Positions 1 through 64,000 of a DNA stretch of 64,000 bases are shown here, piece by piece. Each line of letters opens with the position of its first letter. The stretch's first letter is position 1. The DNA lies in IMG/VR virus record IMGVR_UViG_3300032235_000911, positions 1 to 64,000 of that record; one strand, written 5' to 3'. The translations under genes and the position numbers were made by a program. Below the pieces are notes generated by a model. That model had not been told where the DNA came from, did no database searches, and worked only from the letters and a program-made list of their open reading frames with translations. This DNA is from a virus.

Positions 1-1891
1 ATAGATTTTTGAGGTCGCTATTGATTTCATGCAACTGTCTTTCATTCTTATCTTTATAAGTAGATTCGTTTAGACTAACTATGTCTTTTATTTGTCCTAC
101 ACCGTAGAGTCCGATACCACCGGCATTACGATCACGGCCAATATCAACCGCGCCAGGTAAAATATCTGCGTGCATTCCCTGTGCCACCTTTGAACCCATG
201 CTGCCCTTCATGGAAGGCTTTTTGCTGCGTTCTTTGAGGTCGTCACGACGCTTTGCTGGTGCGCCGCCTACGCCAGGAATAACTGGTGCTGTTACTTCTG
301 AACTTGGGGCCTCTGGTGTCTCGCCGCCACCCTCTTCGCCACCTTCTGGTAGTTCTGGGCCTAAACCGCCCATATCGGAACTAATATCTCCAAGCGCATC
401 GCCTGCATCGCCTTGTGGTGCCATACCGGTTGTTGCACTTGCTTCAAGTGAGGCTTCAAACTGCTTGTCAAAGTACATTTCGCGTTGGATTTTCTTGTAA
501 TCTTGTTCGCTTAGATTGAAGATTTTTTCTGCAATCCATTGTTTAGAGAAGAAACCTTCTGTTGCCGCTGCTGCAACTGCAAACTTTGTTTTCCAGTGTT
601 CAAGTTCCTGTAGTTCGCTGATTTTTGAAGGATTATTTAGTGCAAGTGAGAAGTTTAGTAAATCTTCATTGCGATATCCAAGCGTGAAAAGGTGGATCAT
701 GCCGATCTTTTCAAGTTCGCTTACAACTGCACGCTGTAGGCGTTGTATAGTACGCGCAAAACGGATATCTTTTTGTGCCAAGGTGGCCTTATCTTCGTCT
801 CCGCCCTTTGCGCGAGATAGATATGATGCTGGGATCTTGATTGCTGAGAATAGTTTATCGCGTAGGTACTCGACATCCTCAATATCGCCTACGAAGTTAC
901 CGCCTTGCAGCGTATCGATTGTTGTTTTGCTGTCGCCGCGAACAGGGATATAATAATCTTCGTCAATACTCATTGGGTTATAGCGAAGATCGACGCGACC
1001 TGTTTGTGGATCAACAATCATATTGCGCTTCATTTGATTTTGTATGCGTAACATGAACTGCTCGACATCGTCTGGATTGATGTTACCGACATCGATCTTG
1101 AATACGCGGCGATCCGGTGCGCGAACGATGCGGTACGCCATCATTGCGTCTTCTAAAAGCGTTAGTTGACGCCAAATACGGCGTGCTGGTTCCAGCACGC
1201 TTGTACCATATGGTGCATACTTATCTTGTCCAAGGATACGGAAATGTGCGATTTGCCAGTTTTCAAATGTTAAACCACCGCTGTTCCATTGATATTGGAC
1301 ATATGCAGGATTTGTTTTATCAAGACCTTCAAGGCGTTCAACTTCTGGCGTTGGTAGGCCAAGTACACTCTTGACACCCATTTCGGGGTCGATATCAAGA
1401 TATAGGAACATATCTCCCATCTTGACCATTGTGCGGCACCAGCCATAAAGGTTGAACTCAACATTGAGAACATCATAATATAATGCTTCAAGTATACCGC
1501 GGATTTCTTGATTTGGACTCTTGACTGCAAGCATTTTTGTAATGCTGCTATGTGTTGTCATTTCGTCTGCATAAATATCAAGCGCACTTGCAATCTCGGG
1601 CGTAAATTCCATAGCGTCAAAGTCACTGTAGCGTTCTGCACGCGTTTGGTTTGCTAAAATATTTGCTTGGATTGAGTCGAATGGGTTGTAACTTGTTTTT
1701 TGAAACTGCTTACCGCTTGCGCTTGTAAACTTAAACTTATTTAGATCACGACGGCGAAAGCGTTGTTGCGCCTGCTGACGGAAGTTAACAAGTGGACCAG
1801 AGAAAAGTTTTGTTAGGCTCTTAAATAACGGCGTTTCGTCGTTTTTTACATTTCTACGGTGGTCTACTGTTCTACGATTACGATCTGCCAT
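1..1891 (-). CDS. Portal protein, T4 gp20-like (3' end runs off the window; absent from ORF track)
   Basis: Manual translation from ATG at 1891 (MADRNRRTVD...) is open to the window edge. It contains the gp20-family motifs PEIASALDIYADE, YGTSVLEPARRIWRQLTLLEDAMMAYRIVRAPDRRVFKIDVGN, EDYYIPVRG, IDTLQGG and DIEDVEYLRDKLFSAIKIPASYL, plus an acidic Gly/Pro C-terminal tail. Adjacent to TerL. Confidence 0.93.
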   Translation of the reverse strand, partial: MADRNRRTVDHRRNVKNDETPLFKSLTKLFSGPLVNFRQQAQQRFRRRDLNKFKFTSASGKQFQKTSYNPFDSIQANILANQTRAERYSDFDAMEFTPEIASALDIYADEMTTHSSITKMLAVKSPNQEIRGILEALYYDVLNVEFNLYGWCRTMVKMGDMFLYLDIDPEMGVKSVLGLPTPEVERLEGLDKTNPAYVQYQWNSGGLTFENWQIAHFRILGQDKYAPYGTSVLEPARRIWRQLTLLEDAMMAYRIVRAPDRRVFKIDVGNINPDDVEQFMLRIQNQMKRNMIVDPQTGRVDLRYNPMSIDEDYYIPVRGDSKTTIDTLQGGNFVGDIEDVEYLRDKLFSAIKIPASYLSRAKGGDEDKATLAQKDIRFARTIQRLQRAVVSELEKIGMIHLFTLGYRNEDLLNFSLALNNPSKISELQELEHWKTKFAVAAAATEGFFSKQWIAEKIFNLSEQDYKKIQREMYFDKQFEASLEASATTGMAPQGDAGDALGDISSDMGGLGPELPEGGEEGGGETPEAPSSEVTAPVIPGVGGAPAKRRDDLKERSKKPSMKGSMGSKVAQGMHADILPGAVDIGRDRNAGGIGLYGVGQIKDIVSLNESTYKDKNERQLHEINSDLKNL

Positions 1892-1894
1892 TTG

Positions 1895-3469
1895 TTATCC
1901 TTTTATAAGCCAGTTATATTCGCGGTACACATTCATAGCATTTGCTTTTTCTATTTCGCGATACGAGGCCATACCTTTTATCGAGGTATTGAGAGTTGCG
2001 TTGCTTTTAGTTATTGCTCCGAGTAATGCACGAGTATATTGTACGTCTTTTTGGCTACTTATTAAAGTTGTTTCACGTATCCAGCAGGCGATTGCAAGAG
2101 AAAGTACAAGGTCATCGTTGTACCCTTTTTGTGCTTCCGGCTTGCCGTTGTGCCAAATAAAGCGCTCAAGTTCTCGCAATGTACGATTTGAGTTTATCTT
2201 GACTGCGTCATTGCGTATCATTTCTTCCAGTTTAGCAATAATAAGTGGACGAGTCTTTACTGACGTTACGAATCCCGGCATTGCGCTGCTGTTGCCGATT
2301 GCCATGTTTGGATCAAGATATTCATGCGTACTTTTTTGTGAATAATAAATATTTGGATAGTTCATTTCTACAAGTTTATTTGCAACCGAGTATCCAATGT
2401 TATTTGTTTCAACAACAAGCATTGCGTTGCCATATTCACGGCCTACATCGTATAATAGGTGGCAATATTGGTCTGGCTCTACCTTGCCTTGATATTCTGC
2501 AACCTGCTCCATTGTACTGACGTTTATTACATGGAAAACAGAATAATCAAGGCCATCGCCGCGTGCAACGTCAGCACTTAGGAGATACTTACCTTGGTGA
2601 TTATAAGGTTTCCAGATATGGTATCCGCGGTCTATCCATGCTTTATTTTTTGGTTCAGACAAACCTTTGCGTATTCGTTCCAAATACTCTGGGTCGATAA
2701 CTGTTTCGCCTGAAGCGTTGAACGAAACAAGATATTCTTGTGCGATTTCGCGCTTGCTTAAGTTTTTAGTTTCATTTTCAAACCACTCTTGATCATGATC
2801 AGGGTGAACATCCCAAGGTAGGCTTGTTGGCACGAAAAGATTGCGTGACGCTTCTGCGTCGTCAAATGTACGATGGAACCAGTTACCAATACCATTTGGT
2901 GAACTTAGGGCTATACAGCCACCGCCTGTTGATAGGGTAGGATATAGACCAGCCCAGATGCTATCCATATGCTCAATATGCGCTGCTTCGTCGAGTACAA
3001 GCAAGGATACGGCCTCTGAACGACCAGCGTCTTCGCTTGTTGGAATCGCCTTAACCATCGAACCGTTGCTCAGTTCAAAACTGTTTTTGTTATCGATTGT
3101 AACCGTTGCTATCTTTAGCCAGTCTGGTATATTTTTTACCATGAACTTGACTTTTTTAACCATATTGCTGGCTGTGCTATATTTCGTTGCCATAACAAGG
3201 ACGTTCTTGTCACGATAAAACAATAATAACCACGCAATATAGCCCGCGCAGATGGTAGAAATACCAAGCTGGCGGGCTTTTGCTATTACATTAAATCGGT
3301 GATCACGGAACTTCTCCAACATGTCGTCTTGGAAGTCATATGTCTTGAATGGTATTGTACCTTTCTCTGGATGGGTGATGCGTGCGTAGTTTTTTAGGAA
3401 GTAGGAGGGGTCTTTTCCACAACGGATAACTTCGCGCTTTATTTCCTCCAAAGTAAGTTGTACAGCCAT
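1895..3469 (-). CDS. terL: Terminase large subunit (T4 gp17-like)
   Basis: Walker A KARQLGIST, Walker B LLVLDEAAH, coupling motif SSPNG, RNase H-like nuclease acidic motifs ADVARGDGLDYS and YNDDLV. Confidence 0.95.
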   Translation of the reverse strand: MAVQLTLEEIKREVIRCGKDPSYFLKNYARITHPEKGTIPFKTYDFQDDMLEKFRDHRFNVIAKARQLGISTICAGYIAWLLLFYRDKNVLVMATKYSTASNMVKKVKFMVKNIPDWLKIATVTIDNKNSFELSNGSMVKAIPTSEDAGRSEAVSLLVLDEAAHIEHMDSIWAGLYPTLSTGGGCIALSSPNGIGNWFHRTFDDAEASRNLFVPTSLPWDVHPDHDQEWFENETKNLSKREIAQEYLVSFNASGETVIDPEYLERIRKGLSEPKNKAWIDRGYHIWKPYNHQGKYLLSADVARGDGLDYSVFHVINVSTMEQVAEYQGKVEPDQYCHLLYDVGREYGNAMLVVETNNIGYSVANKLVEMNYPNIYYSQKSTHEYLDPNMAIGNSSAMPGFVTSVKTRPLIIAKLEEMIRNDAVKINSNRTLRELERFIWHNGKPEAQKGYNDDLVLSLAIACWIRETTLISSQKDVQYTRALLGAITKSNATLNTSIKGMASYREIEKANAMNVYREYNWLIKG

Positions 3470-3482
3470 GATATCACCATCT

Positions 3483-4022
3483 TTATTTGTCTTTACGAGT
3501 TACGTTCTTGGGCTTCACTTTGCCCTTCATCATCTTCTTGTTTGCATCCTTGATTGCGTCAAGGCGCTCTTGGGAACTGGTGCTGCCAACTGCGTCAACG
3601 TGGCCTTTTATATTTAGGACTTCAAATGCTCGCTGTGCCTTGACCATAACCTTAACACGATTGCCGGTTTCAACAAGTACCTTGACTTCGCCCATTTCTT
3701 TTAGGCGTAGTGCGCTGCCGGTAAGACGATCAAACTCTTTTTGTAGGTGGCGCTTGACATCATCAATGCGGGCTTCAACTTGCTTCTCAAACTTTTTTTG
3801 ATGCAATCCGGCAACTGGCTCAATGCTATGGTATTTGATCATTAATGTGTTGCCGTGCATTGCAATACCGTAACCATCCATAACCTGCTTGTCGTTTAGC
3901 GGTTGGTCTTCTCTTTTTAGCCCAATTTCAACTGGTTTGCCATTTTCATCAATAGCGCCATCGTGTTTATTTGACGCCGCTTCATATATTGCCTTTACTA
4001 CTTCGTATACGGTAAGTGCCAT
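3483..4022 (-). CDS. Hypothetical protein (head/packaging region)
   Basis: 179-aa ORF tightly packed upstream of terL; no recognised motif. Confidence 0.75.
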   Translation of the reverse strand: MALTVYEVVKAIYEAASNKHDGAIDENGKPVEIGLKREDQPLNDKQVMDGYGIAMHGNTLMIKYHSIEPVAGLHQKKFEKQVEARIDDVKRHLQKEFDRLTGSALRLKEMGEVKVLVETGNRVKVMVKAQRAFEVLNIKGHVDAVGSTSSQERLDAIKDANKKMMKGKVKPKNVTRKDK

Positions 4023-4028
4023 ATTATA

Positions 4029-5030
4029 TTATCCTTTTAGTACGAACTGATTACCGCGTTTTGTAAAAAGTTTATTTTCGTGTATAACTGTATTTGGTGC
4101 AAGATACTTATGACCACCAGTTGTTTCATCTTCTTCCGCAAACCATTTTTTTAATGCATCTGCAAGCGCTTGTTTTTCAGGGTCATCTAATGGAGTTGTC
4201 CCTGCGGTTGCTGGTATGCTATTTATAACAGTTAAAATATTTAACGATACTGGTGCTGCTGCTTCTGATAGATCTGCTGGTTTTGCTTTTAGAATTTTTT
4301 CAATAACCGATGTTGCTATTCCTAAAGCCTGCACCCTTTTTGATGGATCTATTTGTGGTGCCGGCGGTGTCGGTCCAAGACCGCCGAGGCTGGCAGGAAC
4401 TGTAAATAGAGCTTTGTATATTGGACTTCTGCTAAGCGATGATCTAATTTCACGAATATCTGGTGTTTTATTTTGTGGCTCTTGTTGCGTTGCGCCTGTT
4501 TGAGCTTGGGCATTTCCCATACCTGGTGCTTGCGGAACCATCATCTGCGCAAACTGTGGCTGATTTAGTTGTGTTTGCTGACCTTGTTGTTGACCGTTTT
4601 GCGACTGCTGGCCTGTTTTTGCGCCTCTCTCTTTTCTTGTACTATTTGCAGCGCCCGCAAAGGCTAAGGCTACCTGCTTGGAATCTCCCACAAACCCTGT
4701 GCTTTGTATGAACGGAGTTAGCTCGGTCATTATTTTTTTAATGTCACCCTTATGCTTTTTTGCAAGCAAATCGGCTTGTTTTTGTATCGCATTTGCATGC
4801 GCTTCTGGAATGCGTTGGTCGATAGCAAATTTTTTGGCAGCCTCGCGTTTTTTAAGCGCGCCACCTACGCCTGCATCTCCCGCAAAAAAATCCCAAATCT
4901 TGCCAAGTAATCCTCTTTTTGCAGGACGAGGTGTTCCGGTTGGAACAGCAGTTTCACCGCCTGATGGCGTAGTTGCCGGTGGCACTGGCCCTGCTTCTGA
5001 CAACTTTGTTTCTTTAACAACTAGTTTCAT
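4029..5030 (-). CDS. Hypothetical protein, possible internal head protein (Q/P/G/A-rich)
   Basis: 333 aa with low-complexity Q-rich and P-rich linkers, N-terminal MKLVVKE and two LSEA motifs; RBS GAAGG upstream. Confidence 0.7.
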   Translation of the reverse strand: MKLVVKETKLSEAGPVPPATTPSGGETAVPTGTPRPAKRGLLGKIWDFFAGDAGVGGALKKREAAKKFAIDQRIPEAHANAIQKQADLLAKKHKGDIKKIMTELTPFIQSTGFVGDSKQVALAFAGAANSTRKERGAKTGQQSQNGQQQGQQTQLNQPQFAQMMVPQAPGMGNAQAQTGATQQEPQNKTPDIREIRSSLSRSPIYKALFTVPASLGGLGPTPPAPQIDPSKRVQALGIATSVIEKILKAKPADLSEAAAPVSLNILTVINSIPATAGTTPLDDPEKQALADALKKWFAEEDETTGGHKYLAPNTVIHENKLFTKRGNQFVLKG

Positions 5031-5034
5031 TTTA

Positions 5035-5367
5035 TTATCTTCCTTCTAAATGTAGAATATAGCATTTAAAACAGGACTGGAATTTTGTAAGGTATATATC
5101 GTCGTTTCTTCTAAACGATAGCGTATTACAATACTTACAACTCCGGTCAATAACTTTATTAATTAGTTTCTTATCTACTAAAACCCCATCTATTTCACGT
5201 TTCTCTCGTTCCGAAACTTCTTTTAGATAGGCTTTTTTAACTTCCTCTATATATTCAGCTTCTTTTTCTGGATTCCAAGTGCCTTTTGGATTGGTTATTG
5301 CCTGCTCGCCATACTTTTCACGGATTGCTTTCTCAAGCGCAGCGACTTCATCTAACTTCCACTTCAT
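5035..5367 (-). CDS. Hypothetical protein with C-terminal CxxC...CxxC zinc finger
   Basis: CKYC and CFKC pairs near the C-terminus of a 110-aa ORF. Confidence 0.7.
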   Translation of the reverse strand: MKWKLDEVAALEKAIREKYGEQAITNPKGTWNPEKEAEYIEEVKKAYLKEVSEREKREIDGVLVDKKLINKVIDRSCKYCNTLSFRRNDDIYLTKFQSCFKCYILHLEGR

Positions 5368-5373
5368 CTGGGC

Positions 5374-5832
5374 CTACTTTGCTATTGTTAGTGTTAACTT
5401 TATTGTGCTGGCTATTACTAATCCACCAACTACTATACCTGCTATAAAACTTCCAGAAGTTAGCCAACTATTGAACTCGGCTTCCTTACTTAATCTATTT
5501 ATTTCTGTTTTATTTAGTTTTAAAAGATCTTCGTACTTTACTTTATTTATATTAAGTTCTGCTTCTTTTTTCTTTACTTCTGTTTCTAATTCTAACTTGA
5601 GTTTCTTTTGTTCGGTTTCAGCAAAAAGCCTCAGTTCTTCTTTTTCTCTATCTTGTCTTGCAATCAAATCAGCCAAACTATCAGTATGGAAAAGATAACC
5701 TTCAAACGGTGCCTCTTCACCGGCAGATAACTCAACAAAATCACCAGCCTCCTCATTTTCTTGAGCATAAAGTGGCATGCCAAACAGATAAACTGTCAGC
5801 ACAAAGAGACTGGTGATTTTTTTAAATGACAT
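5374..5832 (-). CDS. Exported coiled-coil membrane protein (signal peptide, coiled coil, C-terminal TM helix)
   Basis: Signal peptide MSFKKITSLFVLTVYLFGMPLYA, GEEAPFEGYLF motif, E/K heptad region, C-terminal hydrophobic GxxxG helix; TAATG-coupled to the upstream gene. Confidence 0.75.
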   Translation of the reverse strand: MSFKKITSLFVLTVYLFGMPLYAQENEEAGDFVELSAGEEAPFEGYLFHTDSLADLIARQDREKEELRLFAETEQKKLKLELETEVKKKEAELNINKVKYEDLLKLNKTEINRLSKEAEFNSWLTSGSFIAGIVVGGLVIASTIKLTLTIAK

Positions 5833-6215
5833 TACTTGCGGCGACCTTTTGCTTTTTCTTTGACGCCAAGTTTCTTTTCGATCTTTTTCTTGAAGGCCGG
5901 CTTGTCTTCCTTGGCCAGTTTCTTTAGACTCTTTGCTTCTTCTGCTGCTTTCTCTTGCGCCTTTTGGAGGGCCGCAGCCTTCTTGGCTTCAAGTGCCTCT
6001 AAATCTGCTACTTTTTGGGCCTCTAGTTCAGCATTTTTGGCCGCTAATTGCTCTTCTGCTGCCTTGCGAATAAGTTCCTCTTGACGAGCAAGAGCCTCCT
6101 GTTCTGCCTCTCCTGTTACATGCTTACGGAATGCAACAAGGGCACCAATCGTTGCCGTTACAATAAGAAGAACAGTTAGTTTTGTCTTCATAAATAGATC
6201 CTTTAGTTTTTCCAT
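5832..6215 (-). CDS. N-terminally anchored coiled-coil protein (i-spanin-like topology)
   Basis: One N-terminal TM segment (LTVLLIVTATIGALVAF) followed by an A/E/K/Q coiled coil and a basic tail. Confidence 0.7.
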   Translation of the reverse strand: MEKLKDLFMKTKLTVLLIVTATIGALVAFRKHVTGEAEQEALARQEELIRKAAEEQLAAKNAELEAQKVADLEALEAKKAAALQKAQEKAAEEAKSLKKLAKEDKPAFKKKIEKKLGVKEKAKGRRK

Positions 6216-6258
6216 TTTATTTTCCTATCTGCCGTCTTGTGCGGCAACTGTTTGTATA

Positions 6259-9200
6259 CTATACCTGAATGCTGGCGAAGTTTTCACGCTTCTCAATATT
6301 GATCTGCATGTCCACAGCATCTTTTAATATATCTAGATGCGAGATTAAAAAAACAACCTTAAAATATCCTTTGATAATATCAAGAATGCGGATAAACCCT
6401 GCAAGATTATCGGCATCAAGCGAAGTTCCAGGCTCGTCCATGATGAAAAAGTCGCTTCTTGGGAGACTGGACACGGTTAGTAGTGCTAATCTGATCGCGA
6501 TTGAGGCAAGGCTCTTCTCGCTGCCGCTGCCCATTTCAAGTGGGCGTGGATCGTATTTGGGGTGTTTGATCATAATATCAAGTTTGTCGTCGTCATTCAC
6601 CAAAAATACTTGAAAGTCAACGATATTTGTTAATATTTTGTTTATTTCGCTGTTGATAACAGGAAGTTTATTTTTGATAACCTGATACGAGATACCGTTT
6701 GGATGCATTGCCTTCAAGTAGAGATCATATGCGGCAAATTGACGGCGTTTTTCAAGAAGTTCTAACTTCTGTTCTTCAAGAGTTTCAAGACGACTGGTCT
6801 GATAGCCGCTGTCGCGGTAAACCGTTGTGATTTCTTGGTTTAATGAGTTTAGTTTCATTTCAAGATTGTGAGTCTTAACCTTATAGCCTGCTTCCCTGAT
6901 GATTAGATCTTCAAGTTCGGCGCTTTCTTCCTTGCGCTTGTTCATTTCGTCAACTTGCGCTTGATATTTTGCGATTTCTTGCTTGTTGTCGGCAAGTTTT
7001 ACATTGTGCTTTTCGATTGTAAGTTGAATATTTTTTTCTTCAAGAGCAATCTTTTGTAGTAGTGATTGTGCGCTGTTCCACTTGGCAATACGGTCTTCGA
7101 GATTGAGTGCCCGTAATGGCGCTATTTCGGCCTCTAAACCCTCTACCTTGACTCCCAACTTGGCCCACTTGATCTCGTGTTCTGGGCGTTCTGCTGACGC
7201 TTCGTGGGCGTCCTTGATAAACTTACAGCTGGTGTATTGATTGCCGCAAGGTACGCCTTCAAGAAGACCAATGCGCTTCTCGATAGCGGCAGACTTCTGG
7301 CTATCAAGCCGGTATTGCGCTTCAAGTTCAGAAAGACTCTTTGTTAGTGAGTCAAGTTTATTTTTTTGTTCAAGCAATGACGCAATATCCTCAGTTACTT
7401 CAACATTCTTGCGCTTTTCGTCTAACTGATTTAGTTTGGTATTGCCTTCACGGATCCATTGCTCGTATGTAGACTTTGACGCTTGTAGTGAAGAAAGGCG
7501 GATTACTGAATCCGACATGTCTGGCCGGTTTACTTGGATAGCATAAATCTTTGACTGTGTTTGCAGTAGATCATTGCGCGCTTCTTGTAATTCGCCGTTT
7601 AGGTCTGTTATTTGTTCTTTTGATTGACGGATTGCAACTTCGGCAGTCTTGATAGTTTCTTTTGTTTTTTCGATTTCCGCGTCAAAATCAGTATCGTCAT
7701 GTTTTTTTAGATACGCTTTTACTTCGGCAGCATCACTCTTTGCGAGTTTAAACTTACTTTCAAAAATATCAAGATCAAGGAACTTAGCAAGAATGGTCTT
7801 GCGGTTCGTGCTGCCTTCGTTGATAAATGCAAGGCTATCGAGTTGGCTTGCCATGCTGGTTAGAAGGAAGTCGTCAACAGAACCCACATATCTACGGATA
7901 ATCTTGTCAGTATCGCTACGGTCCAAACCAGTAAGAAGTTCTTCATTTTCGGTGGTGAATTCAACATCAGTCTTGGCCTCAACGGTTTCTACACCCTTGC
8001 TTTTTTTGGTATACTTTGCGGAGTTTCGCTCAACTACATATTCATTGCCGTCAATATCAATAGTGAGTTTTCCACGACCCTTCTCACGATTTTGATTAAT
8101 AATATTTAGGTTCTTACGATTGTTCTTTGAAGTTGTGTTGAATACTGTATAGAGCAGTGAATCAAGAAAACTGGTCTTGCCTTCACCGTTCTTGCCAAGG
8201 ATACCAACAACGCCGCGAAGTTTAGAAAAGTCTACACGGTTACCTTCGCCGTAGTTAAATAGGTTATCCCACTCAAAGTCTTTAACTGACCATGTCACAT
8301 TGCGGGCAACATCTTCGCTCTGCTCAACCTCAACAGAATATTTTTTATTCATGTTGTAGATTTTTTCAAGAGTTTCGTTGTCGGGATTGTAATCCTTTAG
8401 GAACTCGCGAATCATTTCCTCTTGGACATCGGTCGTGCGTAAGTTGAGTGTCTTTGAGAGATTTGAAACTTCTTCAAGTGTTTCTTTGTTTGTAATGCTC
8501 TTGTTGACATAGGTAACGCTCTCTGGCTTGTAGCGAGCCTTTACCGCGTCAATAGCAGACTTTACTTTATCAATAGATAGGCTGAAATCTGAGATAAGTC
8601 GGATTCTTGCGCCCTTTGGTAGCACAGGTTCGCTTGCAAGAGAGCCGTCGATCCACAGTGGAATACTGGCGAATGGTTTTGGGTTTGGGATTTTGACGCT
8701 ATCAACATGGAACTTTTCTTTGTCTTCGATATGCCAGATAAGAAAACCCTTGTCATCGGTTTCACCAAAGTTTTGTTGGATTGTGCTACCGGCGTAGCGC
8801 ATACGCCCTTCGTCGTCTACTTTTTGGTTTGTAAGGTGGATATCGCCAAGCAGGGCATAGTCGTGACCTTCAAAGATCTCAACGCTATCGTCGCCGTGTT
8901 CAATAACATAGCCGGTATCAGTCATTACCCCACGAATAGAGCCGTGATATAATGCAATATTTATTTTATTTGCGTCACTTGGCGCACACCAGTTTTCTTT
9001 ATCAAAGATACTCAATACATTTAGTACAGTATTGTTTCCAATATCGTATTGGCCGCTTTTGTAAAGATAGTGAATGCGTTTGCTCTCAATAGCCTCAACG
9101 ATTGGGCTAATGGAATCAAGGCGGCGGTTGTTGCGTAGGTTAGTATCGTGATTACCGGCAATAATATATGTTGGAGCAATATCGCCAAGGTTTTTTAAAA

Positions 9201-9390
9201 AATCAACAGCAAGGCTTACTGCTTCCGGCGTTAGTTGTAACTTGCTATGAAATAGATCGCCTGTATGGACAATGTAATCTACCCCTTCTTCCTTGCAGCG
9301 TTCATATATCTTACTAAATACTTCTCTGTATTCGTCGTGACGCTTAGTGAGCAAAATGTGGGTGTCGCTTATGTGTGCAATCTTGGGCAT
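6259..9390 (-). CDS. Fused Mre11/SbcD phosphoesterase + Rad50/SbcC SMC ATPase (gp47-gp46-like recombination nuclease)
   Basis: N-terminal metallophosphoesterase motifs ISDTH, TGDLFH, AGNHD, LYHG and LGDIH; then Walker A GKNGEGKT, long coiled coil with central Cys pair, signature GSGSEK, Walker B FIMDEP and H-loop ISH; RBS GGAGG. Confidence 0.93.
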   Translation of the reverse strand: MPKIAHISDTHILLTKRHDEYREVFSKIYERCKEEGVDYIVHTGDLFHSKLQLTPEAVSLAVDFLKNLGDIAPTYIIAGNHDTNLRNNRRLDSISPIVEAIESKRIHYLYKSGQYDIGNNTVLNVLSIFDKENWCAPSDANKINIALYHGSIRGVMTDTGYVIEHGDDSVEIFEGHDYALLGDIHLTNQKVDDEGRMRYAGSTIQQNFGETDDKGFLIWHIEDKEKFHVDSVKIPNPKPFASIPLWIDGSLASEPVLPKGARIRLISDFSLSIDKVKSAIDAVKARYKPESVTYVNKSITNKETLEEVSNLSKTLNLRTTDVQEEMIREFLKDYNPDNETLEKIYNMNKKYSVEVEQSEDVARNVTWSVKDFEWDNLFNYGEGNRVDFSKLRGVVGILGKNGEGKTSFLDSLLYTVFNTTSKNNRKNLNIINQNREKGRGKLTIDIDGNEYVVERNSAKYTKKSKGVETVEAKTDVEFTTENEELLTGLDRSDTDKIIRRYVGSVDDFLLTSMASQLDSLAFINEGSTNRKTILAKFLDLDIFESKFKLAKSDAAEVKAYLKKHDDTDFDAEIEKTKETIKTAEVAIRQSKEQITDLNGELQEARNDLLQTQSKIYAIQVNRPDMSDSVIRLSSLQASKSTYEQWIREGNTKLNQLDEKRKNVEVTEDIASLLEQKNKLDSLTKSLSELEAQYRLDSQKSAAIEKRIGLLEGVPCGNQYTSCKFIKDAHEASAERPEHEIKWAKLGVKVEGLEAEIAPLRALNLEDRIAKWNSAQSLLQKIALEEKNIQLTIEKHNVKLADNKQEIAKYQAQVDEMNKRKEESAELEDLIIREAGYKVKTHNLEMKLNSLNQEITTVYRDSGYQTSRLETLEEQKLELLEKRRQFAAYDLYLKAMHPNGISYQVIKNKLPVINSEINKILTNIVDFQVFLVNDDDKLDIMIKHPKYDPRPLEMGSGSEKSLASIAIRLALLTVSSLPRSDFFIMDEPGTSLDADNLAGFIRILDIIKGYFKVVFLISHLDILKDAVDMQINIEKRENFASIQV

Positions 9391-9404
9391 GTGCCCTCCA
9401 AATG

Positions 9405-9430
9405 AAAATGGCTCTGCCGAAACAGAGCCA
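9405..9430 (-). terminator. Intrinsic terminator with UUCG tetraloop
   Basis: Minus strand TGGCTCTGT-TTCG-GCAGAGCCA followed by TTTTC. Confidence 0.65.
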
Positions 9431-9459
9431 AGTATACATTAGGAAGTTGTTAGATTCAA
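9431..9459 (-). promoter_or_regulatory. Host sigma70-type promoter for the Mre11/Rad50 fusion gene
   Basis: Minus strand TTGAAT (9459-9454), 17-nt spacer, TATACT (9436-9431), 40 nt upstream of the ATG at 9390. Confidence 0.65.
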
Positions 9460-9668
9460 GCGTTTTTTCGCTCTTTCACGACAAGTTTGAGGTGGTTTTT
9501 TGGTTTGTCTTGGATTGTGTCAAGTGAAGGGTTGGCTTCAAAACCGGCTGGCGTCTCTTCGTCCCATGCACCAGCATCTATTTGTGGTTCTGTCTCTGGT
9601 TCTTCGCCTTTGCCGCCTGGTACGAGTGTTAGACTGCCCTTGCTTACTTCTTTTACGATTAGTTTCAT
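9456..9668 (-). CDS. Small acidic hypothetical protein flanked by KL(I/V)VKE motifs
   Basis: 70 aa; starts MKLIVKE and ends KLVVKERKNA with an acidic, Pro-rich middle. Confidence 0.65.
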   Translation of the reverse strand: MKLIVKEVSKGSLTLVPGGKGEEPETEPQIDAGAWDEETPAGFEANPSLDTIQDKPKNHLKLVVKERKNA

Positions 9669-9670
9669 GG

Positions 9671-10609
9671 TTAGATACTCATTATTTTGTTAATAAGCAA
9701 GTGGTCTGTATTCTTGATTGGTTGTGCTGCTAACTTGCGCTTCAAGAATTCTTCTTTGCTCATTTCACCAACATCTTTATATGGCTTGATTTCTACTTTA
9801 TAGATTTCGATTCCATATTTAAGTAGTGACTCGATTAGGATATTTGCTTTTTTTTCTGCGTCTGGGTCAAGTGCTATGTAAATGGCTGGGTCATGGCGGA
9901 TAATCTGCTTGAACAGTTTGCTATCTTCACGAAGCGTCGATCCAAGCAGTGGAATACTATTCTCCACCTTGATTGCGTCAAAAACCCCCTCAACAAGGAC
10001 AATATCACTTTCCCAATCAACCATTAGTTCATTAAATACAATATCCTTGCTCTCTGGTGGGTTCGTATACTTCTTCCAGTTGCCGGTAAATGTACGAGCA
10101 ACAAAATAGTTGCACTCACCGGCTGAACTAAACGATGGAGCAATGATACGACCCTCGTATTCACCACTTCCGGCATAACCAAGTTTCCAGCGAAGGATGT
10201 CTTGCCTGTCAATACCCCGTTTACTTAGGTAGTTTAGTGCTGCGTTGGCTGTTAGGCTAAACTCTCGATTGCAAAGTGAGACAAACTCTGCTGGGAGTTC
10301 TACAACTTGCTCTTTTTCTTCTACAACAGTGTTGTCAGATAACAGGATTTTTTCAAAATCGCTTACTTCAACCTGACCAGTAAGTTCTTTCCAGGTATGT
10401 TGCTGAAGAAATGTACCAAAACGCTTTACAAGCCGGGAAACAGGGCCAGCAGCGTCACAAATCCAGCATTTATACTTGTCCTTGACAAGATTTACGCTAA
10501 GTTTCTTTTTGTGGTGGCTACACCATTTGCAAAAAAACAAATATTCATTTCCGCTGCGTTGACAACTGCCTAAGATTTCTGCTACGATGTCGAGTTTTGA
10601 TTTTGACAC
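9671..10609 (-). CDS. DNA primase (DnaG/T4 gp61-like, zinc finger + TOPRIM)
   Basis: Zn finger CKWC...H...CWIC, YLSKRGI, TOPRIM motifs VEGVFDAI and ALDPDA. Confidence 0.88.
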   Translation of the reverse strand: MSKSKLDIVAEILGSCQRSGNEYLFFCKWCSHHKKKLSVNLVKDKYKCWICDAAGPVSRLVKRFGTFLQQHTWKELTGQVEVSDFEKILLSDNTVVEEKEQVVELPAEFVSLCNREFSLTANAALNYLSKRGIDRQDILRWKLGYAGSGEYEGRIIAPSFSSAGECNYFVARTFTGNWKKYTNPPESKDIVFNELMVDWESDIVLVEGVFDAIKVENSIPLLGSTLREDSKLFKQIIRHDPAIYIALDPDAEKKANILIESLLKYGIEIYKVEIKPYKDVGEMSKEEFLKRKLAAQPIKNTDHLLINKIMSI

Positions 10610-11115
10610 AGTAAGTACCCTGCTTTCGCGATAGTTAGGCTATCGGCACGGTCGAAGGAACCCTGAACTGGGTTATCGAACTTGGTGTACTGTACCGTAA
10701 ACTGTGGCTCGTTGTCAAGCCAGTGCTTTAGAGTTATTTCTTTTGCATCCCCACCCTTTGGAACATTTATTCCGACCATTTTTCGTGCTTGACGGCAGGC
10801 TATATACTGTGGTCTAATAGAGAAGATTTCGTAGCACATCCAGGAAAGTATACCATTAAACCGGTTGAGGGTCATAATCGTATGCGCACTACTCTTGCCT
10901 TTGCTCATTACATTAAGGGTTTCTTCTATGAATATCTTAGTTATACTGTATTTGTTTTTTATAGTACTTAGTAGTTCTTTGGCTGCTACGCTCTTATCAA
11001 GAAAGTCTGTGTATTTATCTTTGCGGAGATCAAGCATTCCGCATTCTACTATTGTAGTGCCATCAAGAATGGTGTATCCTGTTATGGAAGTACTGATATC
11101 AAGTCCTAAAATCAT
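10582..11115 (-). CDS. RuvC-like Holliday junction resolvase
   Basis: N-terminal ILGLDISTSITG, IFIEE and C-terminal DRADS acidic motifs of the RuvC/RNase H fold. Confidence 0.8.
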   Translation of the reverse strand: MILGLDISTSITGYTILDGTTIVECGMLDLRKDKYTDFLDKSVAAKELLSTIKNKYSITKIFIEETLNVMSKGKSSAHTIMTLNRFNGILSWMCYEIFSIRPQYIACRQARKMVGINVPKGGDAKEITLKHWLDNEPQFTVQYTKFDNPVQGSFDRADSLTIAKAGYLLCQNQNSTS

Positions 11116-11789
11116 ATTACATAATCTTCTGGGTTGGCATTCACAGCCACTACCTTATATTGATTGGTATTATTTAAGGCTGGTGCGTCAAGTGTAACAC
11201 ATAAAACACCAGATATTTCAGTTAAATGGCTATGCATTATGTCTTTTACCCAATAGTTATTTTCTCTAATAGATACATCATACATAATATAGTCAAGCGA
11301 AGCCACTGGAAAGGCATCCCCTCCCAGTTGTGTCAATGGAAGAAATATAGTTGCCTGTCCACCAGCATCAAAGGAACCAGTTTGTATGTATTTTAGGCGG
11401 TTTACTGCATTTTTAGTTGCTTCTACGGCACCAGCAAGATCAAGAGGACTTGGGACCCAGTAGCCGTCACGAAACTTTAGATAATCGTCATTTACGGCAT
11501 TACTGGCCGAAACGTCAAGGAGGGCGTTGATTGATGCGCTAATGCTTGTATCGTAAATAACACTTGTGTTAACTTCTGTAACATTAAACTGTCTGGCGGT
11601 AACTGCGCCGCTAACTTCAAGATCGCCACCAATATATGTATTACTGGCACTCAGTGGTACGCCAATCGTTACCGAGCCAGAGGCAATGCTTCCGCTAACT
11701 TCAAATAGTTTATTGCCTTGCGCGTCTTCTTTGCTTATATTTTTCTTAAAAAGCGCGTCACTTAGAAATTTTACTGGTTTATTTGCCAT
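11112..11789 (-). CDS. Virion fibre/structural protein (paralog of 12334-13812)
   Basis: Beta-repeat GDLEVSGAVTA. The C-terminal ~100 aa align with the 492-aa protein (QTGSF..GQATI / KTGAF.SGQAII; SLDYIMYDV / SIDYIALDV; YKVVAVN / YRLLAVN). Confidence 0.7.
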   Translation of the reverse strand: MANKPVKFLSDALFKKNISKEDAQGNKLFEVSGSIASGSVTIGVPLSASNTYIGGDLEVSGAVTARQFNVTEVNTSVIYDTSISASINALLDVSASNAVNDDYLKFRDGYWVPSPLDLAGAVEATKNAVNRLKYIQTGSFDAGGQATIFLPLTQLGGDAFPVASLDYIMYDVSIRENNYWVKDIMHSHLTEISGVLCVTLDAPALNNTNQYKVVAVNANPEDYVI

Positions 11790-11810
11790 CTATGGTCCTT
11801 CTTTGCAATA

Positions 11811-11817
11811 TAAATAG
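11811..11817 (-). promoter_or_regulatory. Putative phage late promoter motif CTATTTA
   Basis: GACTATTTATA upstream of RBS AAGGA and ATG 11789; one of ten intergenic CTAWWTA copies. Confidence 0.6.
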
Positions 11818-11825
11818 TCAATAGA

Positions 11826-12119
11826 CTACTTAAACCACTCAACAACATTTAAATATTCATACCAGTTACGATCTTCGCGCTTTTGTTTGCTTTTTATTTT
11901 ACGAGCCTCGGTTACAAACTCTTTGCTGATACCTTTTAGCTTGACTTTTCTATCTAAAACAAGTAAAGTTATGTCAATAAGACGAATTATTTTTTGTAAA
12001 TGGGCTTTTTTTTCAAAATTTGACATTTTTTCTACATTTTCTTGATATTTTTTAGAATCCTGCAGTGTAATGTAAAATAAGTTAGCAATCCTGTTTAAAC
12101 TGAGCGCGTTTTTTAACAT
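11826..12119 (-). CDS. Basic hypothetical protein
   Basis: 97-aa ORF whose start overlaps the stop of the upstream 52-aa ORF. Confidence 0.6.
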   Translation of the reverse strand: MLKNALSLNRIANLFYITLQDSKKYQENVEKMSNFEKKAHLQKIIRLIDITLLVLDRKVKLKGISKEFVTEARKIKSKQKREDRNWYEYLNVVEWFK

Positions 12120-12271
12120 TTTTGAATCTCTTCTGTTATAAATTCTTTAAATTTGATAAGTTTTTGTTTTGTAACTTCTCGCGCTTTGATAATATCTGCT
12201 TTTTCTTTATTATTTGTAATAAAGACATATTGTTGTATCATTTCTTCAAGCATTTGTATGTATATTTGCAT
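12113..12271 (-). CDS. Small hypothetical protein, 52 aa (not in ORF track)
   Basis: Manual translation MQIYIQMLEEMIQQYVFITNNKEKADIIKAREVTKQKLIKFKEFITEEIQKC*. It fills the gap, its stop overlaps the next ATG, and the CTATTTA motif lies just upstream. Confidence 0.6.
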   Translation of the reverse strand: MQIYIQMLEEMIQQYVFITNNKEKADIIKAREVTKQKLIKFKEFITEEIQKC

Positions 12272-12275
12272 AATA

Positions 12276-12282
12276 TAAATAG
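12276..12282 (-). promoter_or_regulatory. Putative phage late promoter motif CTATTTA
   Basis: TTTCTATTTATATTATG, directly after the terminator and 4 nt before ATG 12271. Confidence 0.55.
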
Positions 12283-12309
12283 AAAGGGCCAGGGATTTCT
12301 CCCCAGCCC
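12283..12309 (-). terminator. Intrinsic terminator after the 492-aa fibre gene
   Basis: GGGCTGGGGA-GAAA-TCCCTGGCCC-TTTC: 10-bp stem with two G-U pairs and a GNRA loop. Confidence 0.7.
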
Positions 12310-12333
12310 AGTCTACTAAACTTTTAGTTTATA

Positions 12334-13812
12334 TTACCAGCTGAACTTGCCAGCCTTCTCATTTACTGCGAGTAGGCGGTAGTGGGTTGCTTCGGTGAGC
12401 GCATCAATTTGAACCTTGACTGCTTGACCGTCGACAAACATATGAACGGCAACTAGGTCGTTCATCCATTCGCCGCTTGCATCTTTGACCATAACATCAA
12501 GTGCGATGTAGTCGATGGAACCGATATCGAACATACCTTCTGCACCCTCAGCGGTTAGGCTGATGATTGCTTGACCTGATGCAAATGCACCGGTCTTTTG
12601 AACGCGGAGGTCTTCGTATGCAGCAATAACGGCAGTCTTGTTATCACCAACGTTGGTGTCAAGGAGTTTGATTGCCTTGGCAACATCGTAGTAACCTGCA
12701 CTCTCTGCACCGGTGATAACGACGAGTGAACCAGAAGCAGCAACTTTAAGTAGTGCGTCTGCTTCAACGTTAGCCGCAAAGCTTGCAGCACCTGCAACAT
12801 CTAGAGTGCTATCGAGGCCAACTGCACCAACAACATCAAGGGTGCTGTCAAGTGCAACTGCACCAGCAACATCTAGTGTTGAAGAGGCGGTAACTGCACC
12901 GGTTAGGGTTGAAGCGCCATCAACAGTTAGGGTGCCACCAATTTCTGCATAACCATCGGCTGAGAGGTTGCCACCGGCTGAGATATCAGAAGTTGCTGAA
13001 ACGCCACCGGTGATTGTTGCACCACCACCTGAGATGGTGAGGCCGGTGTCGGTTAGGGTTAGACCACCAGCGATTGATGCTGCTGCGCTAACGCTAAGTC
13101 CTGCTGTTGCGGTTACTGCGCCGTCAAAGTTTGCTGCGCCGTCGATTTGTAGTTCATCTTCGCCGGTGATCTTGCCAGCAACGCCGAGGGTGCTTGATAG
13201 TGAAGCTGCATCCATCACTGATAATTCACCAGTGATGCTCATGTCGCCTGCAACTGAACCGCTGCCTGCAACCGCTAAGTCGTGAGCAAGATTTACTTTC
13301 TTGTTCATATTCCAGCTGTCGTCAAGGGCTAAATACTCAAGTTTTGCATCTGCACCTTCAAGTTTGAAACCACCTTCGTCTGCTGCCGCTGCATTTGCTG
13401 CACCCTTTGCTGCAATGATAAGGGTATCGGTAACTTGGAGGTCTGAGCGGCTGATTGCATCAATTTGGCCGAGGACTTCGAGGTTGCCTTGGACGGTTAG
13501 TTTGCCACCGACATATGCGTCGTTAGCAACTGATAGTGCGCTTGCTGAAACTTGGACTGCTGAGGCGTCAAGGGCTGCGCCGGTGATGGTCATGCCGCTT
13601 TCTGCTGCAACTGCTGCTTCGAATGTTGCTGCGCCTCCGACATCAAGAGTACCTTGTAGATCTGCTGCACCAACGAGTGTTGATGCTCCGCCAACTGATA
13701 GTGCGTCGGCAATTGCTACGTCATGTTCAACTGATAGACCGGCTGAACCTGAGATAATTGCGCCTTGTTTTGCTTGTAGTTCAACTAGAACTTTTAATGG
13801 ATTAGCTGCCAT
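12334..13812 (-). CDS. Ala/Gly-rich beta-repeat virion fibre protein, probably abundant
   Basis: Tandem ~12-aa repeats (STLDVAGAVALD / STLDVVGAVGLD / STLDVAGAASFA) typical of trimeric beta-helix fibres; strong RBS AAGGAG and its own terminator. Confidence 0.75.
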   Translation of the reverse strand: MAANPLKVLVELQAKQGAIISGSAGLSVEHDVAIADALSVGGASTLVGAADLQGTLDVGGAATFEAAVAAESGMTITGAALDASAVQVSASALSVANDAYVGGKLTVQGNLEVLGQIDAISRSDLQVTDTLIIAAKGAANAAAADEGGFKLEGADAKLEYLALDDSWNMNKKVNLAHDLAVAGSGSVAGDMSITGELSVMDAASLSSTLGVAGKITGEDELQIDGAANFDGAVTATAGLSVSAAASIAGGLTLTDTGLTISGGGATITGGVSATSDISAGGNLSADGYAEIGGTLTVDGASTLTGAVTASSTLDVAGAVALDSTLDVVGAVGLDSTLDVAGAASFAANVEADALLKVAASGSLVVITGAESAGYYDVAKAIKLLDTNVGDNKTAVIAAYEDLRVQKTGAFASGQAIISLTAEGAEGMFDIGSIDYIALDVMVKDASGEWMNDLVAVHMFVDGQAVKVQIDALTEATHYRLLAVNEKAGKFSW

Positions 13813-13859
13813 TCCTTACTTTCTCCTTGCCCTCGCGAGGCGTGTGTTATAAAATACTA

Positions 13860-14456
13860 CTAAAATTCAATTACTTCGCGTAAACGGATAAGATAATCAT
13901 CTACGCTGTTCATACTTTTTGCGACATCTACTGCCATAGTACCAGATGGAATCGTTGGATCAACCGAGTGTAGGTCGACCACTGAACTTGACAAAAATGC
14001 AACAACTGAACCGCTTACTAACTCTGGTGATATAAATAGTTTGCCAGAATTATAAACATACGAAATACTTGCGCTATTTTGCCCGCCCTCTTTTGCAGTA
14101 AAGAACTGCGGTGTACCGATATAGAAATTATTTTGGATGTTTGCTGTATCAAGTACAACATTATCGGCGTACAATGTGCCATCGACGGATAGTTGACCTA
14201 TGACATCAACATTCCCGCTTAGATATGAGTTACCTGCAACATCAAGGATGCCATCAACCTGCAATGCACCGGCTTGTGCATAACCGGCGTTTTGCATCAC
14301 TCCACCTACTTCAAGATCGCCTTCAACTATTGCATCGCGTTTAACATGCAGACCTGTGCTTCCGCTTATGGAGCCGGAAACCATTAGGCCTTTTTTCATC
14401 GTAACCTTTTCGTTTATGAAAAGGTCACTAAGTACTTTCAATGGATTGAATGCCAT
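13860..14456 (-). CDS. Beta-repeat virion protein, short paralog (start revised to ATG 14456)
   Basis: MAFNPLKVLSDL matches the N-termini MAANPLKVLVEL and MANKPVKFLSD; EGDLEVGG and GILDVAGN repeats; ends with tandem TAG TAG. Confidence 0.7.
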   Translation of the reverse strand: MAFNPLKVLSDLFINEKVTMKKGLMVSGSISGSTGLHVKRDAIVEGDLEVGGVMQNAGYAQAGALQVDGILDVAGNSYLSGNVDVIGQLSVDGTLYADNVVLDTANIQNNFYIGTPQFFTAKEGGQNSASISYVYNSGKLFISPELVSGSVVAFLSSSVVDLHSVDPTIPSGTMAVDVAKSMNSVDDYLIRLREVIEF

Positions 14457-14504
14457 TAAAAAATTTTCCTTGCCATACAAGGCCGCAATTCTACTCTTAT
14501 ATAA

Positions 14505-14511
14505 TAATTAG
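14505..14511 (-). promoter_or_regulatory. Putative phage late promoter motif CTAATTA
   Basis: GAAACTAATTAT in the intergenic gap; same context as the 19672 copy. Confidence 0.55.
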
Positions 14512-14531
14512 TTTCTTGAAATATATTTTTA

Positions 14532-14801
14532 TTAAATATCTGACCACGCTGCAAACTCAGGTAGAGATTTTAGGTACGTATAGACTTCTACCCAAGAAAC
14601 ACCACCAGCATTTTCTATAAAATATTGCTTTTGCTGAACTGGCTCGCCTTGTGTCTCTCTTACTGATCGTGTCGCATAAAAATTTACAATTGCGTCAGTG
14701 TCATATTTTGTTGATGTCCCCACCATTATACGCGCATAGCATTGTGGATAAATTTCTTCAATCCCGTCTTTTTGTATTGTTAGGTTGCCTGTAAGTGCCA
14801 T
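14532..14801 (-). CDS. Small tail-fibre-associated protein (start revised to ATG 14801, 89 aa)
   Basis: RBS AAGGAG precedes MALTGNL. The C-terminal YTYLKSLPEFAAWSDI resembles small proteins typically encoded just downstream of tail-fibre genes. Confidence 0.65.
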   Translation of the reverse strand: MALTGNLTIQKDGIEEIYPQCYARIMVGTSTKYDTDAIVNFYATRSVRETQGEPVQQKQYFIENAGGVSWVEVYTYLKSLPEFAAWSDI

Positions 14802-14820
14802 TGTATTCTCCTTGTTCGTA

Positions 14821-17800
14821 TTATGCACCAATAATTAGTCGAGCAGAGCCACCAGTTGTTGTAAAAGAGCTAACTGATGCAATTTTTGTTGGATCTGTTG
14901 TTTTATCTGTGCATTGTAAAGATCCTGCCAACGATACTGCGCCGGTTCCAAGACCTGTTTTCTTAGATATAACTAATTTGCCGCCCGATATTGTATTTGG
15001 ACCAGTATGAGTATTCGCCGATGACAGTGTCCAAGTGCCAGTACCTTGTTTTGTGAGGCCAACTCCTGTGCCACCAATGGTCGTGGATATTACACCAGTC
15101 GACGTACCGGTAAGACCTACAGCAGAACCAGAAGATGAACTTATTATTCCATTGCAAGTTAAAGTTCCTGTACCTGATGCATCAAGAAAACCTAGAACTG
15201 TAAAGTCTCTATTTGTTGAAGCAGTTGGGCCTGTATATTTTAATGTTGTACCACTATAAAATGGCGAACCACCAGGAGCCGTTCCTAAAGCAGAAGGAAC
15301 TCCAATATTTGCAATATTATTTATTTCTAAAGTTCCGTCATAAAAATTAATCCCACGGTCATATGTACTAAGTCCTGTTAGTACAAGTGTGCCTGCTCCT
15401 GTTTTTCTAAAGTTTTCATATGATACGCCACCGACACCTTGATTTGTTATTGTACCAGAGAATGTAACTCGCGTATTTGCAGCAACATCAAAAATAGTTG
15501 GAGCGCCAGTAAAAGTATAAACATTTCTTGAAGTAGTTAAACCGTTTGCCCCAGCTGTAAAGAGTACGCGAATATCACCATAGGTAAAATCACTAGTTAG
15601 ATTAATTTGGCTTGTTCCACCAAGAGCATTTGCATTTGTTACATAAAGAAATATTGAGCGAATTTCTGTGCCAACATATTGGCGTGTCTGCCTAACATTT
15701 ATGGTGCCATGGGTTCCCGCTACTCCTAGAAATACGCTATATGGATCTGTTCTAGCAGCGTCAAATGTAGAATCCGTTATATTTAGGTTTCCATTATTTG
15801 TAATAGTGCCAGAACCAGTAATAGTTTGGCTTCCTCTGCTGCTTGGATTTAATATAGAAAGCGAAGCAACTGTAACAGCACCATTGACTGTCGCGGTTGA
15901 TGTATTTTGAGCGGTACTGAATGTAACATTGTCGCCATTATAGAAGCCAGTTCCACCACCAGAAAATGTAAAACCACTGTTTTGGTTATCATACCATAGG
16001 CCGCTTACTCCACCATTCCATGTAAGATTTGCAAGAGTTGCCTGTGGTGTTATATAAATAGCCGTAGATGTACTTCTAACTGTACCACTACCAATACGAG
16101 GATTAGCACTATCGGTCCAAGCCAACGCAAGAAACACGCTTGGGGGTGTAGATGTTGCAAATGTAGCGATTGCGTACTCAACGCCAGCCTTCCAGCCAGT
16201 ACCAGTACACCTAACCCCGAAACTGCCGAGAGCAGAGAATGTACCGGTTATAGCTATCTTGGAAGCTATATTTGTGTTCGGGTCAGCACCAGCTGAGATG
16301 ATTGATATCCCTGCGGCAGCTGTTACACTGCCGGAAATGGCAAGTGTTTGTCCTCCGCTGCCATTTCCAGAAATAAAATTACCGCCCTCGCCAAAGCCTA
16401 TATTGCCAATAATGGTTCCCGTACCATCCAAATAAGTAGGAGATGTTGAGATGCCACTTACGTCTAATTTGCCTAAAACAACTAAACCACTTACTGTGTC
16501 TAGATACGTTGGCGGAGTATTAAACTTAACACTACCGGCTCCTGTAATATATAACATTTGGCCGTTTAATCTTAAATCATAAATATTTAAAGTAGAGTTA
16601 ACGTCAGCTGTGAGATACGCGCCTCGCGTTAATGTTATTCTACCACCGAACGCAGGGGTTGTTGCTATATTTGGTACTGTCAATGAACGTAATGTGCCTC
16701 CTAAGCTCATTGGACCTGTTGTAATCGTCGATATATTTCCGTATAAACGTAATTGGGCACCATCACTAATAGTAGTTGTTAGTGTTGCCGTTGTTGTAGA
16801 TAGTGGATTATTGGTTGTGTAGGTTAGCGAGCCACCTTGAATGTTTATCGGAGAAGAAGTTTTATTTCCTCCCGGCCCTGCAAACGTTTGATTGTTTGAA
16901 CCAATTTTATTTATTGTAATTGTTCCGGTACCGTTTTGTATACCGCTATGGTATCCATCGTTTGCATAATCGCTGCCAATATAAGTTGTACCTTGAAGAG
17001 TAAGAGGACTGCCGCCGGTAATTGCGCCAATACGTACATCTCCTGACAGGGTTACACCAACTTGGTAATCGGTATCAAATGTAGCATTTTGTAAAGTGTA
17101 ATCGGATATGGTTGTCGTACCAGCGATGAAACGAAAGATACCAGCGAATTGGGAAGCATTAAGGGTATTGTAATTAAGCCCTAGAGCACCAGCTCCTTCT
17201 CTGCGAAATATTGCCGTTTTAGGACCAGTGATTACGCCGTTTAACGAATGTGATTTATTAACAGAAATGGTAACTTCGCCTGCATTTGGTATATTGAATT
17301 CGCCACTAAACGTTATCGGAGGAGCAGAGCTACCAGCAAAGCCTAAATTAACAGAGGACTTTATTATAAATTTATTTGGAACAACATATACGTTGGTACT
17401 AGCGCCAGTTGTAATTCCAAATGAACTATTTCCAGTTAAATTTTGAAATGTAATTGGACCCGTACCTAGAGTATCTCCATCAAAAACGGGACTTATCCAG
17501 CCACCGTTAACATCGATGCCTCCAGAAAAAGTATTAACTTGACCAGATACTCCGCCAAGACCGAGCATTCCAAGACCGGTTTTTACAATCTTACCAGTAC
17601 CAGTTATAGTTGGTGTTGAAATTCTAAAAGCTCTTGTTGTATATGTTGTTGGTGAAATTTCACAATAAATTGTCGTAGTTCCATCGATTGGAATTTGATA
17701 ACCACCTGCAATTGTCCATGGAAAAAATGTACTTGTAGTATCGAATGCATTAATGTTTCGAGGAAATTGAGTTAGGCTTAAGTTATTTTGTAAAGTTAAA

Positions 17801-17946
17801 GTTGCTTCTGCTGAAAGATTAAAATTATTTAAATTTAATGTATCCGTAGAAGAAGGCAAAATAGCTGTCGATGCACCATCTCTGAGCCATCCGCTAGTTG
17901 CGTTCCAGTTTCCACCTGCTGCACTTGTACGTGTATATACGGCCAT
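14821..17946 (-). CDS. Autotransporter-passenger-like beta-helix protein with PATR repeats (no signal peptide, no beta-barrel); putative receptor-binding fibre
   Basis: PATR/autotransporter-associated beta-strand repeats: IVKTGLGMLGLGG..NTFSGGIDVNGG, FRKTGAGTLVLTGLSTYDRGINFYDGTL, LTKQGTGTWTLSSANTHTGPNTISGGKL; also LTWNGGVSGLW...FYNGDNVTF. Confidence 0.8.
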   Translation of the reverse strand: MAVYTRTSAAGGNWNATSGWLRDGASTAILPSSTDTLNLNNFNLSAEATLTLQNNLSLTQFPRNINAFDTTSTFFPWTIAGGYQIPIDGTTTIYCEISPTTYTTRAFRISTPTITGTGKIVKTGLGMLGLGGVSGQVNTFSGGIDVNGGWISPVFDGDTLGTGPITFQNLTGNSSFGITTGASTNVYVVPNKFIIKSSVNLGFAGSSAPPITFSGEFNIPNAGEVTISVNKSHSLNGVITGPKTAIFRREGAGALGLNYNTLNASQFAGIFRFIAGTTTISDYTLQNATFDTDYQVGVTLSGDVRIGAITGGSPLTLQGTTYIGSDYANDGYHSGIQNGTGTITINKIGSNNQTFAGPGGNKTSSPINIQGGSLTYTTNNPLSTTTATLTTTISDGAQLRLYGNISTITTGPMSLGGTLRSLTVPNIATTPAFGGRITLTRGAYLTADVNSTLNIYDLRLNGQMLYITGAGSVKFNTPPTYLDTVSGLVVLGKLDVSGISTSPTYLDGTGTIIGNIGFGEGGNFISGNGSGGQTLAISGSVTAAAGISIISAGADPNTNIASKIAITGTFSALGSFGVRCTGTGWKAGVEYAIATFATSTPPSVFLALAWTDSANPRIGSGTVRSTSTAIYITPQATLANLTWNGGVSGLWYDNQNSGFTFSGGGTGFYNGDNVTFSTAQNTSTATVNGAVTVASLSILNPSSRGSQTITGSGTITNNGNLNITDSTFDAARTDPYSVFLGVAGTHGTINVRQTRQYVGTEIRSIFLYVTNANALGGTSQINLTSDFTYGDIRVLFTAGANGLTTSRNVYTFTGAPTIFDVAANTRVTFSGTITNQGVGGVSYENFRKTGAGTLVLTGLSTYDRGINFYDGTLEINNIANIGVPSALGTAPGGSPFYSGTTLKYTGPTASTNRDFTVLGFLDASGTGTLTCNGIISSSSGSAVGLTGTSTGVISTTIGGTGVGLTKQGTGTWTLSSANTHTGPNTISGGKLVISKKTGLGTGAVSLAGSLQCTDKTTDPTKIASVSSFTTTGGSARLIIGA

Positions 17947-17960
17947 TATAGTTTACTCCA

Positions 17961-18230
17961 TTAACTTAATAAGATTTTAAAAGCACTGCCCTCTTGATAT
18001 ACAGCGCCAGCAGTAAAGCTCGTGTTGTTTGCTATTGTTATATTTGTTGCACTGCCTGTTAGCGAACCTGTCCAAGTTATTAGAGTCCACACGCCAGCAG
18101 CATTAAATACGCTCGTATTTAATTCTATCACAAGACCACTGTTTATGTTTATGTTTCCGGTAACTTCAAGTGTGCCGCCAATTTGTATCGGTGGACCTAA
18201 TATTTTTTTAATAACTTTAACTAATGGCAT
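17961..18230 (-). CDS. Small beta-rich protein resembling an autotransporter autochaperone/junction segment
   Basis: TLEVTGNININSGLVIEL...AGVWTLITWTGSLTG pattern; own RBS AAGGA. Confidence 0.6.
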   Translation of the reverse strand: MPLVKVIKKILGPPIQIGGTLEVTGNININSGLVIELNTSVFNAAGVWTLITWTGSLTGSATNITIANNTSFTAGAVYQEGSAFKILLS

Positions 18231-18250
18231 TTTTGCTTTCCTTGTTTATT

Positions 18251-19594
18251 TTATAATACACCTTTAATAGTAAAGTATGCCTTGCTGCCGGTTGTTGTTG
18301 AAATTACTGTTACAAGATCATTTGCGGATACCGACGTTGGGAAGCTTGACGACACACTATTTTTCATAACATATGCACTTGCTGCGCCGCTACCTGTATA
18401 TTGTGAGAAAGCTTGCATTGTAAAGGCTCTTGGGCTAAGATAGTTTAATAATTCGCTGCCGCTTGTGATACTACCAGTAACTTCACCGGCAATATCATAT
18501 GGAGTACCGGTAATATTAGCGCCGTCACCAACAAATGATCCACGGAATTCTGCCGATCTTGCAGCAGGATATATTTCCATTTCGTCATTTACAGCGTCAT
18601 AGATAATACGTGCGTCTTCGCTTGGTACACTTCCAAATTGGATACCTGCTCCGTTTAGTACGGTTGCGTCTGTTGCACCGCTTGCAATAAGGATATATTT
18701 ATCTGTTATTTCAAGGTTGGTGCTATTGACACTTGTTGTTGTACCGTTGACGGTCATGTTACCGGCCACCGTTAGGTTACCATTAACTGCTGTAGTTCTT
18801 CCCGAAGCACCAATATTAACAGCGTTTGTATTTGTTGTACCAATATTAACGCTGCCGCTTGCAGTTCCGCCTGTACCGCCTCTTATTGTAACCGATCCGC
18901 CTGTTCCCTGTAGTGAGTTAGCGGCACCCCCCGCAAGTGTAATGCCGCCAGCAGTGTAGGAACCAGAAGTATTTGCCGTTCCTCCAATTATAGAATATGA
19001 AAAGCCGCTACCAGAATTAAATCCTACTGGCTGTAAAGTTGTGGAGAATGAAGGATTTGTTGTTATAATTGTCGAAGTAGTACCATTTATACGAGTAAGT
19101 AATGAAATGGATGTCGTCCATATATCACCATTTACGGGTGAAGTTGGATTAGATCCTGTGGGAATATTTAATGGTGCGCTTGCGGTGGTGGAAGCACGAA
19201 GTGTTTGTTTTGCCGTAAATGTATTACTGCCTGTTGTCGCATATGGTGTCAAGTCTTGCTGAATACCGGTAAGGCCGCTGCCGTCGCCAACAAATGTTCC
19301 GCTAAAGGAAGCCGTTACGCTATTAAGACTAATATTGTCCTTTAGGATAATTGGATCAAGCGAAGTTCCGCTGCCAGTTATATTACCAGAAGAAGAAACA
19401 GACGAGATGCCAGCAGAAGCACCAGGAATATATTTATCCTGTGCTGCGTTATATACAAGCGTCTCGCCGTCTGTGGGCAGGGTTGTTGAAATAGGAATAT
19501 TTTGAATGCCAACTACGATTGGGGCCATAAAAGACCCGCTTAGGTCTCCATTATAAGCAGACGCGCCTCTAATACCGTTTATTGTTACACTCAT
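18251..19594 (-). CDS. Ser/Thr/Gly-rich tail fibre/spike protein
   Basis: GNLTVAGNMTVNGTTTSVNSTNLEITDKYI fibre motif; modules shared with the 652-aa and 1162-aa proteins. Confidence 0.75.
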   Translation of the reverse strand: MSVTINGIRGASAYNGDLSGSFMAPIVVGIQNIPISTTLPTDGETLVYNAAQDKYIPGASAGISSVSSSGNITGSGTSLDPIILKDNISLNSVTASFSGTFVGDGSGLTGIQQDLTPYATTGSNTFTAKQTLRASTTASAPLNIPTGSNPTSPVNGDIWTTSISLLTRINGTTSTIITTNPSFSTTLQPVGFNSGSGFSYSIIGGTANTSGSYTAGGITLAGGAANSLQGTGGSVTIRGGTGGTASGSVNIGTTNTNAVNIGASGRTTAVNGNLTVAGNMTVNGTTTSVNSTNLEITDKYILIASGATDATVLNGAGIQFGSVPSEDARIIYDAVNDEMEIYPAARSAEFRGSFVGDGANITGTPYDIAGEVTGSITSGSELLNYLSPRAFTMQAFSQYTGSGAASAYVMKNSVSSSFPTSVSANDLVTVISTTTGSKAYFTIKGVL

Positions 19595-19671
19595 CTAAAA
19601 TGGTTCCTTGAACCAATGGTTCGAATAAATATAAAGGCATGAATAGTCACACTACGCATGCCGCCTTTATA

Positions 19672-19678
19672 TAATTAG
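19672..19678 (-). promoter_or_regulatory. Putative phage late promoter motif CTAATTA followed by a structured leader
   Basis: GAAACTAATTATATA followed by hairpin GGCATGCGTAGT-GTG-ACTATTCATGCC (19636-19662). Confidence 0.55.
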
Positions 19679-19696
19679 TTTCTAAAATAAGTTTTT

Positions 19697-21655
19697 TTAT
19701 CTCAAACTTCCAAGAATTGTAAAATATTCATTTGCTGATGCACTTGTTGCGTAGACCGACAAAACATCCCCAGCGCTCGCTGTGCGAGCTGAGGAGGGAA
19801 CGAACACAACATTGTTTATTCTATATTGAAAGTTTGGTGTAGATTCTGAGGCTGAAGTAAACGTCATATTTCTTGGAATTTTAAAGGTCAACACAGAACT
19901 GCCGCTTGTGTAGGAACCAGAAATCTCTGCAGCGATATCGTATGGCTGGCTATAGGACTGCCAGCGGTTGGTCGAAGAATTCCAAGCAATAAGCTGAAAA
20001 TCTGTACCAGTAAAAGGAGCTAAAGACCCAGTGCCGCTTGCAATATAGAGAGCGCCGCTTGTAAAAGAAGATAGCCCTGTTCCGCCGTGTTCTATCGGTA
20101 TTGTTCCTATTATGTTGTCGGCCTTAATGCCTATTATTTCATTACCATTGCCGTGAAAATAGGAAGCAGATACATAAGAAGCAGTTACGCGTGAAGCCGT
20201 TACATAAGAGGCAGTGACATCGCCTAATAAAGTAATAGAATCTTTTAAGACGAATGGATCAACGGCAGTCCCACTGCCAGTTAAATTGCCGCTTACAAAA
20301 GTTTGTATACCAGATAATTGACTGCCATCGCCATAGTATATTGAGGCCGAGACGTGCGATGAGGCTGTTAATGTGGATACAGAAGCGTCTGCATTAAGTG
20401 AGGCAGTGCCGTTTTGTACAGTAATGCTACCGCTACCGGTAATACTATTATGTATATATTCCTGCAAACTTGTTATTTGGCTTGCGGTTATAAATAACCC
20501 TTCCCCGCTGCCGGAGAAAGAGGAAGCGCTTACGCTTGAAGATACATATAGTGTTCCGCTTACAACCTGGTCGGTTGTAAATGTATTTACCGCACCAGTA
20601 AGAGCGTATTTTGTACCGTCTTCTACAGATGCCGCAATAACTCCACTTAAGTGGCTACCATCACCATAGTATGAACCGCTAAAATAGGCTGATTCGACAT
20701 AACCACCGCTTATATGTGAGGAGGTAATATGCTCTGTTGTTAGCCTTGGAAATACCTCCAACGAGTTAGAACTACTTATAAAACGAATATGCGCGTGTGA
20801 TCCTAAATCATCATATGTGTCAGGACCAGTGCTGCCACTTCCCCACTGTATACCAGAACCATCAAGCGAGGCGTGATCTGTTGCTCCACTTAATATAACA
20901 AGATATTTATCACCAAAGTTTACTTGAGTTCCACTAACATAGTTTAGCACACCGATACTTGCTGTACCTTGGACATAAATATTGGAGGCGGTTACACTTG
21001 TTACAGAAATATTACTTGCCAAGCTCATTGTTGGGTACTGCGAAGTACCTGTTTTGACAAGATTTGTGCTTGCAGATATATCTAATACTGCTGCTGGTAC
21101 GGATGCAGCGATTGTTACCGAACCAGAGCTATTTGTTATACTTATATTAGCGCCCGCAGTTAGGCGATTTGCAATAAACTTGCTACCACTTGATATTAAT
21201 AGTTGCCCCTCAAGCGTTGGTTCAACGTCAATACCGCCCTTGCCCATTATATAGGAGTTTGATCCGGTATCCCATATAACTGCATAGTTGGGCGTGCTAT
21301 TGCTGCCGCTTAATACGCGAAAAGAATTGGTTGTGTCAGCGATAAGTAAGGTGCCGGGGGTCAAGGAGCCTGTACCGATACCGCCGCTAACAACAGGTAT
21401 GATCGATCCAATCCGTATATTTGGCCTTAACGGGTCAGCCGAGCTGTTTGTTAGCGGTGTATCTACCGTTACATTGTGTATAAGGCTTGAGGTTAGATCA
21501 GAGAGAATATATAGTTCATAACTACCGTTGCCTTGCGAAACTAATACACTACCAGATAGATCAAGCGAGGACGATGCTTTTGTTATAAGCTCAAAAAGAG
21601 TTTGACCTTTTGTGTTATCTGTTATAATTCCTGGTACTTGAAATGTTAGTTTCAT
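19697..21655 (-). CDS. Ser/Thr/Gly-rich tail fibre/spike protein (paralog of 18251-19594)
   Basis: Repeated YYGDGSxLSG, PxxxGGTG and VTAS motifs; shared DKYLVILSGATD and PYDIAxE C-terminal modules. Confidence 0.75.
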   Translation of the reverse strand: MKLTFQVPGIITDNTKGQTLFELITKASSSLDLSGSVLVSQGNGSYELYILSDLTSSLIHNVTVDTPLTNSSADPLRPNIRIGSIIPVVSGGIGTGSLTPGTLLIADTTNSFRVLSGSNSTPNYAVIWDTGSNSYIMGKGGIDVEPTLEGQLLISSGSKFIANRLTAGANISITNSSGSVTIAASVPAAVLDISASTNLVKTGTSQYPTMSLASNISVTSVTASNIYVQGTASIGVLNYVSGTQVNFGDKYLVILSGATDHASLDGSGIQWGSGSTGPDTYDDLGSHAHIRFISSSNSLEVFPRLTTEHITSSHISGGYVESAYFSGSYYGDGSHLSGVIAASVEDGTKYALTGAVNTFTTDQVVSGTLYVSSSVSASSFSGSGEGLFITASQITSLQEYIHNSITGSGSITVQNGTASLNADASVSTLTASSHVSASIYYGDGSQLSGIQTFVSGNLTGSGTAVDPFVLKDSITLLGDVTASYVTASRVTASYVSASYFHGNGNEIIGIKADNIIGTIPIEHGGTGLSSFTSGALYIASGTGSLAPFTGTDFQLIAWNSSTNRWQSYSQPYDIAAEISGSYTSGSSVLTFKIPRNMTFTSASESTPNFQYRINNVVFVPSSARTASAGDVLSVYATSASANEYFTILGSLR

Positions 21656-21666
21656 TTAGCTACTCT

Positions 21667-22977
21667 TTATACCGAGCCGGTTGTTATTAGTAAGTCTGCA
21701 AATAGCACTCTGCCATTACCATAGGCAAATAAATCGGTTCCGTGTGCGATAAATTCGTATCTGCCTGCTGGGCAGCTCGACGTTTCCATTATAAATGTTT
21801 GCGGTTCTGTGTTCGTTATAGAGGCAGATGCAGCTATAAATGAGCCGCTTTCAAGAGTTAACGTTAACTCTTCGCCAGCGACTGAGATTCTTGCTTGGCC
21901 AACTATAACCATTTTATCATAGACAGCTGGGCTTGTTCCTTGTGGAGCATATGTCCATTCGTTTAATACAACTTTACTATTCTGGAAGTTATATGCATTT
22001 ACAGCAAGGCTCTTGATCGTATTTGGATAGATAAGATTTGGCAGCGAAACATCTGAACGAAGTGCGCTATTGTAGGTTAGCATAGCAGATACTTCGCCAT
22101 ACATACCACTTGTTAATATATCCTCGGAGCCAGTTACATATATAACATGACGCATACTTGCTATTTGAGCCTCAGAGTTGTATATAACGCCTGGTGGCAG
22201 TTTTATTGTGTAATCTGTATGTGAAACGCTTGCTTCTGGTAAATGGCTTATTTTAATATAGCAATCTTTGTTTGTGCTATTCTGTATAAGCACATCGACG
22301 CAGGCGCGAAGGTATTGTTCGTTATAGTTTAAGTCTGGTATTAGGTTTGTTTGTGCTAAGTCAAGACCTTGGAGTTCGCTACCACTAAATATACTTGAAC
22401 TAACGTGTGTTGCGCGGCAATAGGCATTTATTTCTTTAAGATAGTTAGTACTTTGGCTAATACTGCTTGTTATTTGTTCAAGCGCAGCGGTTAAATAGTT
22501 ATATGTACGATCTGCACTTTGGCTTAGAGCAACGAGCGTTACATTAGAAGCAGTAAGTTGGTCGTGTGAGGCGGTGAGAGTATTGTAGATAACAACCTCA
22601 CTGCTTGATATATCAGTTAATAAATCATTTGAAGAGCTTATAGAGCTGCTAATACTTGATAGGTATCCGCTGGAAGCGGTTAAGTGATCATAACTGGCGG
22701 TTGCGTAGTTATATGAAGCGGTAAGTTGGCTATATATTTGCTCTAATGAGCTGGATATGTCGGTACTTGACGAAATATTCGCTAAACTGCTACTGATATC
22801 ATTTATGCTGCTTGTGAGATAACCAAAATCATTTATTGTCACAGATGAAGATACAAGCTCCGCAAGAGAATATGGCAATACACGTTCGTCGCTACCACTT
22901 CCGCGTTTTACAACCAATAGACTTTGACTAACTTGCGCATCATCTATTACAAAAAATGGATCTCTATTTTCTGCCAT
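21667..22977 (-). CDS. Virion protein with Ser-rich heptad coiled coil (paralog of 28612-29412)
   Basis: LTAS heptads; IQNSTNKDCYIKIS...YTIKL...SMRH domain shared with the 266-aa protein. Confidence 0.7.
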   Translation of the reverse strand: MAENRDPFFVIDDAQVSQSLLVVKRGSGSDERVLPYSLAELVSSSVTINDFGYLTSSINDISSSLANISSSTDISSSLEQIYSQLTASYNYATASYDHLTASSGYLSSISSSISSSNDLLTDISSSEVVIYNTLTASHDQLTASNVTLVALSQSADRTYNYLTAALEQITSSISQSTNYLKEINAYCRATHVSSSIFSGSELQGLDLAQTNLIPDLNYNEQYLRACVDVLIQNSTNKDCYIKISHLPEASVSHTDYTIKLPPGVIYNSEAQIASMRHVIYVTGSEDILTSGMYGEVSAMLTYNSALRSDVSLPNLIYPNTIKSLAVNAYNFQNSKVVLNEWTYAPQGTSPAVYDKMVIVGQARISVAGEELTLTLESGSFIAASASITNTEPQTFIMETSSCPAGRYEFIAHGTDLFAYGNGRVLFADLLITTGSV

Positions 22978-22991
22978 ATTTATATCTCACT

Positions 22992-23459
22992 TTATATTTC
23001 TTCGTATACGCTACCTACTGATTCAACTGTATTTAATAATATCGTATTTTGGTCTACTTGGTTAGTACTTGGAGTACCAGGAGATCTCCAATATATATAT
23101 TTATTATTAGCTGTGTTTCTTGCTCTCATTAACCAAACAATGGTACTTAGTTTATCAGGATAAAACTTTCCCATTCTCTGTAGGTAGACAAGATCTGCGC
23201 TAGCTCCACCTTGAGACAATGCCGTAGCTGGCATTCTCTGTAGGTAGACAAGATCTGCGCTAGCTCCGCCTTGTGCCAATGCTTCTGACGGCATTCTTTG
23301 TAAATAAATCGCATCAAGGTTCGCCGCCAGCATAGCAACACTAGAAGACTCCTCTTGGATACTGCCCGTTACATACTGAAATGACGCACTATCATACAAT
23401 ATAAGTGCATTATCTGGCCAGAGAGAAGTACTGCCCGAAGCTAAATAATATTCTGACAT
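22992..23459 (-). CDS. Hypothetical virion protein with a 20-aa tandem repeat
   Basis: 155 aa containing three YLQRM units 20 residues apart. Confidence 0.7.
   Translation of the reverse strand: MSEYYLASGSTSLWPDNALILYDSASFQYVTGSIQEESSSVAMLAANLDAIYLQRMPSEALAQGGASADLVYLQRMPATALSQGGASADLVYLQRMGKFYPDKLSTIVWLMRARNTANNKYIYWRSPGTPSTNQVDQNTILLNTVESVGSVYEEI
23172..23315. repeat. 60-bp in-frame tandem repeat (~2.4 copies)
   Basis: The 36-nt block cattctctgtaggtagacaagatctgcgctagctcc is identical at 23172 and 23232; a diverged third copy starts at 23292. Confidence 0.9.
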
Positions 23460-23465
23460 ATTTTA

Positions 23466-24998
23466 TTATAGATCTGGAGGCGCATCGGAATTAAATGGGA
23501 ACCAGATACCTCCTAATAATATTCTATCGTAATATAAGCCTGTTCTGCCCATCGAACCATTAAAGCCACCTGCAGGGCCTAACTTAACATCCGCAATTCG
23601 ACCTGCGTATCTAATTTTTGTACCAGCAGAAACATCTAATAGCGGTAATGGATATTCTAAATAAGTACCATCAAGCGTAGTGGTAGCGTTTGTAGATGTA
23701 AGAGAAAGAACACCAACTGCATTTAATTGACTATCAAAATTGCTATCTTTAAAATATACTGGTATTGTTGAGAACAAACCGGATTCGGTTTTTAAACCAG
23801 CGTCTTCATTTATTTTAAAGTACGCAAGTGGTTGATAATAACAATCGTTAAACCACGCAAAGTCAGTACCATTGTGCCAAGGCGCTATTCCACCTGGACC
23901 TTCGATATCATTTTCTCTATCTATCGTAAATAAATCCGTTGGTTGAGTTCCTATAAAATTAAGACTATTTCTTGCAACGGTGCTATATGCCATAAAAAAA
24001 ACATTTCCAACGTTGTATTTTGTTGTTGGTAGAGAAGAGGAGAGAGAGTCGGCTATTTTATCTATGCCTAAAATAAATGTTGGCGATCCATTTTCTGTGA
24101 TATATGTATAGCTGCCGCCATATTCATCATTATAGACTGTGTTTATGTTAATGGTCGCTGGAGTATTTGGTGCAATTAATACATTTCCGCTATTGCAAAG
24201 ACGTCTGTATGTCGCAGTGCTAAACGTTGAATATTTTTCAAATGATAACTCGTCAGATCTATATGGTCTAACAAATTCACTTGTTACTGTATTTTGCGGT
24301 TCGCCATAGAAAAATGTTATTCCGACTGAATGACCAAAAAGACTTCTCTTTGATTGTCCATTTACAGCCCCATCCACAGTTACGATAGAAGATGTAGCTG
24401 TGTTTGCAGAGTATGAAGGAACTGCAGACGCGTAATCTAATACTATATATAAATCTTCTCCGCCTGGATGTTGCTTGAGTTCTTCTCTTGTGTTTTTTAA
24501 TAAAATCCAAGAGCGTCCCACGCTGGAGGAGATAAGATGGTTTTGGTTTCCTCCAATGCTAGAAGTTGTATTGTGATTACATGGATATATAAGGCGGTGC
24601 ATCTCGTTAACAGGAATTTTGTTATCGATAAAATAAGCATCAGTAAAATATGTCGCACTCTGAGTAATCCACATATCAGAGCCAGTTACGGCAAATTTGG
24701 TTTGTAAAGAAGGATTTGTTCTATTATTTTGTCCATAACTGGCTGTTTGATTTGGGTAATACCCAGTGTCAGGAAATAAAGCAGAGCCGGTGGCGTCAGT
24801 GCGATATGAGCAACTAACAAATTCCCATCCGGCACCAAGTAGAGATTCTTTTATATAATAAAGAGTTGGTGCAGTTTTTAATACGGTATATGGTTCTCTT
24901 GCATACCCAGGTGCGATACTAAAAGTTAGTGAATCAATTTTATCTGTTGCATAATTTAACCAATTCCAATATCTCTCATTTTTGCCATTGCCAGCCAT
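23466..24998 (-). CDS. Hypothetical virion/tail-associated protein
   Basis: 510 aa, strong RBS AAGGAG, S/T/G-rich; no recognised domain. Confidence 0.7.
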   Translation of the reverse strand: MAGNGKNERYWNWLNYATDKIDSLTFSIAPGYAREPYTVLKTAPTLYYIKESLLGAGWEFVSCSYRTDATGSALFPDTGYYPNQTASYGQNNRTNPSLQTKFAVTGSDMWITQSATYFTDAYFIDNKIPVNEMHRLIYPCNHNTTSSIGGNQNHLISSSVGRSWILLKNTREELKQHPGGEDLYIVLDYASAVPSYSANTATSSIVTVDGAVNGQSKRSLFGHSVGITFFYGEPQNTVTSEFVRPYRSDELSFEKYSTFSTATYRRLCNSGNVLIAPNTPATININTVYNDEYGGSYTYITENGSPTFILGIDKIADSLSSSLPTTKYNVGNVFFMAYSTVARNSLNFIGTQPTDLFTIDRENDIEGPGGIAPWHNGTDFAWFNDCYYQPLAYFKINEDAGLKTESGLFSTIPVYFKDSNFDSQLNAVGVLSLTSTNATTTLDGTYLEYPLPLLDVSAGTKIRYAGRIADVKLGPAGGFNGSMGRTGLYYDRILLGGIWFPFNSDAPPDL

Positions 24999-25030
24999 TT
25001 ATAAACTCCTTAATGTATATTCTCTACAAA

Positions 25031-25037
25031 TATATAG
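25031..25037 (-). promoter_or_regulatory. Putative phage late promoter variant CTATATA
   Basis: GACTATATATT between the terminator and the RBS of the 510-aa gene. Confidence 0.45.
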
Positions 25038-25048
25038 TCGATAAATAT

Positions 25049-25083
25049 AAAAAAGGCGGCTGTTTATCAACAAACAGCCGCCT
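25049..25083 (-). terminator. Intrinsic terminator
   Basis: AGGCGGCTGTTT-GTTGAT-AAACAGCCGCCT followed by a T-run; perfect 12-bp stem. Confidence 0.85.
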
Positions 25084-25106
25084 CTTTGTTTTATTAAAAT
25101 ATTGTA

Positions 25107-28100
25107 TTATATCTTTGTCATTACAACTTTTAGATTATGACCAAAGACACCGTCTGGTCCGCCTACGTTTTCCCAAGAGCCAGTTATTGAAGTTCCACCT
25201 ATTACTGTTGCATAAAAATCAATTTTTTTTGCTATAGTATCCACATCAACCAATTGTGTACGAGTTACTATATACGATCTATCCGCTGGTACGGCGTTAA
25301 TTTCTGAAGATATATAAATTGCATCTACAACGTTTCCACCATATCTTGTCTCTATTTTTAATGCTGTTGGGGCATCTACCGATACAGCCGTAACGGCTAA
25401 ACGACCAGTGATTGAAACAAGATATCTGCCTTTCTCGGCGAAAGTAAATGACCCGCCAGATACAGAGATGCTTGAAGATAGTTCCTGAGAAAAATCACTA
25501 ACTATCGCACCAGCTGATGAATAAATTTGGCTACCGGATATTGTAAATTGTCCATATGGCTTTAAAGCCCAAACACCGTCTGCTCTTAAGAAATAACTAT
25601 TGCCGACGTTACTCGATCCAGGAACAACACCTCTTCCACCGTTTGTCGTTGAGAACAGACTTAAGTTTGCCGCACTTCCGCTAAACGAACCAGTTACGCC
25701 AGATGATGCGCTCAGATCACCAGATATAAATATACTCTGTGTTAGTGGATTGACATACGAGGCTGTTGCAGAACTTCCTGCGTTTATTGCATAACTTGCA
25801 GTTGCTGGATTTCCATCCACCCACTTAGAACCATCGTATACAAGAGCCTCTCCAATCGCTGGAGATCCAATCTGTACATCGGTTAGACTTGATAGATTGG
25901 TCGCACCACCAGTTGTGCCACCACCGCCACCTATTCCACCACGGAATAATCCTGCTTGATATATTCTTGTATTATTGGTATTTGTAAAATTCGCTGCATC
26001 GCCTTTTAAAACGACATAGCCGACCAATATTGCAGATGTTCTTGTGTTATCACCTTCTACGAAATTTTCTGTTGAAATACCAGCAATGGCATCATCAAGT
26101 GTGTCATATCTTGTTTGACCATAGTATGCAAAAAGTGCATTATTTACTGCTCTTGGAAACCAAAATATTCTTTGGACCGTAAACTTACCTGCTGTTACGT
26201 TTTGTAATATTCCATTCTCATCTTGGTATTTTGATTCGTCGAGTTCTGCATACCCAGAACCAGCGACTCCAGTATCAATAATTGGCGTACTTCCGCTCAT
26301 ATATTGGCGATATATTTTCGTTACTGTTACCGGTAAATCATTAGCGGCAAGAACAATATTTGGAATATTTGGATTTAATGAATAATTACGCCCCTCTACA
26401 TATGAATCACCACTTGTTTTGGTCAATGCAAGAGTTGTAGAGCCGCTGGCAGCAAGAAAATGTCCATTCATCTTAAGTGGACCAATAGCTCTAACGAAAT
26501 CTGCTACGTTTGAATTGACGCCATATGCAGTTGGAGGAGTATTTATCGTTCCATTTGTTACAGAACCGCTTTGGTGTAGAACTCTTCCAATGACGATAGA
26601 GCTTTTAAAGTCGCTAAATGTTGGTGGAGTCGTCTTTTGTACAACATGCCCATTGCTATCCAACGAAATATATGTAATCTGCGCGGAAGCAGAATATTGT
26701 AGTGGTATATTTGAAGAACCAGTAAAGTTGACAAAATTAACTGTTGGGTATGGATCGCTTGAAGTCAATGCATTAAACGAAACAATCAAACCAGAACCAG
26801 AAGTAATACCAAAAGTATTTGTACCGTTTGTTGTAGAGATGACCCCGCCGTGTAATAGGCCAGTATTTAAAGCACCTTCTAACCAGCGTAGACGAGTGGT
26901 GTTTGTATACGGAGGAGCATATTGCGTAAAATACAGGTCGTTTGTGGAGCCTGATGTATAGATATAGGAAGATGATTGATCTGTTGGAATAGATACGTTA
27001 CCAACTGATAATAGTCTTAAATAATCACTTACTTGGACTTGGTTTAAGTTTGCCGCACTTCCACTAAACGAACCAGTTATACCAGATGATGCACTTAACT
27101 TGCCTTGAATGTATACGCTTTGGGTTAGTGGGTTGACATATGAGGCAGTTGCAGCCGAAGAGGCATATGAAGCAGTACCAAACAGGGAAGAAGTTACACT
27201 TGCAGCTACTATTGTGCCGTGTGTTTCTGTTAGTGGATATAATGTAACCGTAGATGCTGCTATAGGTAGAACAGAGTTTAGTGAACTATAAAAAATAGGA
27301 ATTGCTAAGCTTGAACCGCTAAGTTTTGAGTTGCTATAGGTACTATTTGTTGTAAAAAGCATATTCCATAGCGTTAATGGTTTTGCTGTATATAGAAGTG
27401 CTGGCGAGCTTGCACCGGTCGAACCTACGGCGCAGTTTGTAAACGCAGATGCAGATGTCGCAGATCGTAGGTCGATAGCATAATCGTTTGTTGGAATATC
27501 AAAAAGACAACGATCAGCAGCAAGATATGTGTCGCCGGTAGTAACGATAGCACTGCCAGAGCTGATGGGACCAGAACTATAGTAAAACTTACAAGTATCC
27601 AGTTCTGCATCTCCTCCATTGATAGATAGAAGATCCGGTCCCATAGCTTGGCCAAGGAATGTAGTATTACGTAGAACCAACTTGTTATTAGCAAATGTTA
27701 ATGTATTATTAAGTTTAAGACATTCAGCACTGCCGCTTGACGCAATATAACAATCATCAAAATAGGTTAAACCCTTACCGCTGCCTGATATTTCTACAAC
27801 TGGAACGCTGTTTGGACCGCCACTTGTGTTAAAAAAGATACCTTCAAAACCTATAATATCATTATATTTTTGTGCGCCATTTGTATTGATTACGATTGGA
27901 CCATTTACTATCGCTGCACGCTGGCGATCTCTTCCAAACTCACTTTTAAAATATGTATCGTGACGGGTGACTGTAAACGAATCATATGTACCTGGCAATA
28001 GGTTGACCAAAACTGGGTCATCTGCGCTTATCTGAGTTCCAATATATGTAAGCGCCTCTGCGACCGTCTGGAATGGATGCTTTAGCGTGCCGTCTGCACC

Positions 28101-28595
28101 AACGTCAGTTGAATGAGAGGAGACATAGACAACGTGACTTTCTGAAATAGTTGGCAATATATTTGTTAAACCGGCTCCGTCGCCAGTAAAGGATCCGCTA
28201 AATGACCCAGTAATACCATTTGAACTAGAAGCGTCAATGGTTCCAAGAAGATATGTAGCTGATAGATTATTACCAATATATATTCCTACGTCACGTTCGT
28301 CGGCACCGGTATTTCCAAGATATATCGTTTGATCGTTACTAGCATTTAGATACAAATCAGAGCCGCTAGCCTCCAACTCTATATTACCACTAGTAGAAGT
28401 TAACCTTAAAACACTATCAACACTTACATTGTTCCAATCTTGGTTACTTAAATTTACATAACTTGCTGTGCCAGTTAAATCTCCAAGAAATGATCCGGTT
28501 GCGCTGCCACTCAGGTTAATAACCTGTGGATTTGGATAGCTACCACTTAAATCTCCGCCTGCTGGCCCGCGTGGGCGACTACTATATATTGGCAT
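25107..28595 (-). CDS. Multidomain tailspike/fibre: pectin-lyase-like beta-helix, central module, C1q/TNF-like C-terminus
   Basis: VYVSS...ADGTLKHPFQTVAEAL...LLPGTY (start of a right-handed beta-helix), LSSLTDVQIGSPAIGEALVYDGSKW repeat, C-terminal FTFAEKGRYLVSITG. Confidence 0.7.
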   Translation of the reverse strand: MPIYSSRPRGPAGGDLSGSYPNPQVINLSGSATGSFLGDLTGTASYVNLSNQDWNNVSVDSVLRLTSTSGNIELEASGSDLYLNASNDQTIYLGNTGADERDVGIYIGNNLSATYLLGTIDASSSNGITGSFSGSFTGDGAGLTNILPTISESHVVYVSSHSTDVGADGTLKHPFQTVAEALTYIGTQISADDPVLVNLLPGTYDSFTVTRHDTYFKSEFGRDRQRAAIVNGPIVINTNGAQKYNDIIGFEGIFFNTSGGPNSVPVVEISGSGKGLTYFDDCYIASSGSAECLKLNNTLTFANNKLVLRNTTFLGQAMGPDLLSINGGDAELDTCKFYYSSGPISSGSAIVTTGDTYLAADRCLFDIPTNDYAIDLRSATSASAFTNCAVGSTGASSPALLYTAKPLTLWNMLFTTNSTYSNSKLSGSSLAIPIFYSSLNSVLPIAASTVTLYPLTETHGTIVAASVTSSLFGTASYASSAATASYVNPLTQSVYIQGKLSASSGITGSFSGSAANLNQVQVSDYLRLLSVGNVSIPTDQSSSYIYTSGSTNDLYFTQYAPPYTNTTRLRWLEGALNTGLLHGGVISTTNGTNTFGITSGSGLIVSFNALTSSDPYPTVNFVNFTGSSNIPLQYSASAQITYISLDSNGHVVQKTTPPTFSDFKSSIVIGRVLHQSGSVTNGTINTPPTAYGVNSNVADFVRAIGPLKMNGHFLAASGSTTLALTKTSGDSYVEGRNYSLNPNIPNIVLAANDLPVTVTKIYRQYMSGSTPIIDTGVAGSGYAELDESKYQDENGILQNVTAGKFTVQRIFWFPRAVNNALFAYYGQTRYDTLDDAIAGISTENFVEGDNTRTSAILVGYVVLKGDAANFTNTNNTRIYQAGLFRGGIGGGGGTTGGATNLSSLTDVQIGSPAIGEALVYDGSKWVDGNPATASYAINAGSSATASYVNPLTQSIFISGDLSASSGVTGSFSGSAANLSLFSTTNGGRGVVPGSSNVGNSYFLRADGVWALKPYGQFTISGSQIYSSAGAIVSDFSQELSSSISVSGGSFTFAEKGRYLVSITGRLAVTAVSVDAPTALKIETRYGGNVVDAIYISSEINAVPADRSYIVTRTQLVDVDTIAKKIDFYATVIGGTSITGSWENVGGPDGVFGHNLKVVMTKI
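25661..27154. repeat. ~110-bp diverged direct repeat (25661-25771 and 27044-27154) within the tailspike gene
   Basis: Both copies encode ATASYVNPLTQS(V/I)(Y/F)IxGxLSASSG(I/V)TGSFSGSAANL; offset is 1383 nt (in frame). Confidence 0.85.
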
Positions 28596-28611
28596 AATTA
28601 ATTTCCTAATA

Positions 28612-29412
28612 TTAATGTGTTGTAAACAAAGTTACAGAACCAGAAGTAGTATTTGGATTTAATAAACAAGTATGTCTCATCCTTGAATTTGTATCCTTTG
28701 CTTCATAAGTTGAATAATGGTCAAGTCTTATATTATAACTGCTGGTTGTCACAGGGATAGCGCTGACCCCATATTGTGATAGTCTAATATAAAGATACCC
28801 ATTTGTATTATTTTGAATAGTTAAAGATAAACCTTCTGCGTCTTCAAAATAATATTCTCCTTCTGTTATAAAATCATCATATTCATAATATGCGTCTGTA
28901 CCTGTTTCAAAAGCAAACTTACCTACAGAAGAGACAGAGCCAGACTGAACAACAACAACAGGCTGTGTATACGAGGAAGTGACAACGTAAGAATTAGGCC
29001 AGTTTGAGATACTTGCAGTTAGACTGCCGGTATTTACAAGATTAACAGAAGCCGTTGTTAATGTGTGTACCTTTAATCCATCGGAACCGGAAAGCGCAGT
29101 TAGTTTAGTGATTTCCGCTGTTGTTAGATCTATAGCGCCGGTAATTGCATTAACATCCCCAGCAACTATATCAACGCTCATAGAGACAGGACCACCAGTT
29201 AGAGCTTGATAAAGTTGTTCGTTAAACAAGCCTATTGCACTGGAAACTTCGCTCATACTTGCCGTGATAGCAGACAAGTCTTCTGTGTGCATAACAGTAT
29301 TAACCGCTCCGCTTACGGCATGATATGGGACAAGACCAGCGCTACTACTATTTACACGTAACTCTTGCGTACTACCATCGCCATCTTTTATTTGTAATTT
29401 ATAATCTGACAT
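28612..29412 (-). CDS. Virion protein (paralog of 21667-22977)
   Basis: LTIQNNTNGYLYIRLS...YNIRL...SRMRH domain; N-terminal LVPYH resembles VLPYS of the paralog. Confidence 0.7.
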   Translation of the reverse strand: MSDYKLQIKDGDGSTQELRVNSSSAGLVPYHAVSGAVNTVMHTEDLSAITASMSEVSSAIGLFNEQLYQALTGGPVSMSVDIVAGDVNAITGAIDLTTAEITKLTALSGSDGLKVHTLTTASVNLVNTGSLTASISNWPNSYVVTSSYTQPVVVVQSGSVSSVGKFAFETGTDAYYEYDDFITEGEYYFEDAEGLSLTIQNNTNGYLYIRLSQYGVSAIPVTTSSYNIRLDHYSTYEAKDTNSRMRHTCLLNPNTTSGSVTLFTTH

Positions 29413-29433
29413 ATTTTTATTCCTTTAATACTA

Positions 29434-29440
29434 TAAATAG
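29434..29440 (-). promoter_or_regulatory. Putative phage late promoter motif CTATTTA
   Basis: GCACTATTTATAG upstream of RBS AAGGA and ATG 29412. Confidence 0.6.
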
Positions 29441-29446
29441 TGCTTT

Positions 29447-30529
29447 TTATGTTATCGTAACAATATAAGTTTCGCCATATGTCAAATCTTGAATATCTAT
29501 ATAATTTTCATAATAGTCTATAACTACTGCCACTGGCGCTGTATCTTCTGGACTTGTTATAATTTCCTCAATTCTGGCATGGACATTTACATTGTTTAGG
29601 TAATGGTTCAAGCGTGTTACATTATCTGTAGTATTATCGGCTGTTGGAGTTATGATATATTCTATTTTACGCACTTCGTTTCCTCCAACGAAGAAAGATT
29701 GTCCGCCTATCTGACCTCCTGCCGTTGTTGTACTTGTAGTGGTTGGAAGTACAGAAGAATTACGACTTAGATTAATTTGCGCTATACTTTCGCCGGTTGT
29801 CGTGTATTTATTTTCTTCGTTTAGATAGTCAGATGCAATATTTCCAAGTACTTTTATTGTTAGTTTTGATATAAATTTACGTTCTTCGCCTTCTAAATTT
29901 GTTGTGTTGTTTTGTGTCTCAATGTTAGTATCGTAGAAACATTCATATTGTCGATTATTACGATATATTGGAAAATATTTAAGACTACCTGTTCTTGTTA
30001 TAAAAGGTTGTATTATTTCATTCATTTGCTGTTGATAATTCGTGATGATTGTTATCGCATATGTAATATTAACATACACAGGCAACAGCATATTTCTATA
30101 TTCATATATTGGTTTTTCTGCTTTTTTTATTGCACCAACGAATTTTATTGCTCTTAGTGTTTTTTTGCGATTATTGCTGCTATATTGTGAACTTTTTTCT
30201 TGATTTATTTGTCGTGATACAGTATAGCGATTGTTTTTTGGTGGTATGTTTGCATAAAATACACCATTTTGCTTTGGATCTTTTACAATGGAAGTTCGCT
30301 CTATTGAGATAAGTGGATATTTTAATGTTCCACCTATATCATAAAAGCCTTTATTGTTTTTTATCTGATATGCACGCTCTGGCGTTGTCCACAAAACAGG
30401 TACTTTGCTGAACCCTTCTTTTGTATTGCAGAAAATATTCATACTTTTGTCTAACCAATCGTACATAGCATAATCTATGTCCTCTAATACTGGCTTTGCA
30501 AAGTTTGGAGCTGTAAATATATTTTCCAT
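29447..30529 (-). CDS. Tail completion/sheath terminator protein, T4 gp15-like
   Basis: KVPVLWTTPER, PLISIERTSIVKD and PVYVNITYAITIITNYQQQMNEIIQPF match the gp15-family pattern. Confidence 0.6.
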   Translation of the reverse strand: MENIFTAPNFAKPVLEDIDYAMYDWLDKSMNIFCNTKEGFSKVPVLWTTPERAYQIKNNKGFYDIGGTLKYPLISIERTSIVKDPKQNGVFYANIPPKNNRYTVSRQINQEKSSQYSSNNRKKTLRAIKFVGAIKKAEKPIYEYRNMLLPVYVNITYAITIITNYQQQMNEIIQPFITRTGSLKYFPIYRNNRQYECFYDTNIETQNNTTNLEGEERKFISKLTIKVLGNIASDYLNEENKYTTTGESIAQINLSRNSSVLPTTTSTTTAGGQIGGQSFFVGGNEVRKIEYIITPTADNTTDNVTRLNHYLNNVNVHARIEEIITSPEDTAPVAVVIDYYENYIDIQDLTYGETYIVTIT

Positions 30530-30530
30530 A

Positions 30531-31502
30531 TTATAAATCTAGTTTTAGTTTAAATAAGAATTCACGTTTTTCTGTCTTTCTTATTGGATTTGCTAGGCTT
30601 GCGACTGCAATAAGTTGTTTATCTTCGTCATAAAGACCTATTTTTGTTATATATGTATCTTTTTGTAGTGGCGCTTGAGCGCCGATAAATGGTATTTTTA
30701 GTGTATTTTTTATTTCTAATGCTCTAGTCTCGCTACCCAGACTGTCGATGTTTTCTATGAATGATTTATCTGTTATTGTAGCTTTATAACTTCCCTCTTT
30801 TAAGTAAGTTGGATTGTTTGAGTGGTTAACTTCACCTTTATCAGCATATACGAATGTAAAACTTGTTGGCGTTAGCGCGATCGTCGAAAAAAGCGGCTCA
30901 AACACGATTCCAGAAGGAACGCCGGTTGTTTGACTAACTGTTCTTACACCGAAATGATACCACTTGATAGTATCTGTTCCCTCTGTTGTATTTTCATGAT
31001 TTACTAATCTCACGGGACGGTCCATAATTGTAAAAACATCGATGTCGCTAAGCAGTATTATTATTCCCTCTTTATATAATACAAAGCCTACCTCGTTATC
31101 ATTTATGTCATATAGCACGCCATCTTCTCGATGATCAGTTGCTTGACCTAATAAATCACCATTATAGCTAATACGTAAATCAATGCTACCTTTTTGTAGC
31201 CCATTGCCTAAGTTTTGCGAAGGCACGTTTAATAATGCCATTGGCTGATCTATCATTGCATCAAAGTTAAATCTTGGATGCTCGCCAAAGTAGTAGTTTA
31301 TTGTATTTTTTAAGCTATGTAATACTGCTTTATATTCTGCGTTTGAAGAGTTCGCTGTAAAGTATGGTTTTACGACGAAATGTCTTGGGATAGGTGTATA
31401 TTCTGTAAACGCATGCCCATAATCAGCTGCATCGTATGCTGATTTGCTGATGTTTTTTGGTTTAAAACCAGAGCTGTCTTTATAAAATATGTATTTATCC
31501 AT
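30531..31502 (-). CDS. Virion structural protein with C-terminal YITKIGLYD..QLIAVA motif
   Basis: C-terminus is paralogous to 31769-32716 (N.SxNPTYL, YIT..GLYD...L.AVA.L..PI.K). Confidence 0.7.
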   Translation of the reverse strand: MDKYIFYKDSSGFKPKNISKSAYDAADYGHAFTEYTPIPRHFVVKPYFTANSSNAEYKAVLHSLKNTINYYFGEHPRFNFDAMIDQPMALLNVPSQNLGNGLQKGSIDLRISYNGDLLGQATDHREDGVLYDINDNEVGFVLYKEGIIILLSDIDVFTIMDRPVRLVNHENTTEGTDTIKWYHFGVRTVSQTTGVPSGIVFEPLFSTIALTPTSFTFVYADKGEVNHSNNPTYLKEGSYKATITDKSFIENIDSLGSETRALEIKNTLKIPFIGAQAPLQKDTYITKIGLYDEDKQLIAVASLANPIRKTEKREFLFKLKLDL

Positions 31503-31504
31503 TT

Positions 31505-31699
31505 TTAAATAACTGGTATGTACATGCTATTGTCTGGGCACGAGAAATCTAGTTGTATTTGACATGCGTCCTCTGGATATTGCGGTTCCGTATATACGTT
31601 ACCGTCAAACACGCCGTCAACAATAGATATTTTTATCCTATTTCTTGATTTTGCTGCGTTATTTGTAAAATCGTTACTGCCTAGCTGTATTGTGGCCAT
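31505..31699 (-). CDS. Small hypothetical protein
   Basis: 64-aa ORF ending 2 nt before the 323-aa gene start. Confidence 0.6.
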   Translation of the reverse strand: MATIQLGSNDFTNNAAKSRNRIKISIVDGVFDGNVYTEPQYPEDACQIQLDFSCPDNSMYIPVI

Positions 31700-31705
31700 G
31701 TTTAT

Positions 31706-31744
31706 AAAAAATTATCCCGTTAACTTATATAGTTAGCGGGATAA
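31706..31744 (-). terminator. Terminator hairpin with the late-promoter motif CTATATA (31726-31732) spanning its loop
   Basis: TTATCCCGCTAACT-ATATA-AGTTAACGGGATAA-TTTTTT. Confidence 0.65.
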
Positions 31745-31768
31745 AATAATGTTATAGTGAAATAACTA

Positions 31769-32716
31769 TTAGAAGTCTAATCTGACACGCATGATTAGTT
31801 CCGTGCTTGGAGTCTTTTTGATGGGTTCTGACAATTTCGCAACTGCTAATAGTTGATTTGAACTATCATATAACCCAACTGTTGTTATATATGCTGCTGA
31901 TTCTTTCGTTGGATCGCTTTCTTTTACACGAATCATGCTATCTTCAAGATAGGTTGGGTTTGCACTATAGTTGAATTCATTGTTGTATGCGCGACAGAAG
32001 TATATAGCAGAGTTCAATTCGGTTACCGCATTAAAACTAATAGCGGTTACGCCATTATTGCTTGCGGCTTTAGCCGTTAATACATTTAATGTATTAGCAG
32101 ATGGTGTGCCGGGATAGCCGACCAAGGTATTAGATGCCTTTAGTACAACAATGCCTGCTTCATAAAAAACTGCCCCAACGATAGTACTGCCTATTTTAAG
32201 CTTTAATAATCTTGCTTCTCCGGTTTGGACTTCGTATGAAGTACCATATTCCTCACACTCATTTGTCCCATTAATAGTTATCTCAAAACTGCCAGATGCA
32301 ATTTTATCTTTAATAGAGTTTCTTGGAATTGATAAATATATATACCCACCGTCAGGCATATTTGTTCCACCAAATACGTCACTAAACTTTTTTAAATCCC
32401 CATTTGCTTTATAGCCTAACAGCAAATGCCTAAACTGAGTGTCGACTCTCTGTGCGATAGTTTGGGCAGCTGGTAGAGTTGTTATAGTGGCAATAGAACT
32501 ATAGCCAGCAGTTATACCAAATGAAATACCTAAGTTTTCGACATCTGGATCTGCATTTACGCCATATACATAAAAACTGCTATTGCTCGCGTCAGACCCG
32601 CCATATCTGATTTGATAGCCATAATCAGCTGCGCGCGTTAAACTTTTAGCTTCTACAAGTTCCGTTGAGCTTGTCACTCTATCGTTATCTGTTAGTTGTT
32701 TAAATGATTGAGCCAT
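31769..32716 (-). CDS. Virion structural protein (baseplate/tail), paralog of 30531-31502
   Basis: YFCRAYNNEFNYSANPTY and YITTVGLYDSSNQLLAVAKLSEPIKK motifs. Confidence 0.7.
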   Translation of the reverse strand: MAQSFKQLTDNDRVTSSTELVEAKSLTRAADYGYQIRYGGSDASNSSFYVYGVNADPDVENLGISFGITAGYSSIATITTLPAAQTIAQRVDTQFRHLLLGYKANGDLKKFSDVFGGTNMPDGGYIYLSIPRNSIKDKIASGSFEITINGTNECEEYGTSYEVQTGEARLLKLKIGSTIVGAVFYEAGIVVLKASNTLVGYPGTPSANTLNVLTAKAASNNGVTAISFNAVTELNSAIYFCRAYNNEFNYSANPTYLEDSMIRVKESDPTKESAAYITTVGLYDSSNQLLAVAKLSEPIKKTPSTELIMRVRLDF

Positions 32717-32738
32717 TTTTTTACCTTATTTATTGTAG

Positions 32739-33689
32739 TTATGGTACATATTTGACGAACGCAACAGGAATATCAATAGAATAACCGGTTGTTGCACCAA
32801 CTACCTTGACATGTGTTGGTATATAAACATAGCTTCTGGACGCCCAGCTTGTCACGCTTTTGCCATATTTATCAAAATGCGTAGAGTTGTTTACAAGATC
32901 CATTTTAGCCTTGATGCTAAACTCTAGTTTTGTACCCCTTGAGCCTTGGATAACCGAATCTGGGTTTTCGTTGAGGCTTGTGTCTGAGTTGTAGACCTTC
33001 ATTTGTTTAACAAAATCTCCTGTGCCATCAAGAGTAAACTTATACATTGCGATTTGGTCATCGTCAATAACTGGATCAACTGGCGCTGGTGTTCCATCTG
33101 GAAGCGTTAGTGCTCCAAAGCGGTTGTCGATAAACACATTATATTCGCGTTCATAAAGATCTGGCATTGAAGCAAGCGAAACGGTTCGATCTGACTTTGA
33201 GCTATCTAGCCCTTGGTCTACGCGGACATAGTTTTGACCACTAGTTAAAATACCACTTGTTTTATTACCAAGAGAAACTGTAAGCGCTGCTGTTGTGTTT
33301 AGATCAGAACGATTGACGGGCACAGCGAAACCGGTAAAAGCACTACCAAAGAATGCAGCAGTGTCATTTGGGCGATCCCCACCGGAAGCTGCGTTTAGCT
33401 TTAAAATAGGCAGGAAAAGCAAATTCTTTGAAGCTATTGTCAAAAGTTTGCTCTTTAGAGACGCAGCATTATTAGTAAAAGCCTCTAGGATAGGCGTAGC
33501 CATGATAAGTTCATCTTTGCGGGCACTTTCTACGCCCTCTTGATATAAACTATAGTCAATTTCGTCGTCACCAAGCGCAAACTTTACGATATTAAATGAA
33601 CCATCGCCACGCGCAAGCAACAATCTACCGTAATCTGTAAGTACTGCATCTAGTACGATGTCGCTGTTGTTATTTAAAAAAGTTGACAT
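32739..33689 (-). CDS. Virion structural protein with a tail-collar (DUF3751-like) N-terminal motif
   Basis: LDAVLTDYGRLLLARGDGSFNIVKFALGDDEIDY. Confidence 0.65.
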   Translation of the reverse strand: MSTFLNNNSDIVLDAVLTDYGRLLLARGDGSFNIVKFALGDDEIDYSLYQEGVESARKDELIMATPILEAFTNNAASLKSKLLTIASKNLLFLPILKLNAASGGDRPNDTAAFFGSAFTGFAVPVNRSDLNTTAALTVSLGNKTSGILTSGQNYVRVDQGLDSSKSDRTVSLASMPDLYEREYNVFIDNRFGALTLPDGTPAPVDPVIDDDQIAMYKFTLDGTGDFVKQMKVYNSDTSLNENPDSVIQGSRGTKLEFSIKAKMDLVNNSTHFDKYGKSVTSWASRSYVYIPTHVKVVGATTGYSIDIPVAFVKYVP

Positions 33690-33716
33690 ATTTTTATTCC
33701 TGTATAAGTTCTTCTA

Positions 33717-33723
33717 TAAATAG
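33717..33723 (-). promoter_or_regulatory. Putative phage late promoter motif CTATTTA within a short inverted repeat
   Basis: CTTCTA-TTTA-TAGAAG (33711-33726) upstream of RBS CAGGA and ATG 33689. Confidence 0.6.
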
Positions 33724-33732
33724 AAGGGTATT

Positions 33733-35880
33733 TTATATTTTCTTGTTTAATTTTGCTTTTACCGTATAGCGCAGGATGCGGTTACTTTTTTTAGATCTAA
33801 TCTGTAATACAAAGCCTCTATTCCATACCTTTTCGCTATCTGGACCTAATTCTACGTCACTTATGCTTTCTGGTTGTTCTGTTCTAGGTATAAGCTGAAT
33901 TTGGCTTGGTTTTATTAGTAAATATCTACGGAAGTTTTTATTTTTAATTTTTTCCATAGTTTTTTTGATATTTATTTCATTTTTTATTAGATATCTATAT
34001 CCGTCATCGTCTCTAAGTTCTACTTCGTATATTTTTGATGGGTTTGAAGCAATATCGTGCGCGTTTAGGTATCTAAACATAAAATAGTATTTCTTATTAG
34101 GCACGATCATATCAAGTATGTCACGCTGATCGCTTGTTAATTCTAACGTTTTATATTTTTTTCCCTGAAAGGAGATGTAGCTTGTTGGACGATCTACTGT
34201 TTTATATATTTCTAACTTTACCATTCCATCTAATATTTTTGAATGTATATTTTCCGGTATAATATTCTCTTGTGACTTACGGATTAATTCTAGCTGTTCA
34301 AGATCGCCTAACTCAACAGGTTCAAATACTTCATTTTCTTCTAGTGCAGATTGTTTGCGATGAATATAAAACTTGCCACTTTCATAAGCAAAGTCTATTT
34401 CTGGTTTTGTGGCTGGCGTATCGAGTACGGCACCATTAAAACGCGATACTGTAACCTCTAGTACTCTATAATCTATCGAGTTAGACACTGTAAACTTATA
34501 ATATCCACTATCTATATCTCGCAACATCTCAAGGTCTTCATTTTCGTAATACGTATCATATGTATATTTATTGCCGTATACAAGAACATATGTTTTTAAC
34601 GTATAAAAATATTCTGTACCGTATTTGATCTGTGAATCATAAAAACTAATCAGGTTATCGCTGGTCACATCGAACCAAAATGTTTGTAATATTTTTGATT
34701 CGTGGTTAAAAAGTCTTTTTTCAATCTTATAGATTAAGACTTCATTATTGGCTTTTTTATTAGTAAATTCTTGGTAGTTTCGTTTATTTTTAGAAATATC
34801 TTTTTTCAGTTTCTCAAGTATTCGTGAAAATTCCAACGCATCCGCGGGTGACGCATTATTATAAGTCTCCAGCGACAGCCAATCGCGTAACGAGTAGGAA
34901 TTTATTTCATATTGACTAGCCCTGCTATCGGCAACAATATATTTTTTTATTTCCGCGTTTTCAGAGTTCTTTAAATGATCGGTTAGATTATTATATATTA
35001 GATTTTTATTTTTAAAGGTATGTACAATATTATCTTTTGAGTTTGCAAAATTTGAAAAAGTTAACTTCATATAGAATGGAAATGGTGATGCGTATTTTTC
35101 GAAAGACTTAATAATGTTTGTATATTCTATACGATTATTTATATTTTGCGATGTTGCTTTTATCTCACTTAATACGATATTAGCATCTGTATTTTTTACC
35201 GCTTTAGCGTATGTTGTGTAGTATTTTTTAAATGCCTCAACGGTATTTTCAAGCCTGCATAGCCCATCAACGACAGATTCTGGTATGAGACCACCAAGGC
35301 GAAGCGTTAAGTTCTCTAGCTCATCTCTTGCACTTAAGTCTTTATTTTTTAAAATATTATATACTGTTGGCAGAACAGAGACGCTAAACATTGGATCAGC
35401 CAGCATCGCTTCGTATTCCGGCGCATGAAAGTTATATATAAATTCACGATTTATTACACTATTTGAATCTGGCTTGATAAGTGACTGTTCCGTTATTCTG
35501 TTTAATGTCTTTATATCGGTTGAGTGATCGTAGAAATTTTGATTTCTAACAGAATCAATCAAGTTTGTTGCATAATCTTTCCATGCAGATGAATCATACT
35601 CACGAGTCAACAAGCCATTCTGTAGGTAAGTTTCATTAAACCTATCGCGATCAACGCGCAGCCTATATACATCACCATTTATATGGTCAATATTAAAAAG
35701 CGGTGTCATTTTTGGTCTATCTAGTCGGTTTCCATCAAATACAAAAAAATCACCAGAATAATATCTTATAAAATCAGACATTTGGGCAGTGTCTGATTTA
35801 AAATTTATATTTTCTAAATCTAGTTCTGCAACAAACGAATCTGCGTCGAGCATATTTATAGTATTTTTTAAGTTTTTCAT
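33733..35880 (-). CDS. Hypothetical virion protein
   Basis: 715-aa ORF, TAATG-coupled; YDSQIKYGTEYFY and IVPNKKYYFMFR resemble Fn3-like strands. Confidence 0.7.
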   Translation of the reverse strand: MKNLKNTINMLDADSFVAELDLENINFKSDTAQMSDFIRYYSGDFFVFDGNRLDRPKMTPLFNIDHINGDVYRLRVDRDRFNETYLQNGLLTREYDSSAWKDYATNLIDSVRNQNFYDHSTDIKTLNRITEQSLIKPDSNSVINREFIYNFHAPEYEAMLADPMFSVSVLPTVYNILKNKDLSARDELENLTLRLGGLIPESVVDGLCRLENTVEAFKKYYTTYAKAVKNTDANIVLSEIKATSQNINNRIEYTNIIKSFEKYASPFPFYMKLTFSNFANSKDNIVHTFKNKNLIYNNLTDHLKNSENAEIKKYIVADSRASQYEINSYSLRDWLSLETYNNASPADALEFSRILEKLKKDISKNKRNYQEFTNKKANNEVLIYKIEKRLFNHESKILQTFWFDVTSDNLISFYDSQIKYGTEYFYTLKTYVLVYGNKYTYDTYYENEDLEMLRDIDSGYYKFTVSNSIDYRVLEVTVSRFNGAVLDTPATKPEIDFAYESGKFYIHRKQSALEENEVFEPVELGDLEQLELIRKSQENIIPENIHSKILDGMVKLEIYKTVDRPTSYISFQGKKYKTLELTSDQRDILDMIVPNKKYYFMFRYLNAHDIASNPSKIYEVELRDDDGYRYLIKNEINIKKTMEKIKNKNFRRYLLIKPSQIQLIPRTEQPESISDVELGPDSEKVWNRGFVLQIRSKKSNRILRYTVKAKLNKKI

Positions 35881-38195
35881 TAGATGTCATCTACCGTTAT
35901 AGTATAATCTGCGTCTGAATCTATATTTTGTATAGCCCCTGGTATTACATTATATAACATATCATCAACAACACCAAGTATCGACGTTTGTACATCCTTA
36001 CGGCCAGCCTCCTCTTGATATTTTACTATGTAATACTGATTCAGATGTCGTAGGCCGTCAAAAAGCTTACTAACATTTAATTTTTCCATTGAGTAAAGGG
36101 AATAATTACTGCCTTTATATTTTTCTTCTTCTGTGAAGATACTATTATAGTAAAATATTGATCTTGATTTAAGTTTTGGATCGTCTTTTGTCAAGGAATC
36201 AATAAGAGCTTTTGGGTTCTGTTGTTTGGAGGTATCATATGCGGCGTTGTACTGGATTACGGTATCACTAGTAGGTTTCTCTGGTGCTATAAATACAACT
36301 TGGTCTGCGGCGAGATACAGCGCAGTTACACCAGACCCAGCTATCATTGCTTCGGAAGCTGGTGTGGAGTCCCCATTTATATCAAAAAGTATATTTTTAA
36401 AATACTTATCGGCTGAGGTATTGTTTTTTTGTAATAGCGTATCGACTGTTATGCCGTCATCAAGAAACTGAAATACCGATGATGCATATTTATCATAATA
36501 TTTCATATACTCAAAGTCTTTTTTTACATTCTTACTGCTAATAACTTCACTTTGATATTCTCTTGCTTTTATATATATTTCGTTCAGCGCATCGATCTGG
36601 TTTTTATCAAGCAAGTCATTTATTAAATAAGAATTGCTTGGTAAATCTACTGTAAATATCGAAAAGGTACTAACGCGATTTCTTGTTGTAAGCGATGGAT
36701 TAGCATAATATTTACTGCTTTCTAAGTATTTTCTAACTTCGCGCTCTTCTGGTTGCAGAACTCTTGCGCCACTATTGACGTAGTCTAGCCTTGCAGTTAA
36801 GTTGTCAGTAACGGCAACCTCATAGCCAGTAGCAAAATCGTATGTATAATCTATTGCATTTTTAAATATTTTTGTATATCTAGTGCTGCTATCTTCCTTA
36901 CGCGAAGAGCCAACTGTTTTACTATACTTAACATTTTTCGAAAACTGCGCGCACACTTGATATAAATCTGTGATATGCTTCAATAGTTGTTCTAAGATAT
37001 TTGTATTTGTTGTAAGTGGATGGCAGCATGAAACATAATTTGCAAGAAGTTGCTCTACCGGTATGTCTGTAAAGACAAATGTTGCCTCTGCGACCTCAAT
37101 TAAAATATCCGATAGGATTGCAAAAAATTCTATTTCGATCTCACCGCCATTACGATTTATATATTTTTCTTTTTGGTCAAAATCATTCTGAAAGAAATAC
37201 CTGCCCGCATCCTCAATTAGTTCATGAGTCTGATAATAATGTAATTTATTGCGATATTTGGCTATCTTCTCCTCAGCCAACAGTAATCTTGGTAGGATAT
37301 ATTCATCAAAAAATACTTCTGACGCATCAAAGATATCTAGATCAAGTTTTATATCATAAATAAAGCTATTGTTATTTTCATTTATTTCCGTAAAAGAAAC
37401 AAGAAACTCGCAGGAGTTATCATTTAATCTATATGAATTAAAGATAGCAGGGGTTATTTTATAATCTTCTTTGCTATCTGATATTTTTTTATATAATCTA
37501 CAACCGTCTATTTTTATATAAGAATTGCTTGAGATATAATCAAAAAAAGATTTATAGTTTTGTAAGATATTGTAATTTTTAGAATTATTTGTTAAATATT
37601 TTCCAAGATCGATCTTTATAGTGCAGTTTGCGCTCTTATCAACAGTATAGCCAACATATAAGTCCTCTGAATAGTTTTTATTTAGCGTTGGAGTGAAACT
37701 ACTGCCGCGTTTAAATTGTGGATTTAGTAAGCCAAAATCTTTTATTTTATTTAAATATTGTAGTCCCTGGAATTCGATTCGCTGTTCACTTAAAACCTCT
37801 TCTGCTACCTTTGATCCAACGATGTAATCATTTCCGCAGTAGGCTATTACGTTAGAAATTTTTTCTTCGCCTCTCTCAAATACAACATAATTTTCATACT
37901 TTAAAGATTTACCGTCAACAAAAGAATTTAAGCTTTTAACTTTTGTTTGTTCTTTTGATCCGCTGTATGTTAGTTGCACTGTAAAATTATTTATAACATC
38001 GCTATTGGCCGACCAACGTGGCTGACCTGTATTTACGTCAACCTCGTCAAGCAGATAGAAATAAACTTTTACTTCTTTTTTATTTTTTGATAACTCTATT
38101 GATGAAATATAGACATCTGGCGCGAGATAATTATATCTACGATCGCCATCTATTCCGCTTAAATCTTGAACATCTAACACATCCAACATCAGCAA
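35880..38195 (-). CDS. Hypothetical virion protein
   Basis: 771-aa ORF within the structural operon; the start may be the TAATG-coupled ATG at 38189. Confidence 0.7.
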   Translation of the reverse strand: MLMLDVLDVQDLSGIDGDRRYNYLAPDVYISSIELSKNKKEVKVYFYLLDEVDVNTGQPRWSANSDVINNFTVQLTYSGSKEQTKVKSLNSFVDGKSLKYENYVVFERGEEKISNVIAYCGNDYIVGSKVAEEVLSEQRIEFQGLQYLNKIKDFGLLNPQFKRGSSFTPTLNKNYSEDLYVGYTVDKSANCTIKIDLGKYLTNNSKNYNILQNYKSFFDYISSNSYIKIDGCRLYKKISDSKEDYKITPAIFNSYRLNDNSCEFLVSFTEINENNNSFIYDIKLDLDIFDASEVFFDEYILPRLLLAEEKIAKYRNKLHYYQTHELIEDAGRYFFQNDFDQKEKYINRNGGEIEIEFFAILSDILIEVAEATFVFTDIPVEQLLANYVSCCHPLTTNTNILEQLLKHITDLYQVCAQFSKNVKYSKTVGSSRKEDSSTRYTKIFKNAIDYTYDFATGYEVAVTDNLTARLDYVNSGARVLQPEEREVRKYLESSKYYANPSLTTRNRVSTFSIFTVDLPSNSYLINDLLDKNQIDALNEIYIKAREYQSEVISSKNVKKDFEYMKYYDKYASSVFQFLDDGITVDTLLQKNNTSADKYFKNILFDINGDSTPASEAMIAGSGVTALYLAADQVVFIAPEKPTSDTVIQYNAAYDTSKQQNPKALIDSLTKDDPKLKSRSIFYYNSIFTEEEKYKGSNYSLYSMEKLNVSKLFDGLRHLNQYYIVKYQEEAGRKDVQTSILGVVDDMLYNVIPGAIQNIDSDADYTITVDDI

Positions 38196-39040
38196 TCATC
38201 CTTAACAGGCCCATCGAAATTTGTTGAGTAGGTGCCTTGCATAACTGGCTTTTGCGTTTTCTGTAGGCTCTTTATTAACTCAATATCTATTTCATCATCG
38301 GCTTCTATTTCTAAAAAATATTGTACTTCGCCGCTTGTTTGTTTTGTATCTCTATAAACTGTTGGCATTTCGTTTTGACTATAAAGTATCCCATCTATTA
38401 TGTTTGATTGTTTTTGATCAAATATCAATTGATTTAACATATGTTCACCGGCATTTATATCTTCGATGTACACCTCAAGCTCAAAATTTTCAGCGTCATC
38501 TTCGCAGTTCATCTCTTTTAGATCAATGAGGATATAATCTTCGTGTATTGTCAGCGTTTTATCGTTATCAAAGTCAAAAGTAGATACATCTTTACCGTCT
38601 AAAGTTAGTTTATCTGTGTCTACTAGCTGTGCCTCGACATTAATATCGGTTAAATCAAACTGCTTTAGCGCATAGCTGGACTGTACTGTAATGAACTTAT
38701 GTTTTTCGTGACTATACTGTAAGGTCTGTTCTTGGTAGTTCGCAGTTCCATTTAAAATGTTTATATCCCAAGCTGGTGCATACTCTGCCGCCATGGACGA
38801 CTTGCCCATCGGGAACATCAATGCTTTACTGTTTCGAGTTAGCGAGCCAAACGTTATTGTGTCAAACAGTCTAGCTTGTATGCTATTTTGGTCTTCGTCT
38901 GCTCCGTTTTCATAAATTATACCATCGTCAAAAAAGCTTACAAAATGCGGTTGTAATTTGCCTTTACTTAGACATTTCTTGCCGTGATTTGTAAGTTCAA
39001 ATGCGATAACATCCTGTTTTTTATCTAAAAAATTAGGCAT
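38189..39040 (-). CDS. Virion structural protein, N-terminus paralogous to 32739-33689
   Basis: FLDKKQDVIAFELTNHGKKCLSKGKLQPHFVSFFDDGIIY versus FLNNNSDIVLDAVLTDYGRLLLARG...FALGDDEIDY. Confidence 0.7.
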   Translation of the reverse strand: MPNFLDKKQDVIAFELTNHGKKCLSKGKLQPHFVSFFDDGIIYENGADEDQNSIQARLFDTITFGSLTRNSKALMFPMGKSSMAAEYAPAWDINILNGTANYQEQTLQYSHEKHKFITVQSSYALKQFDLTDINVEAQLVDTDKLTLDGKDVSTFDFDNDKTLTIHEDYILIDLKEMNCEDDAENFELEVYIEDINAGEHMLNQLIFDQKQSNIIDGILYSQNEMPTVYRDTKQTSGEVQYFLEIEADDEIDIELIKSLQKTQKPVMQGTYSTNFDGPVKDDC

Positions 39041-42000
39041 TAGCTTTTGTTACCTTTAAAAACATCTGGTATTTTTATTTCTCTATTTTTAATCTGCTCT
39101 ATCTCATCGCTTAGTACTCTAAACTGTATATCTGTATTTACTAATGTAGGCTCGGTTGATAGTGTATCTGATGTATAACCTTCGCCGGCCTGTATATTAA
39201 GTAGCTCAACAAGAGAAAAGTGGTCGTAAGGCCAGTTAAATGTGTTCCATGGTATATCTGTATATCTTGTATCTTCATTTTTCTTTATTATTGAATTATA
39301 TTCACGATTTGCCTTTCTTTTTACCTTAAAAACAATACCGTCAAGACTATCGTTTGTTAAATATTGTCTTACTTCTTCGGATAGCACCTCAAGTGGACTA
39401 AATTTATGTCTTATTTCTAATGTTTGTTCTTCCGGTGTAAAGCCAATCTTTGGAAGAGTACCTTGCCAAATTTTTGCTAGGTCGTCTTTGTCTAGTTCGT
39501 GTGTAAATTCCGCAACATAAAACACAAAAGGCTCAAGATTATTGCTGTTGTCTAGCCAGTTTAGATATGGAGGTATATTATACTCAAGCATATTTTTTAT
39601 TAATTTAACGATGCTGTTGTTATAATTTAGATTTTTATTCCTAAAAAAGATATATTCTATCTCTTTTATTGTTTTCGTACGGTAGTCGAATCCCAAAATG
39701 GTTTTAATTGTCTCGGGATCTATTTTTATTAGATATTTGTCTTTTAGATATCCGCTTTGAACTTTTTTGAAAAGTGAATTATTTTCTGCGTTAACGGAAG
39801 TTGAGTATGGCAGTAATAACATTCCTTCGCTGATTATCTTTTTATCAGCAATAGTTCCAATTGATTTAGATTCTTTTTTAAAGCCGACAAGATCCATTAA
39901 GGAACCGGTTTCTTCTGCGTTTACTCCGTCTGTATCTTCTAGAGTTAACTGGACGCTGTTGTTATCGCTTGGTACTGCGCCTAATCGGTTCCATATCCCG
40001 TTAATTTGAGAGCTAGTAACCTGAAGTGTTATTGGAATAGCGTTTGAGGCATAAAAATTATTAGGCAGAACGTTGTTATATTCATTTACGTATTCTGCAA
40101 GAACAGCACCATCTAAAACTATTTCTTTTGCTATGCTTGGTTCCTTTTTTTCATTTATGTAGTTAATAAGAGGCGATTCAAATTTTGTTTGAATTACCCA
40201 TTTTCTGTTAGGCGTTGAAGTGGTAGTTTGTGAAATTTCTTGTCCTGTTATCGCATCAGTTGTAACTAAGGGCGATTCAACTAAGTCAAGAAGCCTACAA
40301 CAACTATCTAAGTTCATAGCATGATAATATGTTATATTGAGTGGATTCTCAGTGGAGTGATCCGAACCCCACTGAATTCTATTTATTGATATTCTGTTGA
40401 TTTGATCTGCGGTAAATTTTTCCCCATTCCCGGTGTATTCAAATTTTATATACGTATCCTTTCCGCCATCTCTAAGATATGGAGGTGCATATGGTAGATA
40501 TATTTCATCGCTAACTGTCCCAGTATGATCCTTGCCAGAATAGTATGCCTGGCATGGTGGACCAAAAAGCGACGTAACAGGTACATCGTTAGAAGCACTG
40601 TTGAACATACTAAAATTTTGTGATTTGCTTATCCTTAAATTCATAACATATTTTTTACCATTTTCTGATAGCTTGAAGTTTTTTTCTCCAAGAGATTCAA
40701 AATATGTTAGTTCGTTATTTTTTAAGAAGAAGTTGGGAACTTCTGAAATAAAATTATTTATAGCATATCGGTATAAAGTATTTTGACCATTTTCAATGCT
40801 ATCTATATCAATAGAAGGATATAGAAGCTCTGGCTTGATCTCTTCAAGTTCCGAAATCGTATTAGAAAAAAATGATATGTATCTTGTTGGATCTAGATAG
40901 TATAAATTTCTTCCTAGAAGAGACTTTAGTGACGACTTTGGATCTAAGATTGCTTCGAATGGCAGTATATTTGTTATTTTTTTAACTGCGATAGAGCTAT
41001 CTATTTTAAATTCTACAGTGCAATCAACACTATTGCAATTCGGATTATTAAGTGGATATGGCGTATTTACACTACTGTCTGTATAAATTCTTTTTAACAC
41101 AGAACTATAGATCTCTTCACTTCCAAGTAAAGTGTTGGACGCTAGCACAGGGTAACTAACTGCCAAACCAGATTTAATTGAGTTAAATAATATTCCTGGA
41201 GCAAAAAATGGTTGTATCAAAGTTTGCGCACCATGCTTTGAAGAGCCGTTCGTAACCTTTAGATTGTTGAAATCATATTCTTCCTGAAAATATCTCGCAA
41301 TTTGTTTCGTGCGTTCCGCTGGGTAGAATCCCGCATATGGTAACATTTTTTTGATACCACTAAGTCTTATTACAAATTCATTTGTTTTTTTATCAATAAA
41401 TTTATTGATATTTATTTTAAATTTATAGATTTCGCTGTCGCTTAGTTGTACGTTGTCGTTGTATCCGCGCAAATTCAGACTAAGATCCAGGCTTTCACTC
41501 GAACCTGTTATGTCTCCTAAGATATTTGACATTACATATTCTGGTATTATTGAATAATTTTTAGAAATATGTTTTAAGTTTTCATAAAAACTTGCATACG
41601 AGTTATATGAGGCAGTTATCCTGCTGTCAACTGCGCCTTGGTATGAATCATTTAGCAAAATTCTTGCTGTCACTGGATTCATATATGGCGCGCTGGCATA
41701 GCTAAGACCTGATATTTCTCCTAGATCGGTTATCGTTATAAAGTTATTAAAGATAAACTGTGGTTTTGGTTGTATTCTTTGTACAAATAGATTATTGTTT
41801 ATAGGATTTTTTGTGTTTATTTTTCCTCTTGTAAATGGAAACAACTCCTGATGTCCAAAAGGTCCTATATCACCATATGTTGAATCATCTAGAAAGTCAA
41901 TTTCTAGTTTATCAAAACTATTTTTAAAAATATTTGTATTGTTGTTTGCATCAAGTGCATAAATTGAAGTAAAGTATCTTAATTTTATCTTGGTTTCTAG

Positions 42001-45000
42001 TGGTATAAAGTATTGCGCTATGCTTCTATGTGGATTTTGTGGATTGTCTATGTCGTAAATATATGTTTTTGTTCCAATATGAGTTCCTTTTGATGGTACA
42101 TCACTAGGTATCGTACTTGTGCTTACAATACTACTGCGCAAAATATATTCTTCCGGCGCAGAAATATTATTTGGATAATTTAAACAGTTTATCGCCCCAG
42201 CTGGCATAGTAGGAACTCTATCTAGTCTTTTCCTCTTCTCCAGGTCAGAGTTCCAGAAACTACGTATTAGCCCTGAGTTTCTATTATAGCTGTTGTCGCC
42301 CCAGACATATAAAAAGGCCATCCCAAAAGGTATTGTTATTAAATCAATCCCCTGCTCATAATTTGATTTATTTCTTATATCATATAAGCCATGATATTCT
42401 TTGCGCGGATAAACAGTATCAAGCCGCGTAGAACTATTAACAAGAAGAGAAGAAGTTAATACATTTTCAATTTTTTTAATAAATGTATCATTTACATCTA
42501 TTTTATTTGCACCAAAAAGCTTACTTTCAAGATCGTCATTTGCAAATCTTTTAAATTTTGAAGAATATGAAGACAGAACACTTAGATCCTCCAATGCATT
42601 TGCAACGCGAATATTATGCTCAGCTGGCGGGATCCATTCAACTGGCGGTTCCCGGTAGGATTGATTGCTTGAATATATATTGTTTCCCGAGCGTTGCTTG
42701 ACAATATTTAAGCTTGGTATAATATTATAGTTATTATATCCATATGCAGAAAAGTTGTTGTTTGAGTATGGAATTGCGCGCTGTATGAAATTATTATCTG
42801 CCTGTTCTATTCCTTGTGTTTCGCTTATTGTTTGTGTGCCAAGCGGCTCTGACTCTGCTATGTTTAAATCTTTTCGCATATCAAGCGATTTATTTAAAAG
42901 CGAACTATAAATAGAATATTCTTCTGTGTCAGAGAGGTCAGTTAAGCCGTCAGCGGAAGAGAATTTATTACGAAATACTGTTTTATTTTCTTTATCCCCA
43001 CGATTATTTAAGGTTTTACCAGCTGTATTTAATACTTCGTAATTCTTCTGAAAGTTTTTGTTTAGGATATTTTTAATTGTTGTGTTTGTTTTTCTACCGT
43101 CCTCTTCGTGTTCGCCTATGCGAGCTTCCCCGAGAGCATCAATACCTGCGCTGGCTGAGATAAGTGAATCCGTTACGGCAGTAGAGACTAGATTGACATC
43201 AAAATTCTTCTTTGTGTCAATCATAAGCGGAAGCGCATATTGATACTTGTTGCGCTCAAGCATATGGTTTTCAATACTGATTTTAAGACCGGAGTGCGTA
43301 TTTGCATTCTCTGGTTTTATTTGATCAATAAGATATCCAAGCGATGAATCGAGCCACTTATAAAACTCTAAATATCGTTCAATATCTGGTGTATTTACGA
43401 CCTTTGAGAAGAAGTAGTTTTTTATTTTTTTAAGATTTACATATTCATTTGCATATGCATTTGAATGTTCGGAAAATGCAAAAATATAATCTCCAATATT
43501 TGAAAACATATTAATCATTTCTTCTGAAATGATCTGATACATACTGTTTTCTATAAACAGTGCTACTTTTTCTGGTTTTTTATTTAACGAGCGGGCAAAG
43601 TGATCATCTTCGTCAAGAGTTTGAATTGTTTCAAGCGATTCAATCGTATCAAAGTTTAACTTTTTGTATGTTTTTACGTATTCCTTTTTGACAAAAGATA
43701 AATCGCCTTCCGTGAAACCATAGCCGATGCCGCTATTGTTATTAAAAATGTCGTACACTATTATCTGGCCATAACCATCTGGTGCGGTATTTTTTTCAAA
43801 ATCCCAATAAAAAACACCCTTATCTGGTATTGTTTGTGGGTCTGGTATACCGTAGTTTGTTATATCTTTTGCGTGTTCAAGTAGTGTTTCATCAGCGAGA
43901 ACGAAGTTCCACAGTGCAACATCTGTTGCTCTAATATCCGTCGAAACAGCGTTTGAGGATCCGATGGTTACATCCGTAATGTCATCTGTGAGGTTTAGAA
44001 ATGCGTTAAAAGATTCGTAGTACTCACCAGTTGTATATTTTGTTGCAGTTAGATAATATTTTGTATCATCACTACGCAATGATATATTCCATGGTAATTG
44101 GTTATCTAATACCTTGAAACTATCTGTTTCGATAGATTCGGAAGATGAAGATAGCTCAAAAGCCATTCCACCATCTGCTACGGATTTTAAAAATACACTA
44201 ACAGCATTCGTAGAAAGCAGCGAAATCTTGGATTCTGTACTTACTGGCAGGAATGCTTGCAACTCAAGAGTACCAGTTACTAGTCCAAGGCCGTTTATTG
44301 TTATATATTGATCATTTTTTAGAGAAACTGTTTTCTTGCGGATAATTTTTTCTGCCGTTTTTGTTTCTACAGCGTTAAACACGCTTTTATCGGCATATAG
44401 ATTTATTTTTACAAGATTTTCATCTACGCCATAGCTGTGAAGCAAGCTCTTGATAGACTTTTCAGTACCTTTACTTTTTAATATATATGCAAGATTGTTA
44501 TATATATTTTGGTATATTTTGTTTTTAACTTTATAGATCTTGTCTTCAAAGATATATGTATCATTTCTGGAAGAGAGGTTCTCTATTCCATCTACTCCGC
44601 TGAAAAGATCAGTTACATCAAATCCTGTACTTGATATGATTTTATCATAAAATGGATAGATACTATCAAGATCTGCTGTGTGTTTCTGATGTTTTAAGCT
44701 TGATATTTCTTTTATTTTATTATAAAGATCGTCAAAATACACTGACATTAACTGAACTAGTTTTTTAAAGTTTTGTGTTCCAAGATCACCTTCTTCATCA
44801 TATATCCACGATGGGAATTTTTTCCATAATGCATGTTTATTATTTTCATCATACTCGGTAGCTGCCTCTATTTTTTGCTCAAAATAAGTTTGTAAAGCAG
44901 GCGAAAATAAATTAAAATTTAAGTTTTTATCTAACCAAATAGTATCAGACTTTTCTTTTGTTTTAACAAGCCCGCTTTCATCGATTGCGGAAGTGTCTAA

Positions 45001-45138
45001 ACGAGAATCTGCACTATAATAGTTAAATACACCATCAAGACCACGCCCAGAGTAATCAACTACGTATTGAGAATTGCTTGTTGTCCAGCCTTCGTTATAT
45101 TTAAAATAAAATAATAAACTAGTTTTTTCACTTGACAT
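39040..45138 (-). CDS. Very large virion/baseplate protein with LamG-like segments
   Basis: 2032 aa; YFKYNEG..VVDYSG and DVALWN..YWDFE LamG-type strands; ILKSKGTEKSIKSLLHSYG resembles the P2 gpI-type baseplate motif. Confidence 0.75.
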   Translation of the reverse strand: MSSEKTSLLFYFKYNEGWTTSNSQYVVDYSGRGLDGVFNYYSADSRLDTSAIDESGLVKTKEKSDTIWLDKNLNFNLFSPALQTYFEQKIEAATEYDENNKHALWKKFPSWIYDEEGDLGTQNFKKLVQLMSVYFDDLYNKIKEISSLKHQKHTADLDSIYPFYDKIISSTGFDVTDLFSGVDGIENLSSRNDTYIFEDKIYKVKNKIYQNIYNNLAYILKSKGTEKSIKSLLHSYGVDENLVKINLYADKSVFNAVETKTAEKIIRKKTVSLKNDQYITINGLGLVTGTLELQAFLPVSTESKISLLSTNAVSVFLKSVADGGMAFELSSSSESIETDSFKVLDNQLPWNISLRSDDTKYYLTATKYTTGEYYESFNAFLNLTDDITDVTIGSSNAVSTDIRATDVALWNFVLADETLLEHAKDITNYGIPDPQTIPDKGVFYWDFEKNTAPDGYGQIIVYDIFNNNSGIGYGFTEGDLSFVKKEYVKTYKKLNFDTIESLETIQTLDEDDHFARSLNKKPEKVALFIENSMYQIISEEMINMFSNIGDYIFAFSEHSNAYANEYVNLKKIKNYFFSKVVNTPDIERYLEFYKWLDSSLGYLIDQIKPENANTHSGLKISIENHMLERNKYQYALPLMIDTKKNFDVNLVSTAVTDSLISASAGIDALGEARIGEHEEDGRKTNTTIKNILNKNFQKNYEVLNTAGKTLNNRGDKENKTVFRNKFSSADGLTDLSDTEEYSIYSSLLNKSLDMRKDLNIAESEPLGTQTISETQGIEQADNNFIQRAIPYSNNNFSAYGYNNYNIIPSLNIVKQRSGNNIYSSNQSYREPPVEWIPPAEHNIRVANALEDLSVLSSYSSKFKRFANDDLESKLFGANKIDVNDTFIKKIENVLTSSLLVNSSTRLDTVYPRKEYHGLYDIRNKSNYEQGIDLITIPFGMAFLYVWGDNSYNRNSGLIRSFWNSDLEKRKRLDRVPTMPAGAINCLNYPNNISAPEEYILRSSIVSTSTIPSDVPSKGTHIGTKTYIYDIDNPQNPHRSIAQYFIPLETKIKLRYFTSIYALDANNNTNIFKNSFDKLEIDFLDDSTYGDIGPFGHQELFPFTRGKINTKNPINNNLFVQRIQPKPQFIFNNFITITDLGEISGLSYASAPYMNPVTARILLNDSYQGAVDSRITASYNSYASFYENLKHISKNYSIIPEYVMSNILGDITGSSESLDLSLNLRGYNDNVQLSDSEIYKFKININKFIDKKTNEFVIRLSGIKKMLPYAGFYPAERTKQIARYFQEEYDFNNLKVTNGSSKHGAQTLIQPFFAPGILFNSIKSGLAVSYPVLASNTLLGSEEIYSSVLKRIYTDSSVNTPYPLNNPNCNSVDCTVEFKIDSSIAVKKITNILPFEAILDPKSSLKSLLGRNLYYLDPTRYISFFSNTISELEEIKPELLYPSIDIDSIENGQNTLYRYAINNFISEVPNFFLKNNELTYFESLGEKNFKLSENGKKYVMNLRISKSQNFSMFNSASNDVPVTSLFGPPCQAYYSGKDHTGTVSDEIYLPYAPPYLRDGGKDTYIKFEYTGNGEKFTADQINRISINRIQWGSDHSTENPLNITYYHAMNLDSCCRLLDLVESPLVTTDAITGQEISQTTTSTPNRKWVIQTKFESPLINYINEKKEPSIAKEIVLDGAVLAEYVNEYNNVLPNNFYASNAIPITLQVTSSQINGIWNRLGAVPSDNNSVQLTLEDTDGVNAEETGSLMDLVGFKKESKSIGTIADKKIISEGMLLLPYSTSVNAENNSLFKKVQSGYLKDKYLIKIDPETIKTILGFDYRTKTIKEIEYIFFRNKNLNYNNSIVKLIKNMLEYNIPPYLNWLDNSNNLEPFVFYVAEFTHELDKDDLAKIWQGTLPKIGFTPEEQTLEIRHKFSPLEVLSEEVRQYLTNDSLDGIVFKVKRKANREYNSIIKKNEDTRYTDIPWNTFNWPYDHFSLVELLNIQAGEGYTSDTLSTEPTLVNTDIQFRVLSDEIEQIKNREIKIPDVFKGNKS

Positions 45139-46112
45139 TATATTATACCTTGGTTTGTGTCATTTCCGTCTACTTGTGTAAACCAAAATCTTCCTATTTT
45201 TTCTATACTTCTAAAGCCATTCCATAATCGTGTTTCGTCTAAATAAATTAAATTATTACCACCAAGGGTAAAAATAGGAGTATTCCCGAAGCTAGATGGT
45301 AGTTCTATGTTTTTATTTAATTTTAAAATACTCAATCCGAATGGAAAAATAACAGATTTCTTTTTATATAAATTAATCTCTAAATTGCTTAGCTGAACTT
45401 TTAATTCGCCATCTATAAAGAAATTTATTTTGTCTGTTGATATATTAAATGCATAGTGGTGCCATTTGTCTAGTTCTATTGGGCAGTCAAGCTCGTAATC
45501 ATTTGGAGTTGCATCAAGTACGTGCATCTTATTGTTTTCAAAATATATCTTCAATAAATCAATTACAAATGGATCATTATTATTGTCTTCTGTTATTGCT
45601 TTTATTGTTAAAATATCCGTTAGGTTTAGGTCATCTGCTTTTGCCCAAGTCTCAAACGTGATACCTTCTTCGAAATCTATAAAAGTATTATAGAGATTCA
45701 TATCTCCGAGAAGATATGATTTTTTTGCTTCAGCGTTAAGATCTTTGATGGTTGAATAAACTTGAATATTTTGATCGGCTGCAATCTTTACCGATCCCAC
45801 CGATCGCGGTATCTCATTTTGGAATAAATAAAACTCAAAATCAGTTAAAGAATTAATCCATTTTAACTTATCGGTTGAACTTCCATCATATGGAAAATAT
45901 TGTACAATTTTTTGCACAGCGTCAGCATAATATTGAACTGCACTACCAAATTTTGCAAAAGACGAAATCTTTGAGAAATCTACGCCAGAAAGAAACTTTC
46001 TTTGTTGTTCTGCCAGTTGGGGTATTTCTGTATCGTTGTTTAGAAAACCTTTTTCGTTAGCAAGTTGGTCAGGTACAAGCGCGCCGCCATTAAAAATATC
46101 TCGCGTATTCAT
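45138..46112 (-). CDS. LamG/concanavalin-A-like virion protein
   Basis: ITFETW, DKWHHYAF, FFIDGEL and LDETRLWNGFRS are LamG motifs; FAKFGSA..Y N-terminal motif. Confidence 0.75.
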   Translation of the reverse strand: MNTRDIFNGGALVPDQLANEKGFLNNDTEIPQLAEQQRKFLSGVDFSKISSFAKFGSAVQYYADAVQKIVQYFPYDGSSTDKLKWINSLTDFEFYLFQNEIPRSVGSVKIAADQNIQVYSTIKDLNAEAKKSYLLGDMNLYNTFIDFEEGITFETWAKADDLNLTDILTIKAITEDNNNDPFVIDLLKIYFENNKMHVLDATPNDYELDCPIELDKWHHYAFNISTDKINFFIDGELKVQLSNLEINLYKKKSVIFPFGLSILKLNKNIELPSSFGNTPIFTLGGNNLIYLDETRLWNGFRSIEKIGRFWFTQVDGNDTNQGII

Positions 46113-47521
46113 TATTCCATCCTAAATCTAAATACTTCTGGGTATTCCGTCTTTTTTACGCCATCGATAATCATAAATTTAATTCCGTATGAATATCCGG
46201 TCTCAAGCATTGACATATCTAGCATGAAATAATTGCCACTTGCGTCATAAGAGCATAGTGTCGACGGTTGTGGATAAACTCCATAATCTATTATAGTATA
46301 ATTATCATTTATTCTAAAGAGTTTATAATAGAGATTTTTGTGTATTGTGCCCTCTATCTCTTTACTTGCAACCGTATATATATTTGGTGACCAATTTTTT
46401 TCTCTGCTGTAGATTTTAAATTTAATAAGTTCGTCTTGGGTATATGAACTTTTTAGGTTTGTTATATTAAGCACGTAAGTTGGGCTATCGATCTCGTCAA
46501 AAGTTCTAACTTTTGCGTCTATTTCGCCCTTATAAAACACAGTGGAACCGCTGACCCAGTAATCATTTATAGTTGAATCTTGCGATCCTGTTAGAATTAC
46601 AGAGCAACGATATACCCCTGTTGATATTTTTTGTGAAACTGCTGATCCTATATTTGTGTTTGTTTCATTTTTAAAAACAACGTTTGGTACAACACCAGAA
46701 GGCAAATCTTTCAGTGTGCCATTTATTTTATTATAAAAATATAAATCTTGTGTATTATCTTCAGTTTCTGCGTTTGGAGAATAGAAGTAAAAATCTGGTC
46801 TATCGTCCGTAAATTCCGTACCCCAGCGGGCTTCTATACATGGACGCTTAAAGAAATATTCTGAGCTTCTTGACGAAAACCTTTTTGTATAAAAGCTTTT
46901 ATTATATTCCGGCTGCTCAAACGCACCAGACAATGCTATAATAAAGCCATAATTAGGAATAGTGGATGCTAGTTGCTCCTCTACGCTGTCGGTTACATCA
47001 ACTTCTAAATCCTCTAGACCTGTTTCAAAATAAAAACTTTTTGCTTTATCTGGGTAATAATCGCCGCCCGCGGTTGACCAGCCACGCGATGAACTAGCAT
47101 AAGTCCAGTTTGCGCCTTCTCCGTTTGTACCATTGTATCCAAGGTCCGCATAGCCTTCGAGGTCGAATCCATAGCCTTCCTGCCAATCAGAGCCAGAAAT
47201 TGGAGCAACGATAACAGAAAATTTCTCAGGAACCTCAAACGCATGTTTAATATTACTTAACTTTAAATAAAATGATACACTGCCTGAGTTTGGTAGCTTG
47301 CCTTCTTCTCGTAAATTATTTATTTTTTCTAATGGAAACTTTATAAGTAAACGACTTAATTGTGGTTCTTCGGCCCCTTCTTGTGTTTTGTAATATACAG
47401 AAAAAACTTCTAACGCATCAGAGTTGCCTGTGTTTGAGTATATCGCTCTTGTTAGCGAATCTGCGCGAAATGCGTTTACTATTGTTGTGTCTGCCGACGC
47501 AGACAGTCTGAGTATTGACAT
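46112..47521 (-). CDS. Virion protein with a DNRLRE-like beta-sandwich domain
   Basis: ADTTI, SRLLIKFPL, WQEGYG, W.TAGGDY, VDVTDSVE and NYGFII pattern. Confidence 0.6.
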   Translation of the reverse strand: MSILRLSASADTTIVNAFRADSLTRAIYSNTGNSDALEVFSVYYKTQEGAEEPQLSRLLIKFPLEKINNLREEGKLPNSGSVSFYLKLSNIKHAFEVPEKFSVIVAPISGSDWQEGYGFDLEGYADLGYNGTNGEGANWTYASSSRGWSTAGGDYYPDKAKSFYFETGLEDLEVDVTDSVEEQLASTIPNYGFIIALSGAFEQPEYNKSFYTKRFSSRSSEYFFKRPCIEARWGTEFTDDRPDFYFYSPNAETEDNTQDLYFYNKINGTLKDLPSGVVPNVVFKNETNTNIGSAVSQKISTGVYRCSVILTGSQDSTINDYWVSGSTVFYKGEIDAKVRTFDEIDSPTYVLNITNLKSSYTQDELIKFKIYSREKNWSPNIYTVASKEIEGTIHKNLYYKLFRINDNYTIIDYGVYPQPSTLCSYDASGNYFMLDMSMLETGYSYGIKFMIIDGVKKTEYPEVFRFRME

Positions 47522-49338
47522 TATATCGTTTTTCCTATTATATCTTGACCTATTCTAGCATTTTTTATTTCCCATATAGCATTTTTTGGCATTATTATGT
47601 AATTTCCGTCTGCGCTCCTGTTTCTTTCAATATCTAGAGATACAGAAGAATAGCCAAGAGAAGTTAGATTATTTACTTTTATTCTATCTTTTATATCAAG
47701 TACCCCATTTATTTTTCTAATCTCTCTATAGACATCCAAGATGTTAAATGGTTCTCCTATTTGTGCAGGAATTCGATATCTAAACTCAAGTTGTCTTGAC
47801 ACGGCATCTAGAACATTTGCTTTATCAAAATTTGGATCAACCATTATAGTAAAACTTAAACCAAGGTTAACAACCTTGGCATCTAAAATATCAACGGTGT
47901 CTGTCAACATTTTATAGCCGGATAGCCAAAATTTTAAATTTTCCTTTATACGCGTATTTGATTGTATCATATGACCGGCGGTATCTTTGCAGGCAATATA
48001 TAAATTTATATTATTCTTTGGGCTATTTGCATCTCTAACGGCTTTTGCTCTACCTATTGTCCCATATTTTGATGGTAGCATATATGCTAATGTTTCATAG
48101 TCTTTTGCTGTAACAGCACGATTTTGAGTTTGAAATATAGAACCTGCCAGATCTTTTATTTCTTCTATGTCTATATCAAGACTATCTCCAATAATAGGTT
48201 CCTCGTTTATAATCTGTATGCTGTTTATTATTGTATTTATTGTATCGTTTGTAACGCTAGTGTTATTAAAAACATAATTTAAGCTTTTAACAACAACAAC
48301 TTCACCTACTTCTGCATTGTTATTATAGCTTTTATTTTTTCTATATGTTATAGTTAGCTTTGTATTGTCTGGCCCTATACCGAATCTGTCTCCGTTTATG
48401 AGCCGATTTGGCTCAAAGACCTCTTCTGTTGTATAGTCCGTATTGTATCTTTCAAGAACGAATTTGCTTGGTTCTGTTACGACATCAACCGTTAAGTCAT
48501 CATCTTGTTTGTATTGTTTTCCACCAAACATAATATATGGCAATGTACCATCGAAGCCAAAAACAAATCTTCTCTGTGCGCTTACTGTTCTCAATAGAGA
48601 TTTAAGTTCTGATGTTGGCTCCGTTAGCGGTATTGATTGATATACAACGTTTTGTGAGAGGTTTGGGACTTCATAATATTCATTCCCGTCACTATCCAGA
48701 ACAGAAGCTATCTCGACAATTGATAGATCTGGTAAATAAACTTTATTAAACGGAATGAAGCTGCCTATTTGTTTTTCAAACGTAGAGATCTCACCGGAAA
48801 TAACCGGGACGCTTAATTTTACTGCATAATACGTAGGGTTTTTTACTTCATTTGTTCGTGCGATAACATATTGTTTACCGGTTTGATTTTCATCAATGAT
48901 GATATCTTCTGTTGTCAAAAAAGTCTTTGTACCGTCCGCAGAACTAAAGCTGGTGCCTCGCTTTATCACTGGTGCTTGGCTAAAATCTGGCTTTCCATCG
49001 CTACCGGCAGGCATTAGCATATAAATTGAAACGATCCCAGTTGTAGATGTTGTATTTGATCTCTTATATCCCAATTCAGTCGCAAGAGCTAATATGTTTT
49101 TTCTCTCCATAGCAGTTGCTAAAAAAGATTCATTGGACTGGTAATCGATAAAATATGACAGTGAGTCGCCAACGTAGGCCATCGAATCGATTATAAAAGA
49201 CGTTATACTGGCCTCTGACGCATCGGATAGCGTGTCTGGATAGAATCTTGCTGCGTAATCTTTTAATTCTTTTTTAATAGTACTAAAATCTTTCGCAAGG
49301 TAGTTTATTTTAAAGTTTTTATTCATTTTAGCTTCCAA
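47521..49338 (-). CDS. Baseplate wedge protein, T4 gp6-like
   Basis: NYLAKDFSTIKKEL, AYVGDSLSYFIDYQSNESFLATA and QNRAVTAKDY; follows the gp25-like gene; start may be ATG 49326. Confidence 0.85.
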   Translation of the reverse strand: MEAKMNKNFKINYLAKDFSTIKKELKDYAARFYPDTLSDASEASITSFIIDSMAYVGDSLSYFIDYQSNESFLATAMERKNILALATELGYKRSNTTSTTGIVSIYMLMPAGSDGKPDFSQAPVIKRGTSFSSADGTKTFLTTEDIIIDENQTGKQYVIARTNEVKNPTYYAVKLSVPVISGEISTFEKQIGSFIPFNKVYLPDLSIVEIASVLDSDGNEYYEVPNLSQNVVYQSIPLTEPTSELKSLLRTVSAQRRFVFGFDGTLPYIMFGGKQYKQDDDLTVDVVTEPSKFVLERYNTDYTTEEVFEPNRLINGDRFGIGPDNTKLTITYRKNKSYNNNAEVGEVVVVKSLNYVFNNTSVTNDTINTIINSIQIINEEPIIGDSLDIDIEEIKDLAGSIFQTQNRAVTAKDYETLAYMLPSKYGTIGRAKAVRDANSPKNNINLYIACKDTAGHMIQSNTRIKENLKFWLSGYKMLTDTVDILDAKVVNLGLSFTIMVDPNFDKANVLDAVSRQLEFRYRIPAQIGEPFNILDVYREIRKINGVLDIKDRIKVNNLTSLGYSSVSLDIERNRSADGNYIIMPKNAIWEIKNARIGQDIIGKTI

Positions 49339-49705
49339 GACTCATATTAAATGTATCAGTATAATAATTTTTGTATCTAAAATCTATACTTATCGACAGG
49401 GAGTTTTGCTCAGGGATAATATTAACATTTGTTACTTCTACTTCTGGTATAAACATCGAGATTTGGTTTGCTATCGTTCTATAAATATCTATCTTATAGT
49501 TATTTCCTGTCATATTTTGATTTTCAAACAGTAATCTTCTTATTCCAACCCCAAAATTTGGATTCATAAGCTTTTCGCCTGGGTTTGTCAGTAACAACGT
49601 TTTTATTTTTTGCTTAATGTTATCTATAAAAACAGTTAAATAGACAAATTTATTGTCTCCATCTAGTTGAAAGGGTATCTTTGGAGCGTATTTTTTCTCT
49701 GCCAT
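49328..49705 (-). CDS. Baseplate wedge subunit, T4 gp25/GpW-like
   Basis: LLLTNPGEKLMNPNFGVGIRRLLFE signature. Confidence 0.88.
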   Translation of the reverse strand: MAEKKYAPKIPFQLDGDNKFVYLTVFIDNIKQKIKTLLLTNPGEKLMNPNFGVGIRRLLFENQNMTGNNYKIDIYRTIANQISMFIPEVEVTNVNIIPEQNSLSISIDFRYKNYYTDTFNMSLGS

Positions 49706-49713
49706 GTCAATAA

Positions 49714-49720
49714 TAAATAG
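49714..49720 (-). promoter_or_regulatory. Putative phage late promoter motif CTATTTA
   Basis: GCTATTTATTATTGACATG; 8 nt before the ATG with no SD between. Confidence 0.55.
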
Positions 49721-49732
49721 CGCCTATGATAA

Positions 49733-52700
49733 TTATTTACTTTCTTCTGGCTCAAACTTATCTATATCTTTTACTGCCTCTTTTTGAAGATCTGGTGTGC
49801 AAACTGGTGAAGTCTGTGCCTTGGCTTCTGCTTCTTGAGCAGGTAAACAAGGATCACCGCCAGGCTCTAGAGCCTTCAGTTTTCTTATTTCTTCCAGTGA
49901 ATCTGCGTAATATTTGTATTCCTGTATAGAATCTAACGCTAGATAAGTCCAGCCAACAGGTGTAGGTGTCAAAGCACCAAATGAACCACCAGTTATTCCA
50001 AGCGAAGTAACAAGGTCTGGCAAGACTGATTTGCCATCATCTAGGCGCTTATAGAATAATAGATCTGCGTATGTATTTGAGTTCTTTATTATGTCTTTTC
50101 TGTCTTGTGGATCTATAATTGACCATCCAAGTACGCCGCCTAGTGTTACAAGCTCGTTTATTTTTCTAGTTAATCCAATATTAATATCATTATTTTGCGC
50201 TTGGTTTAGCGTCATCATTCTTGCCGTATCTACCATTGCATTTATAAAAAACTTTATGTACTTTGTATATTGAGGATTTAATCCGATCATAGCATAAGGC
50301 ACAGGAGATAGTGCAACTTTGCTTAAAAATTGCTCAATTTGGTTCTGGTCTGGTGGTATTGTATTATATCCTACTTCGCTACTCCCGGTTGATGCGACTG
50401 TGTAGCGCCCTAGTATTTCTAGTAGACGAGATTTGGCACCGGAATATATATGCTCTGTTTGAACATCGATATTAGTTGACATAAGAAAGTATATAAGAAG
50501 ATGCGATCTTTCGTCCTCTATTATTTTTCTTGTCTCAGTTAGAGGATATGTGTAGGGAATTTCCTTACCGTCGCCATATCTAACATGAACCTTTAGGCTA
50601 TCAGCTTGCGTATCGACTATAAATGATTGCTTACGTGTAGGGCGCGACTTTTTTGTCTTGGAACTAAAAATACGATTTAGTGTTTCTGCGACAAACTTCA
50701 CACCAGTATACGTTGTTGTAAGATCTGCCGTAAAATCGATTGCCTTTTGTAAATCAGACTTTGTCTCTGCTTCGAATGCCTCTGGCTGTGCAATCATTTT
50801 ATCCCAAAAGCTTGTATCCGTGAAACTAATTGTATCATTTGCTAATGAGAAATCTACAAATCGTTTTATTTCTCTACGAATGTAATATTGTAGCGCCTCT
50901 TCGTTTTTGTTCGTCTTTGGGAATACAAGATCTTTAAATATTGCAGTTTGATATTCTACATAGATTTTTCCACCTACCTCCAGTAATTTATTAAAAAGAG
51001 GATTTGTGTTATCATTTTGATCAACATTTTCGTTTGAGCTATATTTTCGTGTATCTAATTTTAAAAACTCAACAAATATATCAATAAAAATATTATTTTT
51101 ATGTACTTCCTTTATCTCATCTCGCGTATAAGAAGCCCAGAATGGTATTGTTTTTACCATGTAATCTGTGACGAAAGATCTTACTATTAAATTAAATAAG
51201 ATTCTTTCCATTGATTTTGTTGGATCTGCGCCTTTTTCACAAATATCTATTTTAAAATTATTTAATTCTCTAATCTTAAAATAATCATAGTTTAGGTAGT
51301 TTGGATTAATATTGCAATTTTTATATTTTGGATTTACCAGTAGATGGTACTTCTTTAATCTTGAATATAGGCGCAGATACGAGTTGGTTGATATATCAAC
51401 ATTTTTTGTAACAGAATAGTCCGAGTCTTGCATTTTTTCTATTGCAGTTTCTTCTCCATCTATCCAATCGATAAATTTATCTATAAGGCCGTCTTCTGTC
51501 TTATAATAAATAAAATCTTTTGTTAAATCATAATCGGTTTTAAAATATTCTGAGCCTGCAAAATTATTTAATACTATCTCTTGAAGTATTGCATATTCAC
51601 TTGGCGGTAGTGTATTTGAAACTTTTTGTGTTTTTATATTAAAAAGTCTATTAACTGCAACAACATTATCTTTATTTGAAGTTGTTATGTTTAACGTTCT
51701 AGATATATCACTAGATATTTTTGTATCCAATGAAAATATACCTGATTGTCTAAACTTTCTTACGTTTGAGACAATTTTTTCGTAATTTTTTATTTTGCTT
51801 ATTAGCGGTTTAAACTTTTCAAGATAAATCTGCTGTAACAAATTTTTAGTATCAAGGTCTAGTTTCGCAAACTTGCTTTCCAGAACAGGTACAACCGTTG
51901 AAGAGTAAAGTAAATCATACGCGCTGGTTTGCGAATATATAGCAGCTCCTAATACCTCAGATTTTTTTTGGCTTATATCTTTTGCTAATTTAAAACCTTT
52001 TAAGATTACGAATCTGGCGTTTTCTTTATCCACGTATATAAATTTAACTTCTACTTCGTTACTGTTTATTATATTTGAGTTAATTGTTATTGCAATAAAA
52101 TAATCTAGCGTTTTAAGGTGTGCGCCAAGTCTAGAGCCATTTGACCATAGATCATGTAAACTACTACTACTCCCATTATCATCAAACGCTCGATTTGCCT
52201 CTATGCTCTCTAGCCAGATTCTTGTTTTATCTTTATTTTCGTCTAAAAATGCTTTAAATTCGCTATTATAGACAAACTCGCTTGCAGTACAAACAATATT
52301 AGCTTCCTGCAATTGATCATTTGCTCCCAAGAAAGAATTCGACAACTCTTTTGAGGTTGTATCGTTTTGTGAATATGGATAATAAATAAGACGATGTTTG
52401 TCTATTTCGTTTCCTGGTCTTATAGTTACCGGATAGTCTACATTCAAGCCAAGATCTTCGTTGTACAATGTATATTCAACTGATCCTATCGTTTCTCCGG
52501 AGCTTTTTTGCCTTATAAGAGTTTTGTTTTTTGCAAATGATTCGATTAAGTTATCAGACTCGTCGTTAAAGGTCGTTAAGATGTCACTAAAAGTTGCATC
52601 TAAAGAATTGGCGTAATTTTGAACAAGATAATCTGTTGCCTCGTTGTTTCCATCCGAGTCTCCACAGAATGGTGATACATCTATTGGTCCATAACCATTT

Positions 52701-55315
52701 TGTAATTTCTCAAAAAGTGTTTTTGCCTTAGAGACTTTTTTCTTTAATTGACTGTCTAGCGTTCCAAGATTTCTTGGGACTTTACCTTCGTGTAACTCTT
52801 TTCTCGCTAATAGCTCTTCGTTTGAACAAATATTTGTTGGCGTGATTGGATTATTTACAATCGTAGTTATTTTTACTAAAATATCTGGATCTACTGTTGC
52901 TCCTATTTGTTTAAAAAATAATACTAATTTGTCTGGGTCGGATAACAGAAAACTCAGATCATTCTCGCCAGAATAATATTTTGATTTTATTATATTTTTA
53001 ACAAGTGTTAGTGCAAAACTTGATGGTTCACCTTTTAATAGATCAACTACTTCTGCGGGAGTTAATATGCAATTTATATCATTAAATAGTAAACCTAATA
53101 GATCAACTGTATATTCCTTATCGAAACCATATTCTTTTGGATTATAAAAAAATCCTAATGCTTCCGATCTGTTTGCTTTTAATACCTGTTTGTCTGAGTT
53201 ACTGTTAGCCGTCCCGCCGCCAAGGGCAGTTGGCTTAGATTCAAAAGGATTAGCGTAGTTATTTTCTGGGTTAAACAATCCATCTTCACATGACTGCGTT
53301 AGTGCATCTCGCACTGTATCAAAAACAAGAGTCAATAGACCTTGGTATAAAGATTTTGATAATTGTTTGCTAAAATTTTCATACGGGCTTTGTGTTTTTT
53401 TATTTAAAATAGCATCAAGTTGACCGCCTGGCTTAAATGTAGATTTAATCTTACCGGCAAAATTTAAAGTTTTACTGATTGCAGAAAGTCCGCGTGCTAG
53501 ATATGTAAGCCCTGGGTCATTTATGCAAAATAAGTTATAGTCAAGCTTTAAGCCGTTGTTTAAAGCGCGCAGGTATGCAGCGCCTTTTAGGTTTTTTATT
53601 TGCTGGTAATAATTAACATAGTTTATTATATCTGGGCCAATATTTTGTATGAGTTGCTTTACATCTGGGTCATCAAGCGATGTACCTTTGATTAAACAAA
53701 ATATTCTATTTATTATAAGTTTATTTAAGTTTAATCTATTGCAGATATAAATAACAGTATTTATATTAAAAGATTTTGCAGATTCTCCTAGTTGTTCGGC
53801 GACTCCGACAAGCGCATCAGTTGTAACTTGGGCCACGCCAGTAACGGGCGTTAGCGCCTTTTTTGCTGGCTCAAGAATGTATTTAACGCCCCAACTATTA
53901 TCCGGTGGTTCCCCTTCTAAACAATCTTCCATACTCTCTAATCGATCTAATAAATACTTTTCGTTATCTTTCTTTTTTTCTTCTCCTTCGGAAGATATAA
54001 ATATGTCATATATTGATCCACCAACATCCATAGTATCATTGATAGCTCTTTGTATGCTTGATGGCTTAAGACAATTTTCTTTTGATTCATTAAAAGCTAA
54101 TCTAAATTCTGCAACTTTTTGTGGTGGTAGTTTTTTTCCATTAACATAAACAGGTTCATCGACAAGTGAAATCTCTGGGTATTTTGCATATGTTTTTAAA
54201 TATGTGATTATGTCTAATGCTTTATGGTCCGCTACCATTTGATCGTAGTTTAAGAAATAATTAAATATTCTTTTTGAATTAAATTCTGCTCTTAATCTTA
54301 ATTGTGCTATTTGGTAGTTTTCTAGTTTTTCCGATGTACCATCTTTGTAAATCGTAACGGAGTTTATAGTTAAGTTGTCATCTAGACCGATAACGTACTC
54401 AATCGCAGATTCATCTATAAAAGAATATCCAAATATTGTAAACATCTCGTTTGCCACGGTTAAAAACCGTCGCATTGTAGCGATTTCAAAATCAATAACA
54501 AATCCTTGTATAAATTTATTTGGGTATGTAACTTGCGTTATGTCGTCAGCACGTGAAGTAAAGAGTGATAGAATCTTATTTATTTCAGATCTTATCGTTT
54601 TGTTATTCAATGTTACTTCTTTTGTTACCGCGCCTATTTTAACAGGCTGCGTTGGTGCTTCAATAGAATCAAAATACCTTAATGGCATAGAGACAGTGAA
54701 CGTTAAAGGCTCGCATTTTCTTTGTAAAGTAACATCTAGATCGTTATTTATAAACGCTGGTGTATTGTACGTTGATAGCAACAAGTCTATTGCCGCGTTA
54801 TCAGATTCTCTTCCCATGCTTGCAAGCAAGATCTGTAGGCCTTCGTAGTATACTTCTTTCAATAAAGTGTTAAAAAGATATGTATCTAATGCCTTTTCAT
54901 AATCGGTCTGTATTCTTACGGATAATAGACCGTTTTTTTTATCAATATATGGAGTAAATACCTCTTTTAACCTTGGGTCTACTTCCTGCGCAGATGGATC
55001 TGGCATGTGGTCTTTTGTGTAGCTAATATTAAAATACGACTTACCGTTTATTGAAATTAAGAAATCATTTTTTATGTATATACTTTTGTTATAATATGCA
55101 TATTTTTCCGACCTTGGATCGATAACTTTTATCTCTGTCCACCCGCCCTGATAACCAAGATTCTCTTGTATCGACGCAACTTCATAGCCTTCTAGATCGC
55201 TATAGTCTTTTCTTTTTTCAAAGGAAATATCTTTTGGATAATCCTTTGAGACAATAACGTCAACGCCGGTTATTTGATGAGTTGCTTTTTTAAAATCTGG
55301 GTATAGAAAATCCAT
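49733..55315 (-). CDS. Very large, largely helical virion protein of unknown function
   Basis: 1860-aa ORF between the spike and gp25-like genes; TAATG-coupled. Confidence 0.75.
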   Translation of the reverse strand: MDFLYPDFKKATHQITGVDVIVSKDYPKDISFEKRKDYSDLEGYEVASIQENLGYQGGWTEIKVIDPRSEKYAYYNKSIYIKNDFLISINGKSYFNISYTKDHMPDPSAQEVDPRLKEVFTPYIDKKNGLLSVRIQTDYEKALDTYLFNTLLKEVYYEGLQILLASMGRESDNAAIDLLLSTYNTPAFINNDLDVTLQRKCEPLTFTVSMPLRYFDSIEAPTQPVKIGAVTKEVTLNNKTIRSEINKILSLFTSRADDITQVTYPNKFIQGFVIDFEIATMRRFLTVANEMFTIFGYSFIDESAIEYVIGLDDNLTINSVTIYKDGTSEKLENYQIAQLRLRAEFNSKRIFNYFLNYDQMVADHKALDIITYLKTYAKYPEISLVDEPVYVNGKKLPPQKVAEFRLAFNESKENCLKPSSIQRAINDTMDVGGSIYDIFISSEGEEKKKDNEKYLLDRLESMEDCLEGEPPDNSWGVKYILEPAKKALTPVTGVAQVTTDALVGVAEQLGESAKSFNINTVIYICNRLNLNKLIINRIFCLIKGTSLDDPDVKQLIQNIGPDIINYVNYYQQIKNLKGAAYLRALNNGLKLDYNLFCINDPGLTYLARGLSAISKTLNFAGKIKSTFKPGGQLDAILNKKTQSPYENFSKQLSKSLYQGLLTLVFDTVRDALTQSCEDGLFNPENNYANPFESKPTALGGGTANSNSDKQVLKANRSEALGFFYNPKEYGFDKEYTVDLLGLLFNDINCILTPAEVVDLLKGEPSSFALTLVKNIIKSKYYSGENDLSFLLSDPDKLVLFFKQIGATVDPDILVKITTIVNNPITPTNICSNEELLARKELHEGKVPRNLGTLDSQLKKKVSKAKTLFEKLQNGYGPIDVSPFCGDSDGNNEATDYLVQNYANSLDATFSDILTTFNDESDNLIESFAKNKTLIRQKSSGETIGSVEYTLYNEDLGLNVDYPVTIRPGNEIDKHRLIYYPYSQNDTTSKELSNSFLGANDQLQEANIVCTASEFVYNSEFKAFLDENKDKTRIWLESIEANRAFDDNGSSSSLHDLWSNGSRLGAHLKTLDYFIAITINSNIINSNEVEVKFIYVDKENARFVILKGFKLAKDISQKKSEVLGAAIYSQTSAYDLLYSSTVVPVLESKFAKLDLDTKNLLQQIYLEKFKPLISKIKNYEKIVSNVRKFRQSGIFSLDTKISSDISRTLNITTSNKDNVVAVNRLFNIKTQKVSNTLPPSEYAILQEIVLNNFAGSEYFKTDYDLTKDFIYYKTEDGLIDKFIDWIDGEETAIEKMQDSDYSVTKNVDISTNSYLRLYSRLKKYHLLVNPKYKNCNINPNYLNYDYFKIRELNNFKIDICEKGADPTKSMERILFNLIVRSFVTDYMVKTIPFWASYTRDEIKEVHKNNIFIDIFVEFLKLDTRKYSSNENVDQNDNTNPLFNKLLEVGGKIYVEYQTAIFKDLVFPKTNKNEEALQYYIRREIKRFVDFSLANDTISFTDTSFWDKMIAQPEAFEAETKSDLQKAIDFTADLTTTYTGVKFVAETLNRIFSSKTKKSRPTRKQSFIVDTQADSLKVHVRYGDGKEIPYTYPLTETRKIIEDERSHLLIYFLMSTNIDVQTEHIYSGAKSRLLEILGRYTVASTGSSEVGYNTIPPDQNQIEQFLSKVALSPVPYAMIGLNPQYTKYIKFFINAMVDTARMMTLNQAQNNDINIGLTRKINELVTLGGVLGWSIIDPQDRKDIIKNSNTYADLLFYKRLDDGKSVLPDLVTSLGITGGSFGALTPTPVGWTYLALDSIQEYKYYADSLEEIRKLKALEPGGDPCLPAQEAEAKAQTSPVCTPDLQKEAVKDIDKFEPEESK

Positions 55316-56301
55316 TAGTTTACCTTGTTGTATATACTGTTTACATATTTTGGGCTAGAGGCGTCAAAATATTCTTTTATTAGAAGCTGGAACTTCATAT
55401 TATTATTTATAATATCTGGTATTATCTTACTAAATAGCTCTGTTGATATTAATGGGCTATTTTCCTCCATTGGTTTATCACTAATGGCCTTACCAGTGTT
55501 TAGAGCGTGTTTATGACTCGCAAACGTATTATTTAATTTTGTTTGTAGATCTATGAAATTAGACATGGATGACTGGACTTCTTGTATCGTCGATATGATA
55601 TTTTTTAATAATTCCAATAAATTATTGCCTTTAACCATCGGCTGAAGTTCGTTTGAAGGATCAGGATTATCATAACCAGCAATTATATCTATTCCGTTTA
55701 ACATTGGATCTTCGCCAGAAGATAGTTGTGCAAGATGCTGTGTTACAATTTTAACATTTTCTCTGCCTATAAGACGAATACAATCTGCCTTTGCAGCAAA
55801 GGCAGATCGGTTATCTGTATTCTCTAGCTCGTATCCCTCAAAGCCTTCAAGTTTAACTTTTACTTTTGGTAAGTTAAAGTAACTATCTATGTTTCCTCTT
55901 TGCGTTAAGTATATTCTTGCGGAATCTATTTCAAAATTCTTAGAAGAGAAATAAGCTTGACCATTGACCTTATCTATTGGGCGTAAACCCATGTGACCTG
56001 CAACAATATCTATTGCGCTAGCACCTGTTTGCCCTACTCCGCCTTTGCCGCTACCGACACCAGCAAAACGATCATTACCAAGAATTATCATGGAATTATT
56101 TTTTCCACGAATAACCTTTTCAGCTGATGTTTGTTCATAGTTGGTTGTTATCTCATCCCGCGCTGTGTTATTTACACCAGATTGTAAGGTAAAAGCTTGC
56201 GTGGCATCGATAGCAATTTTTCTAATAATATCGACTACTTCTGGGCTCAGGAAGGCGTTTCTTTCTTCCAGCTGCGAGTTTAATTTTTTTTCTTCTGCCA
56301 T
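55315..56301 (-). CDS. Baseplate central spike-like protein (start probably ATG 56301)
   Basis: Beta-strand repeats (IILGNDR, AIDIVAG, RIYLTQR, KADCIRLIGRENVKIVT), PMVKGNNL and C-terminal HxH (SHKH) as in the metal-binding tips of P2 gpV/phi92 gp138-type spikes. Confidence 0.6.
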   Translation of the reverse strand: MAEEKKLNSQLEERNAFLSPEVVDIIRKIAIDATQAFTLQSGVNNTARDEITTNYEQTSAEKVIRGKNNSMIILGNDRFAGVGSGKGGVGQTGASAIDIVAGHMGLRPIDKVNGQAYFSSKNFEIDSARIYLTQRGNIDSYFNLPKVKVKLEGFEGYELENTDNRSAFAAKADCIRLIGRENVKIVTQHLAQLSSGEDPMLNGIDIIAGYDNPDPSNELQPMVKGNNLLELLKNIISTIQEVQSSMSNFIDLQTKLNNTFASHKHALNTGKAISDKPMEENSPLISTELFSKIIPDIINNNMKFQLLIKEYFDASSPKYVNSIYNKVN

Positions 56302-57881
56302 TAAATAAACCTCTTCCCGTCCCAAAATTTATCGGGTTCATTCCAGACTGAACTTTTATCTCTATCGTAAACAGTCAATAATAACTCTTTATACGAATAA
56401 CCTTTAACTATTTTTATAGGTTTTGTGAAGATATGCCAATTTGCAAGCAGCGGATCGCTATTTTTAAAGAAAAATAGTCGAGGATCTGACGCCACAAAAC
56501 CAAAGTCTTTAAGTATTTGAGTTATATCTATCACGTGACGATCTATTTTAATAATCTCTGGCTTGTCTAGCTTATATGTATTTTTTATTGAGTAAATATC
56601 AATTACCTGTTTAGTTGGTTTATACTTTATCTCGTTTAAATCTATTACTTTCTTACAATTTCCATATATCTTCAAGCCATATCCACCGGGTACGCGCCTC
56701 GTGTAATCTGGTCCGATAAAATAATCGTCTGTTTCGATGTTCGAATCTACCGTTAGCGCCGCATACGGATTTAAATTTATCTGCAAGCCAACGCGCCCAA
56801 GACTTGAGATTTTTTTATTATCTAATCTAGTATCTATAAAATCACACAATAGAGGTATACCGTAGGTATTTAATATTTCTTTTATTTGTATAATATCTTT
56901 GGCTATATCTTCTCTGGCTTTTATATATTGTGCATTAAACTTTCTTGTGCTTTTTATACCCTTTGGATAATCAATCGGCACATCTAATATTTTCATCTTT
57001 GGAAATGTTGATGGAGGACTTTGCGTTACTTTGACCTTTTGAAGTGGCTGTGCAGTAGGAAGATCAAGAACGGCAGGACGGTCAGATACTACCGCTAATC
57101 TAGGATCGCAGTCTGGATCTGTTGCTTCTATAGAAGGTGCAGAATCAAAGTCTACCGTGCCATTATTATTTGTTATGTACCGCCAGTCAGCATATGCATG
57201 ATTTCCATATAAAGTTCTCTTCGGTATCTCCTCTTGAGACTGGGTCGGTCGCTCAAATTTTTGAACAAATATCGTTGCTGCTTTTTTTATGCTTGTCAGA
57301 CTTTTCATCGGCACCAGCGTGTTTGTCTTATAATCAGTTTTTAATTCATGAATTAAAAAAGCAAGTTGCCCTTTTATTGTTCTATAATCTTCCCCGTTAT
57401 CGCTGCACCATTTTTTAAGATTAGTAAACCTACCTCCTCTTGTTTTAAATTGATCAATATGCGTACCTTCTTGCCACGGTTGATTATTTTTTAGTACTGG
57501 TGGTTTATCATTAAACAATATATGGATCAACCAAGCCCGTCTTTCTTCCGCGCTTGTCTGCTCTCCTTTCTGGATCTTTCTTTTATAAGTATCAGAGAGG
57601 GCTTTATTTGCTGGATCGTAATTTGTTTTTTCGATTGGATCAATCCACTGTGCTAAACCATAAGCACCTGTGCCGTTAGCTTTGTCGATATAAGAATAAT
57701 GTGCAGACTCAAGGCGCAGATTGCCAACAATGCCAGCCGCTGCCTGCGGGGTACAGCCAAGCTGTTTAATAAATAAATCTATCATGTATACTTCTAAAGC
57801 TCTATTGTCTACCGATAGACTATCTCCGCTTCTCTTTTTATCTTTAAGTTTTGTCTTTATTTCATCTGTGTTCATGCTCAT
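56301..57881 (-). CDS. Phage tail lysozyme (Phage_lysozyme2-like) fused to a degenerate M15-peptidase-like domain
   Basis: QAAAGIVGNLRLES, AYGLAQW, QLAFLIHEL and FVQKFERP motifs; the C-terminal domain has an M15-like layout. Confidence 0.8.
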   Translation of the reverse strand: MSMNTDEIKTKLKDKKRSGDSLSVDNRALEVYMIDLFIKQLGCTPQAAAGIVGNLRLESAHYSYIDKANGTGAYGLAQWIDPIEKTNYDPANKALSDTYKRKIQKGEQTSAEERRAWLIHILFNDKPPVLKNNQPWQEGTHIDQFKTRGGRFTNLKKWCSDNGEDYRTIKGQLAFLIHELKTDYKTNTLVPMKSLTSIKKAATIFVQKFERPTQSQEEIPKRTLYGNHAYADWRYITNNNGTVDFDSAPSIEATDPDCDPRLAVVSDRPAVLDLPTAQPLQKVKVTQSPPSTFPKMKILDVPIDYPKGIKSTRKFNAQYIKAREDIAKDIIQIKEILNTYGIPLLCDFIDTRLDNKKISSLGRVGLQINLNPYAALTVDSNIETDDYFIGPDYTRRVPGGYGLKIYGNCKKVIDLNEIKYKPTKQVIDIYSIKNTYKLDKPEIIKIDRHVIDITQILKDFGFVASDPRLFFFKNSDPLLANWHIFTKPIKIVKGYSYKELLLTVYDRDKSSVWNEPDKFWDGKRFI

Positions 57882-59371
57882 ACACCCATTGTATTTATGG
57901 TATTAAAGACTAGCATTGCCCATTCATCCGCCAGTTTACCGTATCTATGCAAACCATCTATGCCTCTTGAGCGCTTATCCTGTGTCTGTAAATTTTGGCT
58001 ACTAAATGCTACTATTTTTTTTATATCTGCTTTATCTTTAGCGATCTCTACAAGATTATCTGTTTGAGCGGCTGATATTTTTCGTAAAAAATCATCATAA
58101 GCTGCGTATCTTGTATCTATCGCACTTTTTTCTTTATTTGCATCGTGGCCAACCCATGCTTTTCCTAACTTTGGAGGTGAAACTAGAAAAAAATTTACGC
58201 TATTTGTTTTTGCAACTATCTTTTTTAGATTATCTATATGCTTCTGAACGCTTAAACCAATGTCGTTTGAACCATGGCCTATTATAGCCAAATCAAATGG
58301 ACCATGATATAACAGTTCGGCACTCAGATCAAATCCCTTTGGTCCAAGTTTATTATTTTTAATCGCACCATTCCAGACAGTATTTTTTGCATATGCATTT
58401 GTTCCAAGCCCGCCAACTGATAAATTTAGTACGGCAGCACCTTGTGCATTAAACAAACTGATAAGTTTTTGACCGAATTGACCTACCATATGTGAATCAC
58501 CTAGTAAGAGTATTTTTTTACCAGCATACTTTCCACTACTTGTATCTTTTGGACTCCTCAATACAGCAGGTGGTTCTCCATGAAAATTACCTTGCCTTGT
58601 CGTCTTCGAATCTCCCGCGCCACCTGATGGTGCATCCGATCCGCCGCCAGAGATGTCGGCTCCACCGGTTACGCTTTTCTTGACGCAGTCTGGTTTTTTT
58701 ACATTTTCTGAAGGTGCTCCTTGTGGTTGCGCTGTTGGGATTTCTGTCGGTGTAGCTTGTTTTTGTAGACTCACGCCGCTGTTTTTATCTCCCTCATCTC
58801 CCTTGGATCCCACACCAGTCGGTAGCACCACTCTTTTGTTGCTAAATAAACCTATATATTTATTATCAAATGGATTAGCGAGTTCGGTTGTAAAATAATT
58901 TGGTGGAACTTTAACTCTTATAATATTTCCTGGCGCTGGGTGTTCTGACTCCATCAAGGTTCTAGATTGCGGATAAAATATTTTATGATTAAGATATGCT
59001 CTCTTCGAAGTTACATCTTGACCTAATAAATCTTCATAGTGTTGAACGTTGGAAATATCTTTTGTTGGGACTTCCGCTATAACATACGGTACGCCATTTG
59101 GCGTTTTCTTAACTTGCAACGCTATGCCAAGATATTCATCTTTCTCGAGTGTTGCAGAAGAGTGCTTATTTTGCATATCTTGCGATATAAGCGAACGATA
59201 TGAAGTATTTACTGCGCTGCCTGCCGTTGCTTTTGTTATATCAAATATCTTTGCATTTACTCTAGATAATATTGCAGATACTTGGAGATAGGTTTTACCT
59301 GAGCCGTTAAAAAGCTGCTCAATGAGGTCATCGCCAAGTAAATTTTTAGATAGCTGTTCGTTTGCTGCCAT
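57878..59371 (-). CDS. Baseplate-region protein with a C-terminal SGNH/GDSL esterase
   Basis: SGNH blocks ILLLGDSH (Ser), SVGG, GHGSND and DGLH are all intact, preceded by a P/G/S/Q linker and an N-terminal domain (PAPGNIIRV). Confidence 0.8.
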   Translation of the reverse strand: MAANEQLSKNLLGDDLIEQLFNGSGKTYLQVSAILSRVNAKIFDITKATAGSAVNTSYRSLISQDMQNKHSSATLEKDEYLGIALQVKKTPNGVPYVIAEVPTKDISNVQHYEDLLGQDVTSKRAYLNHKIFYPQSRTLMESEHPAPGNIIRVKVPPNYFTTELANPFDNKYIGLFSNKRVVLPTGVGSKGDEGDKNSGVSLQKQATPTEIPTAQPQGAPSENVKKPDCVKKSVTGGADISGGGSDAPSGGAGDSKTTRQGNFHGEPPAVLRSPKDTSSGKYAGKKILLLGDSHMVGQFGQKLISLFNAQGAAVLNLSVGGLGTNAYAKNTVWNGAIKNNKLGPKGFDLSAELLYHGPFDLAIIGHGSNDIGLSVQKHIDNLKKIVAKTNSVNFFLVSPPKLGKAWVGHDANKEKSAIDTRYAAYDDFLRKISAAQTDNLVEIAKDKADIKKIVAFSSQNLQTQDKRSRGIDGLHRYGKLADEWAMLVFNTINTMGV

Positions 59372-59372
59372 A

Positions 59373-59681
59373 TTATTTCTCTTTTATCATATCAAAGAGA
59401 TTTGATTTTTCCATCTCTGACATTCCACGATCAGTGCTGCCTTCATTTTTTTGAATGATGCCGGCTATCTTAACAAGCTGCTCGTTGCTACGCTGGAGTG
59501 TTTCAAGATACTGTGATGCGATATGTCCGCTTGCAGCGTGAGCGGCATCGCCTGTTTTTTTCATATAAACAACAAGATCGGCCAACAGCATTTCTGCAGT
59601 TGACCGATCATCTTCTATGTTCTTGATGCTTGATTCTATTATATCATTCAGGCTGCGCTTGGTCTTGGACATTTTCTTCAT
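59373..59681 (-). CDS. Small helical hypothetical protein (possible terminase small subunit)
   Basis: 102 aa, two long amphipathic helices, YLETLQRSNEQLVKIA. Confidence 0.65.
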   Translation of the reverse strand: MKKMSKTKRSLNDIIESSIKNIEDDRSTAEMLLADLVVYMKKTGDAAHAASGHIASQYLETLQRSNEQLVKIAGIIQKNEGSTDRGMSEMEKSNLFDMIKEK

Positions 59682-60720
59682 CCTTTAAGTGGGTCACGGA
59701 CCCACGATTCCATTTATTGATGAAGTAATTATACCTTGTTTTAAATTTTTTCAGTCCAGATACGATTTGCTTAGTTGTTAATCCAGTTAATTCCCGCAAA
59801 TATAAATAAACAGCCTTTTTATTAAAGATTTGTATGTCATCTTGGTTTTTTAATATTATTTTAATAGCCTCATAGACCTTGCGTTCGTTACCTTTTAGAG
59901 AAAGTTGGTCCCATTCATCCATTTCTTGCCATAAAGCTTTCCAAAATTCTTCTTTTTCACGTTCTTCATCGTAGCCGTTTGTTGTAAATAGATGCTCTTC
60001 TTCAAATTCCTGGGTAATGTCGTCAAGGCTTACCTCTCGTCCGCTGCTGTGTTTCTTAACCTTGTGAATGAACCAGTTTTTTGTGATAACAGAGAAATAG
60101 GAGAATGCCTTGCTGCCCTTACTTGTATCAAACTTATCAAGAATCGTTGTAAGCCAGGTCTTGCATTCGTCTTTTAAATCTTCTATGTTGGGTAGACTTG
60201 TGAACTTATAGGTGTAAACAATCTTATCAACCATTTCATTGAATGCTGGCTGGATAAGTGTTATATAAAGTATGCTTTTTTCATTACGATCCGTGCTGCT
60301 TGCATACTTTACGATTGCTTCTTCGTGCAGTTTGGTGAAATATTGATTCTTTTTTACCTCTTCTTTAGCCGGTAGGGACGACTCTACGATAACGACCGGC
60401 TTCTTGGGAGACTTTTTGACCTTCGGGGAGGCGAATGACGCCTTTGGTGGACGCCCCCTGCGCTTCATCAACGTAACCTTCGGTTTCGCCGTCTTCTTCA
60501 CTATCTTCTTCGCTGTCCGCGTAGCCTTCAAACTGGGCTTTGATTTTACTTTGGACTTGGGCTTTGCCTTGGTAGATACTGTTCGCTTCAAGGCCCGTTT
60601 CGTCTTGGGTTTGGCCTTGACTGCCTTCTTCTTGGATGGTGACGCCTTTCGCAAACTCTTGCGCGGCTTCGATAACGAAATTTGTTTCTTGGATCGCCCT
60701 TTTGATGCTTTCTTCGCCAT
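59644..60720 (-). CDS. Late-transcription sigma factor (T4 gp55-like) with a histone-H1-like/AT-hook N-terminal extension
   Basis: Sigma region-2-like EDLKDECKTWLTTILDKFDTSKGSKAFSYFSVITKNWF; C-terminal HTH LRELTGLTTKQI. N-terminal 110 aa are K/A/P/S-rich with KRRGRPPK and SPKK. Alternative start at ATG 60468. Confidence 0.8.
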   Translation of the reverse strand: MAKKASKGRSKKQISLSKPRKSLRKASPSKKKAVKAKPKTKRALKRTVSTKAKPKSKVKSKPSLKATRTAKKIVKKTAKPKVTLMKRRGRPPKASFASPKVKKSPKKPVVIVESSLPAKEEVKKNQYFTKLHEEAIVKYASSTDRNEKSILYITLIQPAFNEMVDKIVYTYKFTSLPNIEDLKDECKTWLTTILDKFDTSKGSKAFSYFSVITKNWFIHKVKKHSSGREVSLDDITQEFEEEHLFTTNGYDEEREKEEFWKALWQEMDEWDQLSLKGNERKVYEAIKIILKNQDDIQIFNKKAVYLYLRELTGLTTKQIVSGLKKFKTRYNYFINKWNRGSVTHLKDEENVQDQAQPE

Positions 60721-60892
60721 GAAATTCTTCCAATGTATATAAATTTTTGAGTGATTCGCTATACTCTTCTAACATTATAGCGAATTCCTTACGAACTTCA
60801 GCATCATACCAGAAACGCAGAAGTAGTTTACGAATATACCATATAAATAGGATATTTACAGAGAAAGATAAGACTAACAGTAAATAAATCAT
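60365..60892 (-). CDS. Single-TM membrane protein with an acidic tail overlapping the sigma gene
   Basis: N-terminal TM helix MIYLLLVLSFSVNILFIWYI, helical core, E/D/G/Q-rich tail; ATGA overlap with the upstream gene. Confidence 0.7.
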   Translation of the reverse strand: MIYLLLVLSFSVNILFIWYIRKLLLRFWYDAEVRKEFAIMLEEYSESLKNLYTLEEFHGEESIKRAIQETNFVIEAAQEFAKGVTIQEEGSQGQTQDETGLEANSIYQGKAQVQSKIKAQFEGYADSEEDSEEDGETEGYVDEAQGASTKGVIRLPEGQKVSQEAGRYRRVVPTG

Positions 60893-61140
60893 GGGGTATA
60901 GTCCTTTCGACTACTTTGCTTGTCCGCTTCCAATACTTCGCGGCTTTCTTCTATGAACTTTTCTACCCTTTGACCAGCAGAAGTTTCTTTTTTAGTATCT
61001 TCTCGCCAGTTGAGAGTAGGAATAACCTTTGAAACTTCAATGGATTGGCAGCGTGGGCATGGACCGCCCGCTTCCTCTGCGCCATGAAAGGTCTTGTACG
61101 AGCCTTTGCATGGCTTACAGTAATACTCATAGAAAGGCAC
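60889..61140 (-). CDS. FmdB-family zinc-ribbon protein
   Basis: MPFYEYYCKPC...CPRCQS.EVSKVI; GTG start with RBS GGAG. Confidence 0.8.
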   Translation of the reverse strand: MPFYEYYCKPCKGSYKTFHGAEEAGGPCPRCQSIEVSKVIPTLNWREDTKKETSAGQRVEKFIEESREVLEADKQSSRKDYTP

Positions 61141-61143
61141 CGG

Positions 61144-61326
61144 TTACTCCGTTACAAACTTTGGTGGCTGCATTGCGATACTGGTTGGTGGATTTGCGAC
61201 ATAGAGATCGTCGCCTTCAACCTTGAAGTCAAATCCCTTGAGGGTTGGTACAATATCGCTCTGTTCCATAAGTGACTTCTGGAGTGCGATCATAATCGCA
61301 CTAAGTGCCTGATTGCTCAATGTCAT
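61144..61326 (-). CDS. Small hypothetical protein
   Basis: 60 aa, [28 protein letters not shown]. Confidence 0.7.
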
Positions 61327-61876
61327 TTGTTTTATCCTTTTTGTATAGTTGTAAAATTTCTTCTGCCCATTCTATTAAATCTTCTACTCTTTGGCCTTTT
61401 GGTTGCTTTGTAGACCATAATTCTAAATTTTCTATTCTGTTATCACTTCTAACACCGTTGATATGATGTACATTTTCATGTGGTAAAAGATATCTTCCAA
61501 TCTTTTTTTCCATAACGAGCCTGTGTTCAGCAACATAACCTTTTTTTTGCTTATATGGATGGTCGTCGACACCGATTAAAATATACCCAGCATGAGTCAT
61601 GTATGCATGCTTTGGGTTCCTCCTCCTCTTACGACAATTTAAACGTCCAGAGCAGGAGTAGCATCTTGTCGACGCTCTTGCTATCTTTTTTCCACACCCT
61701 CCTGCGCAGTCTTTATCTTTTATTCTTGCCGTTTTAACTTTTTGTTCTGCTGGTTTACTTTTTCTTTTACCAGAGCAGTATACACATATTTTTGATTTTC
61801 TTACTATTTTTCTTCCACATCCATCTTCGCAATCTTTATCTTTTTTATTCGCGAATCTTGGCAACTTTCGTTTCAT
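61301..61876 (-). mobile_element. Free-standing HNH homing endonuclease (start revised to ATG 61876)
   Basis: EHRLVME...[24 protein letters not shown] motif; two N-terminal DKDCxxGCG...CxxCSG repeats; RBS AAGGAG. Confidence 0.85.
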
Positions 61877-61894
61877 TTTGTTATCTCCTTTAAT

Positions 61895-61901
61895 TAAATA
61901 G
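61895..61901 (-). promoter_or_regulatory. Putative phage late promoter motif CTATTTA for the HNH gene
   Basis: TTTCTATTTAATTAAAGGAG upstream of ATG 61876. Confidence 0.55.
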
Positions 61902-61933
61902 AAAGAGCATAACAAAAAGACTCATTATTTTCA

Positions 61934-61969
61934 CTAAATTGCTGATAGTGCTTGGTCTGATAGTGTCAT
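61934..61969 (-). pseudogene. 11-codon stub MTLSDQALSAI*, a duplicate of the N-terminus of the 61144-61326 gene
   Basis: ATG ACA CTA TCA GAC CAA GCA CTA TCA GCA ATT TAG with strong RBS AAGGAG; 10/11 aa identical to [11 protein letters not shown]. Confidence 0.8.
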
Positions 61970-61970
61970 T

Positions 61971-62525
61971 TTATTCTCCTTTTTTACATACTATTTTTAG
62001 TATTGCATTTTTTGCTGGGTATGGGTTTCTGTCATCATTGATTCTTGAAATATCACAAAAGCCATTTTTCTCTAAAAGATCTTTTAAGCTACTAAAGTTA
62101 AATCCATTTACGTGTCCCATACCTTTAACTTTGTACTCACTTTGGTTATGAAAACCGCCAAAAACATAAGACATTGCATTTTTCCAAGGATCATCTGTAG
62201 GGTTTAACCAGCCTACATTTGCATGTTGCAACCAATCTCCTTTAATAATTCTCTCTGCAACCCATTGAATATCGGGTACTGTAATTTCTAATACTGCATT
62301 TTTTTTTAAAATGCGCTTGACCTCAGTTAAAACACGATCGAGGTCAAATATATAAATATGTTCTAAGACATCCCCCATATAAGCTTTACTAAAGGTTTCA
62401 CTAACAAAAGGGTAAGGAGTTTCTAATAAATCGTGAACGCAATTCACTCCTTCCCAAGAATTAATATCCATTCTGATATCAGCATCAGATTTTGGAGAAG
62501 GCCCAGAGCCTATATCAATTATCAT
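61971..62525 (-). CDS. Class I SAM-dependent methyltransferase (type 11-like)
   Basis: IDIGSG motif I, RMDI, DVLEHI and EVKRILKKNAVLEITVP. Confidence 0.85.
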   Translation of the reverse strand: MIIDIGSGPSPKSDADIRMDINSWEGVNCVHDLLETPYPFVSETFSKAYMGDVLEHIYIFDLDRVLTEVKRILKKNAVLEITVPDIQWVAERIIKGDWLQHANVGWLNPTDDPWKNAMSYVFGGFHNQSEYKVKGMGHVNGFNFSSLKDLLEKNGFCDISRINDDRNPYPAKNAILKIVCKKGE

Positions 62526-62571
62526 TTATTTTCATCCTTTAATTGCTGAATTGTCATAAAATCATTTTTGC

Positions 62572-63525
62572 TTAACATATTAACTCCAATATTTTTTCAA
62601 CAGCAAAGCTTGTAGTATAATAATTTAACACAAACTGTTTGGCCTTTTCAACTTTATCTTCGTCTCTGTCAAAGTGATATATTAGTTTCATTAATTCTTG
62701 TCTTGTTGTATAAGTTTGCCCATAATTTTTCATTTCTTTTGCGCCAGCAATCTCTCTAGAAATCCAGGGAGTCTTATTTAAGACTGCTTCTAATAGAACA
62801 AGACCAAAGCCTTCATGAGTAGAATTCATTATATATAAATCAGCTTCAAAAATAGCATTTAATACCTCTTGACGATCTTCTAATAAAATTGAACGAATTT
62901 TATTTGTATTTTTTGGCATCAAATCAGAATTTTGATATCCCGTTAAAACAAGCGTTGTATCCTTAATAGGTACTCGTAAATATAGTTCACATAATTCTTC
63001 CATACCTTTATGTGGCCAAAAACCACCAGAGCTAAGAAACATTTTAGGAGTATTAATACCGTATTTTTTTTTAAATCCAGATACTCCTACCGATATTTTT
63101 GGATTTATAGATATTGGTATATGTTTAGCTTTATTATATACATTATATTTTTCAACATGTTTCCAGTCTGCTTCAGTACAACATCCAATATATTTAACAT
63201 CATGTAGAGCTTTAATGCAGACATCTGAATCAGAAGGTAGAATTATTAAATATAATATTGGACTTTTTATATTTTTAGCATTTGACAGAACAAAATTTTG
63301 AATAGCTACATCGCCACCATGAACTACGATTAAATCAAAAGATTCTTTTAAAATTGACACATCTGAGGTAACTTTTACACTATTTAAGTTACCATTATGT
63401 AAGCCAGTAAAAACAGTTACATCGTTGCCTTGCGCTACTGTTTCTTCTGCTAAATCTCTAATATGATTTTCGCTACCGCCAGGATAAGGTGCATATCGAT
63501 GCACAACATATAATATTTTCTTCAT
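62572..63525 (-). CDS. Glycosyltransferase, GT-B fold (GT4-like)
   Basis: YAPYPGGSE, GFWPHKG and EGFGLVLLEA (EX7E). Confidence 0.88.
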   Translation of the reverse strand: MKKILYVVHRYAPYPGGSENHIRDLAEETVAQGNDVTVFTGLHNGNLNSVKVTSDVSILKESFDLIVVHGGDVAIQNFVLSNAKNIKSPILYLIILPSDSDVCIKALHDVKYIGCCTEADWKHVEKYNVYNKAKHIPISINPKISVGVSGFKKKYGINTPKMFLSSGGFWPHKGMEELCELYLRVPIKDTTLVLTGYQNSDLMPKNTNKIRSILLEDRQEVLNAIFEADLYIMNSTHEGFGLVLLEAVLNKTPWISREIAGAKEMKNYGQTYTTRQELMKLIYHFDRDEDKVEKAKQFVLNYYTTSFAVEKILELIC

Positions 63526-63526
63526 A

Positions 63527-64000
63527 TTATTTTTCTAAATTATTTTTTAAAATAGGAACTCTATTATACTGATGAACTATGAAAAATTCATCAGTATTTT
63601 GATTTAAAACTCTATCTGATATTATTTTTGGTTGTGGCTCTAAAATATATTTAGAAAAATTAAATGGCGAAACTTCCATTTTTGTTGGATCTAATGTTGT
63701 ACCGCACTGGCAGCACCAACCTGATGCGAAATCAGCAAAAAAAACCTCTTCTTTATAAGCAGTTTGTATCAAGAAGTTAAATGCAGCCTGATCCGGTGCA
63801 AAATATTTGTGTTCAACGCACATAGAAAAAATGTTCATGCATAAATCTTGTATGCGATTTTTTTCTCCGGCAAACGAACCAGCATTATAGCTTGGTTTAT
63901 CTTTTATAAAGTCAAAAAAATAACCAAAAGATTGTTTAAAATCATTTTCTGCCCATTTTTCATCTTTATATTTTATACATTCACTACCTGCTACTATTTT
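63527..64000 (-). CDS. GT-A-like glycosyltransferase/nucleotide-sugar transferase-related protein (5'-partial)
   Basis: The frame stays open upstream of the track start to the window edge (KIVAGSECIKYKDEKW...YNAGSFAG...). NAG, DQAAFN and IVHQY motifs resemble GT8-like enzymes. Confidence 0.6.
   Translation of the reverse strand, partial: KIVAGSECIKYKDEKWAENDFKQSFGYFFDFIKDKPSYNAGSFAGEKNRIQDLCMNIFSMCVEHKYFAPDQAAFNFLIQTAYKEEVFFADFASGWCCQCGTTLDPTKMEVSPFNFSKYILEPQPKIISDRVLNQNTDEFFIVHQYNRVPILKNNLEK

Follow-up and report, generated by a model that had tools for sequence, protein, structure and literature searches.

Is a tripeptide that recurs in the fibre proteins of an uncultured lake phage a mark at which the phage's own glycosyltransferases (GTs) attach sugars, or is it part of the architecture of the fibres? 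The DNA that raises this question is a window of 64,000 nucleotides at the start of a 95.6-kb contig; the phage is T4-like, with a genome of about 193 kb. Judged by portal protein, its nearest relatives in culture are the Flavobacterium phage immuto and the Microcystis phage Mel-JY01. The contig is 49% complete, and the MCP and tube genes are absent from it. A sequence-only reading had proposed that the motif [ST][AGS]S is a glycosylation sequon across positions 11112–64000 and that a gene cluster at the end of the window builds a methylated glycan coat on the virion. That range is far wider than the motif signal, which is confined to 11112–29412 plus 46112–47521. The reading ranked first here, by a narrow margin, keeps the central idea: the motif may be a glycosylation sequon on outward-facing virion proteins, read by a soluble GT4 pair that the clade encodes, an explanation that is possible rather than probable. 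Motif statistics, gene content, synteny and clade co-occurrence were computed; we infer every chemical step and the connection between motif and enzyme.

In the outer fibre proteins, [ST][AGS]S is over-represented about threefold. Expected counts are the means of 2000 residue shuffles per protein. About ten adjacent fibre-like genes carry the motif at 2.5–4.5 times the level of whole-protein and local shuffles, and the excess persists when residues are shuffled inside blocks of 15 or 30 residues. The 652-aa fibre (19697–21655, on the minus strand like every gene placed within the window below) holds 35 copies against 11.1 expected (z 7.9), with TAS nine times and the reversed SAT never; these are the counts given earlier, and the enrichment outlasts the correction for composition that had been asked of it. 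Its paralogue, the 447-aa fibre (18251–19594), has 16 against 6.1 and contains the module TASfsgtfvGDGSgLTGI. The block begins with a 225-aa protein (11112–11789; 6 against 0.8) and includes a 206-aa protein that weakly matches a bactofilin-like beta-helix (13860–14480; 5 against 0.8, all S[AGS]S). Further carriers are a 436-aa protein (21667–22977; 22 against 4.9), a 155-aa protein (22992–23459; 4 against 0.9), a 510-aa protein (23466–24998; 7 against 2.1, T..S five times and S..T once), a 1162-aa tail fibre assigned to phrog_16641 (25107–28595; 36 against 11.1) and a 266-aa protein (28612–29412; 10 against 2.4, T..S six times and S..T never). Residues 552–884 of the 1162-aa fibre resemble tailspike domains of other phages, and its segment TASyassaaTASyvnpltq is present in immuto too. 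The 469-aa protein of the baseplate module (46112–47521) gives a weak signal (6 against 1.9, p about 0.01). A CTATTTA motif lies upstream of several structural genes, including those of the 225-aa and 266-aa proteins.

The carriers are largely unrelated to one another. In an all-against-all BLASTP comparison, only the 447-aa and 652-aa fibres are paralogous, apart from a 26-aa module common to the 447-aa and 1162-aa fibres, and the 436-, 266-, 510- and 469-aa proteins match no other carrier. The motif therefore occurs in unrelated contexts, as the sequence-only reading had it, both in beta-rich proteins and in a predicted coiled coil. The latter is the 436-aa protein, for which one long helix is predicted at residues 48–190 (pLDDT 55–74). 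It has heptads such as I-SSS-LAN and L-TAS-YNY, in which the motif would occupy positions e, f and g by the analyst's reading. An internal negative control is provided by the 1041-aa fibre of the PATR (autotransporter-passenger-type) beta-helix class (14821–17946), which is rich in Ser, Thr and Gly yet not enriched (7 against 8.5; T..S three times, S..T six times). The 2032-aa and 1860-aa baseplate proteins, the gp6-like wedge, gp25 and the portal are not enriched either. The claim that the motif is scarce in terminase, primase and nuclease holds as an absence of enrichment only: the counts lie at expectation (terminase 1 against 0.8, primase 0 against 0.5, Mre11/Rad50-like nuclease 1 against 1.7) and indicate no depletion.

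The pattern is also directional and narrowly defined. Across the genes at 18251–29412, T[AGS]S occurs 61 times and S[AGS]T 13 times (binomial p = 1.4e-8). In four genomes, the enrichment of S[AGS]S and T[AGS]S is 3–4.6-fold, while S[AGS]T and T[AGS]T stand at 0.44–0.78 of expectation, with the exception of S[AGS]T in Mel-JY01 (1.7-fold). Only Ser occupies the third position, and the middle residue is Gly (about fivefold enriched) or Ala (about fourfold); Asp in the middle is depleted in one of the four genomes and missing altogether from the other three. The flanks are hydrophobic at 56% of −1 and 50% of +1 positions, against a background of 32%, and a low-confidence structure model places the motif on beta-strands. 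Among homologues of the 652-aa fibre (58–75% identity), motif residues are more conserved than other Ser, Thr, Ala and Gly residues; each homologue has five or six motifs at new columns, which partly replace those lost.

The signal extends to relatives of the phage, among whose hosts are Flavobacterium and Microcystis. In each of the six clade genomes examined, 3–8 ORFs reach Poisson P < 1e-3 for [ST][AG]S, and in all six a PD-(D/E)XK nuclease and two GT4 genes form a syntenic triplet. The four T4-like controls (T4, S-H25, DSL-LC02 and DLP_6) have neither an enriched ORF nor the GT4 pair, and RM378 combines one of the two GTs with an intermediate motif signal. The co-occurrence expected by the sequence-only reading is thus observed, but it is not phylogenetically independent because the contrast is one of clade against non-clade genomes; no clade member without the pair was found. 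The clade sheaths, which are unrelated to the fibres, hold 51 motifs against 17.4 expected, compared with 9 against 6.3 in outgroup sheaths, and 32 of the 40 sheath motif columns occur in a single genome. When the sheath is divided into the equivalents of the T4 gp18 domains, the excess is found only in the outer ones (I, 30 against 8.7; II, 18 against 6.1; III, 3 against 3.9; IV, 0 against 1.3). The clade MCP has 27 against 10.3, with internal motifs, and the portal 1 against 4.8.

The putative enzymes belong to an operon larger than the window shows. Inside the window lie its last gene, which encodes a 184-aa SAM-dependent methyltransferase (61971–62525), a 317-aa GT4 (62572–63525) and the C-terminal 157 residues of a 269-aa protein (63527–64000; 63527–64336 on the contig). 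Beyond it follow a 645-aa GT4+GT2 fusion (64338–66275), a 422-aa GT4 (66277–67545), a GDP-mannose 4,6-dehydratase (67508–68494) and, as the operon's first gene, the PD-(D/E)XK nuclease (68485–69246). The methyltransferase and the GT4 noticed earlier at the end of the window are confirmed; the label "GT-A-like" for the 269-aa protein traces to a weak lead, a neighbouring Atlas cluster with Nucleotid_trans in 10% of its members, and the protein itself has no Pfam match and falls in a family made up of viral sequences only. PF00534 is matched by the 317-, 645- and 422-aa proteins at 44.7, 39.5 and 40.9 bits (cut-off 26.4), and PF00535 by residues 466–563 of the 645-aa protein at 39.9 bits against 23.3, as confirmed in six frames. 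The dehydratase matches PF16363 at 398 bits over model positions 1–332 of 332 and TIGR01472 at 393 bits, just under the equivalog cut-off of 415. The Atlas neighbours of the 422-aa GT4 are 87–100% viral, and no orthologue of the 317-aa GT4 was found in the "phages" collection. None of the six sugar-cluster proteins has a hydrophobic 19-mer above KD 1.3, and Pfam detects no flippase, polymerase, priming transferase or export gene in the operon. A host O-antigen or capsule pathway of the Wzx/Wzy or ABC type does not fit a cluster with no membrane protein, although a lipid-linked intermediate of the host could still be a substrate for the soluble GTs.

If the motif is a sequon, the pattern read would be hydrophobic-[Ser/Thr]-[Gly/Ala]-Ser-hydrophobic, and its readers the 422-aa GT4 and, in the 645-aa protein, the N-domain. 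One GT4 would prime the motif serine in the cytoplasm, and the glycan would then be extended by the other GT4 of the pair together with the fused GT2 domain, the 317-aa GT4 and perhaps also the 269-aa protein. The dehydratase would supply a GDP-6-deoxyhexose precursor, the methyltransferase would cap the sugar, and the fibres would then assemble bearing a short methylated glycan. Composition-corrected enrichment, direction, unrelated carriers and restriction to outer domains would be expected of a sequon and are found, whereas dependence on the enzyme, which would be expected too, is not. The soluble cluster, with no flippase, polymerase or priming transferase in the operon, is likewise counted in favour, as are the clade-wide synteny of the GT4 pair, the viral Atlas neighbours of the 422-aa GT4, the conservation of motif residues in homologues of the 652-aa fibre and the published nucleoside analysis of immuto DNA. 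Counted against it are the hydrophobic flanks, the unenriched Ser/Thr-rich PATR fibre, the lack of CTATTTA inside the GT operon and the fact that no glycan has been seen. Where O-glycosylation is known, the tails and serine-rich repeats that bear it are flexible. A search of the literature for this phage and its relatives in culture turned up no proteomic data.

The main difficulty for the sequon is phage G069 (34,027 bp, CheckV 99% complete), which contradicts dependence on the enzyme. Its 1326-aa fibre has 63 copies of [ST][AG]S against 13.7 expected (4.6-fold), with T[AG]S 39 times and S[AG]T four times. Six-frame searches of G069 detect no PF00534 or PF00535, Pfam finds no GT domain in the 20 ORFs scanned, and BLAST gives no match to the GT cluster of the window. 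The motif therefore persists undiminished in a phage in which no GT is detected. Homology of G069 to immuto is limited to the fibre cassette (30–42% identity), in which the two share the fibre and four small downstream genes. Enrichment that persists in relatives lacking GTs had been named as a point against a virion glycan coat, and the near-complete G069 is in part such a case; what stands of that proposal is the directional, fold-independent enrichment and the conserved soluble GT cluster. The link between motif and GTs remains a tentative one, well short of an even chance, because G069 keeps the motif and no glycan has been observed.

G069 fits more readily with the motif as a structural element of outer virion proteins, the GT operon having another target, most probably a glycan of the host envelope or else some soluble acceptor. 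This explanation ranks second and also falls short of probable. The small Gly or Ala would allow a tight turn or close packing, and the Ser/Thr hydroxyls would cap strands, form polar ladders in trimeric beta-fibres or line the e/g flanks of coiled coils. The hydrophobic flanks, the strict third Ser and the conservation of motif positions among close homologues agree with such a role. In the fibres of more than 120 IMG/VR contigs, [ST]AS[YF] occurs 1326 times against 28 expected, in regular 6- and 9-residue repeats, and this regularity looks like a structural shaft repeat, which would move between phages with fibre cassettes; TASY fibres also turn up on fragments from phages whose genomes are estimated at 47–83 kb. 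GT genes of aquatic T4-like phages are, moreover, usually read as serving host-surface modification (PMC12801897). A structural role leaves unexplained, however, why, in this clade alone, a directional tripeptide was gained independently at lineage-specific positions in the outer sheath and MCP domains, the recurrence of that tripeptide in helical and beta contexts, and the lack of any enriched ORF in T4, two cyanophages and DLP_6. It would also leave without a substrate a virus-specific GT pair conserved across Flavobacterium and Microcystis phages, in an operon without a membrane or export component.

The lineage-specific gains affect unrelated proteins, which suggests a factor that acts in trans, and this factor might be other than a GT. 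A fibre-assembly chaperone borne on the cassette, or a phosphorylating or acylating enzyme, might read the motif, the GT cluster being unrelated to it. The four small cassette genes common to G069 and immuto could include chaperones, which would explain how the motif is kept without GTs. This is doubtful: Pfam and PHROGs reveal no kinase, acyltransferase or chaperone family in the window, a fibre chaperone does not account for the enrichment of sheath and MCP, and the other cassette proteins of G069 are unenriched. Finally, the cluster might glycosylate the DNA of the phage, giving hypermodified bases like those of T4 or Thanatos, with the motif unrelated. Sources on phage GTs describe DNA as a common target (PMC12619734; PMC12838424), a nuclease gene heads the operon, and the CTATTTA that precedes structural genes is absent there. 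DNA glycosylation is nevertheless unlikely, and by far the least favoured explanation, because of the published LC-UV-MS/MS of immuto DNA: it reports peaks for dA, dC and dT and for one modified nucleoside, fdPreQ1, in place of dG, with no sugar-bearing nucleoside described, in a phage that has the orthologous GT pair (PMC10516641). Nor is the T4 type matched in gene content, as PF00303 (the ThyA-family hydroxymethylase) is found neither in the 49%-complete contig nor in Mel-JY01, which has ThyX.

The sequon, still ranked first, can be set beside several known systems. Virion O-glycosylation of the mycobacteriophages Che8, Corndog and Myrna (Freeman et al. 2023, Cell Host Microbe, as cited in PMC12619734) likewise involves phage-encoded soluble GTs, which are proposed to act in the host cytoplasm on structural proteins of the phage itself. 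There, according to that citation, the glycans were shown by mass spectrometry on C-terminal tails of capsid and tail-tube subunits, whereas the candidate acceptors here are internal tripeptides in fibres (and, in relatives, in outer sheath and MCP domains) of a T4-like aquatic myovirus known by sequence. The proposed acceptor is thus not a Ser/Thr-rich C-terminal tail of the mycobacteriophage type. In the GtfA/GtfB and SdgA/SdgB systems, soluble GT4-fold enzymes add the first sugar to serines in short, repeated Ser-small-Ser contexts, and other GTs then lengthen the glycan, with no lipid carrier or oligosaccharyltransferase. Their substrates, however, are long disordered repeats exported by accessory Sec or sortase, while the motif here is dispersed in folded fibre domains and forms no dipeptide repeat. 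NCBIfam scores are far below cut-off (GtfA, TIGR02918, 16 bits against 575; SdgA, 23 against 800) and no better than those to many other GT4s, and the window's Pfam results include no SecA2/SecY2, so that a serine-rich-repeat system of the GtfA/GtfB type does not apply. Giant viruses (chlorovirus Vp54 and mimivirus fibrils, as described in PMC4691112) resemble the phage by gene content: virus-encoded nucleotide-sugar enzymes, several GTs and methyl-modified sugars serve virion surface structures without host-type export machinery, but these are eukaryotic viruses with other GT families and other sites (atypical N-linked in Vp54). By description, the autotransporter heptosyltransferases (Aah/AIDA-I and TibC/TibA) are also alike, as they are soluble, work in the cytoplasm on many Ser/Thr of an adhesin with a beta-helix, and recognise a short structural motif instead of a disordered tail. 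They differ in belonging to another GT family, and the window's own PATR beta-helix fibre is the one fibre in which the motif is not enriched.

The tripeptide [ST][AGS]S, which the sequence-only reading had proposed as a possible O-glycosylation sequon of virion proteins, occurs in the 652-aa fibre exactly as counted there (35 copies, with TAS nine times and the reversed SAT not at all). Compared with 2000 residue shuffles, it is in excess by 2.6- to 4.5-fold in the 447-, 652-, 436-, 1162- and 266-aa proteins (all p ≤ 0.0005) and, more weakly, in the 225-, 206-, 155-, 510- and 469-aa proteins. The excess stays intact when shuffling is restricted to blocks of 15 or 30 residues that keep local composition, and the enrichment thus withstands composition correction at both scales. 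The non-palindromic forms are directional, with 61 T[AGS]S against 13 S[AGS]T (p = 1.4e-8). The carriers are otherwise unrelated, as had been supposed: in an all-versus-all BLASTP comparison, paralogy is confined to the 447- and 652-aa proteins, and the 436-, 266-, 510-, 1162- and 469-aa proteins have no detectable mutual similarity except a 26-aa GDGS module. The motif codons are diverse, which argues for selection at the protein level; a cause at the DNA level was considered and is ruled out by the many different codons in use.

No enrichment is seen, by the same 2000 shuffles, in both giant baseplate proteins, the wedge, gp25, lysozyme, portal, terminase, primase and nuclease. The motif had been called scarce in the last three, but all of these proteins lie at expectation and are not depleted. 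The PATR beta-helix fibre is likewise at expectation (7 versus 8.5). This 1041-aa protein with autotransporter-passenger repeats (14821–17946) lies among the fibres without the excess of its neighbours, and it may be a recent arrival in the block.

The stretch covers the first 64 kb of a virus contig that is 95,644 bp long and has a CheckV completeness of 49%, and the same 652-aa protein is present on a second contig of 192,879 bp. Every long ORF in the window is on the minus strand. By Pfam and PHROGs, its genes include a T4-type portal (2–1891), large terminase (1895–3469), Mre11/Rad50-like fusion (6259–9390), primase (9671–10609), RuvC-like resolvase (10582–11115), gp6-like baseplate wedge (47521–49338), gp25 (49328–49705) and tail lysozyme (56301–57881), and the 492- and 1162-aa proteins match tail fibres. 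In the fusion, a 1043-aa ORF, an N-terminal calcineurin-like phosphoesterase domain (Mre11/gp47-like) is joined to an AAA_23/SMC_N ATPase (Rad50/gp46-like), two functions encoded by separate genes in T4. The G+C content of the fibre block (11000–29500) is 40–43%, compared with 34–36% in the adjoining baseplate module (29500–56000), which fits fibre cassettes of different origin. Past the window, contig positions 69983–73860 encode an HNH endonuclease, a PIN-PhoH fusion, an adenylosuccinate lyase and a SpoU-type RNA methylase.

In the phage collection, neither megablast with 21 kb of the window nor tblastn with the 652-aa fibre and the 317-aa GT4 gave a match. Judged by the portal, the closest cultured relatives are Microcystis phage Mel-JY01 (45.8% identity) and phage vB_FspM_immuto (39.5%) of Flavobacterium sp. 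LMO8, and Rhodothermus phage RM378 is a more distant one. The clade is large, since a portal profile search of IMG/VR finds at least 589 relatives.

Dissection of the motif in four clade genomes shows S-x-S and T-x-S enriched 3.0–4.6-fold and S-x-T and T-x-T at 0.44–0.78-fold, with the exception of S-x-T in Mel-JY01 (1.7-fold). At the middle position, G is enriched about 5-fold, A about 4-fold and S about 1.7-fold; T, V, N, L and P do not exceed expectation, and D is absent in three of the four genomes and depleted in the fourth. The motif is therefore [ST]-[GA]-S, in which the last position is strictly serine. Hydrophobic residues precede it in 56% and follow it in 50% of cases, against a background of 32%. 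Comparison of the 652-aa fibre with its homologues gives identity fractions of 0.88, 0.82 and 0.70 for motif residues and of 0.72, 0.61 and 0.59 for other S, T, A and G residues, and each homologue has 5–6 motifs at new columns. An 805-aa ORF of Mel-JY01 (PP395634, 635–3052) runs in the direction opposite to that elsewhere in the clade, with 76 S[AGS]T versus 12 T[AGS]S.

The 436-aa protein (whole-model mean pLDDT 38.6) has one predicted helix, residues 48–190, at pLDDT 55–74, outside which the model is without even moderate confidence. On a heptad reading of this helix, the motif would occupy the flanking, exposed positions e, f and g. For the 652-aa fibre, AlphaFold2 on a seven-sequence alignment gave a model with a mean pLDDT of 42.8 that is confident in its C-terminal domain alone. 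PDB sequence searches with the 652-, 1162- and 447-aa fibres, the 645-aa glycosyltransferase (GT) and one ORF of the IMG/VR genome G069 gave no match.

The motif also reaches proteins unlike fibres. The sheath gene is not on this contig; its clade orthologues have a conserved fold, no similarity to the fibres and 51 motifs versus 17.4 expected, whereas the sheaths of T4, S-H25 and RM378 together have 9 versus 6.3. The clade MCPs carry 27 versus 10.3 expected and the portals 1 versus 4.8. Of 40 sheath motif columns, 32 are unique to one genome, which suggests that turnover maintains the motif density; the variable domains, however, cannot be aligned with certainty. The sheath motifs were assigned to T4 gp18 domains using boundaries that we take to be those of Aksyuk et al. 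2009, giving observed/expected values of 30/8.7 for domain I, 18/6.1 for II, 3/3.9 for III and 0/1.3 for IV. On that mapping, the excess would be confined to the equivalents of the outer domains.

The sugar gene cluster at the end of the window includes, as first described, a methyltransferase and a GT4. The third label, "GT-A-like" for the 269-aa protein, is a lead rather than a result: Pfam gives no match, the protein falls in virus-only Atlas clusters, and one neighbouring cluster carries Nucleotid_trans in 10% of its members. Beyond the window, the cluster continues with the rest of the 269-aa protein, a 645-aa GT4+GT2 fusion, a 422-aa GT4, a GDP-mannose 4,6-dehydratase and a PD-(D/E)XK nuclease. 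None of the six cluster proteins has a hydrophobic segment, and genes for a flippase, a polymerase or a priming transferase are absent from the cluster. The 422-aa GT4 has Atlas neighbours that are 87–100% viral. Its orthologue is split into adjacent N-half and C-half ORFs in Mel-JY01 (83441–84932) and G052 (62690–64209). In the GT operon, scanning for promoters and terminators gave results at shuffle level. The element CTATTTA(T)A, a candidate late-promoter element, lies about 20–30 nt upstream of several structural genes (11817, 29440, 33723 and 49720, minus strand), occurs 24 times on the coding strand versus 9 on the other, and is absent inside the GT operon.

Immuto, Mel-JY01 and three IMG/VR genomes of 90–95% completeness (G045, G050 and G052) retain the gene order nuclease, 422-type GT4, 645-N-type GT4. 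This GT pair is found on every clade fragment long enough for it, and no examined clade member has lost it. The accessory sugar genes vary: immuto has aminotransferases, an acetyltransferase and an epimerase, and this phage has the dehydratase. Eleven genomes were compared under uniform ORF calling, an ORF being significant for [ST][AG]S at Poisson P<1e-3. The six clade genomes have 3–8 significant ORFs each, with 39–151 motifs observed versus 6–31 expected. T4 has none (gp34, gp35 and gp36 at expectation; gp37 with 8 versus 4.9, not significant), nor do S-H25, DSL-LC02 and DLP_6, the last two with one unrelated GT1 gene each; RM378 has two and only an orthologue of the 422-aa GT4. The separation is clean, but the co-occurrence is not independent evidence, because one clade is compared with everything else.

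The TAS portion of the signal is part of a much wider phenomenon in phage fibres. A DNA pattern of three spaced [ST]AS[YF] units matches at least 120 IMG/VR stretches, against about 5 estimated by chance, and the best ORFs of the first set listed contain 1326 [ST]AS[YF] versus 28 expected and 17 in reverse. Many of these ORFs form regular 9- and 6-residue units of the TASYVxxAQ type, which look like a shaft repeat. Contrary to what was expected of T4-like cyanophages, no such repeats were found in P-SSM2, S-H25, ACG-2014f, S-SKS1, S-CBS2 and DSL-LC02. A TASY-repeat fibre used as a tblastn query, with the repeats masked, matched only through its 54-aa N-terminal domain, and the small phages found in this way carry that domain only.

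Among the matches listed, four of the five genomes that are at least 90% complete have a 422-type GT4 (G045, G060, G067 and G072). The fifth, G069 (IMGVR_UViG_3300044620_001538; 34,027 bp, 99% complete), encodes a terminase, a portal and an XkdF-type protease. In its 1326-aa fibre, [ST][AG]S occurs 63 times versus 13.7 expected, T[AG]S prevailing over S[AG]T by 39 to 4, with the same hydrophobic flanks. Neither PF00534/PF00535 (six frames), nor a GT domain (20 ORFs scanned), nor a BLAST match to the cluster was found in G069. Its relation to the clade is limited to the fibre cassette, at 30–42% identity to that of immuto. This five-gene cassette (fibre, 519-aa, 89-aa, ConA-like 258-aa and 92-aa proteins), common to G069 (6469–13506) and the 160-kb immuto (137955–142812), is an exchange between unrelated phage types. 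Relatives that keep the enrichment without GTs had been named as a ground for refuting glycosylation, and G069 is in part such a case. The other G069 virion proteins show no enrichment. A second candidate, G033, was dropped since its pattern match is out of frame.

We tentatively propose that this globally distributed clade of aquatic T4-like phages, with its at least 589 IMG/VR portal relatives, glycosylates outward-facing parts of fibre, sheath and capsid at a hydrophobic-[ST]-[GA]-S sequon read by the virus-specific, soluble GT4 pair. Two observations support a clade-encoded reader of the motif: convergent, directional, outward-facing gains in unrelated proteins, and a conserved virus-specific soluble GT pair without another substrate in sight. 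That the motif is purely structural is a serious, though slightly less probable, alternative, to which the regular repeats, the hydrophobic flanks, the strict third serine and the GT-less G069 all point. In the absence of the enzymes, a motif that was a sequon only should have decayed at G069's divergence; an undetected GT in its unknown ORFs, a host enzyme or the missing 1% of its genome are possible escapes. Reading of the motif by some other trans-acting factor is considered rather unlikely.

Least probable by far is a role of the GT cluster in DNA modification. In LC-UV-MS/MS of immuto DNA, peaks for dA, dC and dT were accompanied by one unknown nucleoside, identified as fdPreQ1, which replaces dG (PMC10516641). 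This nucleoside bears no sugar, and that analysis describes no sugar-bearing nucleoside (PMC10516641). Mel-JY01 encodes ThyX and lacks an enzyme of the ThyA type. These findings make it unlikely that the conserved GT pair glycosylates DNA.

If the motif is structural, it represents a repeat pattern that is very widespread in phage fibres and has not been described before. If it is a glycosylation site, fibre glycans could influence adsorption, stability and grazing as well as how host defences recognise the phage, and a simple, searchable sequon would make glycosylated virion surfaces predictable from metagenomes. The cultured relatives immuto and Mel-JY01 make the idea directly testable. Phage virion glycosylation is reported only for mycobacteriophages in the literature searched, and the proposed system, if true, would be the first outside the actinobacteriophages in which tailed phages direct protein glycosylation by a sequon. 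In the same literature, GT genes of aquatic T4-like phages are read as having host-surface or DNA functions; with the motif as a glycosylation site, the large sugar-gene islands of these phages would instead serve the virion.

Follow-up and report, generated by a model that had tools for sequence, protein, structure and literature searches.

An aquatic phage sigma factor with a long basic arm probably encoded over the acidic tail of a membrane protein

A phage sigma factor probably carries a long polycationic N-terminal arm that is written, in a second reading frame, over the sequence for the upstream membrane protein's acidic tail. We analyzed a 64,000-nt stretch of a virus genome (IMG/VR record IMGVR_UViG_3300032235_000911, positions 1 to 64,000; hereafter the window). 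On its minus strand, the sigma ORF (59644-60720; 358 aa counted from ATG 60720) and its 5′ neighbor, a membrane-protein ORF (60365-60892; 175 aa), share 356 nt (60365-60720, minus strand), in which sigma codons 1-118 and membrane-protein codons 58-175 occupy the same bases in different frames. An initial annotation of this DNA had reported the shared stretch, and our recount agrees. It is very probable that both frames are maintained and that the dual coding is real. We lean slightly toward the complete explanation, in which maintained dual coding yields a long-form sigma with a DNA-tethering arm.

A conserved four-gene cassette

The sigma gene belongs to a four-gene cassette conserved across uncultured aquatic phages of one large family, in the order zinc ribbon, membrane protein, sigma and 102-aa protein. 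The zinc-ribbon gene (60889-61140, minus strand; 83 aa; Pfam Zn_ribbon_8, E = 7e-8; TIGR02605, E = 1e-7) lies 5′ of the membrane gene, its stop overlapping the membrane-gene ATG in an ATGA junction, and keeps this position in 110 loci. Homologues of the membrane protein lie 5′ of the sigma gene in 79 loci that we fetched. On the 3′ side, the 102-aa gene (59373-59681, minus strand) shares 38 nt with the 3′ end of the sigma gene and is seen in 156 loci. AF2 models its product as a helical hairpin, with the conserved C-terminus GLSxxDKxxLFD(L/M)I. Neither sequence nor fold searches linked it specifically to gp33 or to any other protein, and the PDB returned generic hairpins only. The LFDMI form of its C-terminal motif recalls clamp-binding peptides.

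Marine and freshwater metagenomes are rich in sigma homologues, which form 6718 protein clusters. The closest cultured relative that we found, Flavobacterium phage vB_FspM_immuto (Immutovirus), has the same cassette order: a 97-aa membrane protein (924-1217), a sigma homologue (CDS 1198-1896; 33% identity) that overlaps it by 20 nt, and next a protein of ~116 aa. Its sigma begins MAKPKNK, a basic N-terminus that is short in contrast to the window's, and its three genes are annotated as hypothetical.

Elsewhere in the window, candidate promoter elements CTATTTAT lie upstream of 61876, 33689, 29412 and 11789; the bare 7-mer CTATTTA is not enriched window-wide (24 observed versus 21.7 expected). 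A 112-aa plus-strand ORF across the locus (60404-60742) looks like a passive by-product: when sigma-frame codons were shuffled and the codon-aligned antisense frame checked for openness, it stayed open in 91% of shuffles.

A probable two-domain sigma factor core

The core of the sigma ORF appears to be a sigma factor combining a gp55-like sigma-2 domain with a sigma-4-like domain. Sequence profiles match it weakly. Residues 134-276 align with positions 18-162 of 181 in phrog_234, 'late sigma transcription factor' (E = 2.4e-4), and two NCBIfam sigma-70 models score far below their cut-offs (NF009196, E = 6e-4; TIGR02937, E = 3e-3). Pfam Sigma70_r2 weakly matches 17 of 111 family members (best E = 5e-4), no curated region-4 profile matches the family, and a PDB profile search with the sigma alignment found nothing, gp55 included.

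Structure prediction resolves the ~230-aa core into two helical domains. The sigma-2-like domain (60043-60345, minus strand; residues 126-226) is modeled at pLDDT >90, and its top match among 48161 chains is T4 gp55 (7d7d_F; Z 10.9, rmsd 2.5 Å, 97 of 137 residues; VIA-align). The sigma-4-like helical domain (59701-59973, minus strand; residues 250-340) matches region 4, or -35-binding, structures at scores that are modest for helical folds (2h27_D, Z 5.7; 3hug_A, Z 5.5; 5fgm_A, Z 5.3). Full-length sigmas align across both domains (8x6g_H, Z 10.6; 8i24_F, Z 8.7), and Foldseek gave weak sigma matches only (E 0.06-1). The phrog_234 and gp55 fold matches bear out the original assignment of this ORF as a phage sigma factor.

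The core is similar to gp55 in some respects and different in others. T4 late transcription is described as requiring gp55, gp33 and gp45 (PMC6024815). Like gp55 (7d7d chain F; phrog_234), the window's protein is a phage-encoded sigma with a sigma-2 fold, and its gene adjoins structural and baseplate genes. Whereas gp55 is a single-domain protein of ~185 aa with no sigma-4, the window sigma adds a sigma-4-like domain and a 124-residue arm, and it lacks the hydrophobic clamp-binding C-terminus. Because the core carries this extra domain, the T4 rule invoked in the initial annotation, a single promoter element with gp33 and the clamp, cannot simply be transferred. The sigma-2 plus sigma-4 layout is that of two-domain group 4, or ECF-like, sigma-70 factors, and SigB, SigI, sigma-32, sigma-28 and sigma-E align over both domains. 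Unlike in those factors, every sequence match of the window's protein falls below curated cut-offs, and the neighboring membrane protein carries no recognized anti-sigma domain.

Two frames over the same bases

Resampling argues that the overlap is open in two frames beyond chance. We fixed the residues of one frame, redrew its codons by genome codon usage and counted stops in the partner frame. With sigma residues fixed, the membrane frame should contain 10.5 stops but has none (0 of 20000 resamples open); with membrane residues fixed, 4.1-4.6 are expected in the sigma frame and again none is observed (0.3-0.5% of resamples open). The overlap exceeds chance because the second frame is stop-free where 4-10 stops are expected, while the third sense frame, serving as a control, behaves as expected (8 stops versus 8.5). 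The DNA-level comparison within the close clade comprises the window and one relative, L162 (77% sigma-core and 39% membrane-protein identity to the window), in which the result repeats (0-0.5% open). Collection scans for close-clade DNA yielded L162 only; L161 and L163-L194 were chance matches. L195-L199 are distant relatives that had been binned into MAGs of unrelated taxa.

Codon endings are biased in both frames. In the membrane frame, no NTN codon has A or G at its third position (0 of 20 and 0 of 15 in the two genomes, versus 46% genome-wide), and C is favored over T there (14:6 and 12:3; p = 1e-4 and 4e-5); the C ending places Ser rather than Phe or Leu in the sigma frame. Conversely, sigma-frame codons that precede AA, AG or GA never end in T (0 of 40 and 0 of 31). 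Conservation of the arm's N-terminal MAKK...SKR is inseparable from that of the membrane protein's helical domain, which is encoded on the same bases.

Charge bias extends past the shared bases. Across 70 distant loci, D+E account for 30% of the 25 residues that precede the overlap in the membrane protein (proteome 11%), and where at least 5 sigma residues lie beyond the membrane stop (26 of the 70), that stretch is 60% K+R (proteome 11%). Non-overlapped arm parts in L089, L004, L040 and L096 contain 22-31% K+R. A GAA-rich acidic frame could cast a basic frame as its passive shadow; the charge bias beyond the overlap and the codon-ending avoidance in both frames argue against this and, with the resampling, favor the original reading of true dual coding. 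Base composition shifts at the same place: the overlap is 51.4% GC, whereas the membrane gene is 29.7% GC in its 5′ part, the sigma core 36.1% and the window as a whole 37.7%, values that reproduce the rise to ~51% above the flanks noted earlier. T makes up 14% of the sense strand in the overlap versus 27% window-wide. No tandem repeats were found in the overlap, so a recent repeat expansion is not visible.

The membrane protein appears to keep its tail as coding sequence. It is built of an N-terminal hydrophobic helix, a conserved helical region, a variable acidic stretch and a conserved C-terminus; from codon 58 on, it contains 24 D/E against 12 K/R. The entire tail is retained in the five close homologues P0122-P0126, which end at the same stop codon. 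The C-terminal motif IRLPEGQKVSQEAGRYRRVVPTG (60368-60436, minus strand), which reads as an arm segment in the sigma frame, spans 23 residues that are near-invariant in these five and recognizable in L162. Between the window and L162, differences at the motif number 5/5/12 at codon positions 1/2/3 of the membrane frame, a pattern suggesting that substitutions follow the membrane frame and not the sigma frame. Were only the sigma arm functional, the membrane protein would effectively end at about residue 85-100, with its tail functionless or an untranslated read-through. The membrane proteins of distant relatives are indeed just 85-130 aa long, but the missing membrane-frame stops, the five relatives that retain tail, stop and motif, and the frame that the motif substitutions track make this alternative most improbable.

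Probable long and possible short forms of the sigma

The sigma factor is probably translated in its long form, from ATG 60720 (60718-60720, minus strand), which sits within the EEF-H/Y-G motif of the membrane protein. GGAAG precedes this ATG at 60727-60731 with a 6-nt spacer. An in-frame internal ATG at codon 85 (60466-60468, minus strand) is a candidate short-isoform start, with AAGGT at 60476-60480 and a 7-nt spacer. Both sequences precede other genes in the genome, where AAGGT is a common SD form, and the earlier suggestion of two plausible starts stands. The context of ATG 60720 is repeated in L162, and predicted arms starting MAKK or MATK occur in 8-9 relatives (including P0001, P0007, P0018, P0029, P0045, P0046, P0061 and L162), in keeping with the claim that the basic frame is open and retained among relatives.

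A short form is possibly made from 60468 alongside the long one, and it may be the main product because it starts near the membrane-gene stop, as is the family norm. A stricter alternative holds that only a short sigma is made, from ATG 60468 or nearby, with a ~40-residue arm and with the upstream 84 codons open through composition. The hydrophilic, T-poor membrane tail would seldom yield stops in the sigma frame, and the stretch before the internal ATG is open by chance at a probability that is moderate, not extreme (p = 0.03 in the window, 0.02 in L162). The family norm is a basic N-terminus of 5-30 residues beginning near the membrane-gene stop, an M stands directly before the SRKT site in about 18 near relatives and a GTG or TTG within a few codons of it in others, and the window's internal ATG follows the common SD form. 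We nevertheless judge a short form as the sole product unlikely. The DNA of both the window and L162 is open to the same upstream ATG, seven more proteins are predicted to start there, and an internal ATG is absent from L162. Membrane-frame hydrophobic codons avoid A and G endings even where no stop would arise, and the preference for C is hard to explain if the sigma frame goes unread.

Composition of the arm

The basic arm (60349-60720, minus strand; residues 1-124) is 38% K+R and ~40% S/T/P/A, and it is predicted to be disordered: AF2 assigns residues 1-125 a pLDDT of ~50 and no secondary structure. Its first 110 codons encode 36 K and 9 R and no D/E, identical to the 45 basic residues first counted, and the dual-coded part contains one D/E in 118 residues. 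Long, disordered, rich in K, A, P and S and almost free of acidic residues, the arm fits the composition of an H1-like tail. We know of no ECF sigma with a long polycationic N-terminal arm, and a literature search found no description of a sigma fused to a long H1-like polycation.

The arm's short motifs appear not to be conserved. All those listed initially could be located: AKPK at residues 36, 52 and 78, SPSKK at 27, SPKVKK at 98, SPKK at 104 and the AT-hook-like KRRGRPPK (60442-60465, minus strand; residues 86-93). The accompanying argument that selection acts on these discrete motifs did not hold up. KRRGRPPK scores 14.4 bits, below the 17.4-bit cut-off of Pfam AT_hook (PF02178), and across 111 family members that profile matches one, the window's own. 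RGRP is scattered, occurring in the arms of 2 of 11 relatives (P0001 and P0034; 3 of 12 counting the window), and the copies in P0034 and the window are not positionally homologous because they lie downstream and upstream, respectively, of the region of the membrane protein's C-terminal motif. S/TPKK occurs at most once in each of the 11 relatives' arms, versus three times in the window.

Graded overlaps across the family

The window represents the long end of a family-wide pattern. Every relative has a basic sigma N-terminus out of frame over the membrane protein's acidic C-tail. Across ~160 loci, the acidic membrane tail meets a short basic sigma N-terminus with a median overlap of 32 nt, and each charge bias reaches beyond the overlap. 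Overlap lengths among relatives are graded, running from 8 to 100 nt and on up to 239 and 356 nt. The window belongs to a mainly freshwater clade in which this arrangement appears to have been stretched to 60-150 codons, giving a disordered polycation of 90-150 residues (124 here, 118 of them dual-coded). We propose that in this clade the sigma frame would have been opened far upstream, from the ATG within the EEF-H/Y-G motif.

Phage genomes offer precedents for such layered coding. The lambda Rz/Rz1 and phiX174 genes encode same-strand proteins in different frames, overlapping or embedded, and resemble the window in maintaining two conserved same-strand frames over >100 codons. In contrast to these, the window's second frame is no embedded gene; it forms an N-terminal extension over a neighbor's C-terminal tail, and the two products are mirror images in charge, E-rich GAA being read as K-rich AAG.

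Possible roles of the arm

We tentatively suggest, from its composition, that the arm tethers DNA. It would act as a sequence-unspecific tether or sled that holds the holoenzyme on phage DNA and aids promoter search, standing in for the job of the T4 sliding clamp in a lineage that seems to be clamp-less. Four complete relatives have a family-A polymerase, whereas T4's is of the family-B type, and neither a gp45-type nor a beta-type clamp domain was detected in them (Pfam profiles PF09116 and PF02768, the gp45 profiles run without a positive control). In G000, which is 49% complete, Pfam profiles PF09116 and PF02916 likewise found nothing, under the same proviso for the gp45 profiles. DNA tethering would fit such a lineage.

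Disordered basic tails, as described for WhiB7 (AT-hook and sigma-A binding), Myxococcus CarD (HMGA-like) and the C-terminal domain of histone H1, resemble the arm. By analogy, an arm with one R-G-R-P core and a link to RNA polymerase would plausibly hold that enzyme on AT-rich DNA. Unlike in WhiB7, CarD and H1, the window's tail is part of the sigma polypeptide, and its single AT-hook is sub-threshold and unconserved. The resemblance to H1, HMGA and CarD is compositional, with no homology. A disordered N-terminal part of a primary sigma has been described as absent from solved structures and needed for function (PMC10011835). As described, that part differs from the arm in composition and involves neither gene overlap nor common descent.

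A different partner could bind a genuine arm. The arm may pair with the membrane protein's acidic tail, which would then be a membrane-anchored anti-sigma or timer, or it may bind RNA, polyphosphate or acidic lipids. The opposite charges and adjacency of the two proteins are conserved in ~160 loci, with biases extending past the overlap. By the positive-inside rule, the positive flank of a membrane helix lies on the cytoplasmic side, and the acidic tail should face the cytoplasm because positive residues follow the hydrophobic helix. Membrane-bound anti-sigma factors are described as commonly adjoining their sigma genes, which would make this a standard arrangement (PMC8999054). Pfam, PHROG and NCBIfam profiles found no known anti-sigma fold or family in the conserved part of the membrane protein, however, and electrostatic pairing of two disordered tails would be unspecific; we think a partner other than DNA quite unlikely. 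A scheme that joins both roles strikes us as a long shot: the acidic tail, acting as a DNA mimic, would hold the arm at the membrane until release, and the arm, once free, would slide along phage DNA as a substitute for the clamp.

Implications

This sigma factor belongs to a very common marine and freshwater phage family, and its homologue in the closest cultured relative that we found still bears the label hypothetical. The graded overlaps suggest that overprinting can give rise to an N-terminal extension where the composition of the neighbor's frame already suits it, after which both frames would stay constrained. If tail and arm were partners, a single stretch of DNA would encode a regulator together with its target surface, the two co-evolving through GAA/AAG frames. 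If the arm fastens RNA polymerase to DNA, it would achieve without a clamp what T4 does with gp45, and the role of DNA tethering in the recognition of weak promoters would become directly testable.

Dual coding in the overlap

A sigma factor gene shares its first third with the gene upstream. Four genes are tightly packed on the minus strand: a zinc-ribbon gene (60889–61140), a 175-aa membrane ORF with a hydrophobic N-terminus (60365–60892), a 358-aa sigma ORF (59644–60720) and a 102-aa ORF (59373–59681). The membrane and sigma ORFs have 356 nt in common (60365–60720), read in different frames. Sigma codons 1–110 encode 36 lysines, 9 arginines and no D/E, and include AKPK three times, SPSKK, SPKVKK, SPKK and KRRGRPPK, while the membrane protein's tail carries 24 D/E versus 12 K/R. 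GC content is 51.4% in the overlap versus 29.7% and 36.1% in the flanks. This recount reproduced every number in the initial annotation on K/R content, motifs, GC step and acidic tail, confirming its observation.

Both frames of the overlap are maintained. Synonymous codons were redrawn at the frequencies of the genome itself, both in the window and in L162, a 162-kb IMG/VR sequence and the one close relative compared as DNA. The sigma ORF of L162 (334 aa) opens at an ATG in matching context, and its first 239 nt also belong to a 136-aa membrane ORF. With sigma residues kept, 10.5 stops were expected in the membrane frame of the window and 7.3–8.9 in that of L162, and the frame was open in 0 of 20,000 and 0 of 5,000 resamples, respectively. 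With membrane residues kept, the sigma frame was expected to hold 4.1–4.6 and 3.4–4.2 stops and was open in 0.3–0.5% and 0.04–0.8% of resamples. Neither frame contains a stop in either sequence; the remaining sense frame, used as a control in the window, contains 8 against 8.5 expected.

Codon choice is skewed in both frames. Within the overlap, no membrane-frame NTN codon has A or G in its last position (0/20 in the window, 0/15 in L162; 46% genome-wide; p = 5e-6 and 1e-4). C outnumbers T there by 14:6 and 12:3 (genome-wide share of C, 28%; p = 1e-4 and 4e-5), and a C ending yields Ser instead of Phe/Leu in the sigma frame. Where a sigma-frame codon stands before AA, AG or GA, its third base is never T (0/40 in the window, 0/31 in L162; genome-wide 34%; p = 5e-8 and 2e-6). 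The GC step and T depletion of the overlap result from these choices, which together with the resampling tests in both sequences support the overprinting originally proposed. An antisense 112-aa ORF across the overlap (60404–60742, plus strand; a 124-aa counterpart at L162:9490–9864, minus strand) was rejected as a passive by-product of a sense strand poor in T: in 91% of codon shuffles the codon-aligned antisense frame is still open.

The membrane tail is conserved at the protein level. Homologous metagenomic proteins P0122–P0126 (61–84% identity) keep the full tail and the same stop, with an acidic middle that varies and carries indels and a nearly invariant C-end, IRLPEGQKVSQEAGRYRRVVPTG. 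At this motif the window and L162 differ at 5/5/12 membrane-frame codon positions 1/2/3; here the membrane frame dominates, the sigma frame retaining basic character only.

A family-wide arrangement

Sigma homologues number in the thousands in aquatic metagenomes. Across 160 retrieved loci (55–65% identity), the cassette keeps one gene order, with the zinc ribbon first, then the membrane protein, the sigma and a ~100-aa protein. Flavobacterium phage immuto (Immutovirus), the closest cultured relative found, carries the same cassette, with its membrane protein, sigma homologue and ~116-aa protein all annotated as hypothetical. In nearly all loci the sigma N-end is a short K/R-rich patch of 5–30 residues lying over the membrane gene's 3' end, with an 8–100 nt overlap in constant relative frame, and the C-terminal tail of the membrane protein is acidic. 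GTDB contigs with the cassette (L195–L199) come from MAGs labelled Flavobacteriales, Woesearchaeota, Bacteroidota, Legionellales and Actinomycetes; they are probably mis-binned phage contigs with no usable host signal.

A basic frame could be the passive shadow of a GAA-rich acidic one, but the charge biases persist beyond the overlap. The 25 membrane residues directly before it are 30% D+E, and sigma residues past the membrane stop are 60% K+R, each against 11% in the proteome. Neither bias is therefore a shadow of the other, and the earlier claim that the basic frame exceeds such an effect is borne out. The two are selected independently and happen to fit together, since moving the frame of GAA by one base gives AAG. 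In a marine subgroup (L062, L134, L144, L149 and L158) the membrane protein has another conserved C-end, EENVFY-A/G-GSRxR, after the acidic stretch, and its ORF runs past the start of the sigma core alignment (coreStart-TMend −53), which looks like a second, independent route to longer overlap.

Expansion to a long arm is specific to one clade, to which L162 belongs. Metagenomic homologues P0001, P0007, P0018, P0029, P0045, P0046 and P0061 (53–72% identity to the window sigma) have arms of 87–147 residues beginning MAKK or MATK. Intermediate loci (L089, L004, L040 and L096) have arms of 62–68 residues, 27–34 of them overlapped; the 28–40 non-overlapped residues are still 22–31% K+R.

Both starts proposed initially are plausible: ATG 60720 follows GGAAG with a 6-nt spacer and the internal ATG 60468 follows AAGGT with a 7-nt spacer, each fitting the ribosome-binding sites of the window's genome. 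Many near relatives have M, GTG or TTG a few codons from the SRKT site near the membrane gene stop, the usual family start position. The upstream-only part of the arm would be open by chance in 3% (window) and 2% (L162) of cases, and the C-over-T preference argues that the sigma frame is read. We consider it fairly likely that the long form is made from ATG 60720; two sigma isoforms are quite possible.

Sigma identity and fold

Sequence profiles give weak but consistent support for sigma identity. The ORF weakly matches the late sigma transcription factor family phrog_234 (E 2.4e-4) and NCBIfam sigma-70 models (E 6e-4 and 3e-3, each under its cut-off); Pfam Sigma70_r2 matches 17 of 111 family members. 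An AlphaFold model of the 358-aa protein, from an alignment of 111 homologues, has disordered residues 1–125 (pLDDT ~50) and a confident helical core at 130–340. In an all-against-all structural search T4 gp55 (7d7d_F) ranked first (Z 10.9, rmsd 2.5 Å, 97 residues, model residues 126–226), followed by many full-length sigma factors covering both core halves; residues 250–340 match sigma region 4 structures (Z 5.3–5.7). Foldseek returned weak matches, nearly all sigma factors. The predicted core thus pairs a gp55-like sigma-2 domain with a sigma-4-like domain. The annotated sigma identity stands, but with its sigma-4-like domain the protein is not a plain gp55, so knowledge of T4 gp55 is not simply transferable.

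This sigma may recognise CTATTTA as a single-element promoter. The motif is not enriched in the window (24 observed versus 21.7 expected), but 5 of 18 coding-strand copies lie 15–34 nt upstream of start codons (61895–61901, 49714–49720, 33717–33723, 29434–29440 and 11811–11817, all minus; binomial p = 7e-4), mostly as CTATTTAT directly before the SD.

The gene 3' of sigma (59373–59681, minus; L162:10485–10778) encodes a conserved ~100-aa helical hairpin whose C-end, GLSxxDKxxLFD(L/M)I, is kept in 119 distinct homologues from 156 loci. Its LFDMI-type ending recalls the peptides by which proteins of T4-like phages bind the clamp, but searches with this protein gave no specific match, to gp33 or otherwise. 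Elsewhere in the window, the matches of a single 1043-aa ORF (6259–9390, minus) to SbcD-like (residues 1–473) and SbcC-like (269–1040) nuclease subunit families suggest that the two are fused.

Function of the arm

A disordered, polycationic region that evolves fast is a better description of the arm than a conserved motif array. Its AT-hook is sub-threshold in Pfam, a match unique to the window among 111 family members; RGRP occurs in 3 of 12 long arms, where its positions are not homologous, and S/TPKK is almost missing from relatives' arms. Selection on discrete H1/AT-hook motifs, as first suggested, is thereby weakened.

The functional reading remains plausible. Composition and likeness to H1 tails, HMGA/CarD and the WhiB7 AT-hook, analogues for tethering and sliding, suggest that the arm may act as a DNA tether or slider. 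In four complete relatives the DNA polymerase found is of family A, and searches of them gave no family-B polymerase, gp45-type clamp domain or beta-clamp domain 3, the gp45 profiles having had no positive control; the window's own genome is 49% complete. This lends indirect support to tethering or sliding, and a T4-style clamp-coupled mechanism looks unlikely. In these relatives (G002–G005, 185–191 kb) the family-A polymerase is split into two matching stretches inside a single open frame of ~400–430 aa; a family-A polymerase with no family-B polymerase detected is unusual for such a genome size and a T4-like terminase.

Phage sigma factors and out-of-frame gene overlap are both known already, and the overlapping gene pair described here is a variant of both. 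The evidence supports extending this overprinting to a principle of the whole family.
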